Positions 1 to 64,000 of a DNA stretch of 64,000 bases are shown one piece after another. This stretch comes from Candidatus Nealsonbacteria bacterium (lineage in GTDB: Bacteria; Patescibacteriota; Minisyncoccia; Minisyncoccales; MHMH01). The stretch spans positions 16,696 through 80,695 of the forward strand of contig JBDRKR010000010.1 of NCBI GenBank assembly GCA_043813805.1, read 5' to 3'. The position numbers and the translations under genes were made by a program. The number at the start of each line of letters is the position of its first letter. The first letter of the stretch is position 1. The notes beneath the pieces are model-generated. The model saw only the letters and a program-made list of their open reading frames with translations. It had not been told where the DNA came from and ran no database searches.

Positions 1-60
1 ATCGCGGGCGCTAAGATCCGCTGTGCATTTTTTTACGGCCATTTTTTCTCCTCCAGCTTT

Positions 61-1572
61 TTATTTTTTCGTGGCTAAAAACCGGTTCAGGGCGTTGATG
101 TAGGCTTTGGCGCTGGCGACAATAATATCTGTATCCATGCCGCGGCCTGTGTAAAAAACGCCGTTGCTTTCTATCTTGATTAAGACTTCGCCGATCGCGT
201 CAATGCCTTCAGTGATTGACTTCACCGTAAATTCAGTCAAAAGGTTGGGAATGTTCAGCGTCGTATTAATCGCCTTATACACTGCGTCCACCGGACCCGT
301 ACCAAGGGCTGATCCTTCCAGAATTTTTCCGTCAGGCCCGATGATTCTGATGCCGGCCATGGGAATGCCCCGGTCGCCGCACGACACCTGAAGCCGGTCA
401 AGATGATATATTTCAGAAACAATCGCTTGTTTCTGGATCACCAGCGATAAGATATCGGCGTCGGTAATCTCTTTCTTTTTGTCCGCCAATTTTTTAAAAT
501 CGGCGAAAAGCGATTCTAAAAGAGTTTCATTCAGATGATAACCCAGTTCAATCAGGCGTTCTCTAAAGGCGTGGCGGCCGCTCGTTTTCCCCAGGACCAT
601 ATCGCTGGAAGGGGCGCCGACAGATGACGGTTTGATTATTTGGAAAGTTTCCTCGTTCTTCAGCATGCCGTCAACGTGCAGGCCCGATGAGTGGCGGAAA
701 GCGTTAGCGCCGATAATCGCCTTGTTGGATTGGACCGCAAAACCGGTCAAATAACTTACCAAGCGGCTCGTTCCGTAAAACTGGGTGGTGTTGATGCCGG
801 TTGCTAAGCCAAAATAATCCTGCCGCGTTTTAATTGCCATCACTATCTCTTCCAGAGCGGCATTGCCGGCTCTTTCTCCGATGCCGTTAATCGTTCCTTC
901 CACTTGCCGGGCACCGTATTTGATGCCCGCCAAGCTGTTGGCGACAGCCAGTCCCAAGTCGTCGTGACAATGGACGCTGACCACAGTATCGCCAAGATTG
1001 AGCACGTTTTGGAAAACCTCCTCAATCAGCTTGCCGAACTGTTCGGGCATGGCCCAGCCCACGGTGTCGGGGATATTTACGGTGGTCGCTCCGGCATCAA
1101 TAACCGCTTTAAGCAACTGATAGACATAATATTTGTCGGTGCGGCTGGCATCCATCGCCGAAAATTCAATATTAGCGCAATATTTTTTGGCATGGGCCAC
1201 TGCTTCTGTTGCCATTTGGAGGATTTCTCCCCGGCTTTTTTTCAACTGATAAAACAGATGGATGTCCGAAGATGAAATCACGATATGGATGCGCGGATTC
1301 GCCGCTTTTTTGACGGCTTCCCAGCTTTCGTCGATCGCTTTGAAATTAGCGTGCGTCAGCACGCAGATTGACGGCAGCCGCACCTTTTGAGCAATCATTC
1401 TGACGGCTTCAAAATCGCCGGGCGAAGTAACCGGAAAGCCCGCCTCAATTACGTCAACTTGCAGTTTTTCCAGTTGCCGGGCGATTTCTAATTTTTCCTG
1501 GACGTTGAGCGAGCCGCCGGCCGCCTGTTCGCCGTCTCTGAGAGTCGTGTCGAAAATAATCACTTTTTCCAA
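61..1572 (-). CDS. leuA: 2-isopropylmalate synthase (LeuA/CimA family; DRE-TIM core plus C-terminal LeuA dimerisation-type domain). Apparent TTG start preceded by AGGAGG.
   Basis: N-terminus [16 protein letters not shown] is the canonical LeuA/HMGL-like signature. The 503 aa length fits LeuA. The reverse complement of 1586-1591 is AGGAGG. Confidence 0.8.
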
Positions 1573-1649
1573 ATCAGTTTTTTACCTCCTTATTCTGTTT
1601 TCAAGTTGCTTTGAGATAGCTCATTTTATCAGATTAAAAATAAAAATCA

Positions 1650-1682
1650 ATAAAACAAAAAGCCCCTCGCTAAGCGGGGGAC
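1650..1682 (-). terminator. Intrinsic terminator between the SWIB gene and leuA (minus strand)
   Basis: GC hairpin cccctcgc-taa-gcggggg, flanked by an A-run on the + strand, which reads as a T-run on the - strand. Confidence 0.5.
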
Positions 1683-1715
1683 TGTTTGTTTGAAGCATTC
1701 GAGCTCGAATACTTA

Positions 1716-1970
1716 CTAAGAAAGATGCTTAGAAACCAACTTCGTCATCTCGAACATGTTAACAACGCCCTTTCCGCTGAAAACCTTCTTCAGGTTAGCA
1801 TCGGCGTTGATATTCCTTTTGTTCTTCTTGTCCTGAAGGTCGTTCTTCTTGATGTAAATCCAAAGTTTTTTGACAACTTCGGATCTCGGCATCGGACCTT
1901 TGCCGACGACAGCAGCTAAATCTTCGCTGACCTTCATCGGTTTCATGAACGCGGAATTTGATTTTGCCAT
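1716..1970 (-). CDS. SWIB/MDM2 domain protein
   Basis: The 84 aa protein contains LWIYIKKNDLQDKKNKRNINADANLKKVFSGK and MFEMTKLVSKHL, which is the typical bacterial SWIB domain consensus. Confidence 0.75.
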   Translation of the reverse strand: MAKSNSAFMKPMKVSEDLAAVVGKGPMPRSEVVKKLWIYIKKNDLQDKKNKRNINADANLKKVFSGKGVVNMFEMTKLVSKHLS

Positions 1971-2101
1971 TGTTTTTTTAAATTATTAATTAACGCGACC
2001 TTTTTTAAGACTATACGACAAACTTCGTTCTTTAGTAAAGCATACTATACCCTGAGAACTTTGACAAGCCGTACCCGGTATGGGAAAATGGAAATACACA
2101 T

Positions 2102-3079
2102 ATGAAAAACACCACTACCAAACATAATACGCCAAGAGATGTCTTTTTGCACCTCTTGAACATCCTTACTTTTTATTTAAGCGTCATCGGTTTTATTACG
2201 CTTTACATCCAGTATATCTCGACTCTTTTCCCGGACCCTCTCAATTTTTATTATACGGCAATAGCTAATGCGGTCAGGGTTTCGACTTCGATGTTTGTCG
2301 TGGCCGTGCCGGTTTTTATTCTGACTTCCTGGCTTTTGGCAAAAGACCTTAAGATCAATCCCGAGAAGCGGGAGGGGAGACTGCGCAAATGGCTAATTTA
2401 TTTAACGCTTTTCATCTCGGCAGTCACCATCATCGTCAACCTGATCATCTTCGTTTATAACTTTTTAAGCGGGGAACTGACGATCCAGTTCTTTTTGAAG
2501 ATTCTGGACGTGCTCTTGGTGGCCTTGGCGGTATTCGGCTATTATATCTGGGAACTGAGAAGAAAGGATGCGAGCACTTCTAAAATACCGAAAATTCTCG
2601 CTTGGGCGCTTTCCTTTGTCGTTGTTGCAAGCATCGTTGCCGGGTTTTTCATTATCGGTACGCCCGGAGAACAGAGAGCGAGGCGTTTTGACGAACAAAG
2701 AGTGGGCGACCTCCAGTCGTTGCAGGGTCAGATCGTCAATTATTGGATTCAGAAAGAGGCCTTGCCTTCGGGTCTTAATCTTCTTGAAGACAGCATTTCC
2801 GGATTTTTCGTGTCCAAAGACCCCGAATCCCAAGCTTCCTACGAATATAATATCTTGAGTCCGCTTTCTTTCGAATTGTGCGCCGAGTTTAAAACCTCAG
2901 TTAAGGATTTTAATGTCGCCTACAAGGGTTCAAGAGTTTTCTATTCAGAGCCCATGTATTACGGCTCATCCTTCCAGCAGAATTGGGATCACGCTGCTGA
3001 AAGAACGTGCTTCGAAAGGACCATCGATCCGGAACTCTACAAACCCAAGCAAATCCCCACAGCGATTCCTACAATATAG
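2102..3079 (+). CDS. Hypothetical polytopic membrane protein (DUF5671-like)
   Basis: Multiple hydrophobic helices in the N-terminal half and a soluble C-terminal half. No catalytic motif recognised. Confidence 0.55.
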   Translation: MKNTTTKHNTPRDVFLHLLNILTFYLSVIGFITLYIQYISTLFPDPLNFYYTAIANAVRVSTSMFVVAVPVFILTSWLLAKDLKINPEKREGRLRKWLIYLTLFISAVTIIVNLIIFVYNFLSGELTIQFFLKILDVLLVALAVFGYYIWELRRKDASTSKIPKILAWALSFVVVASIVAGFFIIGTPGEQRARRFDEQRVGDLQSLQGQIVNYWIQKEALPSGLNLLEDSISGFFVSKDPESQASYEYNILSPLSFELCAEFKTSVKDFNVAYKGSRVFYSEPMYYGSSFQQNWDHAAERTCFERTIDPELYKPKQIPTAIPTI

Positions 3080-3100
3080 CTTACAATAATACTGCAGCTA

Positions 3101-3130
3101 AAATGAAAGAGGTTAAACCTCTTTCATTTT
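3101..3130. repeat. Copy 1 of a 30-bp dispersed palindromic repeat (AAATGAAAGAGGTTAAACCTCTTTCATTTT), terminator-like
   Basis: Perfect inverted repeat with a 5-nt loop, followed by a T-run. Similar copies occur at 9541, 10976, 19507, 23815 and 43655. Confidence 0.8.
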
Positions 3131-3197
3131 TGTTACTTGCTTTTTTAGGGAATAGGCGTATGATGAAAGCAGAGGTTAACTTTTGGGAGCACGTATT

Positions 3198-3416
3198 ATG
3201 ACCAAAAAACAGCAATTTTTATCAGAACACAACCGATTGGCCTCTTTCGACATGCAAGCGACAGCTTCCATGCTGACTCTTTTTAAAACAGAAAAACCGG
3301 CTATTTTTAAAGACAATAACTGGTCCACAGAAAAACTGCGCAGGCCTTTCATTTTCTGGATGACATCCTTGACTCCCAAAGAAAAAGAAGATTTTATCAG
3401 GGCCGAGAAAGCGTAA
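3198..3416 (+). CDS. Hypothetical small protein (72 aa)
   Basis: ATG preceded by GGGAG. Upstream is TTGCTT-N16-TATGAT. Downstream is the hairpin gcccc-gtga-agggg plus a T-run at 3443-3470. This is preferred over the overlapping minus-strand ORF 3176-3421. Confidence 0.4.
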   Translation: MTKKQQFLSEHNRLASFDMQATASMLTLFKTEKPAIFKDNNWSTEKLRRPFIFWMTSLTPKEKEDFIRAEKA

Positions 3417-3503
3417 TTCATTAATTTAATATTTTCAAACAGTCAGCCCCGTGAAGGGGTTTTGTTGTTTACGAAATCAAATCGAACGTGTAAGATATAT
3501 ATT

Positions 3504-6161
3504 ATGATGAAAAAAACCCAAAAGTTTATTTATTATTTCGGAGGCAAAAAAGCCGAAGGTTCCAAAGACATGAAGGATTTGCTGGGCGGCAAAGGAGCTA
3601 ATTTGGCGGAGATGATTAATTTGGGCATTCCGGTTCCGCCCGGGTTTACCGTCACCACAAAAGTCTGCAATTATTCTTATCAATATAAGGGCAAATTGCC
3701 TCAGGGATTCGATGTTCAGTTCAAAAAGACGGTCGAGAGATTGGAGAAAGAAGCCGGCAAAAAACTGGGCGATGCCAAAGATCCTTTATTGGTGTCGATC
3801 AGAAGCGGTTCGAAGTTTTCCATGCCCGGCATGATGGATACGATTTTAAACCTGGGGTTAAACGACGAAATCGTCGAGGGTCTGGCTGTAAAAACAAAAA
3901 ATCCGAGATTCGCCTTCGACGCTTACCGGAGGTTCATTCAAATGTTCGGCAATATCGTTTTGGCCGTACCCAAAGAAGAATTCGAGCATATTTTAACCAA
4001 GAGCAAGGAGGCGCTGGGCGTTAAGTTTGATACCGAGATTCGCGAAGAAGGTTTAAAAAATATCATCGCTCAATACAAAGCTTTAATTAAGCGCAAAACC
4101 AATTCTGAAATTCCTCAAGATGTTTTGTGTCAATTGGTTATGGCTCGCGACGCTGTTTTTAAGAGCTGGGGCAATCCGCGGGCTGTTACTTACCGCAGAT
4201 TAAATAAGATTTCCGAGAGCTTGGGCACGGCCGTTAATGTTCAGGTAATGGTTTTTGGCAATACGGGTGATACCGGCGCCACGGGGGTCGGATTTACGCG
4301 CGATCCTTCAACCGGCGAGAAGAAATTTTACGGCGAGTATCTGACCAATGCCCAAGGCGAGGATGTTGTAGCCGGCATTCGCACTCCAAAACAGATTACC
4401 AATTTGGCTCAAGAAATGCCCGCTATTTTCAAGCAGCTTTTGACCGCTACGACTCGTTTGGAAAAACACTATCGCGATATCCAGGATTTTGAATTTACCA
4501 TTGAAAATGGAAAGCTGTTTTTATTGCAGACGAGAACCGGCAAAAGGACCGCGGCCGCCGCCGTCAAAATCGCCGTTGATATGGTGAAAGAAAAATTGAT
4601 TACTAAAGAAGAGGCTTTGATGCGCATCGATCCCGATCAAATCAATCAATTATTGCATCCTATTATTGATCCTAAGGCAAAAGTTAATGTTATCGCCAAA
4701 GGTCTGCCGGCTTCTCCCGGAGCGGCTTCGGGCAAGGTTGTTTTTACGGCCGATAAAGCGGTGCAACTGGCTGATGAAAAATTAATTTTAGTCCGCACGG
4801 AAACCTGTCCCGACGATATTCACGGCATGGATGCGGCCCAGGGTATTTTAACGGCCCGGGGCGGCATGACGAGTCACGCCGCGGTCGTGGCTCGCGGCAT
4901 GGGCAAGTGCTGCATCGCCGGCTGCGAAGAAATAAAAATTAATGAAGCAAAAGGAGAGTTCCGTGTCGGAAATATTATTGTCAAAGAAGGGGATGTAATA
5001 ACCTTGGACGGCAGCACGGGTCGGGTGATTTTAGGAAAAGTGCCGACCATCGATTCGGCGTTAAGTTCAGAATTCAATTATCTGATGGACATTGTCGATA
5101 AAACCAAGAAATTGGGAGTCAGAGCCAACGCCGATATTCCCAGGGACGCCAAAACCGCCAGGAAGTTCGGAGCTCAAGGCATTGGGCTCTGCCGCACCGA
5201 ACACATGTTTTTTGACGAAGCTCGCCTGCCGATAATGCAAAAAATGATTTTATCGGAAGACGAAGCTTCGCGAAGAAAAGCTTTGCAGGAATTGCTGCCT
5301 TTCCAGAAAGAGGATTTTAAGGGCCTGTTCAGCGAAATGGAAGGGCATGCCGTAACAATCAGAATGATTGATCCGCCGTTGCACGAATTTTTGCCGAAAA
5401 ATGAAATTGAGGCGCAAAAGCTTTCCGAAAAAATCGGCATACCTGCGGCCAAGATTTTAGCCAAGTCAGACGAGCTCCATGAAGTAAATCCTATGCTCGG
5501 GCACCGGGGCTGCCGTTTGGGAATCACTTATCCCGAAATCACGGAAATGCAGACAAGGGCTATTATTTCTGCCGCCTGCGAATTGTACAAAGAAAAAAAG
5601 ATCAGGGTTGTCCCTGAAATCATGATTCCCTTGGTGGGCGATGTAGCTGAATTTAGAAATCAAAAAGAAATCGTCGACAGGGTGGCTATGGAGGTCATGA
5701 AACAATACGGAGCCAAAATAATTTATACCGTGGGCACGATGATTGAGGTTCCCAGGGCGGCCATTACCGCCGATAAGATTGCCAAAGAAGCCGAATTCTT
5801 TTCTTTCGGCACAAACGACCTGACTCAAATGGGCATGGGATTTTCGCGGGATGATGCCGCCAAATTCACTAAAGTATATCTGGAAAAGAAGATTCTTAAA
5901 GCCGATCCGTTCCAAACCTTAGATCAAGAGGGTATTGGGCAACTTATAATTTTGGGGATTAAAAAGGGCAGATCTGTGAAAAAGAATCTGAAAATAGGCA
6001 TTTGCGGAGAGCACGGCGGCGATCCGGAAAGCGTCAAATTCTGTCATAGAGCCGGCATGGATTATGTCAGCTGTTCGCCCTACCGGGTTTCTATTGCGAA
6101 ATTTGCCGCCGCTCAAGCGGTCATCGAAGATAAGCTGAAAATCGAATATACTTCCAAATAG
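3504..6161 (+). CDS. ppdK: Pyruvate, phosphate dikinase
   Basis: GGKGANLAEM ATP-grasp motif, central phospho-His domain (GGMTSHAAVVARG) and C-terminal PEP-utilising TIM barrel. Start moved to the internal ATG at 3504, which fits the PPDK N-terminus. Confidence 0.93.
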   Translation: MMKKTQKFIYYFGGKKAEGSKDMKDLLGGKGANLAEMINLGIPVPPGFTVTTKVCNYSYQYKGKLPQGFDVQFKKTVERLEKEAGKKLGDAKDPLLVSIRSGSKFSMPGMMDTILNLGLNDEIVEGLAVKTKNPRFAFDAYRRFIQMFGNIVLAVPKEEFEHILTKSKEALGVKFDTEIREEGLKNIIAQYKALIKRKTNSEIPQDVLCQLVMARDAVFKSWGNPRAVTYRRLNKISESLGTAVNVQVMVFGNTGDTGATGVGFTRDPSTGEKKFYGEYLTNAQGEDVVAGIRTPKQITNLAQEMPAIFKQLLTATTRLEKHYRDIQDFEFTIENGKLFLLQTRTGKRTAAAAVKIAVDMVKEKLITKEEALMRIDPDQINQLLHPIIDPKAKVNVIAKGLPASPGAASGKVVFTADKAVQLADEKLILVRTETCPDDIHGMDAAQGILTARGGMTSHAAVVARGMGKCCIAGCEEIKINEAKGEFRVGNIIVKEGDVITLDGSTGRVILGKVPTIDSALSSEFNYLMDIVDKTKKLGVRANADIPRDAKTARKFGAQGIGLCRTEHMFFDEARLPIMQKMILSEDEASRRKALQELLPFQKEDFKGLFSEMEGHAVTIRMIDPPLHEFLPKNEIEAQKLSEKIGIPAAKILAKSDELHEVNPMLGHRGCRLGITYPEITEMQTRAIISAACELYKEKKIRVVPEIMIPLVGDVAEFRNQKEIVDRVAMEVMKQYGAKIIYTVGTMIEVPRAAITADKIAKEAEFFSFGTNDLTQMGMGFSRDDAAKFTKVYLEKKILKADPFQTLDQEGIGQLIILGIKKGRSVKKNLKIGICGEHGGDPESVKFCHRAGMDYVSCSPYRVSIAKFAAAQAVIEDKLKIEYTSK

Positions 6162-6172
6162 CAGACAAACAA

Positions 6173-6205
6173 ATCCCGCCGGGAAATCCGGCGGGGTTTT
6201 GTTTT
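6173..6205 (+). terminator. Intrinsic terminator after ppdK, immediately followed by the TTGACA of the next promoter
   Basis: cccgccgg-gaaat-ccggcggg hairpin plus a T-run. This GTTTTGACAAA arrangement recurs after many genes. Confidence 0.7.
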
Positions 6206-6286
6206 GACAAAATGTTTCAAAAATGGCAAACTGACATGGCGTAAAAGTATTGATCTTTCACATTTTTATATAGAGGAGGTGCCGGA

Positions 6287-6742
6287 ATGGCAGCTGAACA
6301 GGAAGTTGTCGTCATTGATTTAGACGGAACCATTACTCGGCATGGTTTTTTCAACCTTAATATACCTCTGCCCTGGTGGTCGTGGTTTTTTTTAAGCCCC
6401 TTTTTTTTGGTTGTTTATGTTTTGGCATCAAAGCCCAAAAAAGGAATAGCAGAAAAAATGCGGGCAATGAAGAAACGAGGTTGTCGGTTTGTAATTTTAA
6501 CGCGCCGGCCACATCAGTTCTTTTGTTTCTGGATTACTAAACGATTGCTGTTATTCCATCGCATACCATTCGATAATCTTTTCTGCGTCGGGTTTGGCAG
6601 GGGAGCAAATGAACGGAAGCTGAAAATTATTAAAGAAATAAAGGCAAAGGCGTTTGTTGACAGCGACAAGCACATGGTCGAGTTTATGCAAAAAAACTCG
6701 GTTAATGCGGTAATAAGTCTCGAATATCTCGATTATAATTAA
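6287..6742 (+). CDS. HAD-like hydrolase (small, with a hydrophobic insert)
   Basis: VVIDLDGTIT matches the DxDGT motif I. ILTRRP and FVDSD resemble motifs II and IV. AGGAGG RBS is present. Confidence 0.45.
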   Translation: MAAEQEVVVIDLDGTITRHGFFNLNIPLPWWSWFFLSPFFLVVYVLASKPKKGIAEKMRAMKKRGCRFVILTRRPHQFFCFWITKRLLLFHRIPFDNLFCVGFGRGANERKLKIIKEIKAKAFVDSDKHMVEFMQKNSVNAVISLEYLDYN

Positions 6743-6811
6743 GAAAACCCCGTTCGTTAGCTCGGACGGGGTTTTACAATAGGATTTTATTACTGTAGAA
6801 TTTAAAAATAT

Positions 6812-7174
6812 ATGATTTTCTTCACATATTTCAAAAACCTGTTAAATAGCTTCAAGTTCGCCTTTTCGGGCATGAAATTAATCATTAAAGAAGAGTATGC
6901 TTTCAGGGTCATGCTTTTAGCGGCGGTTCTGGTGATTGTCGGCATGTTTTATTTTAATCTGCCCGTGATGCAAAAGGCGGTTTTGTTCATCATGATTTTC
7001 TTAGTCCTGATTTTAGAGCTGATTAATTCGGTCGTTGAAGAAGTTTTGGATTTTATTCATCCTGGATTCAACGGAAAAGTAAAAATCATCAAAGATATGC
7101 TGGCGGGCATGGTGTTGCTCGCTTCTTTAGGCGCGGCCATAATTGGCCTGTTAATCTTCCTGCCGTATTTTTAA
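6812..7174 (+). CDS. dgkA: Diacylglycerol kinase / undecaprenol kinase family (DgkA)
   Basis: The 120 aa three-TM protein carries an ELINSVVEEVLD motif, which is typical of prokaryotic DAGK. Confidence 0.7.
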   Translation: MIFFTYFKNLLNSFKFAFSGMKLIIKEEYAFRVMLLAAVLVIVGMFYFNLPVMQKAVLFIMIFLVLILELINSVVEEVLDFIHPGFNGKVKIIKDMLAGMVLLASLGAAIIGLLIFLPYF

Positions 7175-7251
7175 CAGCTTGACTTTTCGGGAAAATTGAT
7201 TAAGATAATCTATAGCTCTTTGGACAAAATAGCGTAAGAGGAGGGCAGATA

Positions 7252-7749
7252 ATGACTCTATGGAATGTTTCTCTCAAACAGCGGCAAGTGTTCATCAAGG
7301 TGAAAGAGGTTCTTCAAAAAGGGCAGGGATTTAAGATTATTGTTGACAACCGGGGAAAACAGCATCGGCTTTCCGAAGTCGATTTCCCTTCTTTCTATTG
7401 GAAGGAAATCGTCGTAGGCTCAACGATTACCTTAACCGTTTCAGAGGTTGTGACGCGTTGGCAAGTCCAGTCGCCGAAGATCGAAAAAAGCATCAAAAAG
7501 TTTATCGCTGAAGCGCAAAAAAAGAATTCAGGTCTTTTTTTTCTTTGGATTTGCGAGCACTGCAGAACGACCGGCTGCGTTGAATATGAGGACGGAGACG
7601 ATTCTCAGATAATCGCCGGACATATCATTTCGGCTCATCGGAAAGAAGCCAAACCGGATTGTTCGCAAGAGGCTATCCGTATCTTTGATCACCGGGGTGA
7701 AGAACAGAAAAATTCCGAGCTGTTGTTATCCTGTTGTAAGGTAGCGTAG
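7252..7749 (+). CDS. Hypothetical protein
   Basis: ORF with AGGAGGG RBS and an upstream TTGACT-N16-TAAGAT promoter. Confidence 0.5.
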   Translation: MTLWNVSLKQRQVFIKVKEVLQKGQGFKIIVDNRGKQHRLSEVDFPSFYWKEIVVGSTITLTVSEVVTRWQVQSPKIEKSIKKFIAEAQKKNSGLFFLWICEHCRTTGCVEYEDGDDSQIIAGHIISAHRKEAKPDCSQEAIRIFDHRGEEQKNSELLLSCCKVA

Positions 7750-7862
7750 TTAAAGAAAAGGTCCCAGCCAAATTGCCGGGACCTTTTTGTTTTGACAAAA
7801 CATCTCAAAAAGAGGATAATTAAAAAAGAAAGGCATTATTAATAATTAACCGTTTAAAAAAT

Positions 7863-8636
7863 ATGATGGGTGCAATTTACGTAGTTTTAATCATAGTCTT
7901 ATTTATCATTTTAATTTCCATCAAGCAGATTACCCAATATCAAAGAGGGTTGAGATTTACTTTCGGCCGATTCTCGGGGCTGATGAATCCCGGATGGCGG
8001 CTCGTCTGGCCGATCATCCAGTTTTACAAGAAAGTGGATTTAAGGGTGAAAGCCGTGGACGTGCCTAACCAGGAAGCCATTACCAAAGACAATATTTCGG
8101 TTTCGGTCAATGCCGTGATTTATTATCGGATTAAGGAGGCCGATAAGGCGGTTTTGGAAGTGGAGGACTTTTTCTACGCCATTTCGCAATTGGCCCAAAC
8201 AACCATGAGAAATGCCGTGGGCCAAGTGGACTTGGACGAGCTGCTTTCCGCCAGAGACAGGGTTTCAGAAAATATCAGAGCCATTATCGACAAAGCCAGC
8301 GATCCGTGGGGGATTGCGGTAATTAACGTGGAGCTCAAAGACATCACTTTGCCCGAAGAAATGAAACGCGTCATCGGCAAGCAGGCCGAAGCCGAAAGAG
8401 AAAAAAGAGCCATTATCATCAAGGCCGAAGGCGAAGTGATTGCCGCCGCCAACATGGCTAAGGCCGCCAATACCTTGTCGGAGTCCAGTGGCGCTCTCCA
8501 TTTGCGGACATTGCAGTCAATCAATGACATCAGCTCGGACCAGTCAAACACCATTGTTTTTGCCGTTCCATTGGAAATTCTCAGGGCCTTTGAAGGATTC
8601 GGTAAAAAATCGCTTAAAGACGAAGAGAAGAAATAA
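7863..8636 (+). CDS. SPFH / band-7 (stomatin-prohibitin-like) membrane protein
   Basis: N-terminal TM helix, then a slipin-like core (YQRGL..FG.F, PGW.LV.P) and a C-terminal coiled coil rich in AEAEREK. Confidence 0.85.
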   Translation: MMGAIYVVLIIVLFIILISIKQITQYQRGLRFTFGRFSGLMNPGWRLVWPIIQFYKKVDLRVKAVDVPNQEAITKDNISVSVNAVIYYRIKEADKAVLEVEDFFYAISQLAQTTMRNAVGQVDLDELLSARDRVSENIRAIIDKASDPWGIAVINVELKDITLPEEMKRVIGKQAEAEREKRAIIIKAEGEVIAAANMAKAANTLSESSGALHLRTLQSINDISSDQSNTIVFAVPLEILRAFEGFGKKSLKDEEKK

Positions 8637-8703
8637 ATACGAATCTGAAAGGAAAAACTCCGGGTTTTCACTCGGAGTTTTTTTGTTACTTAAGAGGGCG
8701 TTT

Positions 8704-9006
8704 TTAAGCGGGTACGGTATTCAGAATGGGAGCAGGGTTTACAACTTCTTTTGGATTTTCGGCCTGAATCGGTTTTTGTTCGAGCTCGAAACGGATTCTC
8801 GTATCAAGGCAATGATCGGATTGGACGGGAGCAGCGTTGTTTATGGTTGCTTTTTGCCAGTTTCTGGGTGCCGGGGTGGTGCGGCTGAAAAGAATGACTT
8901 CTTCCATTAGCTGTCCGCCGCATTCGCACGTTATCCTGCGGCAATTCATCGGATAGATGTTTCCGCAGTTTTCCTGACAGGCGAGTCCGTGAAGATAGTG
9001 TTGCAA
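8704..9006 (-). CDS. Hypothetical Cys-rich protein (TTG start)
   Basis: AAAAGGAGGG lies 9 nt upstream on the minus strand. The gene is convergent with the SPFH gene and shares the bidirectional hairpin at 8652-8690. The N-terminus has a CxxxC..CxC..C pattern. Confidence 0.45.
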   Translation of the reverse strand: MQHYLHGLACQENCGNIYPMNCRRITCECGGQLMEEVILFSRTTPAPRNWQKATINNAAPVQSDHCLDTRIRFELEQKPIQAENPKEVVNPAPILNTVPA

Positions 9007-9136
9007 TTTGCCCTCCTTTTTCTATTTTTACCGTTTCAATGTGCTACATGAGCTTAAGTATATTTCAGGCAGGGTAAATGTCAACCCCTGCGGATAAATG
9101 GACAAAATGTCCAAAAAAGAGGATAATTAAAACAGC

Positions 9137-9496
9137 ATGCAAAGCGATAGCGATTTCGAAAAATTAGTCAAAGAAGCCTTATCGGCTCTGCCCAAGCGTA
9201 TCCTGGAAAGAATGGACAACGTGGCTATTGTCATTGAAAAAAGGCCCACAAGGAGCCAGTTTCTCGGTCTTTATCAGGGAGTTCCTCAAAATGCTTGGGG
9301 CAGATCCTTCGGAATGAGATTGCCCGATAAGATCACCATTTTTCAGGAATCTTTGGAAAGAGCAGCCTCTTCTGAAAAAGAATTAAAAGAAATCGTCAGA
9401 GACACTGTTTGGCACGAAATTGCCCATCACTTCGGTTTTGATGAGAGAAAAGTCAGGGAACTCGAAGCCAAATGGCGCAAAAAGAGAATAAAATAA
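9137..9496 (+). CDS. Zincin-like metallopeptidase (DUF1025-type, HEIAHHFGF motif)
   Basis: HExxH-type motif WHEIAHHFGF near the C-terminus. Promoter TGGACA-N17-GATAAT ends about 9 nt before the ATG. Confidence 0.65.
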   Translation: MQSDSDFEKLVKEALSALPKRILERMDNVAIVIEKRPTRSQFLGLYQGVPQNAWGRSFGMRLPDKITIFQESLERAASSEKELKEIVRDTVWHEIAHHFGFDERKVRELEAKWRKKRIK

Positions 9497-9540
9497 AAGA
9501 CCGTCTCTCGCTGGGCGGTTTTTTGTTTTGACAAAGGTTT

Positions 9541-9570
9541 AAATGAAAGAGGGTAAACCTCTTTCATTTT
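9541..9570. repeat. Copy 2 of the 30-bp palindromic repeat
   Basis: AAATGAAAGAGGGTAAACCTCTTTCATTTT. Confidence 0.8.
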
Positions 9571-9650
9571 AAGAGTTGACGGCGGATGTGCTTGACCGCC
9601 TCAGGCGATTTATGTAAGGTAAATTAGCTATTTAAAAAGGAGGTGTTGTT

Positions 9651-10814
9651 ATGCAGGGAATCGAACGGGCATACTCTGATGTATGTATCAATGCGCTTGT
9701 GGGGGCATGGAGCGAGCTGATGGAGGCGACCGGAACGGAAGCTCTCCGCAAGGGACGCTATGGTAAGGGCGATACGCTCGGCTTGGACGCTATCACTGAG
9801 ATTACTATCAAAGGACGGCTGGAAGAATTTGATCAGCATGCCATTCTGATAACCGAAGAGCTTGATAATCAGGCTCACCGGCGCTGGCCGACCGATTCAA
9901 TCCCGGAGAGACAACCGATTATGTTTTTTTGTGATCCGACGGACCGTTCGTTTTCGCTCGAGGAGTTTTTGAAGCGTATTTCCGAGCAAAATCCGACAGA
10001 TAAGGTTGGCAACCTCATGGCAAGCTGCAAAGCCGAAGAAATATGGGAAAAAATGTTTAAGGCGCCGGTTAGTATTACCGGTGCGGCCGGCGCCATTGCG
10101 TGCGTACGGAAAGGAGAAATTGTTTTTTCCGTAATTCTTAATTATATTACCGGCATCATTTATGTGGCAACCGAGATTGATGTGTTTTGGTATCAGCTTA
10201 ACAATTTCTCTGATCCTGTAAATGAAGAGGTTACTTTAGCTAAAATTCTCAAGAAAGGGAAGAAACTGGTTTTCCCGGGCGTGCGTGAGTGCGGCTATTC
10301 GCCGGATGATTGTAAACGGTTTGTGACATTTCTGGGCAAACCGGGATATAAGGAAAATTTTGATGACAGTTTGCTGTTTACCGAGGAGTCCGGCGCGTTT
10401 TTGCATTATTCGGAGCCTCCCGGACCGTCGCGTGTGCTTTATCTTTCCGAGCTTCAGAACAAACATGGTCCCATCGGATTTATCCTGGATAACGGTGAAA
10501 AGATCGGCGAATGGATGCCCTGGCTTGCGTTTGTAAAATACGCGCGGAATGGCAACGGCGGTCATGCGTTACGGGCTTATGAAATTCCACTTGAGCGTCC
10601 TTGGACCAAGAACGGAGTGCTGATGTCCACTTCTCCGGCTTATAGCATTTTTTGCGATACCGGAGATAAAATGTATCTTGACATCAGCCGCTTGCGTAAT
10701 TTTGAACGCCCGAGCCAATTCCGTTGTATGATGGTGGTGGTTCCATATAATAATGAACGGATTATTCACATCCTTGAGCAACAGCGGTACCGCGAGATAA
10801 CCCATTCGTTCTAA
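9651..10814 (+). CDS. Divergent IMPase/FBPase-superfamily-like protein; reads as higher GC than surrounding genes and may be horizontally acquired
   Basis: ITEELD acidic motif, FFCDPTDRSFS (a DPxDGT-like motif) and TGAAGAIACVRKGE (a WDxAAG-like motif). AAGGAGG RBS is present. The gene is flanked by palindromic repeat copies on both sides. Confidence 0.4.
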   Translation: MQGIERAYSDVCINALVGAWSELMEATGTEALRKGRYGKGDTLGLDAITEITIKGRLEEFDQHAILITEELDNQAHRRWPTDSIPERQPIMFFCDPTDRSFSLEEFLKRISEQNPTDKVGNLMASCKAEEIWEKMFKAPVSITGAAGAIACVRKGEIVFSVILNYITGIIYVATEIDVFWYQLNNFSDPVNEEVTLAKILKKGKKLVFPGVRECGYSPDDCKRFVTFLGKPGYKENFDDSLLFTEESGAFLHYSEPPGPSRVLYLSELQNKHGPIGFILDNGEKIGEWMPWLAFVKYARNGNGGHALRAYEIPLERPWTKNGVLMSTSPAYSIFCDTGDKMYLDISRLRNFERPSQFRCMMVVVPYNNERIIHILEQQRYREITHSF

Positions 10815-10975
10815 GAAACGAAAGAAAGGAAAGGAAGTTATTGTCAAAGGTTATGGCTGGGAAGTTGAGCCAAACGTGGAAATCCGCATCGATATAGAAA
10901 CCGGTGCACAAAGAGGGAAGCGATAAGCGCATTTAGAAAGCCGTTCTGGTAAATCAGACGGCTTTTTGTTTTGAT

Positions 10976-10997
10976 AGAGGTTTAACCTCTTTCATTT
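10976..10997. repeat. Partial copy 3 of the palindromic repeat
   Basis: AGAGGTTTAACCTCTTTCATTT. Confidence 0.6.
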
Positions 10998-11030
10998 GGA
11001 GGCTTGCCCTGAGAGCCACGAAGGGTTAAA

Positions 11031-11585
11031 GTGAAAGAAGATATGAAAAATATCGTTAAATTTATTGTCAGTATTTTGATCTGCCAGGCCACCGGAGTTC
11101 TGGGTTCTTTTTTCACCGCGCCGGCCATAAATACCTGGTATGCTTTTTTAGCTAAGTCTTCGTTCAATCCGCCTGATTTTGTTTTTGCGCCGGTCTGGAC
11201 TTTGTTATTCTTATTAATGGGTATTGCTTTATATTTGGTCTGGTCGAAGAACTGGCATATTGAAGTTAAAGCTGAGACTGCTAATCAAAAGACATGGAAC
11301 CCGATTTCAAGGAAACTTTACACGGGCACTTGGCGCGAAGAAAATGCGGTGGCTATTTTTTCTCTTCAGCTGGGTTTGAATATTTTATGGTCGATCATCT
11401 TTTTCGGCCTGAAAGCTCCGGGTTTCGCCTTCTTTGAAATTCTCATGCTCTGGTTCGCTATTTTATATACGATTGTCAATTTCTACCGCATCTCCAAGGC
11501 CTCAAGTTTTCTCTTGCTGCCTTATCTTCTCTGGGTCAGTTTCGCCGCAGTTTTAAACTTCGCCATTTGGAGATTAAATAGTTAA
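11031..11585 (+). CDS. tspO: TspO/MBR family tryptophan-rich sensory protein
   Basis: WYAFLAKSSFNPPDFVFAPVWTLLFLLMGIALYLVW matches the TspO consensus and the protein has five TM helices. GTG start; the ATG at 11043 is an alternative. Confidence 0.85.
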   Translation: MKEDMKNIVKFIVSILICQATGVLGSFFTAPAINTWYAFLAKSSFNPPDFVFAPVWTLLFLLMGIALYLVWSKNWHIEVKAETANQKTWNPISRKLYTGTWREENAVAIFSLQLGLNILWSIIFFGLKAPGFAFFEILMLWFAILYTIVNFYRISKASSFLLLPYLLWVSFAAVLNFAIWRLNS

Positions 11586-11635
11586 TTTAAGACTCACACG
11601 AGACGGGTCGTCTAAAAGGTTATAAAGTGGTTATT

Positions 11636-11685
11636 TTGCATAGTTTCGTTCAATACTTGCATAGTTTACATAGTTTGCTATAATA
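11636..11685 (+). promoter_or_regulatory. Promoter of the HTH-GHKL gene carrying three direct TTGCATAGTTT-like repeats, ending in TATAAT 6 nt before the ATG (leaderless)
   Basis: ttgcatagtttcg ... ttgcatagtttac atagtttgc TATAAT acatcc ATG. Confidence 0.55.
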
Positions 11686-11690
11686 CATCC

Positions 11691-12410
11691 ATGGAAGAAG
11701 AATTATTAACCATAAGAGAGGCAGCCCAATTTCTTGGTGTTTCTATCGATACATTGCGGCGCTGGGATAAAAGCGGTAAATTGGTTGCCCTTAAGAAGGC
11801 GGGTGGCACGCACAGGCATTATTCAAAAAGGGACTTGGAGATATTTTCTAGCGATTTATCAAAAATGGCGAATGATTGGGCGGTTTTTGGCGGAGAAATA
11901 CCGCAGGATTTTTATTGTTCAAACAGCGCAATTTTCCAAACAAGGTTAACCAAGATGCAGGATATGCTTATGAATTACGAAAAGACAAATAAGATTTTTT
12001 CTATTATTGTTGCGGTTGCGGGCGAAATCGGCAATAATTCATACGATCACAACCTTGGGAATTGGCCTGATGCACCCGGAATATTTTTTGGTTATGATAT
12101 CCATAAGGGGATTATTGTTCTTGCCGACAGGGGATTGGGCGTTTTGAAAACCTTGAGCAGAATAAAACCGGAGCTTATAAACCACGAAGACGCTCTTCGG
12201 ACTGCTTTTACCGAAATAATTTCCGGCCGGTCTCCCGAAGAACGGGGTAATGGGTTGAAATTCGTCCGTGAAGTTATTTCAAAAAATCCAGTCGATTTAT
12301 TATTCCGAAGCGGTGATGCCGAACTTAATTTAAAGGGCGATAGCGAAGATTTAAACATCACTAAGTCAAAAATGGCTATCCGGGGCTGTTTGGCGATAAT
12401 CAAATTTTAA
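11691..12410 (+). CDS. MerR/excisionase-type HTH fused to a GHKL (RsbW-like) ATPase/serine-kinase domain
   Basis: N-terminus LTIREAAQFLGVSIDTLRRWDKSGKL is an HTH_17 type. The C-terminus has an N-box GEIGNNSYDH, a D-box DRGLG and a G-box ERGNGL. Confidence 0.6.
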   Translation: MEEELLTIREAAQFLGVSIDTLRRWDKSGKLVALKKAGGTHRHYSKRDLEIFSSDLSKMANDWAVFGGEIPQDFYCSNSAIFQTRLTKMQDMLMNYEKTNKIFSIIVAVAGEIGNNSYDHNLGNWPDAPGIFFGYDIHKGIIVLADRGLGVLKTLSRIKPELINHEDALRTAFTEIISGRSPEERGNGLKFVREVISKNPVDLLFRSGDAELNLKGDSEDLNITKSKMAIRGCLAIIKF

Positions 12411-12421
12411 TTGTAAACACT

Positions 12422-12712
12422 ATGATAATCGAGCTAAAAAAATTTGGGACAACATTGATTTCGAGACAAACGGGCAAAGAGGCGTTTGCCGCTTTTCAGC
12501 CGACATTGCAAGACATTAAACCCAAAGAAAACCTTGAAATTAATTTTGAAGGCGTTTTAACGTTTTCTCCTTCTTGGGGAGATGAGTTTTTAACCCCGCT
12601 CGCCAAAAAATTTGGCAGTCGGCTTATTTTGGTTGCTACAGGTAATCTTTCGGTGAAAGCAACGCTGGAAACATTAGAAAAAATTAGCGGCGTAAAATTT
12701 ATAATCAAATAG
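12422..12712 (+). CDS. STAS-like domain protein (DUF4325-type), probable partner of the upstream kinase
   Basis: At 96 aa it is STAS-sized. It has an [10 protein letters not shown] motif and sits 11 nt after the kinase gene. Confidence 0.5.
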
Positions 12713-12726
12713 TTAATCATAAAAAC

Positions 12727-13113
12727 ATGACTCAACTCAAACAAGTTTATCGATGCAACATTTGCGGCAATATCGTCGAAGTTTTGCATGCGGGTCAAGG
12801 CGAGCTTGTTTGCTGTGGCAAACCCATGGAATTGCTTCAAGAGAAGACTCAGGATTTAGGTCACGAAAAGCACGTGCCGGTCGTTGAGAAAACAGAGCAG
12901 GGGATTTTAGTCAAAGTGGGATCTGTCCCGCATCCCATGGAAATAACCCATTATATTGAATGGATAGAGATTATCGCTGACGGCGAATCTTACCGTAAAT
13001 TCCTGAAACCCGACGACAAACCGGAAGCGTTGTTTGGAGAAGCTTATCCCGGGCCGATTCGAATGATCACGGCCCGCGCATATTGCAACATCCACGGCTT
13101 GTGGAAGGGGTAA
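12727..13113 (+). CDS. dfx: Desulfoferrodoxin / class I superoxide reductase
   Basis: N-terminal desulforedoxin motif CNICGN...CCG. C-terminal SOR motif KHVPV...HPM..HYIEWIE...C.IHGLW. Confidence 0.85.
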
Positions 13114-13174
13114 AAAGGGAGCCGCTCTCGTAGGGCGGTTTTTCTTTTGACAAAATAGTCATACAAGGTATATC

Positions 13175-13930
13175 GTGGATGAATATATGACAAAAGATCA
13201 ATTAGAGAAGCATAAAAAAGCGGCTCAAAAGCTGTGGTTGGTCAACCAGAAGACTTTTCGCTTCATAAAAAAGAATATTGGTAAAGCGTCAGAATATGAT
13301 GTTAATAGATTCATTCTTTCTGAGTTTAAAAAACAGGGGATGGTTGCTGATAAAAAGCATCTATGCCAGATAGTGGCGGCAGGTGAGAATACGGATAAGG
13401 TGCATTATTTTCCTTTAAAAAATAAGTCAAAAATCATACAACGGAATAGTCTGATATTAATAGATACTTGGGCTAGGCTTAAAGAAAAAGATTCTCCCTT
13501 CGCCGATATCACGTGGATGGCTTATTCCGGGAAAAGCGTGCCCAAAGATATTCAGAGAGTCTTTGATAAGGTTATTAGGGCGAGAGATATTACGCTGGAT
13601 TACCTGAGAAAGAGCGTAAGAAGGGGGAAGTTTCCCAAAACAAAAGAAATAGACAAAGTAGCCAGGAAATATTTTAAAAAATTCAATTTAGAGAAAAATT
13701 TCCTCCATGGGACCGGTCACAGTCTGGGGATCAAAGAGTGCCATGGTCGGTATTTCCGCTTCGGGGAAAAAAGTGGGGCTAGATTGAAGCCGAATATACC
13801 TTTTACCATTGAACCCGGGCTTTATCTTAAGGATAAGTTCGGCGTTAGAAGTGAAATCAACTGTTACGTGGATGATAACCGCAAATTGATTGTAACTACG
13901 GAAATCCAGAATAAAATAATCAAAATTTAA
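13175..13930 (+). CDS. M24 family metallopeptidase (pita-bread fold; aminopeptidase-like)
   Basis: HGTGHSLG and EPGLY motifs are present. Confidence 0.65.
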   Translation: MDEYMTKDQLEKHKKAAQKLWLVNQKTFRFIKKNIGKASEYDVNRFILSEFKKQGMVADKKHLCQIVAAGENTDKVHYFPLKNKSKIIQRNSLILIDTWARLKEKDSPFADITWMAYSGKSVPKDIQRVFDKVIRARDITLDYLRKSVRRGKFPKTKEIDKVARKYFKKFNLEKNFLHGTGHSLGIKECHGRYFRFGEKSGARLKPNIPFTIEPGLYLKDKFGVRSEINCYVDDNRKLIVTTEIQNKIIKI

Positions 13931-14009
13931 TCTGAAGCTTAAAAGTCGCCCAAAAGGCCCCTCCTTCGTCAAGACTTCGGCAGACAGGGGTTTTTTGGTC
14001 CGCCTTCGC

Positions 14010-14044
14010 TTGCGAGCTATGGCGAGACAAAGTAGAATAAATTA
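14010..14044 (+). promoter_or_regulatory. Leaderless promoter TTGCGA-N17-TAGAAT-N6-ATG
   Basis: Near-identical architecture and flanking sequence recur at 29355-29389. Confidence 0.55.
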
Positions 14045-14734
14045 ATGAAAACAATAGGGCTTATCGGGGGGATGAGTTGGAGGTCTTCCCAGGAATATTA
14101 CAGAATTATAAACGAAGTCATTCAAAATAAATTAGGAGGCTGGCATTCAGCTAAAATTTTAATGTACTCCGTTGATTTTAATGAAATAGACTTAGAACAC
14201 CATACGAAAGATTGGAAAAAATCTGAAAATATTTTAATTGACGCAGCTAAGAGTGTAGAAAAAGGAGGGGCAGATTTTATTGTTATCTGCGCCAATACGG
14301 CTCATGTATTGGCCGATACAATCCAGAAAAGCGTAAAGATTCCCGTCTTGCATATCGCAGATGCCACAGCGGAAAGAATCAAGTCTGAAAAAATTATAAA
14401 TGTCGGGCTTTTGGGAACAAGAATCACGACGGAAGAAGGTTTTTATAAAAAAAGATTAGAGATAAAATATGGACTTAATGTTATTATTCCGCAAGAAAAG
14501 GAAAGAGAAATTGTGGGCAAAGAAATTAATAATCTATGCCTCGGTAAAACAACTCCCCAATCAAAACAACGGCTTATAAAAATTATAAACAATTTGGTTA
14601 AAAATGGAGCCGAGGCTGTAATTCTAGGATGTACAGAACTTTCTTTAGTGTTGCGACAAAAAGATGTAAAAATTCCTTTGTTCGATACTACGAGAATCCA
14701 TGCTGAAACTGCCGCAGAGCACTCTTTAAGTTAA
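14045..14734 (+). CDS. Aspartate/glutamate racemase family protein
   Basis: IGLIGGMSW, ICANTAH and ILGCTELSL motifs. Confidence 0.8.
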   Translation: MKTIGLIGGMSWRSSQEYYRIINEVIQNKLGGWHSAKILMYSVDFNEIDLEHHTKDWKKSENILIDAAKSVEKGGADFIVICANTAHVLADTIQKSVKIPVLHIADATAERIKSEKIINVGLLGTRITTEEGFYKKRLEIKYGLNVIIPQEKEREIVGKEINNLCLGKTTPQSKQRLIKIINNLVKNGAEAVILGCTELSLVLRQKDVKIPLFDTTRIHAETAAEHSLS

Positions 14735-14845
14735 AATGATTGAGGTCGAACTTCGGACAACATTGCCCAAAAGGCCTCGCCCGTGGCTATGGCCGAGGGC
14801 GATTTTTTGTTTACACTGAACTTGTTGAAGTGGTAGGATACAAAC

Positions 14846-15136
14846 ATGACATTATCATTGGCCGGCATTATTGGATTTTTAACGGTAACCATTGCCATAC
14901 TTGTTAAGGTGATAGGATTGCCTGATCAGGCAAGAAAGAATTATCTTCGTAAATCTACCGAAGGTATTTCAACTATATTTTTTGTTCTGGCTTTAATTTC
15001 TTACTTATTGTGGACCGTTCATGGGATAATAGAAAAGGACACGGTTCTTATTATTGGACAAGGAGTAGGAATAATTACAACAGGCATTATTGTTTTTCAG
15101 ATTATTAAATATAGGAATGGAGGAAAAAGGGGTTAG
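14846..15136 (+). CDS. Small three-TM membrane protein (PQ-loop/LAB_N-like?)
   Basis: Three hydrophobic helices in 96 aa. Leaderless promoter TTTACA-N18-TAGGAT upstream. Confidence 0.45.
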   Translation: MTLSLAGIIGFLTVTIAILVKVIGLPDQARKNYLRKSTEGISTIFFVLALISYLLWTVHGIIEKDTVLIIGQGVGIITTGIIVFQIIKYRNGGKRG

Positions 15137-15260
15137 GCACCTTTTAATTAAGTAAAAAGTCGAATCCTTCGATAAGACTCGGGGTAGGGAATTAATTGAG
15201 AAATAAGAACCTCGTCCTATGGCAAGAACCTTGTTTCTTCACTACGCTCAGAAATAAAAT

Positions 15261-15824
15261 ATGAAATTCGCATTTATTTTCCACGGTTCTAATGGAAGCA
15301 AGGATGCTCATTGGTATCCCTGGCTCAAAGAGGAGCTGGAAAAGAGGGAATTGCAAGTATTTTTACCGCAATTTCCCGTTGAAGAAAATCAGACCCTTCA
15401 GAACTGGTTTGACGCTCTAAGGCCGATGAAAGAACATCTTGGCGACTCCATCCTTATCGGACATAGTCTTGGGGTTCCTTTTATTCTAAATATATTAAAT
15501 CAATGGGATGTAAAAGTCAGGGCCGCTTTTCTGGTGGCAGGTTTTTCGGGGCATTTGGAGGCAGAAGGAGAATTAAATCTTGATGATTTTGCCGAAAGGG
15601 AGTTTGATTGGAACAAAATTAAACAAAATTGTAAGTATTTTTGTGTGATACATTCAGATGACGATCCATACGTTCCCTTAAAAAAAGCAGAAGAACTGGC
15701 AAGCAATTTGGGCGCAGAAGTAACCGTAGTAAGGGGAGGAAAGCATTTTCAGGCCCAATCTGGATTCAAAAAATTCAACTCACTTTTAGAAAAAATTGAA
15801 GAAAAGGTGTCAGGAACCTTTTAG
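15261..15824 (+). CDS. Alpha/beta serine hydrolase, YdeN/RBBP9 family
   Basis: GHSLG nucleophile elbow, FHGSNGS near the N-terminus, and 187 aa length. Confidence 0.7.
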   Translation: MKFAFIFHGSNGSKDAHWYPWLKEELEKRELQVFLPQFPVEENQTLQNWFDALRPMKEHLGDSILIGHSLGVPFILNILNQWDVKVRAAFLVAGFSGHLEAEGELNLDDFAEREFDWNKIKQNCKYFCVIHSDDDPYVPLKKAEELASNLGAEVTVVRGGKHFQAQSGFKKFNSLLEKIEEKVSGTF

Positions 15825-15850
15825 CTAAACAAAAAGTTGAACTTTAGGGT

Positions 15851-15880
15851 CGTTGAGGACGATCCTCAACCTAATTTATA
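15851..15880. repeat. GATCCTCAACCT-type intergenic motif, copy 1, with inverted arm GTTGAGGA
   Basis: gttgaggacgatcctcaacctaatttata. Related copies occur at 23881 and 26062. Confidence 0.6.
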
Positions 15881-15912
15881 AGTTAAATTATTCGGAGCAG
15901 AGCCTCAATCAT

Positions 15913-16389
15913 ATGAAATTATGCAGTGCGTGTTTATTAGGAGTAAAGTGCCGTTACGACGGTCAGAGCTTGTTGAACGAAAAGATTTTTGAATTGTCAA
16001 AAAAAGATAAGTTATTGCCGGTTTGCCCGGAAGTGCTGGGCGGTCTGCCGGTGCCGAGAGAAGAAGCCCAAATAAAAAACGGCAGAGTGATAACGAAATC
16101 TGGCGAAGATATCACCTCGTTTTTTGAAAAAGGAGCGAGCGAGGTTTTAAAGATAGCTAAGTCGTTTGATATTAAAGAGGCAATTTTGAAGCAGAGAAGT
16201 CCGTCTTGCGGCTGCGGCCAGATTTACGACGGCACTTTTTCGGGAAAAACGATCAAGGGCGACGGGGTTACTACCGCTTTATTGAAAAAGAACGGCATCA
16301 AGGTAATCAGCGAAGAAGAGAGTGTCGTAATTGACGTCGGACGTCAATTATTGGACGGCGGATGTCGGGATATCCGATTTCCAAAATAA
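15913..16389 (+). CDS. DUF523 family protein (putative TudS-like Fe-S protein)
   Basis: MKLCSACLLGVKCRYDG N-terminus is typical of DUF523. Start moved to 15913. Confidence 0.65.
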   Translation: MKLCSACLLGVKCRYDGQSLLNEKIFELSKKDKLLPVCPEVLGGLPVPREEAQIKNGRVITKSGEDITSFFEKGASEVLKIAKSFDIKEAILKQRSPSCGCGQIYDGTFSGKTIKGDGVTTALLKKNGIKVISEEESVVIDVGRQLLDGGCRDIRFPK

Positions 16390-16417
16390 TATCGCCGAAG
16401 AGGCGGTTTTTATTTGC

Positions 16418-16446
16418 TTGACAAATTAGTAATAATATGCTATAAT
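16418..16446 (+). promoter_or_regulatory. Consensus sigma70 promoter TTGACA-N17-TATAAT
   Basis: Read directly: ttgaca aattagtaataatatgc tataat. It follows a terminator hairpin at 16393-16410 and precedes the AAGGAAAAGGAG RBS of the 16481 gene. Confidence 0.8.
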
Positions 16447-16480
16447 TTAAGCAGAAAAAGAAGGAAAAGGAGTTATAAGA

Positions 16481-16699
16481 ATGTTGGATAGTAAGGCAAA
16501 AAAGGCTATCGAAGACCTCGTTACTTCGACAGGAAGACAGGTAGGCAAGATTAACGAGGACAAGGAAGCTCTTAATGGTATCGTCAGAGTTTCCGGGAAT
16601 CCAGAGAACATCGACGGTCTGAGAAGGGCCATTCTGAAGATGGCCGAGGCAGAAGAGGCGTTAAGGGCTGCCGAATCTCGCCTTAATAATCTTCTGTAA
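16481..16699 (+). CDS. Hypothetical small protein (72 aa)
   Basis: Strong promoter and RBS upstream. No recognisable domain. Confidence 0.55.
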   Translation: MLDSKAKKAIEDLVTSTGRQVGKINEDKEALNGIVRVSGNPENIDGLRRAILKMAEAEEALRAAESRLNNLL

Positions 16700-16800
16700 A
16701 GATGCGGGGAGCTTCAGCAATTTTTGCTGAAACTCCCCTCCATGCTTCAGCTCACAAAGTTTGCGGGTTGAAAAATGGAAGAAAAAAATAGGAGAGGTAA

Positions 16801-17187
16801 ATGTATCACGGAAGTGGGAAAAGATTTTCCAAATTGATCAGACAGAAGGCCCATGCTGTTCCCGAAGCTCCGGAAAACGAAAAGCTGAATATGATCTATC
16901 TCACTCCCGATTACAGTTTTGCCCTGGCTATGGCGGCAAGACCAATGGGATTCAGTGGGGTAGATCATAAAAGGCGAATAGTTCATTATAATTTAGATAA
17001 TTTTGAGCCGGAAAAAGAGGTATACGTTTATGTCATAGATATCTCAAAAATTCCGGAAGACAAGATTATCAAGATTGATGAGCTACAAGTCGCTGTAGAC
17101 ATAGACGAGATTGTGCCAGTCGAAGTTCAAAAACACAAAGCTGGTGAAGTTTCTCAATACTACAGCATCCAAGGAGGGGAATGGTGA
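16801..17187 (+). CDS. Hypothetical protein (128 aa)
   Basis: AGGAGAGGTAAATG start context. No recognisable domain. Confidence 0.5.
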   Translation: MYHGSGKRFSKLIRQKAHAVPEAPENEKLNMIYLTPDYSFALAMAARPMGFSGVDHKRRIVHYNLDNFEPEKEVYVYVIDISKIPEDKIIKIDELQVAVDIDEIVPVEVQKHKAGEVSQYYSIQGGEW

Positions 17188-17302
17188 TCTTCCTATCGGA
17201 AGAAATCTTTTTCCCTTCTCTCCGCAAGATTGATTTTCAAAGGAAGATCAATGCTGCGGGGACATTTAAAAAATAAAATAAGGAGAGAAAAGAGAAAGAC
17301 AA

Positions 17303-17575
17303 ATGGAAATCAGCAAAATGGTAGTAAGGGGTGACAGGATAATTGTAACCGGCGAAAAGGCAGAACTCAATCATGTTCTCAGGTGCGCAGGATTGGAGCT
17401 GACCAAGCTCGAGCCGATGAAGGGTCTCGAGAGAGGAACTGATGGAGTAATTTGGGATGGAGACGGGTTAACTATTGCCGGGAAGGAAAACGTCCATAGC
17501 TTCATTGATGCCATGATGGATTACGCGAAACGGGACGAGAAGTTTTGGGCGGAAGCTTACGTAAGCGGTTCTTAG
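17303..17575 (+). CDS. Hypothetical protein (90 aa)
   Basis: AAGGAGAG RBS. No recognisable domain. Confidence 0.5.
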   Translation: MEISKMVVRGDRIIVTGEKAELNHVLRCAGLELTKLEPMKGLERGTDGVIWDGDGLTIAGKENVHSFIDAMMDYAKRDEKFWAEAYVSGS

Positions 17576-17605
17576 ATCTGAAAGAAACATAAGGAGGAAA
17601 AGGCG

Positions 17606-17998
17606 ATGGTAGTCAGGAAATTCTGGCAGGAAGAAATCGAGGACAAGGAGTATGAGAAATTGATCGTTTTTTATAATGTCGAGGCTCTGGATCGTCTTCA
17701 TGTTGATCCGCCCTTAGACAATTTGCTAATTCAGAAGATAACAACGATCGAAAAAGTAGAAGAAAGGAATAGCGAGTTTCCGGATTATGCAAACATACTT
17801 GAGGTTTCTTCTACAGTAATTCTTATCAAAAGGACCTGCAGTCTTTGCTCTTGGAAGTTAGCTTGCGAAATATTGGAAGTACTGAGGTCGGAGAGTGATG
17901 TGGATACGGACATCCCTTTCAAATACTCTCTCGCTACAGGGAGCTACAAATTGGACAAGCAACCTTTTGTCTGGAGATACGAAAAGATAAAAGGTTAG
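17606..17998 (+). CDS. Hypothetical protein (130 aa)
   Basis: AAGGAGGAAAAGGCGATGG start context. A strong terminator follows at 18044-18071. Confidence 0.5.
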   Translation: MVVRKFWQEEIEDKEYEKLIVFYNVEALDRLHVDPPLDNLLIQKITTIEKVEERNSEFPDYANILEVSSTVILIKRTCSLCSWKLACEILEVLRSESDVDTDIPFKYSLATGSYKLDKQPFVWRYEKIKG

Positions 17999-18043
17999 AG
18001 CCAGTGACAAATCAAGTCTGTAAGAATAATCTTACGGGCGAAG

Positions 18044-18071
18044 CTAGGAGAAACCTCCTAGTCTTTTTTTT
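18044..18071 (+). terminator. Intrinsic terminator
   Basis: ctaggag-aaac-ctcctag hairpin plus a 9-T run. Confidence 0.8.
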
Positions 18072-18185
18072 ATTTCTATTTATGTATTTTTGTCCTAGAG
18101 TGAATCGCCATTTGGGCGATTTTTTGTTTACACTGAACTGTTGAAGTGGTAAAATAAGGTAATAATCAAAATTTAGCCAAATAAT

Positions 18186-19364
18186 ATGGAAGAAAAAATT
18201 AATATCCAAAAAGCATTTCTCAGAACCCCATTATTAATTGCTATTATATTTTTTGCTGTAGTAATTGCGGGAGTCGGTTATGGCATTTTTGATTATCAAA
18301 AACTCTCCGGGATAATAGAAGAGGCAGAACGATTGGCCGGTGAAGAAAAATACGATGAGGCAATAGAGAAATTGGAATTCGCCCAGCAAAAATGGATTGT
18401 CAAAAATTTATCCGTAAAAAGCGAAGAAATAGAGAGAAGCAAGCAATTAATCGAAAGTCAGAGAAATTATAATGAGGGGATTAAAAAAATCAAAACAAGG
18501 GATTGGAATGAGGCCAAAGAATTATTATTAAGTGTTGCTGAAGAATCTCCCTATTATTTAGACACTAAAAACAAGATAGAGATTTTAGAAGAAGTGCTTG
18601 ATTGCAAATACAGGAAAGGAGAATATAAAATGCGAGTTTTTGACTCCCAAGGAAGAGTTACCGGGATCGTCGACGGGGAAGTCAAAGAAGAAATTCCTTA
18701 TTCGGTATACGATGAAGAAACCAAACAAGTATTAATTTTTGACCCCAACGATTCTTACACATACGATTTCTCTGCTGTAAAAGCGGGAAATTATCAATTT
18801 ATTCTTACTGCTACTAGGGGAGGGGAAACCACAAGCTTTCATCTTGAGAATATTCCTATTTTATCTGGCGCTACTCATCGGATTCAAGTTGACGAAAAAG
18901 CGGTGGCAGAGGGGAAAATGGGTGCTGTTCTTCTAATGGACGACGATGGGGACGGAGAGTTTGAAGAAGAAATTACTTTTAGTAAGGAACTTACCTGCGA
19001 GGGTTTTATTATTCGGACAAAAATGCCTGAAATAGAGTTGGAAACGCCGGAAGAAGTTAATGTGGCCAAGGGATATATGCAGCTAGCAGAAGAAGAGCTT
19101 ATAGAAGCTAAAAAGTTTTTAGAAGAAGATAAAACTTTTGAAGCATCGAAACTCATTGCCCAAGCCATAAAAGACGCAAAAATAGCAGCCGATTCAGATC
19201 CCGATAATCCAGAAATGTGGTTTCGGCTAGGAAATATTTATTGCGAAGTAAGGGGTACGGCGCAAGGAGCAGAAGAGTGGTGTTTAAGATACTATCAAAA
19301 AGCCCTAGAATTAGATCCAGATAACCAGCTTTATTATCAGAAAGTAGAAGAACTTACAAAATAA
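18186..19364 (+). CDS. Membrane-anchored acidic protein with C-terminal TPR-like repeats
   Basis: N-terminal TM helix. The C-terminus YYQKALELDPDN is TPR-like. Confidence 0.5.
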   Translation: MEEKINIQKAFLRTPLLIAIIFFAVVIAGVGYGIFDYQKLSGIIEEAERLAGEEKYDEAIEKLEFAQQKWIVKNLSVKSEEIERSKQLIESQRNYNEGIKKIKTRDWNEAKELLLSVAEESPYYLDTKNKIEILEEVLDCKYRKGEYKMRVFDSQGRVTGIVDGEVKEEIPYSVYDEETKQVLIFDPNDSYTYDFSAVKAGNYQFILTATRGGETTSFHLENIPILSGATHRIQVDEKAVAEGKMGAVLLMDDDGDGEFEEEITFSKELTCEGFIIRTKMPEIELETPEEVNVAKGYMQLAEEELIEAKKFLEEDKTFEASKLIAQAIKDAKIAADSDPDNPEMWFRLGNIYCEVRGTAQGAEEWCLRYYQKALELDPDNQLYYQKVEELTK

Positions 19365-19506
19365 ATTAAAGTAATTATATTTGAAATAAGATACTAATGT
19401 TTCATTTTGTGCAATGTCAGACAAGATTATAGTGATGACCTTATGTCGCATAAGCGCCATGCTTGGTATAAAAAGCGATAAATAACTAAAACTTAGGCCG
19501 GGGGTA

Positions 19507-19534
19507 AAATGAAAGAGGCTAAACCTCTTTCAGC
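19507..19534. repeat. Copy 4 of the palindromic repeat (GGCTAAACC loop variant)
   Basis: aaaatgaaagaggctaaacctctttcag. A half-copy gaggtttagcctc follows at 19541-19553. Confidence 0.7.
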
Positions 19535-19596
19535 GCGATTGAGGTTTAGCCTCATTAAACATCGCCCAAAAGGCGATATTTTGGTAGGATAAAAAC

Positions 19597-20106
19597 ATGA
19601 AGAAGATAATTTATATAGTTTTATTTATGATTATTATAGCTGCCGGCGCAGCGGTTTGGTGGGTTGGGACAAACAAAGCGCCGGCAGAACAGGTTTCCTG
19701 CACCTTGGAAGCTAAGCTTTGTCCTGATGGATCGGCTGTTGGCCGTACCGGGCAAAATTGCGAGTTTACAGCCTGTCCGGAGGTAAAGACGGGCGTATTA
19801 ACGGGAAGGGTGACAATCGGGCCCTTGTGCCCGGTAGAGCGCATACCCCCGGACCCCAGATGTCAGCCGACTGAAGCTACGTATAAGGCCTGGCAGATAG
19901 CTGTTTATACTGCTGACAAGACAACAAAACTTGCCCAAATTGAGCCTAATTTGGACGGAAGCTACGAAGTCGGGCTGCCGGCGGGTGAATATCTGATTGA
20001 TTTTGAAGAGAAGCACGCTTTTGCCTGGAGTTTGCCCAAAACCGTCACTATTACAAAAGACGAGACCGCGGTCTTGAATATTGATATTGATACCGGGATA
20101 AGGTAA
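19597..20106 (+). CDS. Secreted/membrane-anchored Cys-containing hypothetical protein
   Basis: N-terminal hydrophobic helix. Leaderless promoter hairpin-TGGTAGGAT-N6-ATG. Confidence 0.5.
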   Translation: MKKIIYIVLFMIIIAAGAAVWWVGTNKAPAEQVSCTLEAKLCPDGSAVGRTGQNCEFTACPEVKTGVLTGRVTIGPLCPVERIPPDPRCQPTEATYKAWQIAVYTADKTTKLAQIEPNLDGSYEVGLPAGEYLIDFEEKHAFAWSLPKTVTITKDETAVLNIDIDTGIR

Positions 20107-20159
20107 TCATTTGTTTAACCTTTAGCGTTAAATACTATGGAAAATGATATAATTTAGTA

Positions 20160-20834
20160 ATGGCAAATATTCAACACTACATTTTTATAGATGAGTCGGG
20201 CGATCCGGGAAAACCATTTGAGATTGATGCCGACGGAAATAAGATTCCAACGGGATCAAGTTTATTTTACATACTCACTGCAATCTATCTTGATTCGGCA
20301 AAGTTATTCGCGTTAGAAAACGAGATTATGGAGATACGCCATAAATACGGATTCAGAAGTGAGGTAAAATCTACTATTATTCCGCTTAAGATGTATAAAG
20401 ATTTACTTGAGATTATAAATAAAATCGGAGTACCTATTTATTATCGGCTTATAGATAAGAAAACATATAAGGGTAAATTTGCCGTATCCGGACATACGAA
20501 ACTTCATAATATTTTTGACGATTATAATTTATCCAAGCTTGTTTTGTTTACTACTAAAAAACAAAATCTCTTAGGAGTGGAGGTTGTGATTGATCGTGCG
20601 GACAGAAGGATGTTTAATAACGATTATTTTAGTAGTTTTGATAATTACCTATTTGAACGGGTAAATACAAAAACTATTCAGCGCATAAAGCATGTTACTC
20701 ATGTGAATTCAGAATACGTGAATGCAATGCAGTTATCTGACCTTGTGGGCGGCGCAATTAAGGATTATTTTACCGGTAAAAATAAGGATTTAAAGAAGAT
20801 AATTGATAAAAAGTACCTGTACAAAATATGGTAA
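20160..20834 (+). CDS. DUF3800 family protein
   Basis: N-terminus YIFIDESGDPG is the hallmark of DUF3800. Leaderless TATAAT promoter 8 nt upstream. Confidence 0.6.
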   Translation: MANIQHYIFIDESGDPGKPFEIDADGNKIPTGSSLFYILTAIYLDSAKLFALENEIMEIRHKYGFRSEVKSTIIPLKMYKDLLEIINKIGVPIYYRLIDKKTYKGKFAVSGHTKLHNIFDDYNLSKLVLFTTKKQNLLGVEVVIDRADRRMFNNDYFSSFDNYLFERVNTKTIQRIKHVTHVNSEYVNAMQLSDLVGGAIKDYFTGKNKDLKKIIDKKYLYKIW

Positions 20835-20972
20835 AAAACCAAAAGAGCGGGCCCTAGACCTAGGACACGCTCTTTTGGTACAAACTATGGTGTATGACCC
20901 TAAGGTTTATATAATGAAACCGAAAGACAATTTAAGTATAACAGACCAAAGGGTGTTGTCAAGATATTAAAA

Positions 20973-22205
20973 ATGACTCAAGCTCAGGCTCTCAAAATTC
21001 TAAAATCGGGCCGCAATGTATTTTTAACCGGTTCGGCAGGAACCGGTAAGACTTTTTTATTGAATAAATTTATCTCGTATTTAAAAAAGAAGAAGATCAG
21101 TATCGGAGTTACCGCTTCCACCGGGATTGCCGCAACCCACATCGACGGAAGAACGATTCATTCGTGGTCCGGGATGGGGATAAAAGACAAGCTCACGGAT
21201 AGGGAAATCGAGCAGCTTCTGAGAAAAGATAAGTTGCAAACCAGGATAAAAGAAGCCCGGATTTTAATCGTTGATGAAATATCAATGCTGGATGCTTCGA
21301 GGCTCGATTTGCTCGACAGTATCTGCAAATTAGCCAAAGAGTCGTTGTCACCGTTCGGCGGAATACAAATTATTATGTGCGGAGATTTCTTCCAGCTTCC
21401 TCCCGTTGATTCAAAAAATGAAAACAAAGCTTTCGCCTACGAATCTTCGGCTTGGAAGAATTCCGATATTAAAACATGCTATCTTGATAGACAATACAGG
21501 CAAAACGACCGGGGATTCATAGGTATTTTGAATAATATAAGGAATAATCAGGCGGGCGAAGACACCCTGATGAAATTAAAGGCGAGACTGCATCAATCTA
21601 TTAAACTTAAAACGATCAACCCGATCAAGCTTTATACTCATAATATTGACGTAGATGCAATGAACAATTACGAATTATCAAAAATTCCGGGTGAGGAGTT
21701 TAACTACGAAATGATGAGTCATGGCCCCAAAGAGCTGGTTAAGGTTTTAAAGAAAAATTGTCTGGCGCCGGAACACTTCACTTTGAAGGTCGGAGCCATG
21801 GTCATCTTTGTTAAAAATAATTTTAACCAGGGTTATGTTAACGGGACCCTGGGCAAGGTAATCGGTTTCGATAAGTTTGACTTTCCTATCGTTGAAACAG
21901 AGTCCGGAGACGAAATTACGGTTACCACCACCAGCTGGAACATTGAAGAAGACAGGCAAATCGTCGCCAGCATCAGCCAGGTGCCATTACGGCTGGCCTG
22001 GGCGATAACGGTTCACAAAAGCCAGGGCATGACCATAGATGCGGCGGAAATCGATTTAAGCAAGTCGTTTGAGTATGGTATGGGATACGTGGCCTTATCC
22101 AGAGTCAGGAGTTTAGACAACATCAGGCTTATGGGGATAAATGAGATGGCTTTGAAGGTTAACCCAAGTGTCGTTGAAAAAGATCTGGAATTCAGATCGT
22201 CTTAG
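20973..22205 (+). CDS. Pif1/RecD-like 5'-3' DNA helicase (SF1B, AAA_30)
   Basis: Walker A GSAGTGKT. Walker B ILIVDEISML. Pif1-family motifs GDFFQLPPV and the helicase C-terminal HKSQGMT. Confidence 0.8.
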   Translation: MTQAQALKILKSGRNVFLTGSAGTGKTFLLNKFISYLKKKKISIGVTASTGIAATHIDGRTIHSWSGMGIKDKLTDREIEQLLRKDKLQTRIKEARILIVDEISMLDASRLDLLDSICKLAKESLSPFGGIQIIMCGDFFQLPPVDSKNENKAFAYESSAWKNSDIKTCYLDRQYRQNDRGFIGILNNIRNNQAGEDTLMKLKARLHQSIKLKTINPIKLYTHNIDVDAMNNYELSKIPGEEFNYEMMSHGPKELVKVLKKNCLAPEHFTLKVGAMVIFVKNNFNQGYVNGTLGKVIGFDKFDFPIVETESGDEITVTTTSWNIEEDRQIVASISQVPLRLAWAITVHKSQGMTIDAAEIDLSKSFEYGMGYVALSRVRSLDNIRLMGINEMALKVNPSVVEKDLEFRSS

Positions 22206-22509
22206 CCGAAGGGGCGGTTTTTTGGTAAGATTAAATATATGGTTAACGTATGACGGAGCGGGGAAAGCGAAGGGTAATTGCGATGCCGATTTGGTACTTA
22301 AGGCAGTTGTTGATTATTATGAAAAACGGTGTGAGAAAGCAGTTATTGTTACAAGTGACGGCGACTATGCCGGACTGGTAAAATTTTTAAAAGAAAAGGG
22401 CTCTTTTTTAGCTATCGTTTCTCCGGGAGATAAATGTTCTTATCTATTGAGAAAGCTGAATATTCCCATTGTTTATTTAAATACCAAGAAAGGTAAACTG
22501 AAATTATAA
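22168..22509 (+). CDS. NYN/LabA-like (PIN-like) domain ORF, N-terminally truncated relative to the family; possible gene fragment, true start uncertain
   Basis: KGNCDADLVLKAV...VIVTSDGDYAGLVKFLKEKG matches the C-terminal two-thirds of the NYN domain. The listed GTG start overlaps the Pif1 stop and its terminator hairpin. In-frame alternative starts are only the TTGs at 22222 and 22291. Confidence 0.35.
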   Translation: MSLKKIWNSDRLSRRGGFLVRLNIWLTYDGAGKAKGNCDADLVLKAVVDYYEKRCEKAVIVTSDGDYAGLVKFLKEKGSFLAIVSPGDKCSYLLRKLNIPIVYLNTKKGKLKL

Positions 22510-22634
22510 CTCCAAAAAGAAAAAGCCCCCAGTAGGGACGAGCCCTACAAGGGTCTTTTTCATAGTGATATTATAATTATAGCAAGCCATCGGAGGTTGT
22601 CAAGAGTTATAAAATAATCAAAATTTAGGACAAT

Positions 22635-23192
22635 ATGAAGAAGCAGATTATCTTGCAAAATAAAAGAATAACTTACGCGCTTCGCAAAAGTAAAAGAGCG
22701 CGGAGAATGAGACTGGCGGTTTATTGCGACGGATCGGTGATTGTCACGACGCCGTTTAATTTGCAGGAAAATATTGCCGAAAGATTTATTGAAGAAAAGA
22801 TGGGCTGGCTCCTGTCTAAAATTGATCATTTCAAACATTTTAAATATAAACATATCAGGCGGCAGGGCCGTCAAGATTATTTAAAATATAAAGAGAGGGC
22901 CGTCTCTTTGGTTGAAGAAAGAGTGTCTTATTTCAATAAAATTTACGATTTTAAATATAATAAAATCAATATAAAGAACCAAAAAACCCGCTGGGGGAGC
23001 TGCTCCAAAAAAGGAAATCTGAACTTTAATTATAAAATTGCGTTACTGCCGCAGTATCTGGCTGATTATATTATTGCCCATGAGCTGTGCCATCTTATTG
23101 AATTCAGTCACTCCCGGAAATTTTGGAATTTTGTCCGAAAACTTGTGCCCAATTATCCGGAGATAAGAAGGGAACTGAAGAGTTATAAATGA
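22635..23192 (+). CDS. YgjP-like (DUF45/WLM-type) metal-dependent hydrolase
   Basis: WGSCS...DYIIAHELCHLIEFSHSRKFW motif. Confidence 0.75.
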   Translation: MKKQIILQNKRITYALRKSKRARRMRLAVYCDGSVIVTTPFNLQENIAERFIEEKMGWLLSKIDHFKHFKYKHIRRQGRQDYLKYKERAVSLVEERVSYFNKIYDFKYNKINIKNQKTRWGSCSKKGNLNFNYKIALLPQYLADYIIAHELCHLIEFSHSRKFWNFVRKLVPNYPEIRRELKSYK

Positions 23193-23806
23193 TCAAAATG
23201 AATGTTTTTAAAAAATTACATAAAAAACTCAAGAAGAAACACGGGACGCCAAAGGGCCAGTGGAAGCTTTGGTGTAAAAGACCGAAAACGGACGGGGAGA
23301 GAGAAGAGGTGATTATCGGAGCGGTTTTGACGCAGATAACCAACTGGAGGAATGTTGAGATGGCCATGAACAATTTGAAAAAAGCCAAGACAGGTTCTTT
23401 AAAAAATATTTATCGGCTGGGGCCGAAAAAGTTGGAGAACTTGATTAAACCATCCGGGTTTTACAGAACCAAGGCCCGATATCTGTTTAATTTGGCCAAG
23501 TTTATTATTGAAAATTATGGCAGCGTGGCAAAGATGAGAAAGAAGGAACTTAAAGAGTTAAGAGAGAAGCTGCTGGAATTGAAGGGTATCGGGCCTGAAA
23601 CCGCCGACAGTATTTTACTTTACGCTTTAGATAAGCCAATTTTTGTGATCGACGAATATACCAGAAGGCTGCTCAAAGAGTGTAATTTGGCCGACAGGGC
23701 GGATTATCATTTTTTACAGAAAAGGTTTGAAAAAAGTTTAAGAAAAGACTTTCGCTTATATCAGGATTTCCACGCCCTGATTGTTATTAACGGTAAAAAT
23801 TCTTAG
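23189..23806 (+). CDS. HhH-GPD superfamily DNA glycosylase-like protein (endonuclease III-related)
   Basis: LKGIGPETADSILLYALDKPIFVIDEYTRRL is a helix-hairpin-helix motif. The start overlaps the YgjP-like stop, suggesting translational coupling. Confidence 0.65.
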   Translation: MIKMNVFKKLHKKLKKKHGTPKGQWKLWCKRPKTDGEREEVIIGAVLTQITNWRNVEMAMNNLKKAKTGSLKNIYRLGPKKLENLIKPSGFYRTKARYLFNLAKFIIENYGSVAKMRKKELKELREKLLELKGIGPETADSILLYALDKPIFVIDEYTRRLLKECNLADRADYHFLQKRFEKSLRKDFRLYQDFHALIVINGKNS

Positions 23807-23814
23807 CGGCCGGG

Positions 23815-23845
23815 AAAATGAAAGAGGTTTAGCCTCTTTCATTTT
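23815..23845. repeat. Copy 5 of the palindromic repeat
   Basis: aaaatgaaagaggtttagcctctttcatttt. Confidence 0.8.
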
Positions 23846-23931
23846 CGCCAAGAGGATGGGTTTTGTGGTATAATAAATCCGTTAGGGATGATCCTCAACC
23901 TGAATCATATTTTAAATAATAAAATAATTAT

Positions 23932-26058
23932 ATGGCAAGCTATCAGGAATTCTTCGATTCGTTAAAAAGAAATAATTTAGACAAGAATTCTTCTCCGGAA
24001 GACCTCGATAATGTTTTGAGCCGGTTAAATTACAGCCGGGAGGGCAAGCAGGAAGTTTTTGAATTTTTGAAATCGCAAGGCTGGTTTTCAGGCGGCGGTG
24101 ACATTCAGAAGTCACCTGAGAAAATCGCCGCAATACCGGCTCAGACGACAAATCTCCCGGAAATAAAGTCTAAAAAGATACAGGTCAACACAATTGCGAT
24201 AATTTTAATTGCGCTGCTTAGTTTCGGCACAATTTATGCTTACGTCCAAAAAATAGGGCCTTTTTCATCCCAAAAATATTCTGAAGAAAATTTCCTTGCC
24301 GACATGTTGAAAAAAGTCAGCCAGATTAATTCCTCGTCATATACCGTGTCAAGTGTTTTGAAGGTTGTCCCTCGCGATGAAGGCGCTGAGCCGTTTACCA
24401 TAAAAGAAGCATCAAACGCCGCCGAATTGAAGCAAAAATATTATTATGATTCAGTGCGGTTGGAGGACGCTTCGGCCATTATTTCCCAATTGAACAGCTC
24501 AAGCGGTTATTATTCCCCTTCTTCTTATTATTATCCTTCTCAGGACGCGTCGACGATAGCATATCCCGGCAGCATTGAAACATTGTTCAGCGATGTTTAC
24601 GGCGGTTATTATGGATATGGCAGCAAATCAGTCACAGACCCGGTTACGGATAAAAATTATGAATATCAGATAACTGACGGCGGCAAGAATTTTCTTTTGA
24701 CTGTGGATTTTGAAACTGATTACGCCATAAAAGCGATTAAGCGTTATGACTACGAAGCCGCCAGCACGATTATTACCGGCAGAAGGGTTTCTTTTACGAA
24801 AGACAGCTCTTCATATTTTTATATGTCCAGCGAGCCGCCCAAACCATTTTTAGCAACGATAGGCGAATCAATAAAAACGCTTCCGCCGGATATCAGCGTA
24901 GAAAGCTCCATCAGCGCATCTTCTGAAATGAAGTCAGGAGGGATGGCGGATTGGCTGTTTAACATTAACGCCGAAGGAGATTTTGGAGATTTGACTTATA
25001 AAATAAACGCCGACGCCCTTAAAAAGGGGGATGATTATTATTTTAAGATTAATAACTTTCCCAGCATATTCTTATTCGGCGATCTCGTTACCGTAAAAGG
25101 CAAATGGGTGAACATTTCTTCCGACAACGATTCTTCCGCCGGCGGAGACAGTTATTCTCTCCTGGCGTCTTTAAAAGAGCGGATCCCGCAAATGGAAAAA
25201 AGCTACAAAGAAAGCCGCGAAAAAGTCGTTAAGTTTCTGAAGAAAACAGTTGCCATCGCCGACGAAGAAAAACTGATTATCTTTAAAAATCAGCCGCGAT
25301 CAGAAAAAGTAGACGGCCGACAGCTGATAAGATACGAATTGAGTTTAAGAAAGGAGGCAATGCTGCCGTTCTACACCAGATTACAAGATGAAATAAATAA
25401 AGATCCTGACTTTTCGGGATTCGGAGATGTGGTTGACCAGGGTTTGATAGACTATTTGAAGAGCGAAGAGTTTGAAGAGGTTTTTGCTTATTTTGACAAG
25501 AATAATGCTTTTGTTTTTTGGACTGATACCAAGGGGTTCCCGGCCATTATCCAAAATTCGATGAGGATTGTTCCGCCGGATACCGCTACCCAGCTTCAAG
25601 ATAAACAAATCAGCATTGTTTTCAAATTAATAATCAGCGACATTAATAAGCCTTCTGACATAAAAGCGCCTTTAGAGTCGGTACCCATAGAAAAATTAAT
25701 CAGTGACTTTGAGAATAATGTGTTAGGCGAAGCCAGAGGAAAAGCTCGGGATGCCGTGCGCAAGGCTGATATGCGCCAGATCGTGACTGCCATGGAGATG
25801 TATTATGGCATGGAAAACGTTTACTATACCAATTCTGGGACTAGTTGGCCATCAGCAATTGGCACTTATATGCCTAACATTCCGACCGATCCTTTGAAAG
25901 ATACTGAAACTCCTTATGTCTGGGTTGATAATACCGGTAATAATCAAAAATTTTGTGTCTACGCCACTCTTGAAGATGGAAAATGGTATACCTCTTCTTA
26001 TAATGGAAACTACACCTGTTTAGACGTTAAACCAACGCTTAATGATTGTTGTTTTTAA
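23932..26058 (+). CDS. Large S/Y-rich surface protein with one TM helix and a C-terminal type-IV-pilin-like globular domain
   Basis: TM helix at about residue 85. The C-terminal roughly 110 aa contain EARGKARDAVRKADMRQIVTAMEMYYGMENVYYTN and a terminal C...CC pair. These resemble the pilin head motif ARDAKRxSDLRQI..ALELYY and the disulfide-bonded loop. Confidence 0.5.
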   Translation: MASYQEFFDSLKRNNLDKNSSPEDLDNVLSRLNYSREGKQEVFEFLKSQGWFSGGGDIQKSPEKIAAIPAQTTNLPEIKSKKIQVNTIAIILIALLSFGTIYAYVQKIGPFSSQKYSEENFLADMLKKVSQINSSSYTVSSVLKVVPRDEGAEPFTIKEASNAAELKQKYYYDSVRLEDASAIISQLNSSSGYYSPSSYYYPSQDASTIAYPGSIETLFSDVYGGYYGYGSKSVTDPVTDKNYEYQITDGGKNFLLTVDFETDYAIKAIKRYDYEAASTIITGRRVSFTKDSSSYFYMSSEPPKPFLATIGESIKTLPPDISVESSISASSEMKSGGMADWLFNINAEGDFGDLTYKINADALKKGDDYYFKINNFPSIFLFGDLVTVKGKWVNISSDNDSSAGGDSYSLLASLKERIPQMEKSYKESREKVVKFLKKTVAIADEEKLIIFKNQPRSEKVDGRQLIRYELSLRKEAMLPFYTRLQDEINKDPDFSGFGDVVDQGLIDYLKSEEFEEVFAYFDKNNAFVFWTDTKGFPAIIQNSMRIVPPDTATQLQDKQISIVFKLIISDINKPSDIKAPLESVPIEKLISDFENNVLGEARGKARDAVRKADMRQIVTAMEMYYGMENVYYTNSGTSWPSAIGTYMPNIPTDPLKDTETPYVWVDNTGNNQKFCVYATLEDGKWYTSSYNGNYTCLDVKPTLNDCCF

Positions 26059-26061
26059 GAT

Positions 26062-26085
26062 GATCCTCAACCTGATTCATAATAT
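26062..26085. repeat. GATCCTCAACCT-type motif, copy 3
   Basis: tgatcctcaacctgattcataata. Confidence 0.5.
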
Positions 26086-26182
26086 CGCCGAAGGGGCGAT
26101 ATTTTATTGACTTTTTTGTTTTTTCTTGTACAATGCGGGTTATGAACGATCTTAACAATATTAGATAAGGAAGGAGCGAAAG

Positions 26183-26578
26183 GTGAAAGAAGCGCTTTGC
26201 CGGTCGGATAAGACGCATTGGTGTACAGAATGCTGTCCTCCAAATTGCCCGTTATTGGGAGATATTGGTGGAGGAGAGGTTGGTTGTTTGGGTCACGACG
26301 GTAAAAGAACGCCGGACGGTCTGACCGAACGCCCGATTTGCCTGGAAATTGATTGCTTAGACGAGTTTCTCCCGGAAGACAGAGAAACTATCCGGCAGGC
26401 AATTTCCAAATTGTCCGCGGGAAGATTCGAGATGGGCAAGGTTTTAGCTCAGTTCAAGATCGGAAGGAGAATCTGCGCCTGGTGCAAGCCCCAAAGAATA
26501 TTGGGGAGAAAACTAGACATCGAAGGCGACACTCATACCATATGCGATGATTGTTGCAAGGCGGATCCTTGGAAATAA
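26183..26578 (+). CDS. Cys-rich hypothetical protein (GTG start)
   Basis: AAGGAG RBS. Several CxxC/CC motifs. Confidence 0.5.
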   Translation: MKEALCRSDKTHWCTECCPPNCPLLGDIGGGEVGCLGHDGKRTPDGLTERPICLEIDCLDEFLPEDRETIRQAISKLSAGRFEMGKVLAQFKIGRRICAWCKPQRILGRKLDIEGDTHTICDDCCKADPWK

Positions 26579-26681
26579 TAGCCAATGGTCCGCCTTTTAT
26601 ATTAGAAAAGACAAAATCGCTAAAGAGGCGGTTTTAGGTAATTGCGGTAAGACCAAAAATAAAATGGCAGAACTCGAGGTT

Positions 26682-26960
26682 CTACCATTTAATAATAGTT
26701 CTTTTGTCAGGCGAAAATTCTTTCCGCAAGATTTTTACCTTGTAAATCACTCCACCGTTATTCGTAACCACTCCTTTTCTGAAAATCGTAATGGCGTGCT
26801 TCTTCTCCAATCTTCTTAAAAATTCCGGGATATATTTTCTTTTAACTTGGGGGAGGTTTTCAATACACAGGGAAATCGGATCGTTGACGCAGTTGTTGCC
26901 GTCTTTGTTTTTTAAAAGAACCTTAAATATTTCTTCCTGAGCCGGAGCCCGACTTTGCAT
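26682..26960 (-). CDS. Hypothetical protein
   Basis: AGGAGG lies 5 nt upstream on the minus strand. Confidence 0.5.
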   Translation of the reverse strand: MQSRAPAQEEIFKVLLKNKDGNNCVNDPISLCIENLPQVKRKYIPEFLRRLEKKHAITIFRKGVVTNNGGVIYKVKILRKEFSPDKRTIIKW

Positions 26961-27074
26961 AAGACCTCCTGAAGAAAGATTTTATTCCTTATTTTTATAA
27001 CATAAAAGTTATTAAGAATCAAGGTATTGACTTTTTGGATTTAAAGGTATAATCTGCGAAAGGTAAAGGAGGTA

Positions 27075-27419
27075 ATGATGATCGAGGGAGAAATGAACCA
27101 AAGAAACAAGATAGCTGCTTTGCTGACAATCGGTTTGAGGTCTGATGCATTCAAATGGAATCTTCAGGGCACGATTTTGGACAAGTCGGCGCTCCTTCAA
27201 GCAGTCAGCAGGGAAACAAGAGAGGGGGCATTGATTGTTGAGATGGCGAGAGAGATTGTCGGCACTCGTCCAAAGAATGATTCCTATCAGCCCGGGAACA
27301 CGGCGATATGCTTGTTGTGCGGAAACGAAATACCCATCGTCAAGGCCGGTATTTTGGCCTGTTGTGGCCAGAATATGGAGATAAAGGCGCCCAGGCTCAT
27401 ACCACCCAGTTCAGATTAA
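27075..27419 (+). CDS. Hypothetical protein
   Basis: AAGGAGG RBS. Terminator hairpin at 27438-27475. Confidence 0.5.
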   Translation: MMIEGEMNQRNKIAALLTIGLRSDAFKWNLQGTILDKSALLQAVSRETREGALIVEMAREIVGTRPKNDSYQPGNTAICLLCGNEIPIVKAGILACCGQNMEIKAPRLIPPSSD

Positions 27420-27578
27420 GTAATCTCAATAAATCAAAAGACCCGTGCGGATCGCCCGGGTCTTTATTTTTATCAGAAATTAATAAGACTATTGCTTTTT
27501 AACAGTTGGCAGTATGGCATATTTACATTATAGTATAAATAATCGAACTATGTACGGAAATAAAAGAAAATTTTAGAT

Positions 27579-27896
27579 ATGCTGGAATTTAACGATGAAA
27601 ATTTTGAAGAGGAAGTTTTAAAATCAGAAAAACTCGTTTTGGTTGATCTTTGGCGACCGGGATGCGGGGCCTGTTTGATAATGGCTCCTGTTATTGAGGA
27701 ATTAGCCAAAGAGTTCGAGGGCAGGGTAAAAGTCGGAAAACTAAACGTGTTTGAAAATCCCGAAACCGCCCGATCCTATAAAATTCCGGCCGTACCTACG
27801 TTTATTATCTTTAAGGGCGGAAAACCGATAGAAAAAGCGGTCGGATTGCGGTTAAAGCAGGTGTTGTCCGATAAGCTTAACTCGCTGATAAATTAA
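27579..27896 (+). CDS. Thioredoxin family protein with atypical GCGAC active site
   Basis: DLWRPGCGACLIMAP aligns to the canonical DFWAEWCGPCKMIAP. Confidence 0.75.
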   Translation: MLEFNDENFEEEVLKSEKLVLVDLWRPGCGACLIMAPVIEELAKEFEGRVKVGKLNVFENPETARSYKIPAVPTFIIFKGGKPIEKAVGLRLKQVLSDKLNSLIN

Positions 27897-27954
27897 GCGA
27901 GGCCGAACTTCAATTAATATCGCTGAACGGGCGATATTTTGGTAGAATAAAAGC

Positions 27955-28173
27955 ATGAAGATTTTTGTTAAGGTAAAACCAGCGGCGAAAGAGGATAAGG
28001 TGGAAAAGATTAACGAGACCACTTTTTATATTGAAGTGAAAGAGCCGCCCGTAAAAGGCAGAGCGAATGCGGCCGTAATCAGGACACTCGCCGATTATTT
28101 TGGCATTGCCCAAGCGGATGTGAAAATTATTTCGGGTTATACTTCAAGATTAAAAACCATTGAAATCAAATGA
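27955..28173 (+). CDS. DUF167 (YggU-like) family protein
   Basis: KVKPAAKEDKV...VKEPPVKGRANAAVIRTLADYFGIAQADVKIISGYTSRLK. Confidence 0.7.
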   Translation: MKIFVKVKPAAKEDKVEKINETTFYIEVKEPPVKGRANAAVIRTLADYFGIAQADVKIISGYTSRLKTIEIK

Positions 28174-28215
28174 AGATGGGGGATTCGGTTAAATTAATGG
28201 AAGCCGAGCCTTATT

Positions 28216-28390
28216 GACAAAAATATAAAGATTTGCTATATTTTAAAACTTAGAAGAGTATATCTTCTATTTTTGTTCTTTCATAGATATGGGAAAAGAG
28301 AATTTAAGGGAGGTGATATTGATGTAGATAGGTAACAAAGAAAAACCGGTTGACTTTTGGGAGAGTCCGAAAAAACAAAAGGAGTAAAAA
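28216..28390 (+). promoter_or_regulatory. Promoter (TTGACA-N17-TATATT) followed by an unusually long leader of about 145 nt, containing a hairpin-plus-T-run attenuator-like structure and a start-stop micro-ORF (AAGGGAGG-N6-ATG-TAG)
   Basis: agaaga-gtata-tcttct atttttg at 28249-28275. aagggaggtgatattgATGTAG at 28307-28328. A second SD, AAAAGGAG, precedes the GTG at 28391. Confidence 0.45.
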
Positions 28391-29260
28391 GTGAGGAAAC
28401 TAATATCTTTTGCCACAACCCTGCTGATGGTAACCTGTTTACTGATTTCGTTCGCATTGCCCGTTCAAGCCGCCAAGCCGGCGGGGAACCTGGCCGGCGC
28501 CCAGACGGTAGCCTGGAATCTTTCCGCTGCCGTGATGCCTGTGCCGCCTTACGGATCGCGGGATATCCCGGGCTCTGACACGGCGTCAAAACTGATTGTC
28601 AACCAGCCAAACGGCAACAATATTGTCACTATGACCGGCGTTATGAACGGCCTGCATCCCAACACGGTTTACACGGTTTATTTATCAAAGGGATACACGC
28701 CCTATATGGACACCGGCTGGAGTGTCGTCGGAACGTGGATACTCCGTTTTAACCTGGGCGGCAATTATGATCACGATATAATCATCGACGTTCAATCCGG
28801 TGGGACCTTCTCGGGCACCGGCGGCTACCCGGCAAGCGGCCCGCCCTACAGCATCACTGAAACCGTTACCGGGAACATCAACGTTATGACCGGGGCTATA
28901 GCCATGCATTCGGTCTATAACAACGGTTATTGGTATGATGCGGTGGGAACGATAGCGCCCAACGGTACCATGAGCGGTACTTGGGGCAACGCGGGCCAGG
29001 GATACGGTCACGCCTGGTATTCAACATCGGGTAATGCCGTCAAAACACATACTGGCAGCACCGGGTGGCCAGGATTGTTCACCGGTACCGTACAGCCGTT
29101 TACGTTTATGACTGACGCAACTGGAGCCGGGAGCTGGCACGTCAACCTAACCGACGCCGATTTGCCAATCGGAGGACCGCTATACAATCTTTCGGTCTGG
29201 ATTAACGAAGCCGGTCTCACTATGCTCATCAGTGGCACCTTCCAGATTACCGTCGGGTAA
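28391..29260 (+). CDS. Secreted beta-rich protein (signal peptide ending VQA-AKP); Gly/Thr/Asn-rich; visibly the highest-GC gene in the window
   Basis: Signal peptide MRKLISFATTLLMVTCLLISFALPVQA. Codon third positions read as GC-rich. GTG start with RBS. Confidence 0.6.
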   Translation: MRKLISFATTLLMVTCLLISFALPVQAAKPAGNLAGAQTVAWNLSAAVMPVPPYGSRDIPGSDTASKLIVNQPNGNNIVTMTGVMNGLHPNTVYTVYLSKGYTPYMDTGWSVVGTWILRFNLGGNYDHDIIIDVQSGGTFSGTGGYPASGPPYSITETVTGNINVMTGAIAMHSVYNNGYWYDAVGTIAPNGTMSGTWGNAGQGYGHAWYSTSGNAVKTHTGSTGWPGLFTGTVQPFTFMTDATGAGSWHVNLTDADLPIGGPLYNLSVWINEAGLTMLISGTFQITVG

Positions 29261-29354
29261 TCGACATCTCTTTTTTGAAAAAAGGGGACTGTAGTAAAAC
29301 TGCAGTCCTCTTTTATTTTTGCCGCCTTTTGCGCGTTTTTTTTGATTCTTTCGC

Positions 29355-29389
29355 TTGCGAGCTTCGGACAGACGCAGTAGAATTAAATA
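29355..29389 (+). promoter_or_regulatory. Second copy of the leaderless promoter TTGCGA-N17-TAGAAT-N6-ATG
   Basis: tcgcttgcgagct...gtagaattaaataATG; compare 14003-14047. Confidence 0.5.
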
Positions 29390-29512
29390 ATGAAAATAAA
29401 AATGAAGATAGGGGATTTGATTAAAATAAAAATGAAGTGGTGGCAGGCATTTTTGTTTTTTCTTTTAATCAGCAGTGTTATAATGTTGTTGGAGATTTTA
29501 TTAATAAAATAA
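29390..29512 (+). CDS. Candidate 40-aa hydrophobic micro-protein (MKIKMKIGDLIKIKMKWWQAFLFFLLISSVIMLLEILLIK), below the ORF-track length cutoff
   Basis: Begins exactly 6 nt after the TAGAAT -10. Contains an internal direct repeat AAAATAAAAATGAAG twice. Alternatively this is only the promoter region of the FKBP gene. Confidence 0.25.
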   Translation: MKIKMKIGDLIKIKMKWWQAFLFFLLISSVIMLLEILLIK

Positions 29513-29522
29513 CAAATCATAC

Positions 29523-30122
29523 ATGAAAAACATCATTCTTATTGCCGTTTTAATTTTAATCGCCGTTGCTTCGGTTTACTACTTCGGTTTTTACCAAAAG
29601 AAAACCATCGGAGAACCAGCGGGAGGGGAAAACCAAAATCAAAATACGGGCCTGGCCAATCCGGCCTCAGTTAACTGCGAGAATCAGGGCGGAGCGGGCG
29701 AAACCAGGATGTTTGCCGGCGGGCAAAGAGGGTTTTGTTTATTTCCCGACGGTTCACGGTGCGATGAATGGGATTTATACCAGGGTTACTGTGCCAAGGG
29801 CCTGCTGAAAATAGAGGTTTTAAAACGAGGATCCGGAGTTTTGGCGGAGGAGGGCAATACGGTGAGCGTTCATTATACCGGTACCTTATCAGACGGCACG
29901 AAATTCGATTCGAGCATAGACCGGGGCCAGCCTTTTTCTTTTACCTTAGGCGAGGGACGGGTGATCGCGGGCTGGGAACAGGGGGTTTTGGGGATGCAGG
30001 CGGGTGAAAAAGTAAAACTGACGATTGCCCCTGAACTTGGTTACGGGCCATCGGGAGCCGGCGGGATTATTCCGCCCAACGCCACGCTGATTTTCGAAGT
30101 GGAACTTTTGGAGATTAATTAA
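29523..30122 (+). CDS. FKBP-type peptidyl-prolyl cis-trans isomerase, membrane-anchored, with a DUF333-like Cys-containing N-terminal module
   Basis: The C-terminal FKBP core has GDTVTV.Y.G.L.DG..FDSS, G.VI.GW..G and ATL.F.V.L motifs. Confidence 0.8.
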   Translation: MKNIILIAVLILIAVASVYYFGFYQKKTIGEPAGGENQNQNTGLANPASVNCENQGGAGETRMFAGGQRGFCLFPDGSRCDEWDLYQGYCAKGLLKIEVLKRGSGVLAEEGNTVSVHYTGTLSDGTKFDSSIDRGQPFSFTLGEGRVIAGWEQGVLGMQAGEKVKLTIAPELGYGPSGAGGIIPPNATLIFEVELLEIN

Positions 30123-30129
30123 GAAATTC

Positions 30130-30975
30130 ATGGCGGTTTTATTCGTTACTAACGCAGCCGGAGAAAAAGAACCGTTTTCTTACAGAAAAATATACCGCTC
30201 GGCCAAAAGAGCGGGCGCTTCGGGGAAGCTTGCTAAAAGAATCGCCGACATTGTCGGCAGAGAAGCTTATCCCGGCATCAAAACCTCTGAACTTTTCAAA
30301 AGGATAAAGGAATTGCTTCATCAGGAGATTCCTCAAGCCGCTTTAAGGTTTAATATCAAGGATGCCATGAGGAAACTGGGGCCCACGGGTTTTCCTTTTG
30401 AGAAATATATAGCCGAAATTCTGAAAAGCCTGGGATATCAGGTCAAAATCAACCAGTTTTTGCCGGGGCATTGCATTTCAAGCTATGAGATAGACTTTGT
30501 GGCCGAAAAAGGAAAAACCATTTATGTGGGGGAGTGCAAATATAAACAGGCTTTTGGGGAAAGGGTTCATTATATATATGCTCTGGCGAATTACGCCCGA
30601 TTTCTGGATATTCTCAACGGCCGATATTTTAAATCAAATAAATACCGGGGTTATGAGATTAAAACGATGATGGCGACGAATACCAAGTTTACCTCAACGA
30701 CCCTGGATTATGCCCGTTGCGTCGGGATCGATCTTCTGGGCTGGAATTACCCCAAAGGCAGGGGGCTGGAATATTTAATAGACAGGGAGGGGCTTTATCC
30801 CATTACTATTCTGCCCTCATTGAAAGGATATCTTAAAGATATTTTTATCCGGGAAAAAATCATGCTGGTGAAAGACGTTCTTAAAATCGACCCCCAGAAA
30901 TTTGCGAGGAACTTCAGAATACCGGTAAGCCAGATCAAACTTTTGGTGGAGCAGGCGAAAACTTTATTAAAATAA
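30130..30975 (+). CDS. ATP-cone domain fused to an Mrr-like PD-(D/E)xK restriction-endonuclease domain
   Basis: The N-terminal roughly 90 aa have an ATP-cone-like pattern (FVTNAAGEKEPFSYRKIYRSAKRAG..., IKTSELFKRIKELL). The central part has YEIDFVAEKGKTIYVGECKYK, giving D, E and K of a PD-(D/E)xK core. Confidence 0.5.
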   Translation: MAVLFVTNAAGEKEPFSYRKIYRSAKRAGASGKLAKRIADIVGREAYPGIKTSELFKRIKELLHQEIPQAALRFNIKDAMRKLGPTGFPFEKYIAEILKSLGYQVKINQFLPGHCISSYEIDFVAEKGKTIYVGECKYKQAFGERVHYIYALANYARFLDILNGRYFKSNKYRGYEIKTMMATNTKFTSTTLDYARCVGIDLLGWNYPKGRGLEYLIDREGLYPITILPSLKGYLKDIFIREKIMLVKDVLKIDPQKFARNFRIPVSQIKLLVEQAKTLLK

Positions 30976-31010
30976 TGAGTATGATAAAATAAGATTACAA
31001 AATATTATAT

Positions 31011-31628
31011 ATGGATTTTCACAATACTTTTTTATATCATTTCGTCGTAGCCTTAATGTCGCTTTTGCTGGGATTTGTTTTTTATTTGGCGGGGATAGAG
31101 TTGGGCAGAGCTATCGCAGGGGTTGCTTTTACTCTTCTTTTTTTAACGCTTATTATCGGTCCTGTAATGAGGCTTTGGCGGCCGGTTCTCGAGGTCTTGC
31201 CCTGGCAATTGCCTTGGAGTTGGCGAGGGGAGCTCGGTATTTGGTTTACGATTGTCTCGATTATCCACGTGCTTTATGTTTTTTCCGGCAGGCAGTGGGA
31301 TGTCATCGGTTATCTGACTGGAATGAGACTCGCGGATTTGGTCGCATTCGTTGCCATCTTTTTGGCGCTGATTTTAACAGTTACCTCTATCGGCGGAGTC
31401 ATCAAATTCTTGGGAGTCGCATCTTGGAGGTGGCTTCATAGCTTCACTTACGTTGTTTTTTATCTCGTTGGCGCCCATGTTATCAATCATGCTTTTTTGA
31501 GGTCGGACCGGCCGGAGGATTGGCTTCATTGGCTGTATTTGGTCATGATATTGATTGTGATTATTTTGCAATTCAGCGCTTTTGTGAAAACCGTCGCTCA
31601 ATACCGCAAGGACGCAAAGTCTTTGTAA
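31011..31628 (+). CDS. Polytopic membrane protein (ferric-reductase-like/YedZ-like transmembrane domain?)
   Basis: Six predicted helices with conserved His residues in helices (IIHVLYVF, VGAHVINHAF). Confidence 0.4.
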   Translation: MDFHNTFLYHFVVALMSLLLGFVFYLAGIELGRAIAGVAFTLLFLTLIIGPVMRLWRPVLEVLPWQLPWSWRGELGIWFTIVSIIHVLYVFSGRQWDVIGYLTGMRLADLVAFVAIFLALILTVTSIGGVIKFLGVASWRWLHSFTYVVFYLVGAHVINHAFLRSDRPEDWLHWLYLVMILIVIILQFSAFVKTVAQYRKDAKSL

Positions 31629-31682
31629 TCAAAAACGGCCCCGCTTAACGGGGCCGTTTTTGTGTTTTGAGCGAAAAAGATA

Positions 31683-31997
31683 TTATTTCCTCAAAATTTT
31701 CGGTACGGGCAAGCCGAGTTTCCCGAGATTATCCAATATTGAGCCGGCTAAAGCAAGAAGAATCAGCCAATAAGCCAGAGTCACCATTATGGACAGAGAG
31801 GGCAGAGCTGAACCTACCGCCGAAATGACAGCAAAACCGAAGACATAAACCAAAACACCCCTCTTCATAAAGCCGGCCACCTTTCCCAAGACAAATGTTT
31901 TCTTTATGAGGGCCACGATGATGCCCAAAACAACGTCAACTCCTATTAGAGTGACAATCATTTGAACTTGACTGGTAGCTAAAATTTCTATAAACAT
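31683..31997 (-). CDS. Small membrane protein (holin-like?)
   Basis: Two to three TM helices in 104 aa with a basic C-terminus. Confidence 0.4.
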   Translation of the reverse strand: MFIEILATSQVQMIVTLIGVDVVLGIIVALIKKTFVLGKVAGFMKRGVLVYVFGFAVISAVGSALPSLSIMVTLAYWLILLALAGSILDNLGKLGLPVPKILRK

Positions 31998-32120
31998 GTT
32001 TTTCTTTCTTATTTAAAAATCGTTTCGACCTTTAAATTACTCCATTATAAACCCAAACAGCTCTGTCAACAACCCGCAACTAAACCGTGGTATAATAAAT
32101 CAATATAATAATCCGATTAA

Positions 32121-32165
32121 GCGATTTACGAAATCCCATCATAATATGTTGGATTTCGTAAATCC
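32121..32165. repeat. GGATTTACGAAATCC double-hairpin element (copy A, inverted relative to copy B at 43474)
   Basis: gcgatttacgaaatcc-catcataatatgtt-ggatttcgtaaatcc. Confidence 0.7.
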
Positions 32166-32206
32166 ACACATTAAAGGTCGGGAGATTTAAATCTTTATCA
32201 GTACAT

Positions 32207-32410
32207 ATGAAAATTATAGGTTTAATAGCAGTCATCTTAGTTGTCATCGGAGGGTTGAATTGGGGGCTTATCGGTTTTTTTAAATATGACTTGGTGGCGA
32301 CGATTTTCGGCGATATGACCACGACAACGCGCGTCATCTACGCTTTAATCGGACTCGCCGCGCTTTCCAAGCTGTGTATGTGCAAGAGGCACTGCTGTAA
32401 GGCAGAGTAA
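32207..32410 (+). CDS. DUF378 family small membrane protein
   Basis: GGLNWGLIGFF motif in a 67 aa two-TM protein. Confidence 0.65.
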   Translation: MKIIGLIAVILVVIGGLNWGLIGFFKYDLVATIFGDMTTTTRVIYALIGLAALSKLCMCKRHCCKAE

Positions 32411-32487
32411 GCTTTAGAATGTTTAGCAAACGAAATGACTCCGCTTGGCGGGGTCATTTTCGTTGACAGAGTAACTCCGAGTGTTAT

Positions 32488-32520
32488 AGTCAAAAATACA
32501 GTTGATCTTTGAACAAATTA
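32488..32520 (+). promoter_or_regulatory. Promoter TTGACA-N17-TATAGT for the rSAM operon
   Basis: cgttgacagagtaactccgagtgttatagtc, followed by AAGGAGG and the ATG at 32536. It is preceded by a terminator hairpin at 32436-32462. Confidence 0.65.
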
Positions 32521-32535
32521 TAATAAGGAGGCAGA

Positions 32536-33552
32536 ATGCGAAGAAAACACCAGTTGCGCGTAGCGGTGCTTGAGACGACTAATCGCTGCAATCTTAATTG
32601 TTTGATTTGCGGGTCCGGTTCCGGGAATAAATTGAATCCAAAAGAACTTGATGGGCTCGAATGGTGCGGGGTAATCGGCGAGCTGGCTGATATGGGCGTA
32701 AGGAAAATCTTTTTCAGCGGCGGAGAGCCGACCTTGAAGCCGGGCGTTGAGGAGATGATCAATCTCGTTGCCGATCTGGATATAAACTGGGGCATGGTTT
32801 CGAACGGCCTTTATGTCCCAGAAAATCTGCTTGATCTTTTTGAAATGCGCAAACCCGTGGCTATAGGGTTGAGCGTCGACGGATTGCAGGAGACGCACAA
32901 TATGTTGCGTAAGAATCCCAACAGTTTCCGGATGGTTCTGAGGTATCTCAAAGAATTTCAGAAAAGGGAAATTCCCTGCAGCGTTATAACCACCATCCAT
33001 AAGAGGAATTGGCGCGAATTGTTCAACATTGCCGGATTCGTTCTGGAAAACAAAATCTACGGCTGGCAGATTCAACTGGCTATGCCGTTTGGCCGCATGA
33101 AGGAGAGTCCCGATCTTTTATTGTCGCAAGAAGAATTCTTGCAAGCCTGTTTGATGGTGGAGAAAATCAGAAAGATAATGCCCGAAGTGAATATTGCGGC
33201 CGCCGATTGCTTTGCCTGGGCGCCTTCCGGAAAAATCAGAAACGGCCAATGGCAGGGCTGCAGTGCGGGCTTGGAGTCGGTAGGCATAGATGCTTTAGGT
33301 AATGTCAGAGGTTGCCTTTCCATGACCGAATGCGTGCCCGAGGGAAACGTCAGAGAGAGGAGCTTTTCTCAAATCTGGCAGGATGAGAGCTTATTTTCTT
33401 ACAACCGCAAGTTCAATCCACAGAACACTTCGCCCGTCTGCCAAGGGTGTCCTAAAATAATGAGGTGCCGGGGCGGGTGCAATAGTCAGTCGTTTTCCAT
33501 GACCGGCAAGTTCCAGCAAGGAGCTTACTGTTGGTACAAATCAAGAAAATAG
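32536..33552 (+). CDS. Radical SAM enzyme with C-terminal SPASM domain (peptide-modifying maturase class; no N-terminal RRE)
   Basis: CNLNCLIC (CxxxCxxC) at residues 18-25. Gly-rich SAM motif FFSGGEPTL. The C-terminus has seven Cys in SPASM spacing (C..GC...C...CQGCP...CRGGC). Confidence 0.85.
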   Translation: MRRKHQLRVAVLETTNRCNLNCLICGSGSGNKLNPKELDGLEWCGVIGELADMGVRKIFFSGGEPTLKPGVEEMINLVADLDINWGMVSNGLYVPENLLDLFEMRKPVAIGLSVDGLQETHNMLRKNPNSFRMVLRYLKEFQKREIPCSVITTIHKRNWRELFNIAGFVLENKIYGWQIQLAMPFGRMKESPDLLLSQEEFLQACLMVEKIRKIMPEVNIAAADCFAWAPSGKIRNGQWQGCSAGLESVGIDALGNVRGCLSMTECVPEGNVRERSFSQIWQDESLFSYNRKFNPQNTSPVCQGCPKIMRCRGGCNSQSFSMTGKFQQGAYCWYKSRK

Positions 33553-33566
33553 AGGAGGTGAAAAAG

Positions 33567-34031
33567 GTGAGTAGAGATACGGTTTTCAAGTATGGGCCGT
33601 CCGAACCGAGTTGGACGCCGCCGCCGAGCCGGCTGATGATAATCAAATATGGCCCGCCGGAACCGCGACCGCCGATATTTGATAAATACGCTCCAATCGA
33701 ACCGTGCAAGCCCGGAGTTAAGCCGAAAGAGAAGGAAGACAAGAGAGAAAAAGAAATCCAGTTTATTTCAAATCAAATCACCGAGTGCCTGAAGAAAATC
33801 GAGAAGCTTCTGGAGAAAATTGAGCTTTTGGCGGTGCGTAGGCAAAATATCGATGAGGTGAATATCGAACTCGGCTCTTGCATTGCCGAACTGGCATTGT
33901 TGCACGCGAAATTGTCCGACCTGCAGAAACCGGTCGAGAACGTGGTGATGGAGATGCCGCGCGGGAAAACCGACAGGGGTTTCATCGCCTATATCGTCAC
34001 TGCGCCAGCCCGACCGACAAAGAAAGAATAA
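33567..34031 (+). CDS. Repeat-containing protein encoded directly downstream of, and coupled to, the rSAM/SPASM gene; candidate substrate
   Basis: GAGGAGG lies 8 nt before the GTG at 33567. Three tandem peptide repeats occur: FKYGPSEPSW, IKYGPPEPRP and DKYAPIEPCK. Their DNA differs at synonymous positions. The C-terminal half is predicted helical and a terminator follows at 34040-34075. Confidence 0.5.
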   Translation: MSRDTVFKYGPSEPSWTPPPSRLMIIKYGPPEPRPPIFDKYAPIEPCKPGVKPKEKEDKREKEIQFISNQITECLKKIEKLLEKIELLAVRRQNIDEVNIELGSCIAELALLHAKLSDLQKPVENVVMEMPRGKTDRGFIAYIVTAPARPTKKE

Positions 34032-34152
34032 ACAGAACAAAAAAGGCGTTCTTACTAAAAGGACGCCTTTTTCGTTGAAGCAGTTGACAAAAAGTAGTAT
34101 GTTTGCTATGATAGTCACATAAGATATCTCACCTTAGCCGCGAACAGATTTA

Positions 34153-35373
34153 ATGTCGCCGGTAACGTGCGACATTTTATTTTATCATATGACAATAAGA
34201 CATTTCGACAGGCAGTCCTTCCGCAAGAATTCAAGCTTCGGCGTTCCCAAAAGACGGCCGGGTTTTGCGCAGCAAATCAGCGTTGACCGGTTTATCAATA
34301 AAAACGTTGTCGCTCAAAAAGCGGAGGTTTTTACGCCGGTTCACCAGTTTGAAGATTTCAAGATTGATCAGCGCTTAAAGGCCAATATTTTGGCCAAGGG
34401 ATATAAGGCGCCGACTCCCATTCAAGATAAAATCATTGAGCATGTTTTACAGGGCTTGGATGTGGTGGGCATTGCCAATACCGGCATGGGTAAAACCGGC
34501 GCCTTTCTTATTCCCTTAATCCAGAAAGCCTTATCGAGCCCTCAGGAAAAAGTTCTGATTGTGGTGCCGACCCGCGAGCTGGCCACGCAAATCAATCAGG
34601 AGTTTAAGAGTTTCTCCCGCGGCATTAATATTTATTCCGTTTGCTGTGTCGGCGGAGCTTCCATCGGCCGCCAGATTACCGAATTAAAAAATTACCGCAA
34701 TAATTTCATTATCGGAACTCCCGGAAGGCTGAAAGACCTGATTCAGCGAAGGGTCATTAATCTTACTCAATTTTCTACGATTGTTTTAGACGAAGCCGAC
34801 CGTATGCTGGATATGGGGTTTGTGGCCGATATGAGATATATCATGGGGCTGATGCCTTCAAAGCGCCACGCTCTTTGTTTTTCAGCCACGATGCCCAAAG
34901 AAATTGCGCTCTTGGTTAATGAATTTCTTAAAAAGCCCGTGACAATCTTTGCTAAAACAGGCGACACTCCCGAAAACATTTATCAGGATATAGTGAGAGT
35001 TTCAGGCGGCGCAAAAATAGGGACGCTTTGCAATCTTCTGGCGAAAGACGAATTTCGCAAAGTGCTTATTTTTGGCCGAACCAAGCACGGCGTGGAACGA
35101 TTGTCCAAGAACCTGACGGATTACGGTTTTAAAGCCGATTCAATCCACGGCGACAAAAATTACGCCAGCCGTATTAAGGCTTTAGAGTCGTTTAAGGCAG
35201 ACTATATCACCGTTTTGGTGGCGACGGATGTGGCAGCCCGGGGCCTTGATATTCCTGACGTGAGCCATGTCATCAATTACGATGTGCCGGCGACTTACGA
35301 AGATTATATTCACCGTATCGGCCGCACGGGCCGTATCAATAAAAGAGGCGTAGCTTTAACGTTTGTTGAGTAA
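34153..35373 (+). CDS. DEAD-box ATP-dependent RNA helicase
   Basis: Q-motif PTPIQ, GTGKT, DEAD (LDEADRMLDMGF), SAT and HRIGRTGR motifs. Promoter TTGACA-N17-TATGAT at 34085-34113. Confidence 0.85.
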   Translation: MSPVTCDILFYHMTIRHFDRQSFRKNSSFGVPKRRPGFAQQISVDRFINKNVVAQKAEVFTPVHQFEDFKIDQRLKANILAKGYKAPTPIQDKIIEHVLQGLDVVGIANTGMGKTGAFLIPLIQKALSSPQEKVLIVVPTRELATQINQEFKSFSRGINIYSVCCVGGASIGRQITELKNYRNNFIIGTPGRLKDLIQRRVINLTQFSTIVLDEADRMLDMGFVADMRYIMGLMPSKRHALCFSATMPKEIALLVNEFLKKPVTIFAKTGDTPENIYQDIVRVSGGAKIGTLCNLLAKDEFRKVLIFGRTKHGVERLSKNLTDYGFKADSIHGDKNYASRIKALESFKADYITVLVATDVAARGLDIPDVSHVINYDVPATYEDYIHRIGRTGRINKRGVALTFVE

Positions 35374-35378
35374 ACAAT

Positions 35379-37205
35379 ATGAGCGGGATTAATATCAGGA
35401 ACATCGCCATTATTGCTCACGTCAACGATGGCAAAACCACTTTGGTTGACGCTTTATTGCGCCAGTCCAAAAGCGACTTGGGGAAAGACATGGTTGATCA
35501 AACCTGCATTATGGACACGAATGACTTGGAGAAAGAAAGAAGCATGACCATCTTTTCCAAGAACGCGGCGGTTTATTATAAGGATACCAAAATCAATATC
35601 ATCGACACTCCGGGCCACGCTGATTTCGGCGGAGAGGTGGAAAGGGTTTTAAATATGGCTGACGGATGCCTGCTTTTGGTTGATGCGAAAACCGGTCCTA
35701 TGCCTCAAACGAGATTCGTTTTAAAAAAAGCGCTGGAAACCAATCATAAAATCATCGTGGTTATCAATAAAATAGACCGAGACGCCGTCCGGCCCGAGTT
35801 TGCTTTAAATGCGACCATTGATCTGTTTTTAGAATTAGGGGCGGGCGAGCGAGCTTTGGATTTCCCGATTGTTTATGCCGTGGGCCGAGACGGCAAGGCG
35901 GGATTAGAGCCCGACTTGAGTAAAATGACCGACATCTCTCCGCTTTTTGACGCGATTATTAAGCATATTCCGGCTCCGACGGGCGATTCCAAAAAACCGT
36001 TGCAGATGCTTGTCACTTCGATTACCGGGGATGATTTTAAGGGAAGAATCTGCATCGGCCGGGTCTATAACGGCGTTATCAAAGCCGGTCAAGAAATAGT
36101 CCATATTAATCGCCAAGGCGAAGCAAAAAAATATCGTCTGACTTCTTTGATGACTTTTTCGGGTTTGGGTAAAATTGAGACCGCCGAGGTTTCGGCAGGA
36201 GACATCATGGCTTTATCCGGAGTGCCCGATGCCACTGTCGGAGAAACCATTGCCGATCCGATAAATCCCGAAGCCCTGCCCTTGATTCATATCGAAGAAC
36301 CGACGGTGAAAATGACGTTCCTTGTTAACGATTCGCCTTTTGCCGGCGAAGACGGTCAATTTTCCACTTCGAGACAAATCAAAGAAAGATTATTAAAGGA
36401 ATTGGAAACCGATGTGGCTCTCAAAATTGAAGAAATAAACAGCGTGAGCTGGACGGTCTCAGGCAGGGGCGAGCTTCATCTGGCTATTTTAATAGAAATA
36501 ATGCGGAGAGAAGGCTACGAATTTCAGGTTTCGCGGCCTCAAGTTATTGTTAAAGAAATTAACGGCCAAAAATTAGTGCCGTTTGAAAAGGTTTATATTG
36601 AAACGCCGGAGCAGTTTCAAGGTACGGTTATTCAAGAATTAAGCAGCAGAAAGGGGGAGATGACAGATATGAAAAAAATAGGCGACACGGCGTTGCTTGA
36701 ATTTATAGTACCCACGCGAGGACTTTTCGGATACAGGAACGAATTTTTGACGAGTACTAAGGGTTTGGGGATAATGAATACGATTTTTCACAAGTACGAT
36801 AAAGATCCGGGCAACTGGAAAGAGGGAACTCAGGGCTCTTTGGTTGCCTGCGAAACCGGTACGACTAATTTATACGGATTAAGAAATGTTCAGGGCAGGG
36901 GAGATTTGTTTTTCGGAGCGGGAATTATGGTTTATGAAGGCCAGGTGGTGGGGCAAAATTCAAGAATCGAAGATATCAGGGTGAATGTTTGTAAAACAAA
37001 GGTTCTTTCTAATAATCGCACCAAAGGCGACACTCACGACGAACTTCTCAAGGAGCCCAAAATTATGGGATTGGAACAGGCCCTCGAATATATTAAAGAT
37101 GATGAATTGGTGGAAGTGACTCCTAAGAATGTCCGCATCAGAAAAATATTTTTAGATGAAATATCAGCCAAGCGAGCCGCCCGTAAAGAAAAACAGGATC
37201 AATAA
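35379..37205 (+). CDS. typA: Translational GTPase TypA/BipA
   Basis: [27 protein letters not shown] and NKIDR motifs. The 608 aa length matches BipA. Confidence 0.9.
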
Positions 37206-37276
37206 AAAATCGCCAAAGAGGCGGTTTTTTGGTAGGATAAAGGAATAATAAAAGTTCTGTTTTTCGACCAAAAATT

Positions 37277-38278
37277 ATGAAATTAAAAGATTTGTCAAAA
37301 GGTAAAATAGTGATTTACAAAACCCCAAAGGGGCCGGAGCTTGAAGTGCGACTTAAAGAGGAAACAGTTTGGCTTACGCAAAAAGAGATTGCCAAGCTTT
37401 TTAGAAAGGGTGTGCCCGCTATAAATGAGCACGTCAAGAATATTTATAAAGAAGGTGAGTTAGATCAAAAATCAACTATTCGGAAATTCCGAATAGTTCA
37501 AACTGAGGGGAAGCGTCAGATTGAGCGTGAAATAGATTTATATAATCTTGATATGATTCTTTCCGTTGGCTATAGAGTTAGTTCCAAGCGTGCCACTCAG
37601 TTTCGTATTTGGGCGACAAAAACACTAAAAAATTATTTGCTCAATGGTTACGCCATTAATCAGAAAATGTTATTAGACGCAAGAGAGAAATTCGCCGGCT
37701 TACAAAGAACCATTTCTTTTTTACAACAGAAGTCAAAAAATGATTTATTGACCGGTAAAGAGCAAGAAATTATCGATCTTCTTTCCGGTTATTCAAAAAC
37801 CCTCACACTTCTCGAGCAATACGATACCAATACTTTAAAAATTGTAACCGGCAGAAAAGCGGTATTCGCACTGGAGTACAACGATGTCCAAAAAATCATA
37901 GAAGGGATTAAAAGAGGGCTTCTGGCCGCCAAGGAGGCCGGTGATTTGTTTGGTCAAGAATATCAGGGCAAGCTGGAAAGTATCGTAAAAAATCTCTATC
38001 AAACATTCGACAAAAAAGAACTTTATGGCAGTATTGAGGATAAGGCCGCTCATCTTTTGTACTTGATTATAAAGGATCATCCATTTGCCGATGGCAATAA
38101 ACGGATAGCTTCTGTTTTGTTTATTCATTTCTTAAAAAAGAATGATTACCTTTATCGAGAAGGCGGAGAAAGGAAAATTAACGACAATGCGTTGGTTGCT
38201 TTGGCGCTTCTCATTGCTGTAAGCAATCCCACAGAGAAAGAAACAATGATTAAGATAATTACTAATCTCTTAAAATAA
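37277..38278 (+). CDS. RhuM-family N-terminal domain fused to a Fic/Doc domain (HPFADGNKR)
   Basis: The N-terminus matches the RhuM virulence-protein family consensus (GYRVSSKRATQFRIWATKTLKNYLLNGYAIN). The C-terminus has the Fic/Doc active-site motif HPFADGNKRIA. Confidence 0.7.
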   Translation: MKLKDLSKGKIVIYKTPKGPELEVRLKEETVWLTQKEIAKLFRKGVPAINEHVKNIYKEGELDQKSTIRKFRIVQTEGKRQIEREIDLYNLDMILSVGYRVSSKRATQFRIWATKTLKNYLLNGYAINQKMLLDAREKFAGLQRTISFLQQKSKNDLLTGKEQEIIDLLSGYSKTLTLLEQYDTNTLKIVTGRKAVFALEYNDVQKIIEGIKRGLLAAKEAGDLFGQEYQGKLESIVKNLYQTFDKKELYGSIEDKAAHLLYLIIKDHPFADGNKRIASVLFIHFLKKNDYLYREGGERKINDNALVALALLIAVSNPTEKETMIKIITNLLK

Positions 38279-39345
38279 TGCCGTTATCAATCGGAATCGT
38301 GGGGTTGCCTAATGTGGGGAAGTCCACGCTGTTTCAAACCATCACCAAAATCCAGGTAAATATCGCCAATTACCCCTTTTGCACCATTGACCCCAACGTG
38401 GGCGTGGTTGCCGTACCCGATGAAAGGGTGGATAAGCTGGCGGAATTAACTAAGTCCATAAAAAAGATTTATACCACGATTGAGTTTTACGATATCGCGG
38501 GCTTGGTCAAAGGCGCCAATAAAGGCGAAGGATTGGGCAACAAGTTTTTGGCCAACATCAGGGAAACCGATGCGATTGTTTACGTTTTGCGCGCTTTTTT
38601 GGATAAAGAAACCATTAATACGCGCCAAGAAGTTGATCCCATCGCCGAAAAAGAGATTCTGGATACGGAACTGATTTTAAAAGATTCAGAAACCGTGGAA
38701 AAAAGAATGCACGGATTAGCCAGCGATGTCAGGGCGGGGAAAAAGGAATGTGTTAAAGAATACGGAGTGTTGGAAAAGATTAAAGGATTTCTGGACCAGG
38801 GCAAGATTCTGACTGAACAGAGTTTCAGTACGGAAGATCAGAAAATTATTGATCAGTATCAGCTGTTAACGGCCAAGCCCAGATTTTATTTACTCAACGG
38901 CCGCGATGAAGAGGTGCCCAAAAATATCATTGAAACATTTCAAAAAAATAATTGGCAGTTTTTAATCGTTGACGTTTTAACCGAGTTCGGGGCCACCGAT
39001 CTGAACCGCGAAGAAAGAATTGCTTTGGGACTGCCCGAAAACACGGAAATGGGCCTTTTGATTAAGAAAGCCTACGAAATTTTAGGGCTGATCACTTTTT
39101 TGACAACAGGGCCCGATGAAACGCGGGCTTGGACGTTGAAACGCGGCAATACGGCTCCGCAAGCCGGAGGAGCTATTCATACTGATTTTGAATCTCATTT
39201 TATTAAGGCCGACGTCATCAGCTGGCAGACACTTTTGGATGTCGGCGGTTTCGTTAAAGCGAGAGAAAAAGGCCTTATCCGCACCGAAGGCAAAGAGTAC
39301 CTCGTACAGGACGGCGACGTCATCGAAATCAAACATAATGCCTAA
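38278..39345 (+). CDS. ychF: Ribosome-binding ATPase YchF (Obg family) with TGS domain
   Basis: GIVGLPNVGKSTLF and NYPFCTIDPNVG motifs. C-terminal TGS domain. Confidence 0.9.
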   Translation: MPLSIGIVGLPNVGKSTLFQTITKIQVNIANYPFCTIDPNVGVVAVPDERVDKLAELTKSIKKIYTTIEFYDIAGLVKGANKGEGLGNKFLANIRETDAIVYVLRAFLDKETINTRQEVDPIAEKEILDTELILKDSETVEKRMHGLASDVRAGKKECVKEYGVLEKIKGFLDQGKILTEQSFSTEDQKIIDQYQLLTAKPRFYLLNGRDEEVPKNIIETFQKNNWQFLIVDVLTEFGATDLNREERIALGLPENTEMGLLIKKAYEILGLITFLTTGPDETRAWTLKRGNTAPQAGGAIHTDFESHFIKADVISWQTLLDVGGFVKAREKGLIRTEGKEYLVQDGDVIEIKHNA

Positions 39346-39484
39346 AAAACTCGCTCCCAAAGGGCGATTTTTTGCGACTTGACAATTTTAATATTAGATG
39401 ATAGTATATTTGAGGTAAAACGCTCATTGAAAATTAGAGCGGAAAGGAAGGAGAAAAAGTGAAAAGGAAAAAGGAGGAACACAA

Positions 39485-39928
39485 ATGAATGGTGGCAAGG
39501 TGGCTAAGTGGTTTCTACTTGGAGTGGCGGCAATTATCGTTCTCGGGGTGGTGGGTTTCGGGATCACCATGATTTTCCGTCCATTTCAGGTGGCGGAGAA
39601 GGTTACAGATCCGGACCGGGCGCTCTACACCTATGAGTGGTTTTTCAACACGAAGGCATCGGTGGATAGCTACGCCGCCCAGGTGAAAGTGGCTTCGGCG
39701 GCGGTTGAAACCTTCAAGCAAGACCATGTCAGTAACCTGGAGAGCTATCAGAACAGTACGGAGTTGTCGAGATTGCGGGCAGTGGAACAAGGGTTGAGGA
39801 ACCAATTAATTACCACGATAAACCAGTACAACGCCAATGCCCAAAATAAGAGTCGAAGCATCTTCAAAGACTGGAATCTGCCGGCTTCGCTCTCGGTAAC
39901 CCAGGACGGCAGAGTGGTAGCTAATTAG
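39485..39928 (+). CDS. Membrane-anchored hypothetical protein
   Basis: AAAAGGAGG RBS and an N-terminal TM helix. Codon usage is visibly more GC-rich than that of its neighbours. Confidence 0.5.
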   Translation: MNGGKVAKWFLLGVAAIIVLGVVGFGITMIFRPFQVAEKVTDPDRALYTYEWFFNTKASVDSYAAQVKVASAAVETFKQDHVSNLESYQNSTELSRLRAVEQGLRNQLITTINQYNANAQNKSRSIFKDWNLPASLSVTQDGRVVAN

Positions 39929-39946
39929 TAAAGGGAGGAAAGAAAG

Positions 39947-40429
39947 ATGAAAAAGGTTATTGCGGTTTTAGTGGTCATCCTGCTGGCGGTAGCGGTTCTG
40001 ACGGGTTGTAGTACGATGCAAGAGGAGTGGGCTAATAGTTCTCGGCAAATGAGTAAATATCAAAAAACGCAACCCATACCGGTGTTAGACTTTTCCAATA
40101 CTCGGCAAGCGGTTATCGATCGGATTAATCGGTGGAGCGACCCTAATAAGATCAGTTATGTTTATCTTCTTGGCGACACCGGGGTGGTTATAGCTTTTTA
40201 TACCGCAAAAGGCAGTATAGAGAGTAAAAGAAGCTACCTGTCTCCCGTACAGGGGCAGTATGGCGACTTACCTGATGTCGACGGAACGTACGGAGACAAC
40301 AAGGATGCCATTTTCTTTTTTACTACGGAAGGAGCTTACGTGGAATGGCCCGGATTATATCTGTGGTCGGATCAGCCTCTGAAACTTACCACGCAACCAG
40401 TTTTGGTCTATACTGCACCTTTGAAATGA
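39947..40429 (+). CDS. Lipoprotein (lipobox LTGC)
   Basis: Signal peptide with VLTGCS and an AAGGGAGG RBS. Tandem terminators follow at 40441-40475 and 40501-40540. Confidence 0.55.
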   Translation: MKKVIAVLVVILLAVAVLTGCSTMQEEWANSSRQMSKYQKTQPIPVLDFSNTRQAVIDRINRWSDPNKISYVYLLGDTGVVIAFYTAKGSIESKRSYLSPVQGQYGDLPDVDGTYGDNKDAIFFFTTEGAYVEWPGLYLWSDQPLKLTTQPVLVYTAPLK

Positions 40430-40540
40430 AGTAAAAAAAAGCGGCATTGACTTTGAGTCTTTGCCGCTTTTTGTTTGATGATAATATTATTTAAAAAAAC
40501 AACCCCGCCCTCACGTGAGGGCGGGGTTTCATTCTAAAGA

Positions 40541-40729
40541 TTAGCGTCCAAATCTTTGGGTGCGTCTCTTGGAATGACAATCGCGGCAATAGATCGGTCT
40601 GTCTCCAGAAGGCTGAAAGGGAAGCTCGGTGATCTCTGTTCCGCAATCGGAACATTTCCAGCTTCCTTTTACCATTTCTCTGGGAGCAAAATCTCTAGCC
40701 GGTCGGTCGTCAAATTTCTTGAATTCCAT
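40541..40729 (-). CDS. Zinc-ribbon protein (CxxC...CxxC)
   Basis: CSDCGTEITELPFQPSGDRPIYCRDCH motif. It uses the bidirectional hairpin at 40501-40540 as its terminator. Confidence 0.45.
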   Translation of the reverse strand: MEFKKFDDRPARDFAPREMVKGSWKCSDCGTEITELPFQPSGDRPIYCRDCHSKRRTQRFGR

Positions 40730-40897
40730 TGTTTTGCTTAAATTAAATAGCGACCTTTTTATGAATCCTAAGTCGCTATACTTAATCTAAGATACTTCGA
40801 CTTATTCATCTACGTGCATTATACTCCCTTTGTACAACATGTCAAGGGGTGTGGTATGATATAATCAGTCGAAGTTGTTAATATTAATTTTAAACTT

Positions 40898-41296
40898 ATG
40901 AAAGGATTTATTAATAATATCGAAAAATTAACACTGGCAAATAATAATTTTCGCAAGGTGTTGTATACCGCGAAGCACAGTCAGCTTGTTTTAATGAGCT
41001 TGGAGCCCGGCGAAGAAATCGGGGAGGAAATTCATGATACTCTGGATCAGTTTTTCCGATTTGAAAAGGGCAAAGGTAAAGTGGTAATCGAAGGGAAAGA
41101 ATCTGAAATAACCGACGGATCGGCTGTTGTGATTCCGGCGGGGACTAACCACAACATTATTAATACTTCTCAACAGGAAGCGTTGAAACTTTATACGATT
41201 TATTCTCCGCCCAACCACACTGATGGCGTCGAATTTAAAACAAAAGAAGAAGCCGAGGCATCCGACGAACACTTTGACGGAAAGCTCAGCGAATAA
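40898..41296 (+). CDS. Cupin domain protein
   Basis: Cupin_2 pattern G.E...H......F....G.G...........G..V.IPAGT.HN. Confidence 0.7.
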   Translation: MKGFINNIEKLTLANNNFRKVLYTAKHSQLVLMSLEPGEEIGEEIHDTLDQFFRFEKGKGKVVIEGKESEITDGSAVVIPAGTNHNIINTSQQEALKLYTIYSPPNHTDGVEFKTKEEAEASDEHFDGKLSE

Positions 41297-41361
41297 ATTA
41301 AGAAAAGAGGGAGTCGATGACTCCCTTTTTTCTTGGGCGATTTGTGATAAGATGATGAAAT

Positions 41362-42198
41362 ATGAATAAGAAAATCATTCTAGCCATATTGGTTATTTTA
41401 ATTTTAGGAGGAGCTGCCGCTTATTTTAAGTTTTATTCCAATTCGGTGGCTGACGAGATATCGCCTTCGGGCTTGGTTATAGTTACGAGTCCTCGGGCCA
41501 ATCAAACCGTCCAAAGTCCGCTGATTGTTAAGGGAGAGGCTAAGGGTTTTTGGTTTTTTGAAGCAAGCTTCCCGATTAAGATTTTAGATGAAAACGGCAA
41601 TGTTTTGGGCCAGGGGATCGCCCAGGCCAAATCCGATTGGATGACCGAAGAATTCGTGCCCTTTGAAGCTACGCTTGATTTTGAAGCTCCGGTCACCGAA
41701 AAAGGATTTTTGGTTTTAAAAAAAGATAATCCTTCGGGGCTTCCCGAAAACGATGCAGAGTTTCGGATTCCGGTCGTTTTAGAAAAAACTCAAGCTAAAC
41801 AAACAATTGATCTTTATTATTACAATCCCGAGTTGGATAAAGATGAATCGGGTAATATTATGTGCAGCAAGCAGGGGCTTGTTCAAATCCAAAGAAAAAT
41901 TCCCGTTACCCAAACGCCGATTCAGGATACGATAAAACTTTTAATAAAAGGCGAATTAATCGGCGAAGAAAGGGAGCGGGGCATCAGTACTGAATATCCT
42001 TTGCCGGGATTTTCTTTAGAAAGCGTTCCCTCATTTAAAGACGGTGTTTTAACGCTTCAATTTAATGACCCCGACAATAAAACAGGTGGAGGAGCCTGCA
42101 GAGTAGGCATCTTATGGTTTCAGATTGAAGACACGGCCAAGCAGTTCGCCGGGGTCACTCAAGTACGTTTCTTACCCGAGGATCTTTTCCAGCCTTAA
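41362..42198 (+). CDS. Secreted/anchored protein with Ig-like (Gmad2) and GerMN-like domains
   Basis: N-terminal TM helix. Composition resembles the GerMN family, which is often annotated in these lineages. Confidence 0.45.
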   Translation: MNKKIILAILVILILGGAAAYFKFYSNSVADEISPSGLVIVTSPRANQTVQSPLIVKGEAKGFWFFEASFPIKILDENGNVLGQGIAQAKSDWMTEEFVPFEATLDFEAPVTEKGFLVLKKDNPSGLPENDAEFRIPVVLEKTQAKQTIDLYYYNPELDKDESGNIMCSKQGLVQIQRKIPVTQTPIQDTIKLLIKGELIGEERERGISTEYPLPGFSLESVPSFKDGVLTLQFNDPDNKTGGGACRVGILWFQIEDTAKQFAGVTQVRFLPEDLFQP

Positions 42199-42206
42199 GT
42201 ATTACA

Positions 42207-43463
42207 ATGTTTAAAAATAACCAAACAATTTTTGATGTGGCGGTAATCGGCGCGGGCCCGGCGGGCCTGATGACTGCAGGCAGGGCGGCGGAACTTGGGA
42301 AGAAAGTGGTGCTTTTGGAAAAGAATAAAAAGCCGGGAAGGAAACTCGTGCTCACGGGTAAAGGCCGGTGCAACATCACCAATGCCGAATTCGATTTAAA
42401 AAAATTGGTGGAAAACTACGGCAAAAAGGGCCAATTTCTTTTCCACGCTTTTCATGTTTTCGGCCCCCAAAAAGCCATTGAGTTTTTCGAGAAGTGGGGC
42501 TTAAAAACAAAAATAGAAAGAGGCAAGCGGGTTTTTCCGGTAAGCGATGATGCCCAAGATGTTCTGAATGTTTTTATCAAGTATTTGCTGAAGGGCAAGG
42601 TAAGCTTCGTTTACGGCACTCCTGTCATCGATATCGAAAGAAAAAAACATCACATCAATAAACTGATTTTAAAGGAGGGCGAAATTATCGCCAGGAACTA
42701 TATTATCTGCACCGGCGGCAAGTCTTATCCGGCCACTGGGTCTACCGGCGACGGCTATGAATGGGTAAAAAAGGTGGGCCATAGCATCGAAGGCTTGATG
42801 CCGGCTTTGGCGCCTCTAAAAATAAGAGAGAAATGGGTCGGGGGTCTTCAGGGTTTGAGTTTAAAAAACGTGGAAGTGACGATTCTCCAAGAAAATAAGA
42901 AAGAATTCAGCGTTTTCGGCGAGTGTTTGTTCACGCATTTTGGGTTGTCCGGGCCGATTATTTTAGACGCAAGCCTGAAAGTCGGAGAACTTTTGCACGC
43001 CAAGGGCGGTGGAGCCGTCGAAATATCGCTTGATCTGAAGCCGGCTTTGGATTTTGAAACGCTGGACGCCCGGCTTCAGCGAGATTTACAAAAATACCAC
43101 AATAAACTTTTTCAGAATTGTTTGGACGATCTTCTGCCTCAAAAGATGATTCCGGTCATTATTAAGTTTTCCGGCATCGATCCCTTAAAAAAAGCGACTT
43201 ATGTCACCAGGGAAGAAAGGCATATTCTTGTCCGGCTTTTGAAGAATCTTAAAATGACGGTAGCCGGGCTTTCGGATTTTGAGTCGGCGATCGTAACGGC
43301 CGGCGGAGTTTCTTTGAAAGAAATCGACGACAAGACGATGAAATCACGGATTGTCGATAATTTATTCTTTGCCGGAGAAATTATTGACGTAACCGGGCCA
43401 AGCGGCGGGTTTAATCTGCAGATATGCTGGAGTACCGGGTATCTAGCTGGGGAAAACGCCTAA
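42207..43463 (+). CDS. HI0933/BaiN-like NAD(FAD)-utilising flavoprotein
   Basis: FDVAVIGAGPAGLMTA dinucleotide-binding motif, TGKGRCNITN and a C-terminal GG..L motif. Confidence 0.8.
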   Translation: MFKNNQTIFDVAVIGAGPAGLMTAGRAAELGKKVVLLEKNKKPGRKLVLTGKGRCNITNAEFDLKKLVENYGKKGQFLFHAFHVFGPQKAIEFFEKWGLKTKIERGKRVFPVSDDAQDVLNVFIKYLLKGKVSFVYGTPVIDIERKKHHINKLILKEGEIIARNYIICTGGKSYPATGSTGDGYEWVKKVGHSIEGLMPALAPLKIREKWVGGLQGLSLKNVEVTILQENKKEFSVFGECLFTHFGLSGPIILDASLKVGELLHAKGGGAVEISLDLKPALDFETLDARLQRDLQKYHNKLFQNCLDDLLPQKMIPVIIKFSGIDPLKKATYVTREERHILVRLLKNLKMTVAGLSDFESAIVTAGGVSLKEIDDKTMKSRIVDNLFFAGEIIDVTGPSGGFNLQICWSTGYLAGENA

Positions 43464-43473
43464 TCTAATTGTT

Positions 43474-43516
43474 GGATTTACGAAATCCAACATATATGAT
43501 GGGATTTCGTAAATCC
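43474..43516. repeat. GGATTTACGAAATCC double-hairpin element (copy B)
   Basis: ggatttacgaaatcc-aacatatatgatg-ggatttcgtaaatcc. Confidence 0.7.
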
Positions 43517-43528
43517 CCAAAAAATGGC

Positions 43529-43650
43529 TTGACAGGGGTGCTTGGTGCGGTAAAATATAAGTGTCATCGATGTCTTCGGATGTCTTTGACAAGAAGGGGA
43601 TCCTTTTGCTTCGGCAATTGTGGTCCTCCTTTCTTTTTTATCTGAACTAT
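43529..43650 (+). ncRNA. Candidate small RNA: an orphan TTGACA-N17-TAAAAT promoter with a transcript of roughly 80 nt ending at a T-run, in a 313-nt intergenic region
   Basis: cttgacaggggtgcttggtgcggtaaaat, then about 80 nt with partial self-complementarity (aaggggatcc/ggtcctcctt) and ctttctttttta. No SD-led ORF is present. Confidence 0.25.
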
Positions 43651-43654
43651 ATAA

Positions 43655-43680
43655 GTGAAAGAGGTTTAGCCTCTTTCATC
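43655..43680. repeat. Copy 6 of the palindromic repeat
   Basis: gtgaaagaggtttagcctctttcatc. Confidence 0.75.
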
Positions 43681-43776
43681 TTTTGAGCAATTCAGGATCG
43701 GACAATTTTATTTTAGGAGTAATTAGAGTATAATAAAATCAATCGGAATTAAAACGATTTTAATAAGATAAAATAT

Positions 43777-44538
43777 ATGGCTAATTTAAAAAACAAAGTA
43801 GCGGTTGTTACCGGGGCAAGAAGAGGAATGGGTCGGGCTCATGCTTTGGCATTGGCGAAAGCCGGAGCTAAAGTCGTGGTAGCCGATATTGCCTTAGAAG
43901 AATGCGAAAAAGTCGTTCAAGAAATTAAAAAAATCAAGGGCGAGGCGATTGCTATAAAATGCAACGTTACTAAAAAAGCAGAAGTGGATGCGATGATTCA
44001 AGCGGCCGTAAAAACATGGGGTAAGTTAGATATTTTGGTTAATAACGCCGGTATCGCCGAGTTTGCACCCTTCTTGCAAATGACCGAAGCGGAGTGGGAT
44101 AAAACCATTAATATTAACTTGAAAGGATATTTTCTTTGCGCTCAAACAGCGGCCAAAGAAATGGTAAAACAAAAGTCGGGAGCAATCGTTAACATCGCTT
44201 CGGTCGCAATGGGACAAATCGGAGTCGGATTTCCCAATCTTGCCCATTATTGCGCCTCCAAGGGCGGCATCGTGGGCATGAGTGAAGCGATGGCTATTGA
44301 ACTCGCTCCTTATAATATCCGAGTTAATGTCGTTTCTCCGGGAGCTATTGATACTCCTATGATTGATCCGATTAAGCAAGATAAAGCCTCGATGGAAGGT
44401 ATTTTGGGCCGAGTGCCTCTTCGTCGCGTAGGTAAACCCGAAGAGGTGGCGAATGCCGTTTTATTTTTAGCTTCAGATGACTCTTCGTATATAACAGGTT
44501 CTGTTGTGGTGGTTGACGGCGGTTGGTTAGCCGCTTAA
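43777..44538 (+). CDS. Short-chain dehydrogenase/reductase (FabG-like)
   Basis: TGARRGMG, NNAG and YCASKGG catalytic tetrad region. Confidence 0.85.
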   Translation: MANLKNKVAVVTGARRGMGRAHALALAKAGAKVVVADIALEECEKVVQEIKKIKGEAIAIKCNVTKKAEVDAMIQAAVKTWGKLDILVNNAGIAEFAPFLQMTEAEWDKTININLKGYFLCAQTAAKEMVKQKSGAIVNIASVAMGQIGVGFPNLAHYCASKGGIVGMSEAMAIELAPYNIRVNVVSPGAIDTPMIDPIKQDKASMEGILGRVPLRRVGKPEEVANAVLFLASDDSSYITGSVVVVDGGWLAA

Positions 44539-44540
44539 AT

Positions 44541-45539
44541 ATGGCACAGGATATTATTGCCAAACTTAAAGAAAGCAAACTTTTGGGCCGGAGCGGGTCG
44601 GGTTTTCCGACAGGCTTCAAATGGGAGATGGTGAAAAATGAAAAGGCCGTCAAGAAATATATTGTTTGCAACGCCGCTTCGGGCGAGCCGAAAGTGATGA
44701 AAGACGAATATCTTTTAGAAAACCATGCCCAAGAAGTTGTCGAAGGCATAAAAATAGCGCTGGAAACATTTGAAAACAGCGAGGCTTTCATTTATCTGAG
44801 GAAAGATTTTTACGCTAAATTTAAAGACAACTTAACCGAGTTAACCAAAGGGCTGCCTATTACTCTTATAAAAAAGCAGGGGGGCTACTTGGCCGGCGAG
44901 GAAACGTGCCTGTGCGAAGCCATTGAAGAGAAAACTCCCGAGCCCAGGATTAAGCCGCCTTTCCCGACACAGGCCGGACTTTTCGGCCGTCCCACCTTGA
45001 TTAATAATGCGGAGACTTTCTATCACATTTCGCAAATCGCTCAAAATAAATACAAAAATACGCGTTTTTATACCATTGGCGGCCAGGTAAAGAAGAAAGG
45101 AGTTTTTGAAATGCCCGCGGATTGGCCGATTGAAAGAGTTTTGAAAGAAACCGGCAATTGGCCCAAGTTCGATTTCTTCGCCCAGGTGGGCGGAGGAGCG
45201 AGCGGCGAGATTCTTCTGCCTGATGAATTACAAAAGCCGGCCGGAGGGACGGGGGCGATTATTATATATGAAAAGAAGAAAACGCAGTGCTTAAAACTTA
45301 TGAAAGAATGGGCCCAGTTTTTTCTTGAACAGAACTGCGACAAGTGCACGCCGTGCCGCGAAGGAGTTTTCAGGATAAACGAGATGCTAGGTAAGGGAAA
45401 AATTGACGAAAAAACCCTGCAAGATATCGTTAATAATTTAAAAGAAGCGAGTTTTTGCGGATTAGGAAAAATCGCAGGCATTCCTTTTTCCAGATTCGCA
45501 AATAAAATATGCAAATCACTTTTAACGGAAAAAAAATAG
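44541..45539 (+). CDS. NuoF/HydB-like flavoprotein subunit (NADH-binding, FMN and 4Fe-4S)
   Basis: GRSGSGFPTGFKW, CNAASGEPKVMKD and CDKCTPCREG motifs. Start set to the ATG at 44541, just after the SDR stop. Confidence 0.8.
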   Translation: MAQDIIAKLKESKLLGRSGSGFPTGFKWEMVKNEKAVKKYIVCNAASGEPKVMKDEYLLENHAQEVVEGIKIALETFENSEAFIYLRKDFYAKFKDNLTELTKGLPITLIKKQGGYLAGEETCLCEAIEEKTPEPRIKPPFPTQAGLFGRPTLINNAETFYHISQIAQNKYKNTRFYTIGGQVKKKGVFEMPADWPIERVLKETGNWPKFDFFAQVGGGASGEILLPDELQKPAGGTGAIIIYEKKKTQCLKLMKEWAQFFLEQNCDKCTPCREGVFRINEMLGKGKIDEKTLQDIVNNLKEASFCGLGKIAGIPFSRFANKICKSLLTEKK

Positions 45540-47206
45540 CAGCGGTTGAGGGTAGAACTATTTTGGAAACAGCCAGAGCCAACGGCATTGATATACCGTC
45601 TTTATGCTATCATCCGGATTTGGAAGTTAAAGCCAGCTGCCGTTTATGTTTGGTTTCAATCAGGGGCAAGAGAGGATTGCAGACCGCCTGTTCCACGCCC
45701 GTTGAGCCGGAGATGGAAATCGTGTCAGAGTCCGCCGAAATCAACCAGACGAGAAAAACCAACTTAGAGCTGCTTTTCGCCCAATATAAGAAAAGTTTGG
45801 GGGCCTGGGATGCGAATCCGGAGCTTTTAAGATTGGCCAAAAAATACCAGATTGACGTTCAAAGATTTTCCGACAGAAAAAAACATTATCCCAAATATCA
45901 GTTCGGTCCGGCGGTTTTATTCGATACCTCAAAATGCATTGATTGCCGCAATTGCGTTGATGCGTGCCGTCAGCAGTCGGTCAATTTTTTAGAAGTGAAA
46001 GAAAAGAAAACGTTTTTTCAGCCGACGCCCAGTCAGGATAAAAAAACAGATTGCATTTATTGCGGCCAGTGCGTAGTGCACTGTCCGGTAGCGGCGCTCT
46101 CGGCCGTACCCGAGTTTAACGAAGTGGAAAAGGCGCTTAAGCAAAAAGGTAAAACAGTTGTTTTCCAATTTGCGCCATCGATCAGAACGAGCATCGGGGA
46201 AGAATTCAATTTGCCTTCAGGCGCGGTGGTGACTGAAAAAATAGTGGGAGCCCTTAAGGCATTGGGCGCCGAAAAGGTTTTTGATACGAGCGTCGGGGCC
46301 GATTTCACTTCGACCGAAGAGGCAAAAGAGCTTGTCGAAAAAATCCAAACAGGCAAGGGCGTTTGCTTAAGCTCTTGCTGCCCGTCGTGGGTGAAATACG
46401 TCGAGTTTTTTTATCCGGAATTCGTTCATTGCCTGGCGACAACCAGGTCTCCCCAGGTTATTTTGGGCGGTCTTATCAAAACCTATTTTGCGGGCAAAGA
46501 TAAAATCGATCCCAAAAAAATCGTGGTGGTTTCAATTATGCCCTGTACCGCCAAAAAATATGAAATCAGAAGAAAAGAGCTTGAAATCAACGGCATGAAA
46601 CCGGTTGACTATGTTTTAACCACAAGAGAACTGACTCACCTTTTTAAAAAGCATGATATCGATTTAAAATCAGTCAAACCGGAGAAAGCCGACGATCCGC
46701 TGGGTCTGCCGACGGGAGGCGGAGTGATTTACGGGGCCAGCGGAGGGGTCGCCGAATCAGCCCTGAGGTCGGCCCATTTAATAATGTCAAAAACCAATTT
46801 GCCCAAGATAGAGTTTACGGAATTAAGAGGACTGCAAGGCATTAAGAAAGCTTTAATTAAAATGGGGGACCGCACTGTTAAAATGGCGGTAATTAACGGC
46901 ATCGGCAACGCGAAAATCATTTTAGATGAATTGAAAAAAGATCCCAAGGCCTATGACGCGGTGGAGGTTATGGCGTGCCCGGGCGGTTGTATTGGCGGCG
47001 GCGGACAGCCCGTGCCAACCGATGGCGAGATCAGATCTAAAAGGGCCAGCAGTCTTTACGAAATTGACGCAAAAAAACAGGAAAGAATCGCCCATTTAAA
47101 TCCGGTGGTAAAAGAGGTCTACAAAGATTATCTTACCTCGGAAAAAATAATTAAAACCGTTTGCCATACAAATTACGCGCCCAAAAAGAAAGAAGTTAAT
47201 TTTTAA
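45509..47206 (+). CDS. hydA: [FeFe]-hydrogenase catalytic subunit HydA
   Basis: N-terminal 2Fe-2S domain, two ferredoxin-type 4Fe-4S motifs and H-cluster motifs L1 LSSCCPSWV, L2 MPCTAKKYE and L3 MACPGGCIGGGGQP. It overlaps the NuoF-like gene by 31 nt. Confidence 0.85.
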   Translation: MQITFNGKKIAAVEGRTILETARANGIDIPSLCYHPDLEVKASCRLCLVSIRGKRGLQTACSTPVEPEMEIVSESAEINQTRKTNLELLFAQYKKSLGAWDANPELLRLAKKYQIDVQRFSDRKKHYPKYQFGPAVLFDTSKCIDCRNCVDACRQQSVNFLEVKEKKTFFQPTPSQDKKTDCIYCGQCVVHCPVAALSAVPEFNEVEKALKQKGKTVVFQFAPSIRTSIGEEFNLPSGAVVTEKIVGALKALGAEKVFDTSVGADFTSTEEAKELVEKIQTGKGVCLSSCCPSWVKYVEFFYPEFVHCLATTRSPQVILGGLIKTYFAGKDKIDPKKIVVVSIMPCTAKKYEIRRKELEINGMKPVDYVLTTRELTHLFKKHDIDLKSVKPEKADDPLGLPTGGGVIYGASGGVAESALRSAHLIMSKTNLPKIEFTELRGLQGIKKALIKMGDRTVKMAVINGIGNAKIILDELKKDPKAYDAVEVMACPGGCIGGGGQPVPTDGEIRSKRASSLYEIDAKKQERIAHLNPVVKEVYKDYLTSEKIIKTVCHTNYAPKKKEVNF

Positions 47207-47211
47207 AAAAT

Positions 47212-47727
47212 ATGATCTTAACCAAGGTTTTAACAATCAAAAAAGATATAGTGCTAACGATTGCCCAGTTCGCTGTTTTAATGGTAATAGCCACCGTCGT
47301 TCCTATATTGGGGCATAATCAGGCGATTACCGGGCCGATTGTTAACGCTGTTCTTCTCATCTCGGCCGTTCTTTTGGGGCCGCAGGGAGCCGTGTTGGTG
47401 GGCCTGATTCCGAGCGTTGTCGCTTTATCTGCAGGGCTTTTGCCCTTGCCTCTGGCTCCCATGGTGCCTTTTATCATGATAAGCAACACTATTTTGATTC
47501 TGACTTTCGCTTGTTTGAGACGCAAGAATTTTTGGCTGGGAATAGCCGCAGCAAGCGCTCTGAAATTTATCTTTTTGGTTTCAACAAGCACCGTGGTGAT
47601 GAACTTGATTGCAAAACAAGAGATCGCCCGGAAAGCGGCCTTAATGATGAGCTGGCCGCAGTTTTTGACAGCTTTGGGCGGGGGCGTCATCGCTTACTTT
47701 CTCCTCAAAAGCCTTAAAAAAATATGA
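47212..47727 (+). CDS. Polytopic membrane protein (ECF S-component-like?)
   Basis: 171 aa with five or six helices. It sits 6 nt after hydA. Confidence 0.45.
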   Translation: MILTKVLTIKKDIVLTIAQFAVLMVIATVVPILGHNQAITGPIVNAVLLISAVLLGPQGAVLVGLIPSVVALSAGLLPLPLAPMVPFIMISNTILILTFACLRRKNFWLGIAAASALKFIFLVSTSTVVMNLIAKQEIARKAALMMSWPQFLTALGGGVIAYFLLKSLKKI

Positions 47728-47938
47728 ACTCTCTTTTCCAAAACCCGGAAAACAACTGGGCCTATGTTTTTCTTTTACTGGTTATTACGACAATCGCCGC
47801 TGCCGGCATTTTGTACTACTCTCACGAAACGATTAAGGAAATTAATTATCTTTCGGAAAGATCCGCCTACTGACCGGGTCAGCGGCGAGCTTGACCTTTC
47901 GCAATCATTACCGATATAATTGATAAAGACATTTAATC

Positions 47939-49390
47939 ATGGTCAGGAAAAAAAAGAGGCGAAGTCCGTCTGCTCATAAAGTTACGGCGAGGCGGAGGAA
48001 AATCAAAAAAGTTTTGAAAAATAAAGAACCGAAGATCGCGCTTTTAGATTTGGTCCATCGGACGAGGATCAGGGTAATCGGAGTCGGCGGAGGCGGAGGT
48101 TCGATTGTTTCGGAAATCGCGCGAAACTTAAAAAGAGTGGATTTTGTCGTGGCGAATACAGACTCCAAGGCATTAAAAGAGGCGGCAAAATATACCAAAG
48201 TTCTGCAATTCGGCCAAAAAATAACGGGAGGGCTCGGTTGCGGCATGGATGCAAGAACAGGCCAAAAAGCGGCGAAAGACGATAAAGCAAAAATCGCCAA
48301 GCTTTTTCAGGGGATTGATTTATGTATTTTAGTGAGTTCTTTGGGCGGCGGTACGGGATCTGGGGCCACTCCTGAATTTGCCAGAATCGGCCGGGAAGCG
48401 GGCGCGATGGTTTTCGGCATTTTTACTCTGCCGTTTAAGTTTGAAGGGGGCAAAAAATCGTACCTCGCCAAAAATAGCCTGGAAAAATTGATGCCGAACC
48501 TTAACACCGTTTCGATTATTCCCAACGAAAACATTTTTAAGATCATCGATAAAAAAACTCCTCTGAAAGAAGCCTTCTCGGCCATCAATAGGCGGCTTTC
48601 GGAGAACCTGCGCGGATTGGTTGAAATGATCCACATGCCCGGCCTCATTAATATTGATTTTGCGGATGTCAGAACGATTTTAGAAGGCCGAGGCAAGCTG
48701 ACTTATTTAAACAGCTCTCAATCCCAGGGGCCTAATCGCGTTGAAGAGGTTTTAAAGGAAGTTTTAAAAAGTCCGTTGAACGAGTACGATATTAAGGGAG
48801 CGGAAAAAATGCTTTTTAATATTACGGCTTCTCAAGATATCGGCATGAAAGAGGTGGAACAAATTTCAAAAACGATTTCCGATTTCAACCGCCGGGCGAA
48901 AATCATCTTCGGCGTTTCCCAAGACAATGATTATAAAGACAAAATCAGGGTTTCGCTGCTGGCCGTAGGTTGCGGCAGAGAAGAAAAACCCACCCGGTCA
49001 TCCGACCGGGTGCCCCGTCGAATGACGGGGCAAACCCCAAACAAGCCAAAAACAAAGAAAAAGAGACAAAAGACCAGGGCGAAAACGAAAACCAATCCGC
49101 CATCTGGCGGACTAAAGCCGAAGCCCAAAAAGCCGACCCGAGGCCGGTCCGCCTCAGGCGGAAAATTCAAGAAACCGGTTTTTGATAAAAAGCCCGCAGC
49201 AGTTGCCGCGCCGATAGAAGCTTCGAGTTCCGAAGAAGAGCCGGCCAAAATACTCACCAGAAGAAACGCGCTTGATTTAAGAAAAGAGGTTGAGAAGGTG
49301 GAGGAGGAAATGCAGGAAAAAGAGAAGAAGTGGGACATCCCGGCTTTTCTGCGCAAAAAACCAAATAACAACGAACAGGCGTCAAAATAA
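47939..49390 (+). CDS. ftsZ: Cell division protein FtsZ with basic N-terminal extension and long K/P-rich C-terminal linker
   Basis: GGGTGSGA tubulin signature, IGVGGGG and C-terminal peptide DIPAFLRKK. Confidence 0.85.
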   Translation: MVRKKKRRSPSAHKVTARRRKIKKVLKNKEPKIALLDLVHRTRIRVIGVGGGGGSIVSEIARNLKRVDFVVANTDSKALKEAAKYTKVLQFGQKITGGLGCGMDARTGQKAAKDDKAKIAKLFQGIDLCILVSSLGGGTGSGATPEFARIGREAGAMVFGIFTLPFKFEGGKKSYLAKNSLEKLMPNLNTVSIIPNENIFKIIDKKTPLKEAFSAINRRLSENLRGLVEMIHMPGLINIDFADVRTILEGRGKLTYLNSSQSQGPNRVEEVLKEVLKSPLNEYDIKGAEKMLFNITASQDIGMKEVEQISKTISDFNRRAKIIFGVSQDNDYKDKIRVSLLAVGCGREEKPTRSSDRVPRRMTGQTPNKPKTKKKRQKTRAKTKTNPPSGGLKPKPKKPTRGRSASGGKFKKPVFDKKPAAVAAPIEASSSEEEPAKILTRRNALDLRKEVEKVEEEMQEKEKKWDIPAFLRKKPNNNEQASK

Positions 49391-49455
49391 GCATAAATGA
49401 TCCCGCTAAGCGGGGTTATTTTGTTTTACAGATGGTCTTGTGGTATTATAATCAA

Positions 49456-49632
49456 ATGGTTCCAGCTCAGGCAGAAAAATTGCAAAACGATATTTATCGA
49501 AAAATGACAGCGGTAAAAAAACTCAGAATTTTAGGAGATTTTTTTCTACTGGGAAAAAAATTAGATTCGCTAAAATATGACAATAGAAAGACCGGAAGAG
49601 CTTTTACTTCAGATAGTAAAAATTCTAAATAA
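49456..49632 (+). CDS. Candidate leaderless small ORF (58 aa) preceding and overlapping the nucleotidyltransferase gene
   Basis: TTTACA-N16-TATAAT ends 6 nt before the ATG at 49456. It overlaps the downstream gene by 56 nt in another frame. Confidence 0.3.
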   Translation: MVPAQAEKLQNDIYRKMTAVKKLRILGDFFLLGKKLDSLKYDNRKTGRAFTSDSKNSK

Positions 49633-50134
49633 ACTAGAGATTCCGTACATCATTACTGGCGGTTTTGCCGTGGCAGTTTTGGCAAAACCACGTTTTACGG
49701 CAGATATCGATATTATTGTAAAGATAAAACCTAAAAATATTTTAGAATTAACAAAAGAATTACTTGCGATAGATAAAAATGCTTATATCTCTCAAGAAGC
49801 AATGAGAGACGCGATTAAAAATAATGGAGAATTTAATTTTATCCATCCGGGAACCGGGTTAAAAGTAGATTTTTGGCTTAAAAGATATCCTTTTGAAGAA
49901 TTTAAAAAGAGTATTGTTAAGAAAATCAACGGTCAAAAAATTAATTTTATCTCTCCCGAAGACCTGATATTAAGCAAGTTAATCTGGTACAAAGAAGGCC
50001 AAGGGTCGAAGCAATTGGAAGACATCAGATCTATCCTTAAAATCGCCAAACCCGATTTAAATTATATCAAAGCGTGGGCGGCAAAAACTTCGACATCCGA
50101 GATTTTAGAAGAAATATTAAAAAACAATAAATAA
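49577..50134 (+). CDS. Nucleotidyltransferase-fold protein (AbiEii/DUF6036-like minimal NTase)
   Basis: ITGGFAVAVLAKPRFTADIDIIV resembles the GS/GG...[D/E]hD[hh] NTase motif. Confidence 0.5.
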   Translation: MTIERPEELLLQIVKILNKLEIPYIITGGFAVAVLAKPRFTADIDIIVKIKPKNILELTKELLAIDKNAYISQEAMRDAIKNNGEFNFIHPGTGLKVDFWLKRYPFEEFKKSIVKKINGQKINFISPEDLILSKLIWYKEGQGSKQLEDIRSILKIAKPDLNYIKAWAAKTSTSEILEEILKNNK

Positions 50135-50228
50135 TTATGACTAAGAATTGAGGCGGTTTTTGCCGAAATGACAGATGGTCAGACTCTGTCATTTTGTTTT
50201 GCGGTTGATCTTGTGGTAAAATATATCA

Positions 50229-51152
50229 ATGAATAATGTTTACGATTTAATCATCATCGGCGGGGGACCAGCGGGAATGACGGCCGGCATTTATGCTGCC
50301 AGGCAGCAATTGAAAACCTTGTTGATTACCAAAGATTTCGGAGGGCAGATGGCAAAAAAAGCTGTCAGTATCGAAAACTACCCGGGTTTCGAAGAGATTT
50401 CGGGATTGGAGCTTATTCAGCGTTTTGAAAAACAGTTAAGGAGCCATAAAATAGATATTGAAATCAATACGGTAAAGAACATAAAGAAAAGCGGCGAGAT
50501 TTTTCTGTTAACAGCCAGTAACAAAAAGCAATTTGAATCGAAGACGGTGATTGTGGCTTCAGGAGCCGATCCAAGGCCCTTGGAAGTTGCGGGCGAGAAA
50601 GAATTCATCGGTAAAGGCGTTTCTTATTGCGTCTCTTGCGACGGACCCTTGTATGCCGGCAAAACCGTAGCGGTAGTCGGTGGAGGCAATGCGGGATTTG
50701 AAGCCGCGCTTTCTTTACAAAATTACGCCAAGAAAATATATATATTAGAATCTGGAGACAAACTTAGAGCTGATTCGACGGTTCAGGGCAAGGTGGCTAC
50801 TCTTAAAAAGATAAGCGTCATCACCCAAGTCGTTTTGCAGAAAATCCAGGGGAAAGGTTTCGTCAATTCTCTTGTTTATCAAGATAAGATTTCCAAAAAA
50901 AATATTACTTTGGACGTTCAGGGGATTTTTGTTGAAATAGGATCGCAGCCGGCAACCTCGTTTGTTAAGGATTTGGTTGATTTTAACAAAAAAGACGAAA
51001 TTGTTGTTGACCCAGAAACAAGTATGACGAGCACTCCCGGTTTATTTACGGCCGGCGACGTTGACCAGGTCCCGTATAAGCAAATTGTCGTCGCTTGCGG
51101 CGAGGGAGCCAAAGCCGCTATTTCCGTTTCAGCTTATCTTCAAAAAAAATGA
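50229..51152 (+). CDS. trxB: Thioredoxin-disulfide reductase
   Basis: IIIGGGPAGMTAG FAD site, CVSCDG redox-active CxxC and GGGNAG NADPH site. Confidence 0.85.
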   Translation: MNNVYDLIIIGGGPAGMTAGIYAARQQLKTLLITKDFGGQMAKKAVSIENYPGFEEISGLELIQRFEKQLRSHKIDIEINTVKNIKKSGEIFLLTASNKKQFESKTVIVASGADPRPLEVAGEKEFIGKGVSYCVSCDGPLYAGKTVAVVGGGNAGFEAALSLQNYAKKIYILESGDKLRADSTVQGKVATLKKISVITQVVLQKIQGKGFVNSLVYQDKISKKNITLDVQGIFVEIGSQPATSFVKDLVDFNKKDEIVVDPETSMTSTPGLFTAGDVDQVPYKQIVVACGEGAKAAISVSAYLQKK

Positions 51153-52387
51153 TCGGACACAACATTAAATCAATCAAGGGCAGGGAAATTCTGGACTCTA
51201 AAGGTTATCCGACAGTTGAGGTGGAATTAACCACTGAGGCCGGTAATTTTGTAGCATCCGTGCCCTCGGGGACTTCTACGGGGATATATGAGGCAAAGGA
51301 GTTAAGGGACGGGGGAGACAGATACCTTGGCATGGGAGTGCAAAAAGCTATCGATAATGTCAACCAAATCATCGCTCCCGCGCTTTGCGGCAAAAATCCG
51401 CAAGAACAGGAGGAAGTCGACGACATAATGATTAAACTGGATGGAACTCCCGATAAATCTAAGCTCGGAGCCAATGCTATCCTGGGAGTCTCGATCGCCA
51501 CCCTCAAAGCCGGGGCTGCGGCAGAAGGCGTATATTTATGGCAATGGATCGCCCAAATGGCGAAGACCAAGCCTCTTTTGCCCTTTCCCTGTCTTTTATA
51601 TGTCGAAGGAGGCGTGCACGGCCGAGGCGACGTGGATACTCAAGAGTTTATGGTGGTTTTGGAAAACAGCTCTTTTCACGAACATTTAAGACTCGGCACG
51701 GAGGCCTATCACACATTAAGGGAAATTATAAATAAAAAATTCGGCAAGGCGGCTACGAATGTCGGCTTGGAAGGCGGTTTTACCCCGCCTGTCCAGGATA
51801 CAGAAGATGTTTTGGATTTGATTATGGAAGCGGTTAAAAAAAACGGCGGGAAGAAGGTCAAGATTATTCTTGATATGGCGGCTTCCACATTTTTCAAAAA
51901 CGGCCAATATTACTTCGAAGGAGAAGTTTTCAACCAGAAAAATCTCTCCGATTTTTACACCAAGCTTTGCCGAAAATATCCCATCATTGGCATAGAAGAT
52001 CCTTTTTCTGAAGACGATTGGATGGGTTTTCAGGGAATTACTCAAAGTTTGGGTCAAAATATCAACATCATCGGCGATGACATACTTGCCACCAATATTC
52101 AGAGAATTGAAAACGCGCAAAAGAAGGGAGCCTGCAATGCTTTGATTTTAAAACCGAATCAAACAGGCACAGTGACGGAAACTCTTAAAGCTGCGAAATT
52201 GGCTCTGGACCACGATTGGGACGTTTTCGTCAAACATCGATCGGGAGAAACGTGCGATACGTTTATCAGCGATTTAGCTGTGGGGCTGGGCACGGGATGG
52301 CTGATGGCCGGAGCTCCCAACCGAGGAGAAAGAGTGGCAAAATATAATCGCGCTTTAATGATTGAGCAAGAATGCCAAAAATGCTAA
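51149..52387 (+). CDS. eno: Enolase
   Basis: IKSIKGREILDSKGYPTVEVEL N-terminus. ATGA overlap with the trxB stop. Confidence 0.9.
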   Translation: MIGHNIKSIKGREILDSKGYPTVEVELTTEAGNFVASVPSGTSTGIYEAKELRDGGDRYLGMGVQKAIDNVNQIIAPALCGKNPQEQEEVDDIMIKLDGTPDKSKLGANAILGVSIATLKAGAAAEGVYLWQWIAQMAKTKPLLPFPCLLYVEGGVHGRGDVDTQEFMVVLENSSFHEHLRLGTEAYHTLREIINKKFGKAATNVGLEGGFTPPVQDTEDVLDLIMEAVKKNGGKKVKIILDMAASTFFKNGQYYFEGEVFNQKNLSDFYTKLCRKYPIIGIEDPFSEDDWMGFQGITQSLGQNINIIGDDILATNIQRIENAQKKGACNALILKPNQTGTVTETLKAAKLALDHDWDVFVKHRSGETCDTFISDLAVGLGTGWLMAGAPNRGERVAKYNRALMIEQECQKC

Positions 52388-52388
52388 A

Positions 52389-52991
52389 ATGTCAAAATTA
52401 ATATTACTGAGGCACTTAAAATCCCAATGGAATAAAGAAAATCGGTTCACGGGATGGACCGATATTCCTTTAAGCGAAGAGGGGATTAAGAGCGCCCAAA
52501 AAACCGCGGAGAAGCTCGCGGGTTTCAAAATTAATAAAGTTTACACTTCGCCCTTTGTCAGGAATAAAAAAACGGTCGTTTTGATTTTAGATAATCTGAA
52601 AAAGAAAGATTTGCCGGTCGTGATTGATAAGGCTTTAAATGAAAGAAATTACGGGAAACTGCAGGGTTTGAATAAAGAAGACTCTAAAAAACAATTCGGC
52701 GAAAAAAGGGTTCATTTGTGGAGGCGAAGCTGGGACGTTGCTCCGCCTGAGGGAGAAAGTTTAAAAGATGTTTACCGGAGAACAATCCCATTTTTTAAAA
52801 AATACATCGAATCGGATTTAATGGACGGCAAGAACGTTTTAGTGGTTGCGAGCCACAACTCGTTAAGGGCTATCGTCAAATATGTTGAAAAAGTAACCGA
52901 TAGAAATATCATCAGTCTTGAAATACCCTATGCCGGACTGTTAAAATACGATTTTAAAAATGGTATTTACCACGTTAGAAGTCAAAAATAA
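52389..52991 (+). CDS. gpmA: Histidine-phosphatase family phosphoglycerate mutase
   Basis: LILLRHLKSQWNKENRFTGWTD matches the RHGESxWN motif. Confidence 0.75.
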   Translation: MSKLILLRHLKSQWNKENRFTGWTDIPLSEEGIKSAQKTAEKLAGFKINKVYTSPFVRNKKTVVLILDNLKKKDLPVVIDKALNERNYGKLQGLNKEDSKKQFGEKRVHLWRRSWDVAPPEGESLKDVYRRTIPFFKKYIESDLMDGKNVLVVASHNSLRAIVKYVEKVTDRNIISLEIPYAGLLKYDFKNGIYHVRSQK

Positions 52992-53086
52992 AAATCTCTT
53001 TACTTTAATAATTTGGTATGTAATATTAAAAGAGCAACTTCTAACGTGGTTTACAAAAAATAAACCTTACCGTATAATTAAAACAT

Positions 53087-53749
53087 ATGAAAATTAACAT
53101 ACCCAAAGTCAATATCAGTAAGAATTTAATACCGGTAGCGATTATTATCGCCGGAATTCTGATTGCCGGAGCTTTCGTTTACGTAAATTTCTGGCCAAAG
53201 GGCGTTTTGTCGGCTCAACAAGCGGCCGAAAAAGCAATCGCCTTCATCAATCAAAATATTGAGCAGGGAGCGACCGCTTCTTTAGTGCAAGTTACCGAAG
53301 AAGATAACGTTTATAAAATCAGTTTAAAAGTCAACGAAATACCTTACGAGTCTTACATTACTAAAGACGGCAAGTTTTTATTCCCTTCGGGTATTGATCT
53401 CGGGGTGGTCGCCTTGCAAGAATTGGGAACGGAGGTTACGGCCGAACCTTCCGGAGAACAATCTTCGGCGGTCGCTTCGGAATCTTTCGCCAAATGTTTG
53501 ACGGAAAAAGGCATGAAGTTCTATGGTTCTCAAGATTGCAGCTGGTGTTCCAAGGAAAAGACATTATTGGGCGATTCTATGCAATACGTCAATTATGTTG
53601 AATGCATCGACGACGAAGGACAGTTTACCAAGGCTTGTCAGGACGCCAATATTACGTCGTTCCCGACATGGCAGTTGCCTGACGGCAGAATGGAGTCCGG
53701 TTTCAAAACATTGGAACAATTAGCCGAAGTATCCGGTTGCTCTTTATGA
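53087..53749 (+). CDS. Membrane-anchored thioredoxin-fold protein (CSWC)
   Basis: N-terminal TM helix. CxxC (DCSWCSKEK) and a cis-Pro-like SFPTW motif. Confidence 0.5.
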   Translation: MKINIPKVNISKNLIPVAIIIAGILIAGAFVYVNFWPKGVLSAQQAAEKAIAFINQNIEQGATASLVQVTEEDNVYKISLKVNEIPYESYITKDGKFLFPSGIDLGVVALQELGTEVTAEPSGEQSSAVASESFAKCLTEKGMKFYGSQDCSWCSKEKTLLGDSMQYVNYVECIDDEGQFTKACQDANITSFPTWQLPDGRMESGFKTLEQLAEVSGCSL

Positions 53750-53979
53750 TCCGTATTTTTTCAACCCCAAGCTGTCCTTATTGCGTTACTTTGAAAGAAT
53801 TTCTGAAAGAACACGGTTTTGAATTTGAAGATATTAACGTGGCCGTTGATGAGAAAGCAAGAGAGGAAATGATTGCAAAATCTAAGCAAATGGGCGTGCC
53901 TGTCATTGAAATCGACGGCCAAATTGTCATCGGTTTTGACAGAAAGAAAATCGTTCAATTGTTAAAAATAAAAGATTAA
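53746..53979 (+). CDS. Glutaredoxin-like protein (CPYC)
   Basis: IRIFSTPSCPYC motif. ATGA overlap with the upstream stop. Confidence 0.65.
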   Translation: MIRIFSTPSCPYCVTLKEFLKEHGFEFEDINVAVDEKAREEMIAKSKQMGVPVIEIDGQIVIGFDRKKIVQLLKIKD

Positions 53980-53984
53980 ACGCG

Positions 53985-54239
53985 GTGGATTATTTAACTG
54001 TTTTAGGATTAGTGGCGGCAACTTTAACATCGGCAGCCGGTCTGCCCCAAGTGATTAAAAGTTGGAAAAACAAATCTACAAAAGATTTGTCTTTGATAAT
54101 GATTGTGCAGTTTTTGATGGGAATATCCCTTTGGACAATATACGGTTTATTTAAGAAAGATGCGGCGATATTATTCGCCCAGGCGGTGGCTTATGTTTTT
54201 TATTTCTCCCTTTTAATATTGAAAATTAAGTATAAATAA
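53985..54239 (+). CDS. SemiSWEET / PQ-loop family small transporter
   Basis: Three TM helices in 84 aa with a GLPQV motif in helix 1. Confidence 0.5.
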   Translation: MDYLTVLGLVAATLTSAAGLPQVIKSWKNKSTKDLSLIMIVQFLMGISLWTIYGLFKKDAAILFAQAVAYVFYFSLLILKIKYK

Positions 54240-55219
54240 TGTCAATAAAAATCGCCATCAACGGTTTCGGAAGAATTGGACGCATTGTCTTCCGCGCCAT
54301 ACTAGACAACCATCCTAATTTGCAGGTTGTGGCGATTAATGATTTGACCGATTCGAAAACCCTCAATCATCTTTTGAGATACGACTCGATTTACGGCAGA
54401 TACGCAAAATCCATAGGATCAGAGGTTAAAATGCTCGCCGAGAAAGATCCGGCTAATCTTCCCTGGAAAAAACTGGGGATTGATGTTGTTTTGGAGTGTT
54501 CGGGCGTTTTTACCGAAATTGATGGAGCTCAAAAGCATTTAACGGCCGGAGCGAAAAAAGTGATTATCTCTGCGCCGTCAAAATCAGACGCGATTCCGAC
54601 ATTTATTTTAGGGGTCAATGAAGAAAAGTACGATTCTAAGAAAGACAATGTTATTTCCATGGCCTCCTGTACCACCAATTGTTTGGCGCCCGTGGCCAAG
54701 GTGTTAAACGACGATTTCGGGATAGTTAAGGGCTTTATGACGACGATCCACTCTTACACCAATGATCAGCGCATTTTAGACTTGCCCCACAAGGATTTAA
54801 GAAGAGCCAGAGCCGCGGCCCTGAACATGATTCCCACTTCAACCGGAGCCGCTAAAGCCATCGGCAATGTCATTCCCGCTCTCAAAGGAAGACTGGACGG
54901 CATTGCTATAAGAGTCCCGACGCCGACCGTTTCTGTGCTTGATTTGATTTGCGAATTAAAAAAGAACGCTTCAATTGACGAAATCAACGCCGCTTTTAAA
55001 AAAGCGGTTAAAACTCCGGAATTAAAAGGAATTCTGGCTGCCGAAGAAGAACCCCTGGTTTCTTCCGACTACCGCGGAAGTACTTTTTCCGCTATTGTCG
55101 ATCTGCCCTTAACTATGGCGAAAGATAATTTAGTGAAGGTTGTCGCCTGGTACGACAACGAATGGGCTTATGCATGCCGCCTGGCCGAATTCGCCGAATA
55201 TATAGGCAAGAATTTATAG
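54239..55219 (+). CDS. gap: Glyceraldehyde-3-phosphate dehydrogenase
   Basis: INGFGRIGR and ASCTTNCLAP motifs. Confidence 0.9.
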   Translation: MSIKIAINGFGRIGRIVFRAILDNHPNLQVVAINDLTDSKTLNHLLRYDSIYGRYAKSIGSEVKMLAEKDPANLPWKKLGIDVVLECSGVFTEIDGAQKHLTAGAKKVIISAPSKSDAIPTFILGVNEEKYDSKKDNVISMASCTTNCLAPVAKVLNDDFGIVKGFMTTIHSYTNDQRILDLPHKDLRRARAAALNMIPTSTGAAKAIGNVIPALKGRLDGIAIRVPTPTVSVLDLICELKKNASIDEINAAFKKAVKTPELKGILAAEEEPLVSSDYRGSTFSAIVDLPLTMAKDNLVKVVAWYDNEWAYACRLAEFAEYIGKNL

Positions 55220-55316
55220 GAGAACACAGAATAATCGCAACCTCAGTTGAATAAAGACAACCCTTAGTCTAGCGCCAAGGGTTTTGTTTTTTTCTTTTTT
55301 CAGATATAATGGACTA

Positions 55317-55964
55317 ATGAAATGCTTGAGTTTCAAAAAAGCGGAAAAACTTCTTTTGAAATATAAAATTCCTTTTTGCCGCACCGCCGTCGCCGCTTCC
55401 CGGGAAGAAGCGGGAGTTTTTGCTAAAAAGTTCGGCTACCCGGTGGTTTTGAAAGTTTTTGCTCCCGAAGTTATGCACAAAACCGATCTGGGATTGGTGG
55501 AGATCGGTATAAGAGGAGAAAAGGAGCTGGAAGCCGTTTGGAATAAGCTTTCCTCTAAAATCAAAAAAAGAAAAATCAAAGAAGCGGAGATTTTGATTCA
55601 AAAACAGCTTTTTGGAACAGAAACGGTGGCCGGTATGAAAAGAGACGGCCAGTTCGGTCCTGTTTTAATGTTCGGTTTGGGGGGCGTCTTGATTGAAGTT
55701 TTAGCGGATGTTTCTTTCAGGATAGCGCCTGTCGGCAGGAAAGAAGCGGGCCAAATGACGGAAGAAATTAAGGGGTATAGAATATTGAAAAGATTCCGAT
55801 CGCAAAAAGCGGTTAATTTAGCGAAACTTGCGGGGATAATCGTCTCTTTGTCCCAACTTGCCTTAAAAGAGAAAAAAATAATCGAAGCTGACCTGAATCC
55901 GATAATTGCCAACGAAAAAGGATCCTGGGTTGCTGACCCGCGCTTTTTAATTCATGACCAATAG
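55317..55964 (+). CDS. ADP-forming acetyl-CoA synthetase beta subunit (ATP-grasp)
   Basis: ATP-grasp_5-like sequence (GYPVVLKV..., E.DLNP). Leaderless TATAAT promoter 6 nt before the ATG at 55317. Confidence 0.7.
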   Translation: MKCLSFKKAEKLLLKYKIPFCRTAVAASREEAGVFAKKFGYPVVLKVFAPEVMHKTDLGLVEIGIRGEKELEAVWNKLSSKIKKRKIKEAEILIQKQLFGTETVAGMKRDGQFGPVLMFGLGGVLIEVLADVSFRIAPVGRKEAGQMTEEIKGYRILKRFRSQKAVNLAKLAGIIVSLSQLALKEKKIIEADLNPIIANEKGSWVADPRFLIHDQ

Positions 55965-57318
55965 AACAAACAAACTGAATAGGATTTTTAATCCTAAAAC
56001 TTTAGCTATCATCGGAGCCAAACCTGAACAAAATAGCGTCGGTTGGGGATTGCTGAAAAATGCTTTAGCGGGCAAGTCATTAAGAAAGGTTTTTGCCGTT
56101 AATCCTTTTCACGAACAAATTTTGGGAGAAAAATGTCTGCCTTCAGTAAAATCGATTAACGAAGAAGTTGATCTGGCGGTGATTGCGGTGCCGGCTGAAA
56201 TCGCGCCCAAGGTCGTGGAAGAATGCTGCCAAAAAAAAGTGGGGGGCATGATTATTATTTCCTCGGGTTTTGGAGAAAGCGGCGAAGAAGGAAAGAAGTT
56301 GGAAGAGCAAATCCGCCTGATGGCTAAAGCATCGGGAATTCCGTTAATCGGGCCTAATTGTCTGGGCATAATCAGGCCCGACATTCTGCTTAATGCCACT
56401 TTTGCTCCGGCTATTCCCAGGGCGGGCGAAATTGCTTTTATCTCCCAATCGGGCGCTTTGGTTGATTCGGTTATCGACGAAAACGTCAGGGAAAACTACG
56501 GTTTTTCCGCACTGGTTTCTTACGGCAACGAAGCCGACGTCACTTTAGCCGACTTTTTAAGATGGGCGGCTGATGATGAAAAAACAAAAGTCATTGCTCT
56601 TTATCTGGAGGGAGTGAAAGAGGGCCGCGAGATTCTGGATGTTTTTTCGGAAGTTGCCCGAAAGAAACCGATTTTTGTCGTTAAAGCCGGCCGAACCAAG
56701 GAGGGAAAAGAGGCCATTGCCAGTCATACCGGAGCTTTAGCAGGCGATTATCAGGTTTATCAGGCCCTATTCAAGCAAACAGGAGTGATTGAAGCGGATA
56801 GCGTCAGGGAGCTTTTTGGTTCAGCTAAAGCCATGGCTTGGCAGCCCAAATGCCAAAACGGCATTGCTATTGTGACAAACGGAGGCAGCTGCGGAGTGTT
56901 GCTCGCAGATTATTGCCAGAGCTTGGGCGTGAAGCTGACAACTCTTTCGGCGCAAACCCTGAAGAAGCTTAATAAGCTCGGCGTTATGCACCCGGCCTAT
57001 TCCAAAAGAAATCCCCTTGATATTATCGGCGATGCTTTAGCAGATAGGTACGGCGCGGCCATGGAAATTCTTTTATCCCAGCCGAATATTTACGGTTTGA
57101 TTGTCGTCCAAACCCTCCAAATTATGACTGAAACGGAAAAAAATGCTAAAATTATCATAGAGGCCAGGAAAAAATGGTTTAAAAAACCTATTTTAACGGC
57201 TTTTCTCGGAGGAAAAATCACGGAGCCCGGCGTCAATTTGCTCGAAAAAAATCACATCCCCAATTACCGCGATTTGAAGGACGCTGCTTTGGCGATGAAA
57301 TCTTTGATTAAAGAATAG
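55954..57318 (+). CDS. ADP-forming acetyl-CoA synthetase alpha subunit (CoA-binding plus CoA-ligase domains)
   Basis: KTLAIIGA...VNP and ISSGF motifs. Overlaps the beta gene. Confidence 0.75.
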   Translation: MTNRTNKLNRIFNPKTLAIIGAKPEQNSVGWGLLKNALAGKSLRKVFAVNPFHEQILGEKCLPSVKSINEEVDLAVIAVPAEIAPKVVEECCQKKVGGMIIISSGFGESGEEGKKLEEQIRLMAKASGIPLIGPNCLGIIRPDILLNATFAPAIPRAGEIAFISQSGALVDSVIDENVRENYGFSALVSYGNEADVTLADFLRWAADDEKTKVIALYLEGVKEGREILDVFSEVARKKPIFVVKAGRTKEGKEAIASHTGALAGDYQVYQALFKQTGVIEADSVRELFGSAKAMAWQPKCQNGIAIVTNGGSCGVLLADYCQSLGVKLTTLSAQTLKKLNKLGVMHPAYSKRNPLDIIGDALADRYGAAMEILLSQPNIYGLIVVQTLQIMTETEKNAKIIIEARKKWFKKPILTAFLGGKITEPGVNLLEKNHIPNYRDLKDAALAMKSLIKE

Positions 57319-57325
57319 TTTTTAT

Positions 57326-57754
57326 ATGGTCAATAAAGGTTTCACCTTAATTGAATTATTGGTGGTTGTGGCGATTATCGGACTCTTATCAACAATTGTT
57401 TGGATTAACACCCATGATGTTCGTTTTAAGGCCCAGGACGCCAACATCCAATCGCTGATGCATCAATTAAGAAATGCAGTCGAATTTGTTTACGCGCAGA
57501 GTGGAGAAAACTACGACCTGGTTTGCGATGAAACAAACAACACGCTGAACAACAACGGTGAAGTGGGCATCTTAGAAAGGGCGATTATGAAAGAAAATGG
57601 CTATGAAAATATAACTTGTTTTGAATCGGCTGACAAAAGAGACTTTGCCGCAGCCTCTGCCTTAAGATCGCAATCGGGAAAATATTGGTGCATTGAATCG
57701 GCCGGGGCTTCTGTGGAAATAAATAATCAAATAACCGCGGCGATTTGCCAGTAA
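57326..57754 (+). CDS. Type IV pilin (class III signal peptide)
   Basis: MVNKGFTLIELLVVVAIIGLL prepilin motif (G/FTLIE) and a C-terminal Cys pair. Confidence 0.85.
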   Translation: MVNKGFTLIELLVVVAIIGLLSTIVWINTHDVRFKAQDANIQSLMHQLRNAVEFVYAQSGENYDLVCDETNNTLNNNGEVGILERAIMKENGYENITCFESADKRDFAAASALRSQSGKYWCIESAGASVEINNQITAAICQ

Positions 57755-57760
57755 ATCAAT

Positions 57761-60082
57761 ATGCAATCAGAAAAATACATTCTTCCGTTTAAAGAAATAC
57801 GCTCTAAGGACGTTCCCTTGGTGGGCGGCAAAAATGCTTCTTTGGGCGAGATGATATCTCAATTGACCCAAAAAAACATAAGCGTACCGGATGGTTTCGC
57901 CCTGACAACTGATGCTTACTGGCGCTATTTGAAGGCCAATAAAATTGACGGAAGGCTTAAAGAAATTTTTGCTGATTTCAATCCTAAAAAAATCGAAAGC
58001 CTCCAAAAAGTCGGTAAGGCTTCGCGCGATCTTATTTTGCGGGGTAAAATGCCCGACGATCTGAAAGAAGAAATAATAAAAGCTTATCAATTATTGGGTC
58101 AGAAATACGGTAAAAATCCGACCGTGGCCGTGCGCACTTCCGGAGTCGCTGAAGATACCGCTACCGCGTCATTCGCAGGGCAGTTTGAGACCTATTTGAA
58201 TGTTTGCGGCGAAAAACAAATCTTTGACGCCGTCAGAAAATCAATTGCCTCGACATTTACCGATCGGGCCATAGCTTACAGGGAAGAAAAAGGATTCTCA
58301 CAGCTGAAACTCGGGCTTTCGGTAGGGGTTCAAAAAATGATCCGATCGGATTTGGCTTCAGCCGGCATCATATTCACCATAGATACTGAATCGGGATTCA
58401 AAGACGTAATCGTTGTAAACTCAATTTTCGGAGTGGGGGAAATGATCGTAAAGGGGAAAGTCACGCCGGACCAATTCACGGTTTTTAAATCAACTTTGGA
58501 CCAAGGTTTTAAACCTATTATTGCGAAAAACCTCGGCCGCAAAGAGAAAAAATATATTTTTGCCCGAGGCGGCGGGTTAAAAGAGGTGCCTGTGAGCAAA
58601 TCCGATCAATTAAAATTTTCTTTAACCGACCAAGAGGTTCTGAAATTGGCCCGCTGGGCGGGCATTATTGAGAAACATTATGGCCGGGAACAGGATATTG
58701 AATGGGCCAAAGACGGCGAATCGGGAGAATTATTCATCGTTCAGGCAAGGCCCGAAACCGTTTACGAAACCCAAACCAAGAAATTATACGAAGAATATGA
58801 GCTAAAAACGGCCAAAGTGCCGATTATCACCGGGATTGCCGTCGGTAATAAAATTGGACAAGGGAAGATCAGGGTCATTGAAAGCATCTCTAAAATCAAA
58901 GAATTCAAACAAGGGGAAATTTTGGTTACCAAAATGACCGATCCGGACTGGGTGCCGATCATGAGGATGGCTTCAGCTATTGTGACCGACGAGGGCTCAA
59001 GAGTGTGCCACGCAGCCATCGTTTCGAGAGAGCTGGGGATTCCCGCCATCGTAGGCACCGATAAAGCCGCCAAGGTGTTAAAAACCGGCGAAGTCGCCAC
59101 TGTTGACTGCAGTTCGGGTACGGGACGTGTATATTTAGGCATTATTCCTTTTGAGATCAAAAAACATAATCTTGAAAACGTTCCTGAAACGAAAACGAAA
59201 ATTATGATGAATATCGGCAGTCCGGAAATCGCTTTTAAAAATTCATTTTTACCCAACAAGGGAGTGGGTTTGGCCAGGGAAGAATTCATTATCGCTTCCA
59301 AAATAAACGCCCACCCGCTGGCTTTAATCAAACAAAAGAAAACTAAATTTTTTGTTGATGAATTGGCCTGCGGCATAGGTCAAATCGCCGCCGCTTTCTG
59401 GCCCAATCCCGTGATTGTCAGATTTTCCGATTTCAAAACCAATGAATACGCAACTTTGCCGGGTGGTCAGGAATTTGAACCGAAAGAATCGAATCCGATG
59501 ATCGGCTGGAGGGGGGCTTCAAGGTATTATGATCCAAAATACAAAAAAGCGTTCATCTTGGAATGCCAAGCTCTTAAAAAAGCGAGAGAGGAATTCGGTT
59601 TAAAAAATATCTGGGCTATGGTGCCGTTTTGCCGCACCGTTGAAGAGGGCCAAAAAACACTGGCTATTATGTCAGAGGCCGGGCTGGCTAAGGGCGAAGA
59701 CGGCCTGAAAGTCATTGTGATGTGCGAAGTTCCGTCTAATGTTATTTTAGTTAAAGAGTTTTTGGAGATTTTTGACGGTATGAGCATCGGGAGCAATGAT
59801 TTGACCCAATTGACGCTGGGGCTTGATCGAGACAATGCTTTAATCGCCGATATCGGCAACGAAAAAAATGAGGCCGTAAAATCCATGATTTCTTCGGTAA
59901 TTCAGGAATGCAAGAAACAGAACAAATATTGCGGCATTTGCGGCCAGGCGCCCTCCGATTTCCCGGACTTTGCCGAATTTTTAGTGGAACAGGGGATTGA
60001 GAGTATTTCTCTAAATCCCGATGTGCTAATAAAAACGACATTAAAAATAGCGGAGGCGGAAAAAAATAAATTACATAATTGA
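57761..60082 (+). CDS. ppsA: Phosphoenolpyruvate synthase (pyruvate, water dikinase)
   Basis: LVGGKNASLGEM, central phospho-His domain (GSRVCHAAIVSRELGIPA) and C-terminal PEP-utilising domain. Confidence 0.9.
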   Translation: MQSEKYILPFKEIRSKDVPLVGGKNASLGEMISQLTQKNISVPDGFALTTDAYWRYLKANKIDGRLKEIFADFNPKKIESLQKVGKASRDLILRGKMPDDLKEEIIKAYQLLGQKYGKNPTVAVRTSGVAEDTATASFAGQFETYLNVCGEKQIFDAVRKSIASTFTDRAIAYREEKGFSQLKLGLSVGVQKMIRSDLASAGIIFTIDTESGFKDVIVVNSIFGVGEMIVKGKVTPDQFTVFKSTLDQGFKPIIAKNLGRKEKKYIFARGGGLKEVPVSKSDQLKFSLTDQEVLKLARWAGIIEKHYGREQDIEWAKDGESGELFIVQARPETVYETQTKKLYEEYELKTAKVPIITGIAVGNKIGQGKIRVIESISKIKEFKQGEILVTKMTDPDWVPIMRMASAIVTDEGSRVCHAAIVSRELGIPAIVGTDKAAKVLKTGEVATVDCSSGTGRVYLGIIPFEIKKHNLENVPETKTKIMMNIGSPEIAFKNSFLPNKGVGLAREEFIIASKINAHPLALIKQKKTKFFVDELACGIGQIAAAFWPNPVIVRFSDFKTNEYATLPGGQEFEPKESNPMIGWRGASRYYDPKYKKAFILECQALKKAREEFGLKNIWAMVPFCRTVEEGQKTLAIMSEAGLAKGEDGLKVIVMCEVPSNVILVKEFLEIFDGMSIGSNDLTQLTLGLDRDNALIADIGNEKNEAVKSMISSVIQECKKQNKYCGICGQAPSDFPDFAEFLVEQGIESISLNPDVLIKTTLKIAEAEKNKLHN

Positions 60083-60114
60083 CCAATTGTTCAATTGGCC
60101 AATTGTCCAATTAT
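60083..60114 (+). promoter_or_regulatory. Operator-like cluster of CAATTG palindromes in the 32-nt ppsA-pfkB spacer
   Basis: CCAATTGTTCAATTGGCCAATTGTCCAATT contains a perfect 16-bp inverted repeat plus one to two more half-sites. Confidence 0.4.
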
Positions 60115-61098
60115 ATGTTCGACATCATCACTTTCGGCTCGGCCACCAGAGATATTTTTTTAAGAACCAAGCATTTTTTAATTGACGATTTTGATGTTCA
60201 AAATCCGGGCAGGGAAATTTGTTTGCCCTTTGGTCTCAAGATTGATATTGATGAAGTGCATTTTCATTCAGGAGGCGGCGGAACGAATACAGCCGTAACT
60301 TTTTCGAACCAGGGCCTTAAAACCGCCTTTTGCGGCATTTTAGGAAAAGACTGCCATGGCGAAGAAATTTTCAGGGACCTGAAAAAAAGAGGAGTCGATT
60401 GTCATTTTATCGTTCGGACAAATGAGAAACCGACCGATTTATCGGTCATTCTTTCCGCCCCTAAGGAAAGAACAATTCTGGTCTATCGCGGCGTTTCCGG
60501 CGAATGGCAAAAAAAAGATATTCCTTGGACAAAAATCAGCCAAGCCCGCTGGTTTTATTTAGCTCCTTTCATTGCGGGCAAGGAAGGGCTGTTTGAAGAA
60601 ATCGTTGATTTCGCCAGAAAGAACAAAATCAGGGTTATGGCCAATCCCAGTTCTTCTTTCGTTAATTTGCCGTTGAAAAAAACAAGAGCGCTGCTTAAAA
60701 AAATAGATATTTTGCTTTTAAATCAGGAAGAGGCGCAAGCTCTGATAAAAAATAGCCGCTTGAGCGGTCAGGAATTGATGTTAACGGTCAAAAAGGAGTT
60801 TCCGGGCATTCTTCTTATCACTAATGGCCACCAAAGAGCCTTTCTGTCTCAAAAAAACAAAATCTATTCAGTTTTGCCTTTTGCCGCCAAAACCGTTGAT
60901 AAAACCGGGGCTGGCGATGCCTTCGGTTCAGGGTTTCTCGCAGGCTATCTCGAAAGCAGGGGAGATATGATTTATTCTACGCAGGCCGCTTTAGCCAATT
61001 CCATCGCCTGTTTTAGCCAATGGGGAGCCAAAGAAGGTTTATTGAAAAAAGGCCAACCTTTTAAAAAAGCAAAAATCACCACACATGAAATCGCTTGA
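60115..61098 (+). CDS. PfkB-family carbohydrate kinase (possible PfkB-type phosphofructokinase)
   Basis: DIITFGSATRD and C-terminal GAGDAF motifs. Positioned between ppsA and fba. Confidence 0.75.
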   Translation: MFDIITFGSATRDIFLRTKHFLIDDFDVQNPGREICLPFGLKIDIDEVHFHSGGGGTNTAVTFSNQGLKTAFCGILGKDCHGEEIFRDLKKRGVDCHFIVRTNEKPTDLSVILSAPKERTILVYRGVSGEWQKKDIPWTKISQARWFYLAPFIAGKEGLFEEIVDFARKNKIRVMANPSSSFVNLPLKKTRALLKKIDILLLNQEEAQALIKNSRLSGQELMLTVKKEFPGILLITNGHQRAFLSQKNKIYSVLPFAAKTVDKTGAGDAFGSGFLAGYLESRGDMIYSTQAALANSIACFSQWGAKEGLLKKGQPFKKAKITTHEIA

Positions 61099-61942
61099 AT
61101 ATTATTTTAATAAAGCCCGGAAAGAGGGATGGGCGATCGGCCAATTCAATTTTTCTGACTTTAAAGTGCTGGAAGCGGTTGTTTTAGCGGCGAAAGAAAT
61201 GCGCGCTCCCGTAATTTTAGGCACATCGGAAGGCGAAAGCAAGTCGCTCGGGCTGAAACAAATCGTGGGCCTCGTCAGGTCTTTCCGGAAAGAAACCGGC
61301 CTGCCCCTATTTTTAAATCTTGACCACGGCAAGTCTTTCGGGTATATTAAAGAGGCTATTGATGCTGGCTATGATACGGTCCATTTTGACGGATCATGCC
61401 TGTCTTTAGTTGAGAATATTAAAATTACAAAGAAAGTAGCAAATTACGCCCGTAAGAAAAATATTCCGGTTGAGGGCGAGGTCGGGTTTATTAAGGGTTC
61501 TTCGAAAATTCTAAAAAAAACGCCCCAAATAAACGAAGAAGATTTAACCGATCCCAAAGAAGCCGAAAAATTTATAAAGGAAACGAAGGTTGACAGATTG
61601 GCGGTAAATATCGGTACATTCCACGGCATGAGGGCCTCGGGCAGAAATCCCCGCATTAATCTCAAAAGATTGAAAGAAATCGAAGAAAGGGTGGGTAAGA
61701 CGCCTCTGGTATTGCACGGCGGGTCAGGAACCCCAAAAGAGGATATTAAAGCATCTCTCCGATTGGGTATTGCTAAAATTAATATCAATACCGAATTAAG
61801 GGTGGTTTTTAACAACGTTTTGAAGGAAGCGCTGAAAAAACCGGAAATTGTTCCGTATAAATACATGCCCGAGGTGGTAGCGGCAGTCCAAAAAGTAGTT
61901 GCGGACAAAATAAGAATTTTCGGTTCAGCGAATAAAATTTAA
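61085..61942 (+). CDS. fba: Class II fructose/ketose-bisphosphate aldolase
   Basis: GWAIGQFN, LDHG and HGGSG motifs. 285 aa. Confidence 0.8.
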   Translation: MKSLEYYFNKARKEGWAIGQFNFSDFKVLEAVVLAAKEMRAPVILGTSEGESKSLGLKQIVGLVRSFRKETGLPLFLNLDHGKSFGYIKEAIDAGYDTVHFDGSCLSLVENIKITKKVANYARKKNIPVEGEVGFIKGSSKILKKTPQINEEDLTDPKEAEKFIKETKVDRLAVNIGTFHGMRASGRNPRINLKRLKEIEERVGKTPLVLHGGSGTPKEDIKASLRLGIAKININTELRVVFNNVLKEALKKPEIVPYKYMPEVVAAVQKVVADKIRIFGSANKI

Positions 61943-61956
61943 TCATTTAAAACAAT

Positions 61957-62166
61957 ATGCCAAAAATAATTTTAGAGGTTCAAAAATGCATCGGTTGCGG
62001 ATCCTGTGAAGCCGTCTGCTCGAAATTCTGGAAGTTGGGCGACGATGGCAAGGCTCAGCTTTTGGGCTCTACATCTAACGGCGATAACTTCGAACTTGAA
62101 GTTAAAAACATCGAATGCAACAGCGAGGCGGCTGAAAATTGTCCGGTCCAGTGTATTAAATTATAA
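61957..62166 (+). CDS. Small 4Fe-4S ferredoxin
   Basis: CIGCGSCEAVC...C(N)...C motif. 69 aa. Confidence 0.65.
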   Translation: MPKIILEVQKCIGCGSCEAVCSKFWKLGDDGKAQLLGSTSNGDNFELEVKNIECNSEAAENCPVQCIKL

Positions 62167-62176
62167 AAATAAGAAT

Positions 62177-62905
62177 ATGTTAACTTTATCTGCAAAAATT
62201 CGTAAAATTCAAGGCAAGAAAGTCAAAACTCTCAGGGAGAAGGGCGTTTTACCCGTTGTTTTATACGGTCCGAAAATTAAAAACGAAAATCTTGAAGTCA
62301 ACTTGAAAGATTTTGAAAAGATTTTAGACGAGGCGGGAGAAAGCACTTTGCTCTCCTTGGAGGTTGAGGGCAAAAAAGAGAAAAACTTGGTCTTGATTCA
62401 CGAAATTAAATTCGATCCCATGAGCTCGAAGCCGACTCACGCCGATTTCTATCAGCCGATCTTGACCGAAGAAATCCAGGTAAAGATACCTTTAATCATC
62501 GAGGGAGAGGCTCCGGCTGTGAAAAATCTGGGAGGCACTTTGGTGAAAAACATTTCCGAAATCGAAGTGAGAGCCCTGCCTCAGCACCTGCCCAAGGAAA
62601 TCAAAGTCAATGTCGGAGGATTGGAAGCTTTTGGAGATAAAGTTTTGATTAAAGATTTGCAATTACCCGAGGGCGTAAAAATCTCAAGAAGCCCCGAAGA
62701 AGTCATCGCCCATGTCGCGCATCCCGAAAAAGTTGAAGAAGAACTGCAGAAACCCATTGAAGAGAAGGTGGAAGATGTTGAAAAGATTGAAAAAGAGAAG
62801 AAGGATAAGGGCGAAGAAGTTAAAGAGCCGGCCGGAGGAGAAAAGGCCAAAAAAGAAGAGGGGAAACCCTCCTCAGCTAAAACTTCGGCGGGCAAGGAAA
62901 AATGA
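62177..62905 (+). CDS. rplY: 50S ribosomal protein L25 (Ctc form) with acidic/lysine-rich tail
   Basis: MLTLSAKIRKIQGKK...GVLPVVLYG N-terminus. Start moved to 62177, downstream of the ferredoxin stop. Confidence 0.8.
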   Translation: MLTLSAKIRKIQGKKVKTLREKGVLPVVLYGPKIKNENLEVNLKDFEKILDEAGESTLLSLEVEGKKEKNLVLIHEIKFDPMSSKPTHADFYQPILTEEIQVKIPLIIEGEAPAVKNLGGTLVKNISEIEVRALPQHLPKEIKVNVGGLEAFGDKVLIKDLQLPEGVKISRSPEEVIAHVAHPEKVEEELQKPIEEKVEDVEKIEKEKKDKGEEVKEPAGGEKAKKEEGKPSSAKTSAGKEK

Positions 62906-64000
62906 AGAATTTGTTGAAAATTATCGTATTATCGGCATTAGTCTCGGTTTTGGTTATGCCGGGACTTTTTATTTCAGCCAACCCGAGTCCTTCCGAAGAA
63001 AGACAGGCTCTGGAGCTGGAATTAAAACAGCTTGAAGATCAGATTGCCCAGTATAAAAAGGACATTACTAAAACCGAGCAGGACAAAAAAACCCTGGAAA
63101 ACAAGATTTATATTCTACAGAACACAATTAAAAAACTGGACCTGCAAATCAGCCAAAGCAATATTATTATTAAGGATCTGGGGTTACAGATTACGGATAC
63201 CGAAGATTCAATCGATAAAACCGCTTTGAAAATCGAAGAAGGGAAAACCAGGCTGTCCGCCATTCTGCAAGAAACCTACGAAGAAGACCAGCGCCCTTTG
63301 ATCGAAATACTGATCTCGGAAGGGATTTCAGATTTTTTTGATAATTTAGTGGCGCTGGAAGCTCTTAATGTAAAAAATCAGGAACTTTTAACTAATATCA
63401 AAGCGCTCAAATTGTATCTGGAAGACCAGAAAGAATCTTTAGACGATGAAAAAAGCTCTTTAGAAAAACAAGTAGCCATTCAGGCGCTGCAACGGCAGCA
63501 GAGCACTGCGACTAAGTCCCAACAGGATTCTCTGCTGAAGCTGACCGAAGCCGAATACCAAAAACAACTCGCCGAAAAGAGCAATGCGGAAAAACAAGCT
63601 CAAGTTATACGAAGCAGGATTTTTGAATTAATCGGCGTGCCTGAAGCTCCCACCTTCGAAGAGGCTTACAATATCGCTAAGTTCGCTTCAGATCAAATAG
63701 GCATCAGGCCCGCACTGTTGTTGGCTGTTTTAACGCAGGAATCAAATATCGGAAAAAATGTCGGCCAGTGTTATTTAAAAGATACGACGACCGGAGATGG
63801 CGTGAGGGTTAACGGAGCGTCTATCTCTAAAGTTATGAAGCCGACTCGGGACGTAAAGCCGTTTTTACAAATAACAAAAGCCCTGGGGAGAGACCCCTTA
63901 AACACTCCCGTTTCTTGCCCGATTCCTTCGGTTGGGGGATACGGAGGAGCTATGGGACCCGCCCAGTTCATTCCTTCTACTTGGGTGATGTATGAAAATC
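62902..64000 (+). CDS. Partial (3'-truncated by window end) signal-anchored coiled-coil protein with C-terminal lytic-transglycosylase (SLT)-like domain; absent from the supplied ORF track
   Basis: ATGA overlap with the rplY stop. MKNLLKIIVLSALVSVLVMPGLF signal/anchor, then about 230 aa of heptad-rich coiled coil, then ...ESNIGKNVGQCYLKD...GAMGPAQFIPSTW. The last stretch matches the SLT E-S ... GLMQ-type active-site region. Confidence 0.6.
   Translation, partial: MKNLLKIIVLSALVSVLVMPGLFISANPSPSEERQALELELKQLEDQIAQYKKDITKTEQDKKTLENKIYILQNTIKKLDLQISQSNIIIKDLGLQITDTEDSIDKTALKIEEGKTRLSAILQETYEEDQRPLIEILISEGISDFFDNLVALEALNVKNQELLTNIKALKLYLEDQKESLDDEKSSLEKQVAIQALQRQQSTATKSQQDSLLKLTEAEYQKQLAEKSNAEKQAQVIRSRIFELIGVPEAPTFEEAYNIAKFASDQIGIRPALLLAVLTQESNIGKNVGQCYLKDTTTGDGVRVNGASISKVMKPTRDVKPFLQITKALGRDPLNTPVSCPIPSVGGYGGAMGPAQFIPSTWVMYEN

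Follow-up and report, generated by a model that had tools for sequence, protein, structure and literature searches.

The short palindromes dispersed through the 64-kb stretch of DNA analyzed here (the window) are likely REP-type repeats of a REPtron-like system, whose partner would be a RAYT-like, single-copy Y1 nuclease/transposase located elsewhere in the genome. The window matched a Candidatus Nealsonbacteria MAG (Patescibacteria); protein identity with MAG H43-bin052_1 was ∼80 to 90%. Six intergenic copies of (AAA)ATGAAAGAGG-N5-CCTCTTTCAT(TTT), a unit of 27 to 31 bp, were identified in the window, and in related contigs Y1_Tnp genes were bracketed by the same palindrome family. The initial annotation had proposed a propagating REP- or MITE-like element as opposed to generic terminators, and this bracketing supports that proposal.

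Palindrome copies in the window

A pattern search of the window identified exact stems (GAAAGAGG-N5-CCTCTTTC) at positions 3105, 9545, 19511, 23820, and 43657 and a further copy with one stem mismatch (GATAGAGG) at 10973. The at least six intergenic copies reported earlier were recovered, at coordinates that had been correct to within a few bases, although the stems described as identical were exact in five copies only. Dinucleotide-preserving shuffles gave an expectation of 0.05 copies of the stem pattern, against the 6 observed, and of 0.00 for the 27-mer with ≤3 mismatches. The most frequent 16-mers of the entire window came from the palindrome. The palindromes had 9 to 14 perfect pairs and, when folded as RNA, predicted energies of −9.5 to −20.6 kcal/mol; size and stem-loop structure agree with the definition of a REP (20 to 50 nt). 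An Rfam scan returned no family match at gathering thresholds, and no tRNA was identified in a tRNA scan of the window.

All six copies were flanked on both sides by + strand ORFs. Copy 1 (3100 to 3130; AAAATGAAAGAGG-TTAAA-CCTCTTTCATTTT; −16.3 kcal/mol) lies 26 nt past the stop codon of the ORF at 2102 to 3079, is the sole hairpin of that gap, and is followed by a T-run. Copy 2 (9541 to 9569; AAATGAAAGAGG-GTAAA-CCTCTTTCATTT) is placed between an ordinary terminator (about 9507 to 9535) and a −35-like hexamer, TTGACG. The slightly decayed copy 3, which carries the stem mismatch (10972 to 10996; TGATAGAGG-TTTAA-CCTCTTTCATT; −9.5 kcal/mol), directly adjoins the T-run of an ordinary terminator. 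Just after copy 4 (19506 to 19532; AAAATGAAAGAGG-CTAAA-CCTCTTTCA) there is a short inverted partner at 19541 to 19553 (GAGGTTTAGCCTC, or GAGG-TTTAG-CCTC); it is exactly reverse complementary to the apex of copy 4, and the two form a REP plus inverted-REP-like doublet. This was the one doublet of the window; the same layout was found in contig L021, and others were present in L130 and in DprA linkers, while the majority of copies were solitary. Copy 5 (23814 to 23846; GAAAATGAAAGAGG-TTTAG-CCTCTTTCATTTTC; −20.6 kcal/mol), 14 nt past the stop codon of the ORF at 23189 to 23806, is the only hairpin after that gene and is followed by a T-run. Copy 6 (43654 to 43680; AGTGAAAGAGG-TTTAG-CCTCTTTCATC) lies 16 nt past the T-run of a conserved small-RNA-like terminator. 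In copies 1, 2, and 5, pairing continued into the flanking A/T runs to give 12 to 14 perfect pairs. A short apex with an H43-type loop and one broken pair at 27899 to 27911 (GAGGCCGAACTTC) is possibly a decayed relic, assigned with low confidence.

Read on the + strand in copy order, the loops were TTAAA, GTAAA, TTTAA, CTAAA, TTTAG, and TTTAG. Both of the loop versions described in the initial annotation were seen; the six loops are one type, NTAAA, in two orientations, with three copies per direction.

Copies were often additional to a separate terminator hairpin, as had been suggested, with three of the six preceded by one (9545, 10973, and 43657). This layout bears on the alternative that the palindromes are ordinary bidirectional intrinsic terminators, their shared sequence being a preferred hairpin design of the lineage with neither mobility nor a dedicated enzyme. 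Such a function would suit the A-run and T-run flanks and post-gene position of most intergenic copies, the stability of the hairpins (up to −20.6 kcal/mol), and the existence of compensated-stem variants; additionally, a copy in L020 occupies the spot of the window's GC-rich terminator after the orthologous gene, and one in L029 lies directly behind a sequence reading like a tRNA 3′ end. However, 18 stem bases are identical in five copies, whereas every other terminator in this DNA has a stem of its own. A copy is redundant where a terminator already stands just before it, and copy 4 has no T-run behind it. In-frame copies within essential genes and the bracketing of the Y1 gene with matching versions in every context examined also argue against this explanation, which we consider quite unlikely. 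For REP-type repeats, intergenic copies with A/T-run flanks may nevertheless double as bidirectional terminators or RNA 3′-end stabilizers, and any terminator activity is probably secondary.

Y1 genes bracketed by palindromes in related contigs

The initial annotation had recommended looking for a RAYT- or IS200-like gene. None was found in the 64-kb window by tblastn, but Y1_Tnp genes with a RAYT-like fold were identified in related Patescibacteria contigs. An apparently single-copy Y1/HUH gene of a 226-amino-acid family was bracketed by palindromes in eight independent contexts plus two duplicate contigs (L004, L126/L127, L128/L129, L130, L131, L132, L133, and L134), of which those beyond L004 were fetched on purpose for this family. 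The two flanking copies were usually inverted relative to each other, and a further copy was often located within the gene. In L004, copies lay 8 nt before the ATG, overlapping the stop codon, and inside the ORF; the copy inside the transposase ORF encodes a disordered loop. A ninth Y1 gene, from a 244-amino-acid subfamily in L139, was flanked by a different palindrome.

Lineage-specific versions of the palindrome agree with the hairpins found on either side of the Y1 gene. The L126 gene carries the exact 27-mer of the window together with CTAAA/TTTAG loops, and the copy downstream of it is identical to the 27-mer of copy 5. The gene in L134, an 804-bp contig from the Hainich H43 metagenome that is putatively part of H43-bin052_1, has the CCGAA/TTCGG loops of that MAG. 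The 16-mers flanking the Y1 gene were those most frequent in the matching genome, with cross counts of zero. Neither the stem versions of other lineages nor the L139 palindrome occurred in the window, except for an isolated single-arm TGATGAAGG match on the minus strand. The window genome would be expected to encode its own Y1 partner; since the gene is absent from the window, this link depends on sequences identical to those of other metagenome contigs.

The L004 ORF matched Pfam Y1_Tnp with an E value of 4e−8 and passed the curated cutoff (33.8 against 23). Residues H81 and H83 of the HUH motif and Y141, matching the catalytic tyrosine expected of such enzymes, were invariant in 120 homologues. 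A PDB sequence-profile search with the family gave no matches, and the NCBIfam RAYT model NF047646 scored 38.6 bits, below its cutoff of 80. Using the AlphaFold model (pLDDT, 86), the best Foldseek match was 4ER8_A (E value, 3e−7; TM score, 0.64 on target), a structure of the REP-associated tyrosine transposase (RAYT) of E. coli in complex with a REP hairpin.

The gene order ComF-DprA-ComM-YraN-Y1 was conserved in the closest clade. The upstream neighbor YraN and a large pilin/LamG-type gene downstream were constant in L004, L126, L128, L132, and L133 (73 to 76% protein identity), and most Y1 family members or clusters occurred on a single contig. Both features weigh against the reading in which the Y1 gene and its two terminal hairpins make up an IS200-like insertion sequence that is autonomous and spans ∼730 bp, with solo palindromes as orphan ends or miniature derivatives. 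In favor of that reading, the unit is compact with hairpins at both ends, its protein matches a Pfam family described as "Transposase IS200 like," and the very short contigs that carry many homologues suggest that assembly broke at repeats. It also shares with the IS200/IS605 elements IS608 and ISDra2 a Y1 HUH enzyme and, presumably, a similar single-stranded DNA mechanism. Unlike those elements, the gene here appears single-copy and is syntenic across genomes, and solo hairpins are dispersed without it and outnumber it. The fold is also matched less well by the IS608 and ISDra2 TnpA proteins than by the RAYT (E values of about 1e−4 versus 3e−7). We consider an autonomous insertion sequence a quite unlikely origin for the palindromes.

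Turnover among relatives and copies inside genes

Restriction of the copies to the window would have counted against propagation, but they were not so restricted; the same stem was present in about ten Patescibacteria MAGs. It was not found in 632 kb from more distant relatives, viral contigs contained no exact match to the palindrome, and a metagenome scan with the Map protein as a negative control (80 loci with poor synteny) gave zero copies. Between close relatives, copies are gained and lost: the copy at 9545 was missing from the orthologous site in the 86%-identical relative L135, and the L020 copy had no counterpart in the window. The copy at 43657 and its ortholog in H43-bin052_1 (L039:363) had identical stems (18/18) and entirely different loops (5/5; CCGAA in L039), each with the loop version of its own genome. 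The two copies of L018 belong to a direct repeat of 157 bp, and no transposase separates them.

Among 41 stem sequences from different lineages, both partners of the three middle pairs had changed in 8, 17, and 13, respectively, with almost no broken pairs and with foot and apex fixed. Stems that vary while structure is kept had been put forward as a mark of ordinary terminators. Such compensated variation does occur between lineages, but it follows, lineage by lineage, the hairpins beside the Y1 gene. This fits the prediction of REP/RAYT co-evolution and not that of ordinary terminators.

Invariant arms around a variable center, and copies upstream of promoter-like hexamers, could also suggest a double-stranded site for a dimeric transcription factor or nucleoid protein, comprising two conserved 9-bp half-sites and a free 5-bp spacer. 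A protein-binding site had been offered in the initial annotation, but it was not supported. All copies of one genome have the same spacer, which differs from genome to genome, a pattern not expected of a free spacer, and the distance to the −10 element was 50 nt versus 23 nt at orthologous sites. Genes beside the copies (encoding PPDK, TspO, an SDR, a DNA glycosylase, and unknowns) shared no functional theme, nor did those downstream. Together with the copies within coding sequences, these observations make a double-stranded site very unlikely.

In H43-bin052_1, in-frame copies were identified in the genes for ArgRS, IleRS, UvrC, and KsgA, and ArgRS of L139 carries at the same position another version, identical to that of L132. 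Copies are thus tolerated in frame within genes. Clean insertion into coding genes was ruled out, as homologues are equally long in that region, and simple transposition is therefore insufficient as an explanation. Rickettsia palindromic elements are insertions of 100 to 150 bp in protein-coding genes that lengthen the protein. The palindromes resemble them in being repeats in frame in essential genes that end as surface peptide segments; they differ in a unit of 24 to 27 nt, in a region length that is constant among homologues, and in having a candidate enzyme.

Characterized uptake sequences are spaced at roughly one per kb, and inverted pairs of Neisseria DUS or Pasteurellaceae USS act as terminators. 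The palindromes could likewise be DNA uptake sequences of a competent lineage, similar to the inverted pairs of Neisseria DUS or Haemophilus USS and enriched by biased uptake and recombination. Shared with these systems are sequence conservation beyond structure, lineage-specific dialects, and pairs of palindromes behind genes. Coding regions also accommodate them, here as in-frame copies in variable protein parts with length unchanged. The Y1 gene also adjoins comF-dprA-comM, and Saccharibacteria are reported to be naturally competent (PMC10187176). However, single arms were not enriched outside palindromes, density was far lower at one palindrome per 10 to 60 kb, and the association with a Y1 transposase gene, bracketed by inverted copies in each lineage, is left unexplained. 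We regard uptake sequences as very unlikely.

Comparison with REPtrons and proposed mechanism

REPs are defined as small palindromes of 20 to 50 nt that form stem-loops and occur in many, mostly intergenic copies, usually with a conserved tetranucleotide (GTAG) 5′ of the hairpin for recognition and cleavage, and may be arranged as BIME/REPIN doublets (PMC8266576). Hallmarks of REPtrons and RAYTs are repeat copies immediately beside the Y1 gene, a gene that is single-copy, vertically inherited, and housekeeping-like, and an enzyme that has an HUH motif, a catalytic tyrosine, and the TnpA-REP fold and that binds and cleaves the repeat as single-stranded DNA (PMC5581495, PMC8266576); group 3 REPtrons, found in Stenotrophomonas, Pseudomonas, and Marinomonas, have short perfect palindromes (PMC8266576, PMC5581495). 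The system described here is similar in its 20- to 50-nt palindrome dispersed mostly in intergenic DNA, its apparently single-copy HUH/Y1 gene with immediate and mostly inverted flanking copies whose 16-mers are the commonest of the genome, its lineage-specific repeat versions that covary with the gene, its fold best matched by 4ER8, and its occasional doublets of unit and inverted unit. It differs in several respects. No GTAG-type tetranucleotide was present before the hairpin, and the conserved bases (A)ATG...CAT(T) are the stem foot, which is AT-rich as opposed to GC-rich (AATG...CATT). At 226 amino acids, the protein is longer, and it scores below the NCBIfam RAYT cutoff; an extra copy lies inside the transposase ORF and others in frame in essential genes, and the hosts are tiny-genome Patescibacteria. 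Counting against a REPtron-like system, besides the low RAYT score, the missing GTAG, and the constant length around coding copies, is the modest copy number: six per 64 kb in the window and 12 exact ones in the assembly of H43-bin052_1, where four are inside genes; copy numbers look like tens and not hundreds.

In the proposed mechanism, the partner would be a domesticated, vertically inherited Y1 (HUH) enzyme of about 226 amino acids, with a fold related to E. coli TnpA-REP (RAYT) and a gene that in the closest clade lies beside comF-dprA-comM-yraN. By analogy with characterized RAYTs and IS200/IS605 transposases, we infer that this protein acts on the palindrome as a hairpin in single-stranded DNA, likely recognizing the conserved TG...CA foot and GAGG...CCTC apex, and that it would cut and rejoin at the hairpin foot. 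New copies would be placed in tolerant sites and old copies overwritten, and such overwriting would lead to one stem and one loop version throughout a genome.

A more specific and doubtful possibility is that the enzyme goes beyond simple insertion of new copies and exchanges hairpin cassettes in place. A resident hairpin in single-stranded DNA would be cut at its two feet and the current master version ligated in. Exchange of this kind would account for an orthologous intergenic copy that kept its position and stem while all five loop bases switched, for version changes in the ArgRS, DprA, and transposase gene copies at constant protein length, and for a single dialect across all copies of a genome. 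Given the adjacency to comF-dprA-comM-yraN, the enzyme may also have a part in transformation, with single-stranded DNA that is incoming or replicating as its substrate; if so, a system for repeat maintenance would rewrite essential proteins.

A literature search identified no description of REP/RAYT systems in Patescibacteria, and a search with the palindrome sequence itself returned unrelated primer matches only. The spread and uniformity of REP sequences are still unsolved, even in E. coli (PMC8266576). The likely REPtron-like system described here presents the problem in a minimal setting, with genomes of about 1 Mb and only tens of copies, and the dialect read out in the loop and middle of the stem would make the mechanism of dissemination and homogenization directly testable. 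Copies inside the transposase and essential genes, and orthologous copies with the version replaced in place, would be useful as well. The palindromes would also explain assembly breaks at such sites in these genomes, and they call for caution in annotation, as some short peptide segments of Patescibacteria proteins may be dictated by a DNA hairpin.

Palindrome copies in the window and in other genomes

A pattern scan of the window for GAAAGAGG-N5-CCTCTTTC identified five exact-stem copies (3105, 9545, 19511, 23820, and 43657) and a sixth with one mismatch (10973), against 0.05 stem-N5-stem sites expected from dinucleotide-preserving shuffles and 0.00 for the 27-mer with ≤3 mismatches. All six lay between plus-strand ORFs, confirming the stem-loop repeat that the initial annotation placed at six or more intergenic sites downstream of plus-strand genes; its description of the stem as identical between copies holds for the five and fails at 10973. 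Pairing extended through adjoining A/T runs to 12 to 14 perfect pairs in three copies, and RNA folding energies ranged from −9.5 to −20.6 kcal/mol. The loops (TTAAA, GTAAA, TTTAA, CTAAA, TTTAG, and TTTAG) represent a single type, NTAAA, found three times in each orientation. The two loop versions first described, TTAAA and TTTAG/CTAAA, both belong to this type, the first base of which varies (TTAAA, GTAAA, CTAAA). GAGG-N5-CCTC was present at 8 sites in the window versus 0.5 expected, the window's commonest 16-mers come from the palindrome, and copy 19511 has an apex whose reverse complement forms a short hairpin at 19541 (GAGGTTTAGCCTC). A separate terminator hairpin preceded copies 9545, 10973, and 43657, in keeping with the earlier remark that one is often present; copies 3105 and 23820 were the sole hairpin after the gene and were followed by T-runs, and one window copy carried no T-run.

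Other recurrent or structured sequences were identified in the window. A second hairpin, ATCGCC-N5-GGCGAT, occurred at 16391, 18104, 19561, 26084, 27919, 37209, and 51548 (7 matches versus 0.21 expected); six of the seven were apparently inter-ORF and followed by T-runs. Either a second repeat family or a preferred terminator design could account for it. Positions 19572 to 19603 and 27930 to 27961 share a 32-nt block, GGCGATATTTTGGTAGRATAAAARCATGAAGA, consisting of a terminator arm and an extended −10-like sequence (TGGTAGGAT) that lies ∼6 nt ahead of an ATG, an arrangement suggestive of a promoter module for leaderless mRNAs. Genes downstream of the two blocks are not paralogous, and a short GAGG-N5-C(C/T)TC hairpin lies upstream of both. 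A candidate small RNA at 43531 to 43640 comprises a TTGACA-N16-TAAAAT promoter and a transcript of ∼85 nt that contains two hairpins plus a U-run (−29.7 kcal/mol; z, −3.6). Its promoter and transcript start are kept in L039, a locus of the related MAG H43-bin052_1, and its 3′ arm, CCUCCUUUCUUUUUU, resembles an anti-Shine-Dalgarno sequence; no Rfam match was found.

The palindrome is not restricted to the window. When one genome per species was searched for exact matches, TGAAAGAGG-N5-CCTCTTTCA was present at 45 loci, 26 of them from MAGs labeled Patescibacteria, Saccharibacteria, or Nealsonbacteria (labels taken as given). Several Patescibacteria-type MAGs held multiple exact copies, with 12 in H43-bin052_1, and the flanks were again AAAATG...CATTTT. 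The remaining loci were single matches in unrelated phyla, at about chance level (∼9 by our own estimate from 18 fixed bases, 596 Gb, and equal base frequencies). More distant relatives (Map protein ≤65% identical; 80 loci totaling 632 kb) had no copy with ≤2 mismatches, viral contigs held none, and single arms were not enriched outside palindromes. Loops were genome specific: CCGAA/TTCGG in H43-bin052_1, CGAAG in MAG co100_430, and CTAAA/TTTAG in the window. This per-genome uniformity of the spacer contradicts a transcription-factor site, as do variable promoter spacing (23 nt versus 50 nt), unrelated downstream genes, and the copies in coding sequence described below. In locus L018, a 157-bp perfect direct repeat (56 to 212 and 1923 to 2079), with a palindrome in each repeat, encloses 1.7 kb that contain three unannotated ORFs, a large one (205 to 849) and two others, with no evident transposase-like ORF; the repeat may reflect duplication or be an artifact of assembly.

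The Y1 gene bracketed by palindromes

The initial annotation had proposed looking for a cognate RAYT-type gene elsewhere. None was found within the 64-kb window, and a Y1_Tnp gene flanked by palindromes was identified in L004 and seven further related loci (ORF contexts from a simple ORF caller). L004, a 2.3-kb contig, carries a 226-aa ORF between yraN-like and pilin-like genes, with one copy ending 8 nt before the ATG, one across the stop codon, and one internal. The ORF scored above the curated cutoff of Pfam Y1_Tnp and below that of the NCBIfam RAYT model (38.6 bits; cutoff, 80), and 3798 homologues of similar length were found, the named ones being from Patescibacteria and Omnitrophota. 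In all seven further loci, the gene was bracketed within ∼50 nt by ATG-xxxx-GAGG-N5-CCTC-xxxx-CAT palindromes.

The bracketing copies follow the version of each lineage. L126 matches the window in sequence and loops, with CTAAA before the gene and TTTAG within and after it, and its downstream 27-mer is identical to window 23817 to 23843. L134, from the Hainich H43 metagenome and placed in the H43 lineage solely by site of origin and loop version, has H43 loops, CCGAA before the gene and TTCGG within and after it, and L133 has CTGAA/TTCAG. L128 carries an imperfect palindrome upstream (TGACAGAGG-TTGAA-CCTTCATCA) and its exact reverse complement inside and downstream. Stems were TGTTGGAGG/TGTTCGAGG in L132, TGAGTGAGG in L130 (doublets on both sides), and TGTGTGAGG in L131. 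The commonest 16-mers of the window are those flanking the L126 gene and the commonest of the H43-bin052_1 loci, which were chosen for carrying the motif, are those flanking the L134 gene, with cross counts of zero.

Within a ComF-like gene at L132 3108 to 3134, the TGAAAGAGG...CCTCTTTCA stem is exact and its loop is CGAAG; this copy differs from the version flanking that locus's own Y1 gene and may be a relic of an older one. Downstream of Y1 in L134 (748 to 785), two additional partial 3′ arms (GGCCTCTTTCATTAG and AACCTCTTTCAATAA) come after a full copy, resembling repetition of the 3′ half through slippage or abortive events.

The Y1 gene occupies the same place, after yraN, in L004, L126, L128, L132, and L133, and the loci reaching further upstream (L126, L128, and L132) share the order ComF-like, DprA, ComM, YraN, Y1. 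This shared position argues for a vertically inherited, single-copy gene, as judged from gene order. An autonomous IS200-like element formed by the gene and its hairpins is unlikely, being contradicted by the conserved synteny and by single-contig occurrence. Genes for DNA processing recurred next to Y1: the closest clade has ComF-DprA-ComM-YraN, L131 has RuvB/YebC-RuvC, L130 has UDG-PriA, and L139 has a polymerase of the PolX/PHP type. L139, a close relative, carries another Y1_Tnp gene (5130 to 6020; 244 aa) flanked in inverted orientation by a different palindrome, GT(A/G)CAGACG-CCCGA/GTACAGACG-TCGGG-CGTCTGTAC, which is absent from the window; it looks like a second REP/RAYT pair of the clade.

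H81 and H83 (NHFHL, the HUH motif) and Y141 (RYIHLNP) were invariant in 120 homologues, the alignment of which gave an AlphaFold model with pLDDT of 86 and pTM of 0.86. Its top solved-structure match was 4ER8_A, the E. coli RAYT bound to a REP hairpin (E value, 3e−7; target TM, 0.64), followed by the IS608 and ISDra2 transposases (∼1e−4). The sole low-confidence segment, residues 51 to 61, is encoded by the internal palindrome and across the family reads [R/G]-G-x-x-S, which is GAGG-N5-CCTC translated; in close homologues its length is constant and its sequence tracks the local repeat version.

Turnover, version change, and copies within genes

The protein encoded by window ORF 9651 to 10814 is listed as 100% identical to a hypothetical protein (tag ABIG29_01025) from a Candidatus Nealsonbacteria MAG. 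Window genes 40898 to 55219 are syntenic with contig JBBTYF010000052 of H43-bin052_1 (loci L020 and L039), most proteins being 76 to 92% identical. After the ortholog of gene 54239 to 55219, L020 carries a copy in place of the ordinary GC-rich terminator found in the window. Conversely, an 86%-identical relative (L135) lacks copy 9545 in the orthologous gap, where the upstream gene, terminator, and promoter are all the same. This absence, the Y1 bracketing, and the version match favor the propagating REP/MITE-like element first suggested. Copies 43657 and L039:363 each lie 16 nt past the T-run of one conserved upstream element, with stems identical at 18/18 positions and loops (TTTAG versus CCGAA) different at 5/5. 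Independent point mutation is not a plausible source of this pattern, which would instead require that a resident copy was replaced or converted by the version current in its genome.

An alignment of 41 copies and variants was selected for an [A/G]AGG...CCT[C/T] apex and ≥9/12 pairs, so part of the conservation of the apex comes from the criterion itself. Both sides of the three middle stem pairs were changed in 8, 17, and 13 of the 41 sequences, with ≤3 broken pairs, and the foot pairs T-A and G-C were retained in 39/41. The covariation score was 0.29, versus 0.10 for shuffles and ≤0.13 for slid controls. Compensated middle pairs and a fixed foot thus indicate that structure is kept between lineages and sequence within a lineage, the pattern described for REPs co-evolving with their TnpA-REP (PMC8266576).

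In H43-bin052_1, full palindromes lie in frame in ArgRS, IleRS, UvrC, and KsgA, encoding MKEAEPLS or MKEVRPLS, with no T-run on the sense strand. Clean insertion was rejected for these coding copies, as homologues (41 to 85% identity) have the same length within ∼2 residues and related peptides. The L139 ArgRS (85% identical) carries TGTTGGAGG-CCGGG-CCTCGAACA at the same position, the imperfect stem version flanking the L132 Y1 gene. GAGG-N5-CCTC hairpins, partly as inverted doublets, also occupy one position (nucleotides ∼656 to 668) in the variable interdomain linker of DprA in three genomes (L126 7118 to 7993, L128 7198 to 8076, and L132 3252 to 4130), with stems that differ between genomes and are compensated. 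An uptake sequence would account for the dialects and the accommodation in coding regions and agrees with the competence-gene neighborhood, but the lack of single-arm enrichment and the low density of the palindrome speak against it, and it leaves the Y1 flanks unaccounted for.

Some copies could, from their sequence context, also stop or stabilize transcripts in both directions; in L029, for example, a copy follows sequence that resembles a tRNA 3′ end. Termination is probably secondary and not the family's defining role because half of the window copies adjoin an existing terminator, one lacks a T-run, and other copies are within essential genes. Nor do ordinary terminators account for the identity of the stems, for copies inside genes, or for the bracketing of Y1.

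Comparison with REPtrons

By analogy with E. coli TnpA-REP and IS200/IS605 (PMC3479197, PMC8266576), a REPtron-like system is the best-supported reading, in which a RAYT-like enzyme, working on hairpins of single-stranded DNA, would both use the palindromes as its substrate and generate them; such activity of the Y1 protein is inferred. As in REPtrons, a short palindrome flanks a Y1 HUH gene in related loci, the flanking 16-mers are the genome's commonest (L126 versus the window and L134 versus the H43 loci), and the modeled protein has the TnpA-REP fold; the gene is apparently single copy. Unlike in REPtrons, no GTAG-type motif precedes the hairpin, and the protein falls below the curated RAYT sequence threshold. 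In the literature searched, no description of a REP/RAYT system from Patescibacteria turned up, and surveys of Y1 families mentioned none of these lineages. Compared with REPtrons, the system would be unusual in three respects: a large family conserves one copy inside its transposase ORF, essential genes contain copies in frame, and resident copies show evidence of in-place rewriting.

What the first reader, a model, noticed from the sequence alone, without database searches (positions are those of the whole stretch)
11586..13113. HTH-GHKL kinase/ATPase plus STAS-like (DUF4325) pair directly upstream of desulfoferrodoxin; direct repeats in its leaderless promoter
Gene 11691-12410 fuses an MerR/excisionase-type HTH to a minimal RsbW-like GHKL ATPase. 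Its N, D and G boxes can all be read: EIGNNSYDH, DRGLG and ERGNGL.

A 96-aa STAS-like protein follows 11 nt downstream. The superoxide reductase gene dfx follows a further 14 nt on.

In classic partner-switching modules the kinase is an anti-sigma factor. Here it carries its own DNA-binding domain. That would make the module a self-contained one-component-like switch, possibly gating dfx (oxidative stress). Alternatively it could be an Abi/defence-type HTH-ATPase.

The promoter (11636-11685) holds three direct TTGCATAGTTT-like repeats that overlap the -35 and the spacer, and it ends 6 nt before the ATG. This looks like an autoregulatory operator.
Basis: partly seen in the sequence, partly recalled or inferred. 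Interest (0 to 1): 0.6.

Follow-up and report, generated by a model that had tools for sequence, protein, structure and literature searches.

The report
Self-regulating DNA-binding kinase-like switch in CPR bacteria
This is a two-gene regulatory module, a DNA-binding GHKL ATPase/kinase-like protein plus a small STAS-like partner, that sits behind its own repeat-bearing promoter and is conserved across the tiny Patescibacteria (CPR) bacteria; its position next to the superoxide reductase gene here is a one-off accident.

Summary
In detail: all coordinates, gaps and motifs are correct. Gene A (11691-12410) is a MerR/BldC-like winged HTH fused to a minimal GHKL domain. Pfam does not detect the GHKL, but the predicted fold and 98-100 % conserved ATP-site residues show it. 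Gene B (12422-12712) is a DUF4325 protein with a STAS fold and an invariant serine at the phospho-acceptor position.

The pair occurs in at least 557 species genomes across Patescibacteria. B follows A in 85 of 86 loci. dfx is a neighbour in 0 of 86, and flanking genes differ even in a 95 %-identical relative. The dfx-gating idea therefore fails as a general function. Here dfx is probably only co-transcribed (14-nt gap, terminator after dfx).

The repeats are a real operator. There are 2-5 direct copies at 20-21 nt, about 5,600-fold enriched upstream of A. The proximal copy sits 17 nt before an extended -10, and the transcript is often leaderless. Residue 20 of the recognition helix co-varies with the operator's central dinucleotide (D-CA 93/95, M-TA 14/14).

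The same arrays also occur without A, beside R-M, Fic, lysin and NinG genes and in six phage contigs.

Closest characterised analogs are CapK/CapS and VapK/VapS (2026). This is a new variant of that kind.

The parts
11636..11646 (+). Operator repeat 1, TTGCATAGTTT (distal copy)
   Evidence: The homologous copy is conserved at about -56 in orthologous loci.
11657..11667 (+). Operator repeat 2, TTGCATAGTTT, 21 nt from repeat 1. Its TTGCAT occupies the -35 position.
   Evidence: The 20-21-nt spacing is conserved. The proximal repeat lies 17 nt before the -10 in 54 of 57 loci, and 16 nt here.
11666..11676 (+). Operator repeat 3, TTACATAGTTT. An extra overlapping copy in the spacer, also present in the closest relative L007.
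11676..11684 (+). Extended -10, TGcTATAAT. It ends 6 nt before the ATG, which predicts a leaderless mRNA.
   Evidence: Sequence. TGnTAnnnT is conserved in 57 of 80 loci, and 38 of those 57 have 6-9 nt to the ATG.
11691..11852 (+). Gene A, N-terminal MerR/excisionase/BldC-like winged HTH (residues 1-54). Recognition helix about residues 19-28, wing about residues 38-41.
   Evidence: Pfam and NCBIfam. Best PDB matches are the BldC entries 6ama and 6amk. Residue 20 and residues 38-41 co-vary with operator bases.
11853..12410 (+). Gene A, helical linker (residues 55-100) plus minimal GHKL ATPase/kinase domain (about residues 100-239). N-box 12024-12050, G1 12126-12140, G2/ATP-lid 12240-12257.
   Evidence: AF2 model and Foldseek. 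ATP-site conservation. Weak HATPase_c_2 and HATPase_c hits in relatives. 318 representative clusters.
12422..12712 (+). Gene B, 96-aa DUF4325 / STAS-fold partner. The S49-P-S51-W motif (nt 12566-12577) lies at the N-terminus of helix alpha2.
   Evidence: B follows A in 85 of 86 loci.
12727..13113 (+). dfx (desulfoferrodoxin). An adjacent gene, probably co-transcribed in this genome only, and not part of the conserved module.
   Evidence: TIGR00320 at 194 bits. Absent from the flanks of all 86 other loci.
13108..13152 (+). Intrinsic-terminator-like hairpin with U-tract after dfx. The likely end of the A-B-dfx transcript.
   Evidence: RNA fold -18 kcal/mol, z -3.3. No terminator or consensus promoter was found in the 11-nt and 14-nt gaps.

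Best explanation
A and B form a free-standing, autoregulated signalling module of Patescibacteria. It works like a partner-switching pair in which the anti-sigma-type kinase is itself the transcription factor.

- **DNA binding.** A binds, through its BldC-like winged HTH, to 2-5 direct TG-NN-TAG-NNT repeats phased two helical turns apart (20-21 nt). The recognition helix reads the core and the wing reads the 3' flank. The proximal repeat occupies the -35 position of an extended -10, often leaderless, promoter. Occupancy therefore controls (most simply represses) transcription of A-B.
- **Signalling.** The C-terminal minimal GHKL domain binds ATP and docks the STAS-fold protein B. It probably phosphorylates B on S51 (or S49) at the N-cap of helix alpha2. 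B binding or phosphorylation is proposed to change A's oligomerisation on the repeat array and so its DNA occupancy.
- **Outputs.** The outputs are the module's own level, any gene that happens to lie downstream without a terminator (here dfx), and a small number of identical repeat arrays elsewhere (R-M genes, mobile elements, phage genomes).

Shown by computation: the domain folds, ATP-site conservation, obligate A-B pairing, operator conservation and geometry, and HTH-operator co-variation. Inferred: repression rather than activation, the A-B physical contact, phosphotransfer, the input signal, and binding by A at the arrays away from its own promoter.
For: - **Distribution and pairing.** At least 557 species genomes across CPR lineages carry A. 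B lies directly downstream in 85 of 86 loci, with gaps of -3 to 58 nt.
- **Self-contained unit.** Flanking genes are unrelated between loci.
- **GHKL domain.** Fold and ATP-site residues 98-100 % conserved in 80 divergent representatives. HATPase_c_2 is the most frequent non-HTH Pfam signal.
- **B protein.** STAS fold, best matches RsbS and SpoIIAA. S51 is invariant and S49 at least 90 % conserved, at the start of helix 50-67.
- **Deeper conservation of the pairing.** A MarR-type wHTH-GHKL is followed by a DUF4325 protein (hhalign E 1e-21). An HTH-less GHKL is followed by a DUF4325-SLT fusion (E 5e-12).
- **Operator.** 72 of 80 distinct loci have at least one repeat pair. Density is 8.75 pairs/kb upstream against 0.0016/kb in the flanks. 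Spacing is 21 nt (71 pairs) or 20 nt (30 pairs). A 17-nt spacer to TGnTAnnnT is found in 54 of 57 loci.
- **Independent retrieval.** 53 of 80 exact arrays fished from metagenomes are followed by gene A.
- **Co-variation.** D20 with CA 93/95, M20 with TA 14/14, N/S20 with NG, and wing xAGY with a GGT flank 7/7.
- **Operator type tracks HTH type.** The MarR-type variant has an inverted repeat instead, and the HTH-less variant has no array (one locus each).
- **Precedents.** BldC binds direct repeats head-to-tail (PMC5859096). [quoted passage not shown]
Against: - A does not reach any Pfam or NCBIfam GHKL threshold, and profile searches against PDB sequences find nothing for the C-terminal half.
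- The best fold hits are Hsp90 and topo II ATPases, not anti-sigma kinases, so ATPase-only chemistry is possible.
- B's STAS match has weak Foldseek E-values (about 0.1) and no sequence match to solved STAS proteins.
- No A-B complex model could be made, and no phosphatase partner was looked for.
- Co-variation was not corrected for phylogeny.
- Only one secondary array was found in 1.06 Mb of A-bearing contigs, so a physiological output beyond autoregulation is not established.
- In L093 the secondary array is CA-type while the resident A has N20.
- Secondary arrays mostly lack the promoter geometry, and some lie inside coding regions.
Confidence: 0.6

Rival explanations
1. A is an autoregulated DNA-binding GHKL ATPase, not a protein kinase. 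ATP-driven dimerisation or clamping of the GHKL domains (as in MORC, MutL or Hsp90-type proteins) assembles A on the repeat array. B is a non-phosphorylated STAS-like modulator or nucleotide-exchange-type cofactor.
For: Top structural matches are GHL ATPases (TRAP1/Hsp90, topo II). The E-x-x-x-N pair (E112, N116) is fully conserved. All operator and pairing evidence fits equally well.
Against: The domain is minimal (about 140 aa) and ends after the Bergerat fold, with no transducer domain. By my own knowledge of the families, GHL ATPases need such a domain. The N-box has His at N+4 (H120, 99 %), which I recall as typical of the kinase/anti-sigma branch. The recurrent weak Pfam signal is HATPase_c_2. 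B keeps an invariant Ser at the STAS phospho-site. Characterised GHKL+STAS pairs are kinase-substrate pairs.
Confidence: 0.2
2. The module is a CapK/CapS-like controller of adjacent or mobile immune genes, or part of an anti-phage or phage-sensing circuit. A senses infection or DNA damage and controls R-M or other defence genes through the repeat arrays. Phages carry the arrays to exploit or evade it.
For: 24 of 80 exact arrays from metagenomes lack A. They face HsdM, an EcoRI-type methylase, Fic, CHAP lysins, HNH and NinG genes. Six phage-sized viral contigs carry the array without any A-like gene. L093 has A+B and a 4-copy array before hsdM on one contig. The HTH resembles MAD1 of MADS (PADLOC E 1.5e-13). 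CapK/CapS sets the precedent.
Against: Downstream genes of the pair are unrelated and mostly housekeeping-like (72 clusters out of 75). The pair sits, for example, inside a ribosomal-protein cluster. Secondary arrays near A are rare (1 in 1.06 Mb). A lacks CapK's internal STAS domain and B lacks CapS's wHTH (sequence). Neither protein matches a PADLOC model beyond A's HTH. The hosts of the array-bearing phage contigs are unknown.
Confidence: 0.15
3. One reading: the module is a dedicated oxidative-stress switch that gates dfx.
For: In this window dfx starts 14 nt after B. No consensus promoter or terminator was detected between them, and a strong terminator follows dfx. A has exactly two cysteines, C76 and C233, both conserved in CPR orthologs, which could in principle sense redox.
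Against: dfx is within 4-5 kb of the pair in 0 of 86 other loci, including a 95 %-identical relative. The module is equally conserved in unrelated contexts.
Confidence: 0.05

Closest known systems
CapK/CapS and VapK/VapS/VapC (Chambers et al., EMBO J 2026, PMC13373217)
   Same: A GHKL anti-sigma-like kinase is encoded next to a small STAS protein with an absolutely conserved Ser on helix alpha2 (CapS S54, VapS S48; here B S51/S49). HTH domains are part of the pair, and the pair autoregulates its own promoter region. VapS is a roughly 93-aa STAS domain like B. [quoted passage not shown] By my inference, not tested, this suggests VapS belongs to DUF4325.
   Different: CapK is HTH-STAS-GHKL, and its HTH had no detectable role. 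The DNA-binding repressor is the substrate CapS (STAS-wHTH), which binds palindromes as a dimer. Here the kinase-like protein has no internal STAS domain and carries the operator-reading HTH. The STAS partner has no DNA-binding domain, and the operator is a phased direct-repeat array. CapKS sits upstream of immune operons in Proteobacteria. This pair is a near-universal chromosomal gene pair of CPR with no conserved cargo. Sequence relatedness to CapK or VapK could not be tested because I had no sequences.
RsbW-RsbV / SpoIIAB-SpoIIAA partner-switching modules (HATPase_c_2 + STAS)
   Same: A minimal, roughly 140-aa GHKL domain with an E-x-x-x-N-x-x-x-H N-box, DxGxG and a G-rich lid. A single-domain STAS partner encoded adjacently, with a Ser at the N-cap of alpha2. 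B's best fold matches include SpoIIAA taken from its complex with SpoIIAB (1tid_B, 1th8_B).
   Different: No sigma factor is associated. The kinase-like protein is fused to an HTH, so the output is direct DNA binding. Neither protein reaches the Pfam thresholds of HATPase_c_2 or STAS. No PP2C phosphatase partner was seen in the module.
BldC family of MerR-like regulators (Schumacher et al. 2018, PMC5859096)
   Same: A MerR-type wHTH without the MerR coiled coil. The best PDB sequence matches are BldC entries (6ama, 6amk). It binds a variable number of direct repeats, and BldC does so head-to-tail as cooperative multimers.
   Different: BldC is a 68-aa stand-alone domain whose two protomers occupy a 22-bp site. 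Here the repeats are 20-21 nt apart, and the HTH is tethered to a GHKL domain that probably supplies the oligomerisation and signal input. The NF033787 BldC model scores 26.7 bits against a cut-off of 77.
MAD1 HTH of methylation-associated defence systems (PADLOC mads_1)
   Same: The N-terminal 60 residues match the mad1 profile end to end (E 1.5e-13).
   Different: Only the HTH matches. NCBIfam antiphage_MADS1 scores 12.9 bits against a cut-off of 80. No other MADS component is present.

Membership tests
GHKL (Bergerat-fold) ATPase/kinase superfamily | N-box E-x-x-x-N (catalytic Glu and Mg-binding Asn) | tested here: met
   E112-I-G-N-N116, each 99 % conserved in 80 divergent representatives.
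GHKL (Bergerat-fold) ATPase/kinase superfamily | G1 box DxGxG and G2 / ATP-lid glycines | tested here: met
   D146-R-G-L-G150 is 98-99 % conserved. R185-G-N-G-L-K190 is 96-100 % conserved. The lid region 181-186 has low pLDDT, as expected for a flexible lid.
GHKL (Bergerat-fold) ATPase/kinase superfamily | Bergerat alpha/beta sandwich fold | tested here: met
GHKL (Bergerat-fold) ATPase/kinase superfamily | Pfam HATPase_c / HATPase_c_2 gathering score | tested here: not met
   No hit for A at E<1. Relatives reach only E 5e-4 to 0.05, below the cut-offs of 26.4 and 27.4 bits.
Anti-sigma-factor Ser kinases (RsbW/SpoIIAB type) | Minimal GHKL domain without DHp or transducer domains, with an adjacent single-domain STAS substrate | tested here: met
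   The domain spans about residues 100-239 and ends the protein. B follows in 85 of 86 loci.
Anti-sigma-factor Ser kinases (RsbW/SpoIIAB type) | Binds and inhibits a cognate sigma factor | not testable with these tools
   No sigma factor gene is a conserved neighbour. The HTH fusion argues for a different output.
Anti-sigma-factor Ser kinases (RsbW/SpoIIAB type) | Phosphorylates the STAS partner on a conserved Ser | not testable with these tools
   This needs biochemistry or co-folding. Only the conserved Ser and the intact ATP site are shown.
STAS domain / DUF4325 (PF14213) | Pfam PF14213 gathering score (23 bits) | tested here: inconclusive
   B itself scores 18.7 bits. Many homologs at 68-79 % identity carry PF14213, and the L089 partner scores 24 bits.
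STAS domain / DUF4325 (PF14213) | STAS fold (beta-alpha-beta core as in SpoIIAA and RsbS) | tested here: met
   AF2 pLDDT is 93. The best PDB matches are 6jhk RsbS, 1tid_B SpoIIAA and 4hyl (TM 0.67-0.70, rmsd about 3 A, prob 0.93-0.98), but E is only about 0.1-0.2.
STAS domain / DUF4325 (PF14213) | Conserved Ser/Thr at the N-terminus of helix alpha2 (phospho-acceptor in SpoIIAA S58, CapS S54, VapS S48) | tested here: met
   S51 is invariant and S49 at least 90 % conserved, directly before helix 50-67. The exact structural register was not verified residue by residue.
CapK/CapS regulators | Kinase architecture HTH-STAS-GHKL | tested here: not met
   Residues 55-100 of A form only two helices, too short for a STAS domain.
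CapK/CapS regulators | Substrate architecture STAS-wHTH that binds palindromic operators | tested here: not met
   B is 96 aa and STAS only. The operator consists of direct repeats.
CapK/CapS regulators | Encoded immediately upstream of an immune operon | tested here: not met
   Downstream genes fall into 72 clusters out of 75, and 20 of 75 are on the opposite strand.
BldC family | MerR-like wHTH without coiled coil that binds direct repeats | tested here: inconclusive
   The HTH is nearest to BldC in the PDB (E 5e-5), and the operator is a direct-repeat array. NF033787 scores 26.7 bits against a cut-off of 77, and binding is inferred only.
MADS MAD1 | NCBIfam NF047737 cut-off and presence of other MADS genes | tested here: not met
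   12.9 bits against 80. Only the PADLOC mad1 HTH profile matches.
Desulfoferrodoxin (for the neighbour gene) | TIGR00320 equivalog cut-off, both domains present | tested here: met
   194.4 bits against 146.9. Desulfoferrod_N and Desulfoferrodox are both present.

The most novel reading that the evidence does not exclude
The pair is a phylum-wide master switch of Patescibacteria, and the first partner-switching module in which the anti-sigma-type kinase is itself the transcription factor. Its operator 'code' (residue 20 and wing against repeat bases) is shared with arrays carried by CPR phages, R-M systems and mobile islands. Phages and mobile DNA would then plug into, titrate or are silenced by the host's A-B state. 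That would be a host-parasite regulatory interface in organisms with almost no other known regulators.
Probability: 0.2. Interest if true: 0.85.

Novelty: new variant of a known kind. Interest (0 to 1): 0.62.

Why it matters
By general knowledge, Patescibacteria have tiny genomes, few recognisable transcription factors and almost no experimentally characterised regulation. Here, a protein annotated only as 'helix-turn-helix domain-containing' turns out to have four notable properties:
- It is a conserved DNA-binding GHKL protein with an obligate STAS-like partner.
- It is present in hundreds of CPR species.
- Its operator can be read from sequence.
- It has a simple recognition code (D20/CA, M20/TA, wing/flank) that makes sharp, cheap predictions for EMSA and mutagenesis.

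The finding gives the uncharacterised DUF4325 family a concrete functional context in CPR. It extends the newly described CapK/CapS-VapK/VapS principle (GHKL kinase plus STAS substrate controlling non-sigma outputs) to a different wiring. It also points to identical binding-site arrays in phage and R-M contexts. Finally, it corrects a tempting but wrong functional link to superoxide reductase.

Tried and rejected
- **Sequence searches for the C-terminal half.** Pfam, NCBIfam and PADLOC scans of A and B found only the HTH. Single-sequence and profile searches against PDB sequences also found only the HTH. The B profile against the PDB found nothing.
- **dfx linkage.** Rejected: 0 of 86 loci and no shared synteny even at 95 % identity.
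- **Conserved downstream cargo (CapKS-like).** Rejected: 72 clusters out of 75.
- **Regulon in this window.** No other array in 64 kb, and motif counts at 2 mismatches or fewer equal the shuffled expectation.
- **Paralogous small HTH genes next to the arrays without A.** None found.
- **Gene A on phages.** Essentially absent, 1 of 2.9 million contigs.
- **Literature.** Searches for DUF4325, for CPR + anti-sigma + STAS, and for the motif string gave no prior description of this module.
- **Promoter scan.** The consensus scan missed the promoter because the -35 hexamer matches only 3 of 6. It was recognised from the extended -10 and from conservation instead.
- **Limits.** No A:B co-fold was possible (single-chain tool, cap reached).
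Full report
**1. What is in the window**

A is 11691-12410 (239 aa). B is 12422-12712 (96 aa), after an 11-nt gap. dfx is 12727-13113, after a 14-nt gap. The window matches a Candidatus Nealsonbacteria MAG; protein P0001 is 100 % identical to A. Upstream is a TspO/MBR gene and downstream an M24 peptidase gene.

**2. Protein A**

The N-terminal ~50 residues are a MerR/excisionase-type winged HTH: PF00376 at 40 bits, HTH_17 at 36.9 bits and TIGR01764 at 29.3 bits. Its nearest solved relatives by sequence are the BldC entries 6ama and 6amk. It also matches the PADLOC mad1 HTH profile end to end (E 1.5e-13).

No library detects a domain in the C-terminal 185 residues.
- An alignment of 30 orthologs shows GEIGNNSxDHNLGxWPD, DRGxG and PExRGNGLKFVR as invariant blocks.
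- An AF2 model built on that alignment is confident (pLDDT 84, pTM 0.77). Its only disordered stretch lies at residues 181-186, where an ATP lid would be.
- Every top Foldseek hit in the PDB is a GHKL protein: TRAP1/Hsp90/Grp94 and the ASFV topoisomerase II ATPase domain, with E about 1e-4 and prob about 1.0.
- An exhaustive HMMER search with the C-terminal half alone found a compact family of 318 clusters at 50 % identity. In 80 full-length divergent members, E112, N116, H120, D146, G148, G150 and R185-G-N-G-L-K190 are 96-100 % conserved.

When those 80 members were scanned one by one, the only recurrent non-HTH Pfam families were HATPase_c_2 (18 members) and HATPase_c (10 members). All of these hits were below threshold.

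The domain is minimal, about 140 aa, and ends the protein. Its N-box has the form E-x-x-x-N-x-x-x-H. By my own knowledge of these families, both features are typical of the histidine-kinase/anti-sigma-kinase branch rather than of GyrB, Hsp90 or MutL.

I therefore accept 'HTH fused to a minimal RsbW-like GHKL domain'. It is shown at the fold and motif level and fails the formal Pfam cut-offs.

**3. Protein B**

B scores below the DUF4325 cut-off (18.7 against 23 bits). However, many homologs at 68-79 % identity carry PF14213. The AF2 model is very confident (pLDDT 93). Its best PDB matches are STAS proteins: RsbS 6jhk, SpoIIAA from the SpoIIAB complex (1tid_B, 1th8_B), and anti-sigma-factor antagonists. 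TM is 0.67-0.70 and prob 0.93-0.98, although E-values are only about 0.1-0.2.

S51 is invariant and S49 at least 90 % conserved. Both sit immediately before helix 50-67. This is the position of the phospho-serine in SpoIIAA (S58), CapS (S54) and VapS (S48), as described in PMC13373217.

**4. The pair is the unit; dfx is not part of it**

All named ones are Patescibacteria, from many lineages: Nealson-, Berkel-, Peri-, Yanofsky-, Staskawicz-, Doudna-, Giovannoni-, Moran-, Magasanik- and Colwellbacteria among others. Protein identity is 54-95 %.
- In 86 loci, B lies directly downstream in 85, with gaps of -3 to 58 nt. The single exception is a contig end. dfx is within the 4-5-kb flanks in none.
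- The contexts are unrelated. Examples are a gap in the S10 ribosomal-protein cluster, downstream of a DEAD-box helicase, and next to SpoIID and glycosyltransferase genes.
- The gene after B is co-directional in 55 of 75 loci, and these genes fall into 72 sequence clusters.
- Even a relative with 95 % identical A shares none of the window's neighbours.
- Gene A is almost absent from viral contigs, 1 of 2.9 million.

So this is a chromosomal, self-contained two-gene module. The superoxide reductase link is a local accident.

In this genome dfx is nevertheless probably co-transcribed. No consensus promoter or terminator was detected in the 14-nt gap, and a strong hairpin with a U-tract follows dfx (-18 kcal/mol, z -3.3).

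**5. The promoter and operator**

The window has TTGCATAGTTT at 11636 and 11657 (21 nt apart) and an overlapping TTACATAGTTT at 11666. TGcTATAAT follows, ending 6 nt before the ATG. This could be chance in one genome, but conservation rules that out.
- Across 80 distinct orthologous loci, 72 have at least one pair of TG-NN-TAG motifs 19-22 nt apart within 150 nt upstream of A.
- The density is 8.75 pairs per kb there, against 0.0016 per kb in the flanks on both strands.
- The spacing is 21 nt (71 pairs) or 20 nt (30 pairs), and most loci have 2-4 copies.
- In 57 of 80 loci the proximal repeat is followed by TGnTAnnnT. The spacer is exactly 17 nt in 54 of those 57 (it is 16 nt here).
- In 38 of the 57, only 6-9 nt separate the -10 hexamer from the ATG, so the mRNA is leaderless or nearly so. 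The rest have longer leaders, and 5 of 16 of those show an SD-like motif.
- As an independent check, I fished exact two-copy arrays out of metagenome contigs. Gene A lay directly behind 53 of 80 arrays.

**6. A itself reads the repeats**

The motif varies by lineage: TTGCATAGTTT..AGATT..AGGGT, TGTATAGATT and TG(A/G/T)GTAGATT. In 117 non-redundant loci, the central dinucleotide co-varies most strongly with residue 20, the first residue of the predicted recognition helix. The 3' flank co-varies with residues 38-41, the predicted wing.

| HTH feature | Operator feature | Count |
|---|---|---|
| D20 | CA core | 93/95 |
| M20 | TA core | 14/14 |
| N/S20 | (A/G/T)G core | 4/5 |
| wing x-A-G-Y | GGT flank | 7/7 |

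M20 and N20 each occur with two different wing types. This suggests the association does not rest on a single clade, but I did not correct for phylogeny.

Two further observations fit, with one locus each. A relative whose GHKL domain is fused to a MarR-type wHTH has a 13-nt inverted repeat over its promoter instead. An HTH-less relative has no array.

BldC is the structural precedent. It is a MerR-like wHTH without a coiled coil that binds variable numbers of direct repeats head-to-tail as cooperative multimers (PMC5859096).

**7. The GHKL-DUF4325 pairing is older than the HTH fusion**

- In a Magasanikbacteria genome, a MarR/HTH_24-GHKL protein is followed by a 92-aa DUF4325 protein (Pfam 24 bits; hhalign against the B family E 1e-21).
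- An HTH-less 192-aa GHKL protein is followed, with a 4-nt overlap, by a 330-aa protein. Its first 93 residues are B-like (hhalign E 5e-12) and its C-terminus is an SLT lytic transglycosylase.
- Among 80 divergent family members the N-terminal domain is MerR-type in 28, HTH_24/MarR in 9/7, Xre in 3 and ArsR in 3, and 37 have no N-terminal extension.

This modularity, a constant GHKL+STAS core with swappable output domains, is what one expects of a signalling pair.

**8. Mechanism proposed**

A assembles on the phased repeats through its wHTH. The proximal site overlaps the -35 position of an extended -10 promoter, so occupancy most simply represses A-B, although class-II-type activation cannot be excluded. 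The GHKL domain binds ATP and docks B. B is probably phosphorylated on S51 or S49, and the B-bound or ATP state changes A's oligomerisation and hence its DNA occupancy.

Shown by computation: folds, ATP-site and Ser conservation, obligate pairing, operator conservation, geometry and co-variation. Inferred: A-B contact, phosphotransfer, the sign of regulation and the input signal.

The main rival is the same architecture with ATPase-only chemistry, because the nearest folds are Hsp90 and topo II.

**9. Arrays away from gene A**

- Of the 80 exact arrays from metagenomes, 24 have room for gene A but lack it.
- The genes facing them include HsdM (N6_Mtase + HsdM_N), an EcoRI-type adenine methylase (408 bits), Fic, two CHAP endolysins, an HNH endonuclease, NinG and Cpn10.
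- None of these loci encodes an A-like HTH next to the array.
- Six viral contigs of 20-46 kb carry the exact array and encode no A-like HTH, GHKL or B. Three of those arrays are intergenic and three lie inside ORFs.
- One contig (L093) carries A+B and, 5 kb away, a four-copy TTGCATAGTTT array in front of hsdM, in an island with Fic, nucleotidyltransferase-like and RadC-like genes (the last two are judged from sequence only).
- On the other hand, across 139 A-bearing contigs (1.06 Mb) that is the only secondary array.
- Secondary arrays mostly lack the promoter geometry.
- L093's own A has N20 with a degenerate operator, while the hsdM array is CA-type.

I regard trans-binding of A to phage and R-M arrays as an open and interesting possibility, not a finding.

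**10. Comparison with known systems and novelty**

The closest characterised systems are CapK/CapS and VapK/VapS/VapC (Chambers et al. 2026, PMC13373217). In those, a GHKL anti-sigma-like kinase phosphorylates a conserved Ser of a STAS protein to release a repressor from DNA or a toxin from its antitoxin. A 2017 catalogue already noted a VapC subgroup coupled to DUF4325 genes.

The present module works like these but fails their defining architecture. It has no internal STAS domain in the kinase and no wHTH on the substrate. It has direct-repeat rather than palindromic operators and no immune cargo. Its distribution is phylum-wide and housekeeping-like.

It also differs from RsbW/RsbV-type modules by lacking a sigma factor and carrying its own HTH.

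I found no description of it in the searchable literature. Public annotations read only 'helix-turn-helix domain-containing protein', 'excisionase family DNA binding protein' or 'DUF4325/hypothetical'.

Verdict: a real, well-supported feature and a new variant of a known kind, of moderate-to-high interest. The dfx connection is wrong as a general function.

Noticed in passing
L087:4001-5568 (also L088): An HTH-less relative of the GHKL domain (192 aa) is followed, with a 4-nt overlap, by a 330-aa protein. That protein fuses a B-like DUF4325 N-terminus (hhalign E 5e-12) to an SLT lytic transglycosylase domain. This suggests a GHKL/STAS switch that controls a cell-wall hydrolase.
   Followed up: partly
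L089:3860-5084: A Magasanikbacteria variant has a MarR/HTH_24-type wHTH fused to the same GHKL domain, followed by a 92-aa DUF4325 gene that overlaps it by 11 nt. It is flanked by two TrmB-like regulators. Its promoter region carries a 13-nt inverted repeat (ATTATAGTTTATA / TATAAACTATTAT) instead of direct repeats.
   Followed up: partly
L093 (array-oriented strand, as): A+B at 6614-7653, array at 12651-12721: The same contig holds A+B, with a degenerate TG-NN-TAGATT operator and an N20 recognition helix. It also holds a perfect four-copy TTGCATAGTTT array 94 nt upstream of an hsdM-like gene, preceded by Fic-like, nucleotidyltransferase-like and RadC-like ORFs.
   Followed up: partly
L210-L215 (IMG/VR UViGs, 20-46 kb); L101, L133, L130, L111, L118, L145: Exact operator arrays occur in phage-sized viral contigs and on contigs next to CHAP endolysin, NinG, HNH, EcoRI-type methylase and Fic genes. 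No A-like gene is nearby. In L210, L213 and L214 the arrays lie inside coding regions. In L213 the two copies sit in different reading frames of a GroEL-like ORF.
   Followed up: partly
window 11916-11918 (C76) and 12387-12389 (C233): Protein A has exactly two cysteines. C76 is at least 90 % conserved and C233 is invariant among the 30 CPR orthologs (C233 is 56 % conserved across the wider family). This could be a redox-sensitive pair. Their distance in the model could not be measured.
   Followed up: no
L021, L039, L083 (gene after B); L093; L145: Fic/DOC-family proteins recur near the module or near orphan arrays. They form the only 3-member cluster among 75 downstream genes. One lies in the L093 island and one faces the L145 array.
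   Followed up: no
L116: about 60 nt after the array at 384-415: An orphan array is followed by an ORF starting MKIELSKFGTT, which is B-like. Neither A nor a full-length B is detectable, so this may be a decayed copy of the module.
   Followed up: no
window 13147-13190: A near-consensus promoter (TTGACA, 18 nt, TATCGT) sits directly before the M24 peptidase gene (GTG 13175 or ATG 13187). This would be another very short or absent leader, hinting that leaderless transcripts may be common in this genome.
   Followed up: no
window 27309-27383: A weak second match to the N-terminal rubredoxin-like domain of dfx (44 % over 27 aa, E 0.001). This may be another small iron-binding or zinc-ribbon protein.
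   Followed up: no
L105:150-300; L090:530-610: Some orphan arrays are true tandem repeats: a 20-nt unit TTG(C/T)ATAGTTTCTGAACTTC repeated at least 5 times in L105, and 10-nt units in L090. Not every array is therefore a 2-5-site operator.
   Followed up: no

Follow-up and report, generated by a model that had tools for sequence, protein, structure and literature searches.

Tyramine spliceases are radical SAM (rSAM) enzymes that cut tyrosine out of the protein backbone, and it is to their families that the clade of the enzyme described here shows affinity. The spliceotide systems in which they act have been divided into type I, where the enzyme (PlpX, PcpX) works with a Y protein (a PqqD-like activator that only this type requires), and type II, which is binary (RhaX, RasX, RcsX). 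An rSAM enzyme with a full SPASM domain acts on one or several X-Y-G sites that are followed by hydrophobic or proline residues, and the products may remain proteins (PMC11414181, PMC10533398, PMC11626197). Binary spliceases are known to need no Y protein and to use a helix of the precursor as the activator; a splicease can process more than one XYG site in a single precursor (PMC11414181, PMC5995677, PMC11626197). In structural models of spliceases the XYG lies beside the SAM cluster (PMC11414181). The GDL system pairs a DUF1843 peptide with a TIGR03913 maturase (Azospirillum), a related locus being found in Aureibacter; its peptides carry an invariant tyrosine site, XY[G/A/M], within the first 6-14 residues, then a helical domain, and its loci hold several substrate copies. 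No experimental report on this system was found in the literature searched, which also yielded nothing on TIGR04103, TIGR04133 or SPASM RiPPs in Patescibacteria. TIGR04133 is a Bacteroidales family with an associated lipoprotein. Among crosslinking enzymes, those of the triceptide (XyeB, GrrM, FxsB), streptide and WGK types are rSAM/SPASM proteins found beside repeated short aromatic motifs, with several sites in each precursor, and usually have an RRE and a C-terminal core. PqqE is an rSAM/SPASM enzyme that acts on tyrosine, forming the Glu-Tyr crosslink of PQQ biosynthesis, for which the spacing in PqqA is E-x3-Y.

The locus examined here lies in a 64,000-nucleotide stretch of a Candidatus Nealsonbacteria contig (JBDRKR010000010.1), referred to as the window. 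As the original prediction had it, the unit runs from promoter to terminator and contains two genes only, an rSAM/SPASM gene and a gene for a small repeat-bearing protein, enclosed by a promoter-like site and a strong terminator hairpin:

32463..32490, + strand: sigma-70-like promoter, TTGACA, 16-nt spacer, TG-extended TATAGT (11/12 consensus positions; pattern match only)
32525..32531, + strand: Shine-Dalgarno sequence AAGGAGG of the rSAM gene, 4 nt upstream of ATG 32536
33552..33558, + strand: Shine-Dalgarno sequence GAGGAGG of the second gene, 8 nt upstream of GTG 33567
34036..34076, + strand: intrinsic terminator hairpin AAAAAGGCGTTCTT-loop-AAGGACGCCTTTTT (dG -20.2 kcal/mol, z = -5.06)

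Promoter-type sites are no more numerous in this region than in shuffled sequence. The terminator hairpin was matched in folding by 0 of 200 shuffles; a simple terminator scan overlooked it. The second Shine-Dalgarno sequence begins on the final G of the stop codon that closes the rSAM gene (TAG, 33550-33552) and stands 8 nt before the GTG as had been described, the distance between the genes being 14 nt rather than the 15 nt given. No third gene is present in the unit or conserved at related loci in the neighbourhoods examined, no linked protease or exporter was found near the unit, and the tRNA and Rfam scans of the window were both empty. Recent horizontal acquisition was considered and set aside: the GC content (0.485-0.497) is not distinctive against 0.38-0.50 across the surrounding 14 kb. 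Synteny with close relatives points to vertical descent of the unit.

The second gene encodes a protein composed of a disordered N-terminus with three tyrosine motifs, a helical hairpin and a basic tail:

33567..34031, + strand: putative substrate protein, 154 aa from the GTG start (ORF, homologues, AlphaFold2)
33582..33608, + strand: motif copy 1, VFKYGPSEP, residues 6-14 (Y9)
33639..33665, + strand: motif copy 2, IIKYGPPEP, residues 25-33 (Y28)
33678..33704, + strand: motif copy 3, FDKYAPIEP, residues 38-46 (Y41)
33723..33926, + strand: helical hairpin, residues 53-120 (AlphaFold2 pLDDT 82-92), candidate docking/activating element
33981..34016, + strand: C-terminal motif FIAYIVTAPARP (Y142), Y142 conserved in at least 90% of sequences

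The GTG at 33567 is favoured over the TTG at 33531 used in the NCBI annotation because homologues begin equivalently (MVFKYGP.., MRSMVFKYGP..). All three tandem N-terminal motifs that had been proposed were recovered; they share the pattern φφ-K-Y-[GA]-P-x-E-P, giving two KYG sites and one KYA site, and when the ORFs of the window in all frames (~29,800 residues) were searched with the corresponding regular expression, it matched 3 times, each time in this protein. Comparison of the motif codons in copies 1/2/3 (aag/aaa/aaa, tat/tat/tac, ggg/ggc/gct, ccg/ccg/cca) agrees with the earlier observation that the repeats differ mainly at synonymous positions, and selection on the motif at the peptide level is supported. 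The N-terminal 50 residues do contain a single cysteine, C47, which comes after repeat 3 and is not conserved. In the AlphaFold2 model the N-terminal 52 residues are unstructured (pLDDT 50-57) and the sites, being located in this low-confidence segment, would be accessible; helices at 53-91 and 95-120 (pLDDT 82-92) bear out the helical C-terminal half that had been foreseen. Within the hairpin, L109 and L112 never vary among the partner sequences, of which at least 90% also share L82, E108 and L116. By analogy with the precursor helix of binary spliceases (PMC11414181), it is proposed that the hairpin may serve as a docking or activating element for the enzyme. The FIAYIVTAPARP motif has the same Y-x4-P spacing as the N-terminal sites, and at two related loci (L007, L022) a true KYG or RYG site stands at the position of Y142. 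No relatives of the partner were found in Pfam, NCBIfam or PDB: scans of it and of eight partner proteins from related loci against Pfam and NCBIfam gave nothing meaningful, and the PDB search with the partner profile returned designed coiled coils only.

Tyrosine is the fixed point of the motif across 59 sites in 30 proteins, where it is fixed by the search pattern itself; one degenerate repeat outside this count (P0128) has histidine in its place. Position -1 is K in 50 sites and R in 6 (K/R in 56), with L in 2 and S in 1. The residue after tyrosine is G in 39, A in 13 and S in 7, and in more distant relatives it is L, V, F or M. Proline occupies +5 in 51/59 sites, +4 is acidic in just 34/59, and +2 may be G (as KYGG in L023). 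The motif was found on three unrelated scaffolds, some of them archaeal: some partners bear it ahead of a helical hairpin and others at both ends (L007, L022); short peptides (L008, L009) have it at the C-terminus, and in further partners, two-module archaeal proteins (L014, L070) among them, it follows an unrelated ~130-aa domain. A motif that moves regardless of scaffold is what is expected of a modification site.

Co-occurrence of enzyme and partner is obligate. Where contigs extend upstream of a partner homologue, 7/7 (L001, L002, L063-L067) have an rSAM homologue, or the 3' end of one, immediately before the partner gene, and a search of these neighbourhoods for partner homologues lacking an adjacent rSAM gene returned none where the neighbourhood is visible. 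In the other direction, all enzyme homologues of at least ~42% identity on contigs that extend downstream have a motif-bearing partner directly downstream (L001, L003, L005-L013, L017, L018, L020-L024, L026-L028, L030, L050); several of these loci are copies of one contig, and flanking genes vary among them. At less similar loci the motif partner is found downstream in 4 of ~20 (L014, L037, L033, L036), two of which (L014 and L037) carry an identical partner. The locus scan used a 24-sequence alignment, a 53-sequence alignment being too diverse. Enzyme-partner pairs are present in both Patescibacteria and archaea. The description of the unit as a stand-alone, conserved pair of an rSAM/SPASM enzyme and a repeat-bearing putative substrate, with RiPP-like logic, is thus supported by the 7/7 linkage, and we infer that the partner is the substrate of the enzyme.

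The first gene encodes an enzyme of the length and architecture originally predicted:

32536..33552, + strand: radical SAM/SPASM enzyme, 338 aa, without RRE or C-terminal extension (Pfam, NCBIfam)
32587..32610, + strand: CxxxCxxC (C18, C22, C25), SAM-binding [4Fe-4S] cluster site, conserved in homologues
33259..33531, + strand: SPASM region with cysteines C242, C260, C302, C305, C311, C315 and C332, all seven invariant

Pfam assigns residues 13-168 to Radical_SAM (E 1.8e-20) and 242-306 to SPASM (E 1.5e-07). There is no room for an N-terminal RRE, since C18 is only 17 residues from the start. The 24 closest homologues keep C18, C22 and C25 without exception; in the set of 53 this is still true of C25, and at least 90% keep C18 and C22. 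None of the seven SPASM cysteines varies in either set, and the domain is complete, as claimed. Four further positions separate the references, namely W239, immediately upstream of the SPASM region, Q178 and Q180 further upstream, and G250: they are common to the PlpX/GDL-type references and absent from TIGR04133, PqqE and MftC.

An HMM search against rSAM-SPASM families had been suggested as a check, and no curated NCBIfam cut-off was reached by the window enzyme. Its top single match is TIGR04133 (148.7 bits over residues 3-314; cut-off 425), followed by TIGR04103 (143.6 bits, E 6.4e-42; cut-off 725 bits), which aligns near full length, with residues 5-335 on model positions 2-345 of 412; TIGR03913 scores 127.1 bits against a cut-off of 591.75 bits. 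Across the clade the ranking is different: TIGR04103 is the best family of the 53 members (1.4e-77) and is matched by all 53, with TIGR03913 (4.3e-70) and then TIGR04133 (6e-57) behind it. Clade profiles place the Aureibacter (DUF1843-associated), Nostoc TIGR04103 and GDL enzymes well above TIGR04133, PqqE and MftC. An NJ tree, a single tree with few outgroups and no support values, and built without NirJ/AhbD outgroups or validated spliceases, agrees with the profiles in placing the TIGR04103 and GDL references nearest, TIGR04133 outside the clade, and PqqE and MftC (the latter at 102.6 bits; cut-off 265 bits) as the most distant references. The TIGR04103 reference is a PGAP-annotated Nostoc plasmid protein, used as a stand-in for PlpX/RhaX, to which the window enzyme is 26.5% identical; beside it are a 71-aa Y-like ORF and a Nif11 precursor whose last residues are ..IALYGLPPELF. 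We take IPR026482 to be the same family as TIGR04103. PlpX has been assigned to IPR026482 (PMC11002830). A PDB search with the enzyme profile returned only distant rSAM structures (SkfB, PqqE, SuiB, anSME), and no splicease structure was found in it. Cofactor maturation had been named as the competing assignment, and in the family search and the 53-member clade the enzyme falls in no cofactor-maturase clade. For anSME in particular, no model occurs among the 25 best NCBIfam matches, the PDB anSME scores 53.7 bits, and the partner has no (C/S)xPxR motif.

The pair looks like an undescribed branch of the splicease systems. The motif had been thought to match no nameable family; its K-Y-G core is an instance of X-Y-G, the target of tyramine spliceases (PMC11414181, PMC5995677), and the Nostoc ..ALYGLPPE.. 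and the PlpA tag PIRPLYGLPI are comparable to IIKYGPPEP of the window. No Y protein is encoded in the unit or at related loci, which is compatible with membership because binary types are known (PMC11414181). The unit differs from spliceotide systems in having no Nif11/NHLP leader and no protease or exporter, in the N-terminal and repeated placement of its sites, in the residue at -1, which in the clade is nearly always Lys or Arg, in Ala or Ser at +1 in a third of sites, in an enzyme without a C-terminal extension after the SPASM domain, and in its occurrence in Patescibacteria and archaea. An N-terminal core with a helical extension, described earlier as the reverse of the usual order, has a precedent in the GDL/DUF1843 peptides beside TIGR03913 and related maturases, although there three tandem genes have one site each as against three sites in one protein here, and the GDL enzyme (474-516 aa) has a long C-terminal extension that the 338-aa window enzyme does not. 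Homology of the partner to DUF1843 was rejected (hhalign probability 0.2%; no Pfam match), and the likeness is architectural only. The TIGR04133 system also differs in its partner, a 280-aa lipoprotein encoded upstream and without the motif.

By analogy with these systems, a binary splicease-like system that would convert the K-Y-G sites to α-keto-β-lysine is our tentatively preferred reading. The enzyme would bind the small protein, probably via the helical hairpin, and, within the disordered N-terminus, modify the tyrosine at every exposed φφ-K-Y-[G/A]-P-x-E-P site, with chemistry most likely as in the tyramine spliceases, which would be its nearest characterised relatives: a 5'-deoxyadenosyl radical would initiate excision of tyrosine minus its carbonyl carbon (C8H9NO, 135.07 Da lost), and the backbone would be rejoined as an α-keto-β-amino amide, giving a product with up to three α-keto-β-lysine residues per protein. 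With neither a protease nor an exporter linked to the unit, what results would remain a modified protein. Basic ketoamides are the classical warheads against trypsin-like Ser/Cys proteases, and a multivalent protease inhibitor or trap would therefore be the most plausible role; both the splicing chemistry and this role are put forward by inference. Several findings speak against splicing. The enzyme is without the 80-150-aa post-SPASM extension of four aligned PlpX/GDL-type references, one third of the sites are YA or YS instead of YG (more distant relatives have L, V, F or M after Tyr), and the near-invariant Lys/Arg at -1 differs from known splice sites (M, L, D, G), so that the -1 Lys could itself take part in the chemistry. 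In addition, the TIGR04103 score is far below its cut-off, and TIGR04133 scores slightly higher for the window enzyme.

The original prediction took the pair for a candidate crosslinking system; its RiPP-like pairing stands, and crosslinking no longer leads, the clade's best curated match being the splicease family TIGR04103. A tyrosine-directed crosslink would join the Tyr ring to a residue close by, through C-C or C-O, with 2 Da lost per ring; each repeat would gain one small ring, for instance a Tyr-Gly-Pro cyclophane of three residues as in triceptides, or a ring closed between Lys and Tyr. Repeated aromatic motifs beside an rSAM/SPASM enzyme are typical of multi-site crosslinkers, Lys/Arg at -1 and Pro at +2 and +5 could supply the second residue of the bond or set the conformation, a residue other than Gly at +1 is easier to reconcile with a crosslink than with the known XYG rule, and the Trp-Lys crosslinker WgkB is a moderate match (94.5 bits). 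Of the triceptide, streptide and WGK types, WgkB alone is among the 25 best NCBIfam matches, where XyeB, GrrM and FxsB (each E > 1.8e-14) and the streptide-type families are absent; DynA (71 bits) and PapB (59 bits) compare with 144 bits for the splicease family, a gap that widens across the clade; the enzyme has no RRE; and the candidate partner positions vary (L or S occurs at -1 and, in L023, G at +2, while just 34/59 sites have an acidic +4). We regard a crosslink as rather unlikely on this balance. The Y-x3-E of the window motif mirrors the E-x3-Y of PqqA, but a PqqE-like Tyr-Glu crosslink was rejected as a general mechanism given the variable +4 residue; PqqE scores 94.7 bits against a cut-off of 381, and no PqqA/PqqD, other pqq genes or MftA/MftB occur among the neighbours. 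Thioether chemistry of the sactipeptide/ranthipeptide kind was likewise rejected, being unlikely because no Cys is conserved in the repeats (PapB as above; StsB 73 bits).

It is less probable still that some other, possibly undescribed, radical modification occurs at Tyr or the preceding Lys, such as epimerisation, β-hydroxylation, functionalisation at Cβ-H or a rearrangement related to splicing that ends in another product, the Tyr-motif superfamily then not being uniform in chemistry. That the clade reaches no curated cut-off, that its enzyme has no PlpX/GDL-type extension, that the residue at +1 is not constant (G, A or S, and in relatives also L, V, F or M) and that the conserved Y-I-V motif at the C-terminus does not conform to XYG would all fit; yet known rSAM epimerases of the PoyD and YydG types either do not share the SPASM architecture seen here or have very low scores (31 bits for YydG in the PDB search), and no specific alternative chemistry is positively supported. 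The weakest alternative, that the small protein is an accessory or scaffold and the enzyme carries out cofactor-type chemistry (NirJ/AhbD-like, on tetrapyrroles) or targets a protein encoded elsewhere, draws on NirJ2 (128.5 bits) and AhbD (105.9 bits) being among the better NCBIfam matches and on a hairpin that could be chaperone-like, as Y proteins are (PMC11414181), but is very improbable, as the short Tyr motif is the only element conserved across three unrelated scaffolds and so points to a substrate site, no tetrapyrrole genes lie among the scanned neighbours, and heme-type families fall below the splicease families across the clade.

The genomes of Patescibacteria measure ~1 Mb, and hardly any secondary metabolism is known from these organisms. 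Should the KYG sites be spliced, as in the preferred splicease-like reading, ribosomal β-amino-acid (ketoamide) chemistry would be added to Candidatus Patescibacteria, for which no description of it exists in the literature searched. It would come as a minimal, leader-free, two-gene system, with a 338-aa enzyme and a repeatable ~9-residue site that would be attractive for protein engineering; spliceases are already in use for site-specific labelling (PMC10533398, PMC11414181). The Lys-derived ketoamide would, if true, be a built-in warhead against trypsin-like proteases, with which epibiotic cells might weaken the proteases of hosts or phages. Should the chemistry prove to be another, a movable Tyr motif on three unrelated scaffolds would be an entry point to a new rSAM reaction. 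It is conceivable, though doubtful, that the reaction of this Patescibacterial/archaeal clade, centred on Tyr and altering backbone or side chain, differs both from canonical XYG tyramine splicing and from the known crosslinks; one form of it may be a variant assisted by Lys/Arg in which Tyr can be followed by Ala, Ser and bulkier residues, and it may act several times on a cytoplasmic protein and not on an exported peptide. Were such a non-canonical reaction true, it would amount to genetically encoded protein-backbone editing for cell physiology in ultra-small symbionts.

The two-gene unit lies on the plus strand of a metagenome-assembled genome of Candidatus Nealsonbacteria (Patescibacteria), and its second gene encodes a protein with 99% identity to ABIG29_01195 (NCBI).

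Layout of the two-gene unit (plus strand)
32463-32490: promoter-like TTGACA-16-TATAGT (pattern match)
AAGGAGG, then ATG 32536: 5' of the radical SAM (rSAM) ORF
32536 to 33552: rSAM ORF, 338 aa
GAGGAGG, then GTG 33567: 5' of the second ORF
33567 to 34031: small-protein ORF, 154 aa
34036-34076: G+C-rich 14-bp hairpin between an A-run and a T-run (dG -20.2 kcal/mol, z = -5.1)
34084-34112: further promoter-like site, 5' of a DEAD-box helicase gene

The promoter-like site, the hairpin and the separate promoter-like site before the helicase gene together indicate a self-contained unit, as the original prediction had it. GTG 33567 is the likely start of the second gene, since a Shine-Dalgarno sequence precedes it and homologues of the small protein begin at the equivalent position. 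Upstream of the unit, 29523-30122 codes for a fusion of an FKBP-type prolyl isomerase with DUF333; a lone Phage_holin_4_1 family gene on the minus strand (31683-31997) and a DUF378 gene (32207-32410) follow. FKBP and DUF378 are kept in the close relatives L001, L003 and L066, with an added DUF456 gene and with the holin gene retained in L001 only; loci L005 and L006 have none of this upstream set in common. The closeness of a prolyl isomerase to a Pro-rich substrate may be coincidence. Across the window (1-64000), gene-like ORFs of at least 120 aa are nearly all on the plus strand, and no tRNA genes or Rfam matches were found in the 64 kb. An ORF at 37277-38278, in a lower-GC stretch (0.38-0.40), joins an N-terminal RhuM virulence-family segment to a C-terminal Fic/DOC domain, and 44523-45539 is a NuoF-like ORF (Complex1_51K FMN-binding domain and NADH_4Fe-4S) in a Patescibacterial genome.

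Linkage in both directions bears out the proposed pairing of an rSAM maturase with a substrate that carries repeats. In the reverse test, which took loci with small-protein homologues (L001, L002, L063, L064, L065, L066 and L067), every contig reaching upstream had an rSAM/SPASM homologue, or just the 3' end of one, immediately upstream; in L002 this sequence is 46 bp coding for ..QGVYCWYK, an rSAM 3' end. Five more relatives of the small protein are on contigs equal in size to those of independently found rSAM homologues. In the forward test, genome and metagenome scans with the enzyme gave about 50 loci (several being copies of one contig), and the motif is present in the next gene of loci that share at least about 42% identity and have downstream sequence on their contig; among less similar enzyme loci, four have a motif-bearing next gene. 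Gene flanks vary from lineage to lineage around the pair, and no third conserved gene was found in related loci.

The motif was counted at 59 sites in 30 proteins, the Tyr being set by the search pattern. Position -1 from this Tyr is K in 50 sites (R 6, L 2, S 1), and +1 is G in 39 (A 13, S 7); Pro occupies +2 in 40 sites and +5 in 51, and +4 is acidic (E or D) in 34. One degenerate repeat (P0128), with His for Tyr, is not among the sites counted. The sites are carried on three types of partner.

Partner proteins of the enzyme
Type A: 1-4 N-terminal sites and a helical hairpin; window and relatives, with an extra C-terminal site in L007 and L022
Type B: short peptides with a single C-terminal site; Buchananbacteria (MIKYAPIGR, LIKYAPIKPR)
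Type C: an unrelated ~130-aa domain, then ..LIKYSLAEKK, ..VFRYSLVEK or ..VVRYALPDP; archaeal proteins with two modules (L014, L070) belong here

The archaeal partners (L014 2660-3649; L070 3570-4481) consist of two copies of the ~130-aa domain (..FAFNR.FAD..), each followed by an [IF]RYSL site; Pfam and NCBIfam gave no match for this domain. Such behaviour, a short mobile motif tracking one enzyme over unrelated scaffolds, is characteristic of a modification site, and for this reason the small protein is taken, with good confidence, to be the enzyme's substrate.

Its three sites (VFKYGPSEP, IIKYGPPEP and FDKYAPIEP) lie within residues 6-46, and their DNA copies differ at synonymous positions. 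In an AlphaFold2 model built from a 16-sequence alignment, the N-terminus is unstructured (pLDDT 50-57), residues 53-91 and 95-120 form a confidently predicted helical hairpin (pLDDT 82-92), and the basic tail is again unstructured. The tail carries the conserved motif FIAYIVTAPARP, in which Y142 is kept in at least 90% of sequences; the family form of this C-terminal motif (window 33981-34016) is φφxY[IV][VA]xxPA[KR]P, with the Y-x4-P spacing of the N-terminal sites, and in L007 and L022 its position is taken by a true KYG or RYG site. The Y-I-V..P motif could represent either a docking strand or a site that has degenerated. Pfam, NCBIfam and PDB searches with the small protein gave no relatives, and a profile search found only 15 among 1.84 billion representative proteins; in this form the family is rare.

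The enzyme contains Radical_SAM and SPASM domains (Pfam) and ends six residues past the last SPASM Cys. Its ten key cysteines, C18/C22/C25 with seven in the SPASM domain, are all invariant in the closest 24 homologues; among 53, C18 and C22 are at least 90% conserved and the remaining eight are invariant. The predicted seven-Cys SPASM domain stands, as does the lack of an N-terminal RRE. No NCBIfam cut-off was reached by the window enzyme, the scores in bits (cut-offs in brackets) being 148.7 for TIGR04133 (425), 143.6 for TIGR04103 (725), which we equate with IPR026482, 128.5 for NirJ2 (500) and 127.1 for the GDL maturase TIGR03913 (592).

Tyramine spliceases are rSAM/SPASM enzymes with an X-Y-G target motif, from which all of Tyr but C1 is excised to give an α-keto-β-amino amide (PMC5995677; PMC9811515; PMC11414181); the view that the window motif matches no family is thereby superseded. 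All 53 clade members match TIGR04103, and in the NCBIfam scan of the clade this family also gave the best E-value (1.4e-77), followed by TIGR03913 (4.3e-70) and TIGR04133 (6e-57). PlpX has been placed in IPR026482 (PMC11002830). The neighbours of a TIGR04103-annotated protein on a Nostoc plasmid are a Nif11 precursor with ..GSIALYGLPPELF at its end and a Y-like ORF of 71 aa, which makes a textbook type I splicease locus. Against window-clade profiles, an Agathobacter homologue scored 336 bits, the Aureibacter enzyme 306, the Nostoc TIGR04103 enzyme 291, the Azospirillum GDL enzyme 272, TIGR04133 216, and PqqE and MftC about 139. A neighbour-joining tree without support values placed the TIGR04103 and GDL references within the wider homologue set and TIGR04133 outside it. 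The clade and the splicease-type references share, with little or no variation, Q178 and Q180 (of a W-Q-x-Q motif), W239 and G250, all of which are missing from the three outgroups (TIGR04133, PqqE and MftC).

The order of the substrate, thought unprecedented in the original prediction, has a precedent among the nearest relatives: GDL/DUF1843 peptides (Azospirillum, Aureibacter) have an invariant Tyr within residues 6-14 (MLYGG, KPYGV, PMYMA, VLYAAG, PMYAAS, QPYGAG) and then a helical domain. Splicease systems of the binary type, which lack a Y protein, are established, a precursor helix binding and activating the enzyme (PMC11414181), and the small protein's hairpin is a natural candidate for such a helix. 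According to later summaries (PMC10849128; PMC10533398), Scott et al. 2022 defined types of splicease by the YG-rich proteins encoded next to rSAM-SPASM enzymes, and 27 pairs were validated.

Judged from sequence, tyramine splicing to α-keto-β-lysine is the most probable of the readings, at a little under even odds, and is put forward tentatively: one curated membership threshold, the TIGR04103 cut-off, lies far above its score, identity to the reference enzymes is only 26-31%, and it has no extension after the SPASM domain. One third of the clade's sites are YA or YS rather than X-Y-G, and -1 is far more constrained (Lys/Arg) than X in known splice sites. More distant homologues have paired Tyr motifs with a bulky next residue (VLVYLLPPE, PPYLYVPPP, GGAYFTT, GGYPYAATG). 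A Tyr crosslink, the chemistry first proposed, is now the less probable reading and has given way to the splicease-like assignment; known crosslinker families score lower with the window enzyme (WgkB 94.5, DynA 71, PapB 59), and XyeB, GrrM, FxsB and anSME are not among its 25 best NCBIfam matches. Another or new reaction centred on Tyr/Lys is slightly less probable again, and it is very improbable that the small protein, whose motif follows the enzyme, is not the substrate.

Other Tyr motifs were seen beside rSAM homologues. In L041, three tandem paralogous ORFs of 121-124 aa (1662-2986), each with GGYPYAATGLA in a hydrophobic segment, lie directly upstream of a homologue of 35% identity (2992-4008), and look to be a further family of Tyr-motif substrates served by the same superfamily of enzymes. 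Homologous 73-74-aa ORFs immediately upstream of rSAM homologues in L035 (2661-2885) and L068 (2265-2486; a Methanofastidiosia archaeon) end in ..VLVYLLPPEIPDDP and ..PPYLYVPPPAE; their Tyr-Pro-Pro-Glu context is akin to KYGPPEP of the window and to ALYGLPPE, the Nostoc splice site, except that Leu or Val follows Tyr. In L069, a 71-aa ORF (2129-2344, minus strand) with five GGAYF[TN]T repeats is divergent from a homologue of 36% identity. The best-scoring annotated homologue of the clade, L055 (3013-4167; Agathobacter rectalis NZ_CP143948.1, a human gut Firmicute, the record being listed in a plasmid collection; 31.6% identity, clade-profile score 336 bits), adjoins an MFS transporter and lies directly downstream of fusA and tuf, with no annotated Tyr-motif partner at the locus.

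No protease, transporter or immunity gene was found with the pair in any lineage and the small protein has no signal peptide, so the product of splicing would probably be a modified intracellular protein whose flexible arm carries as many as three electrophilic ketoamides. Ketoamides derived from spliceotides inhibit Ser/Cys proteases (PMC11626197), and those of the modified small protein could thus act as protease inhibitors or traps.
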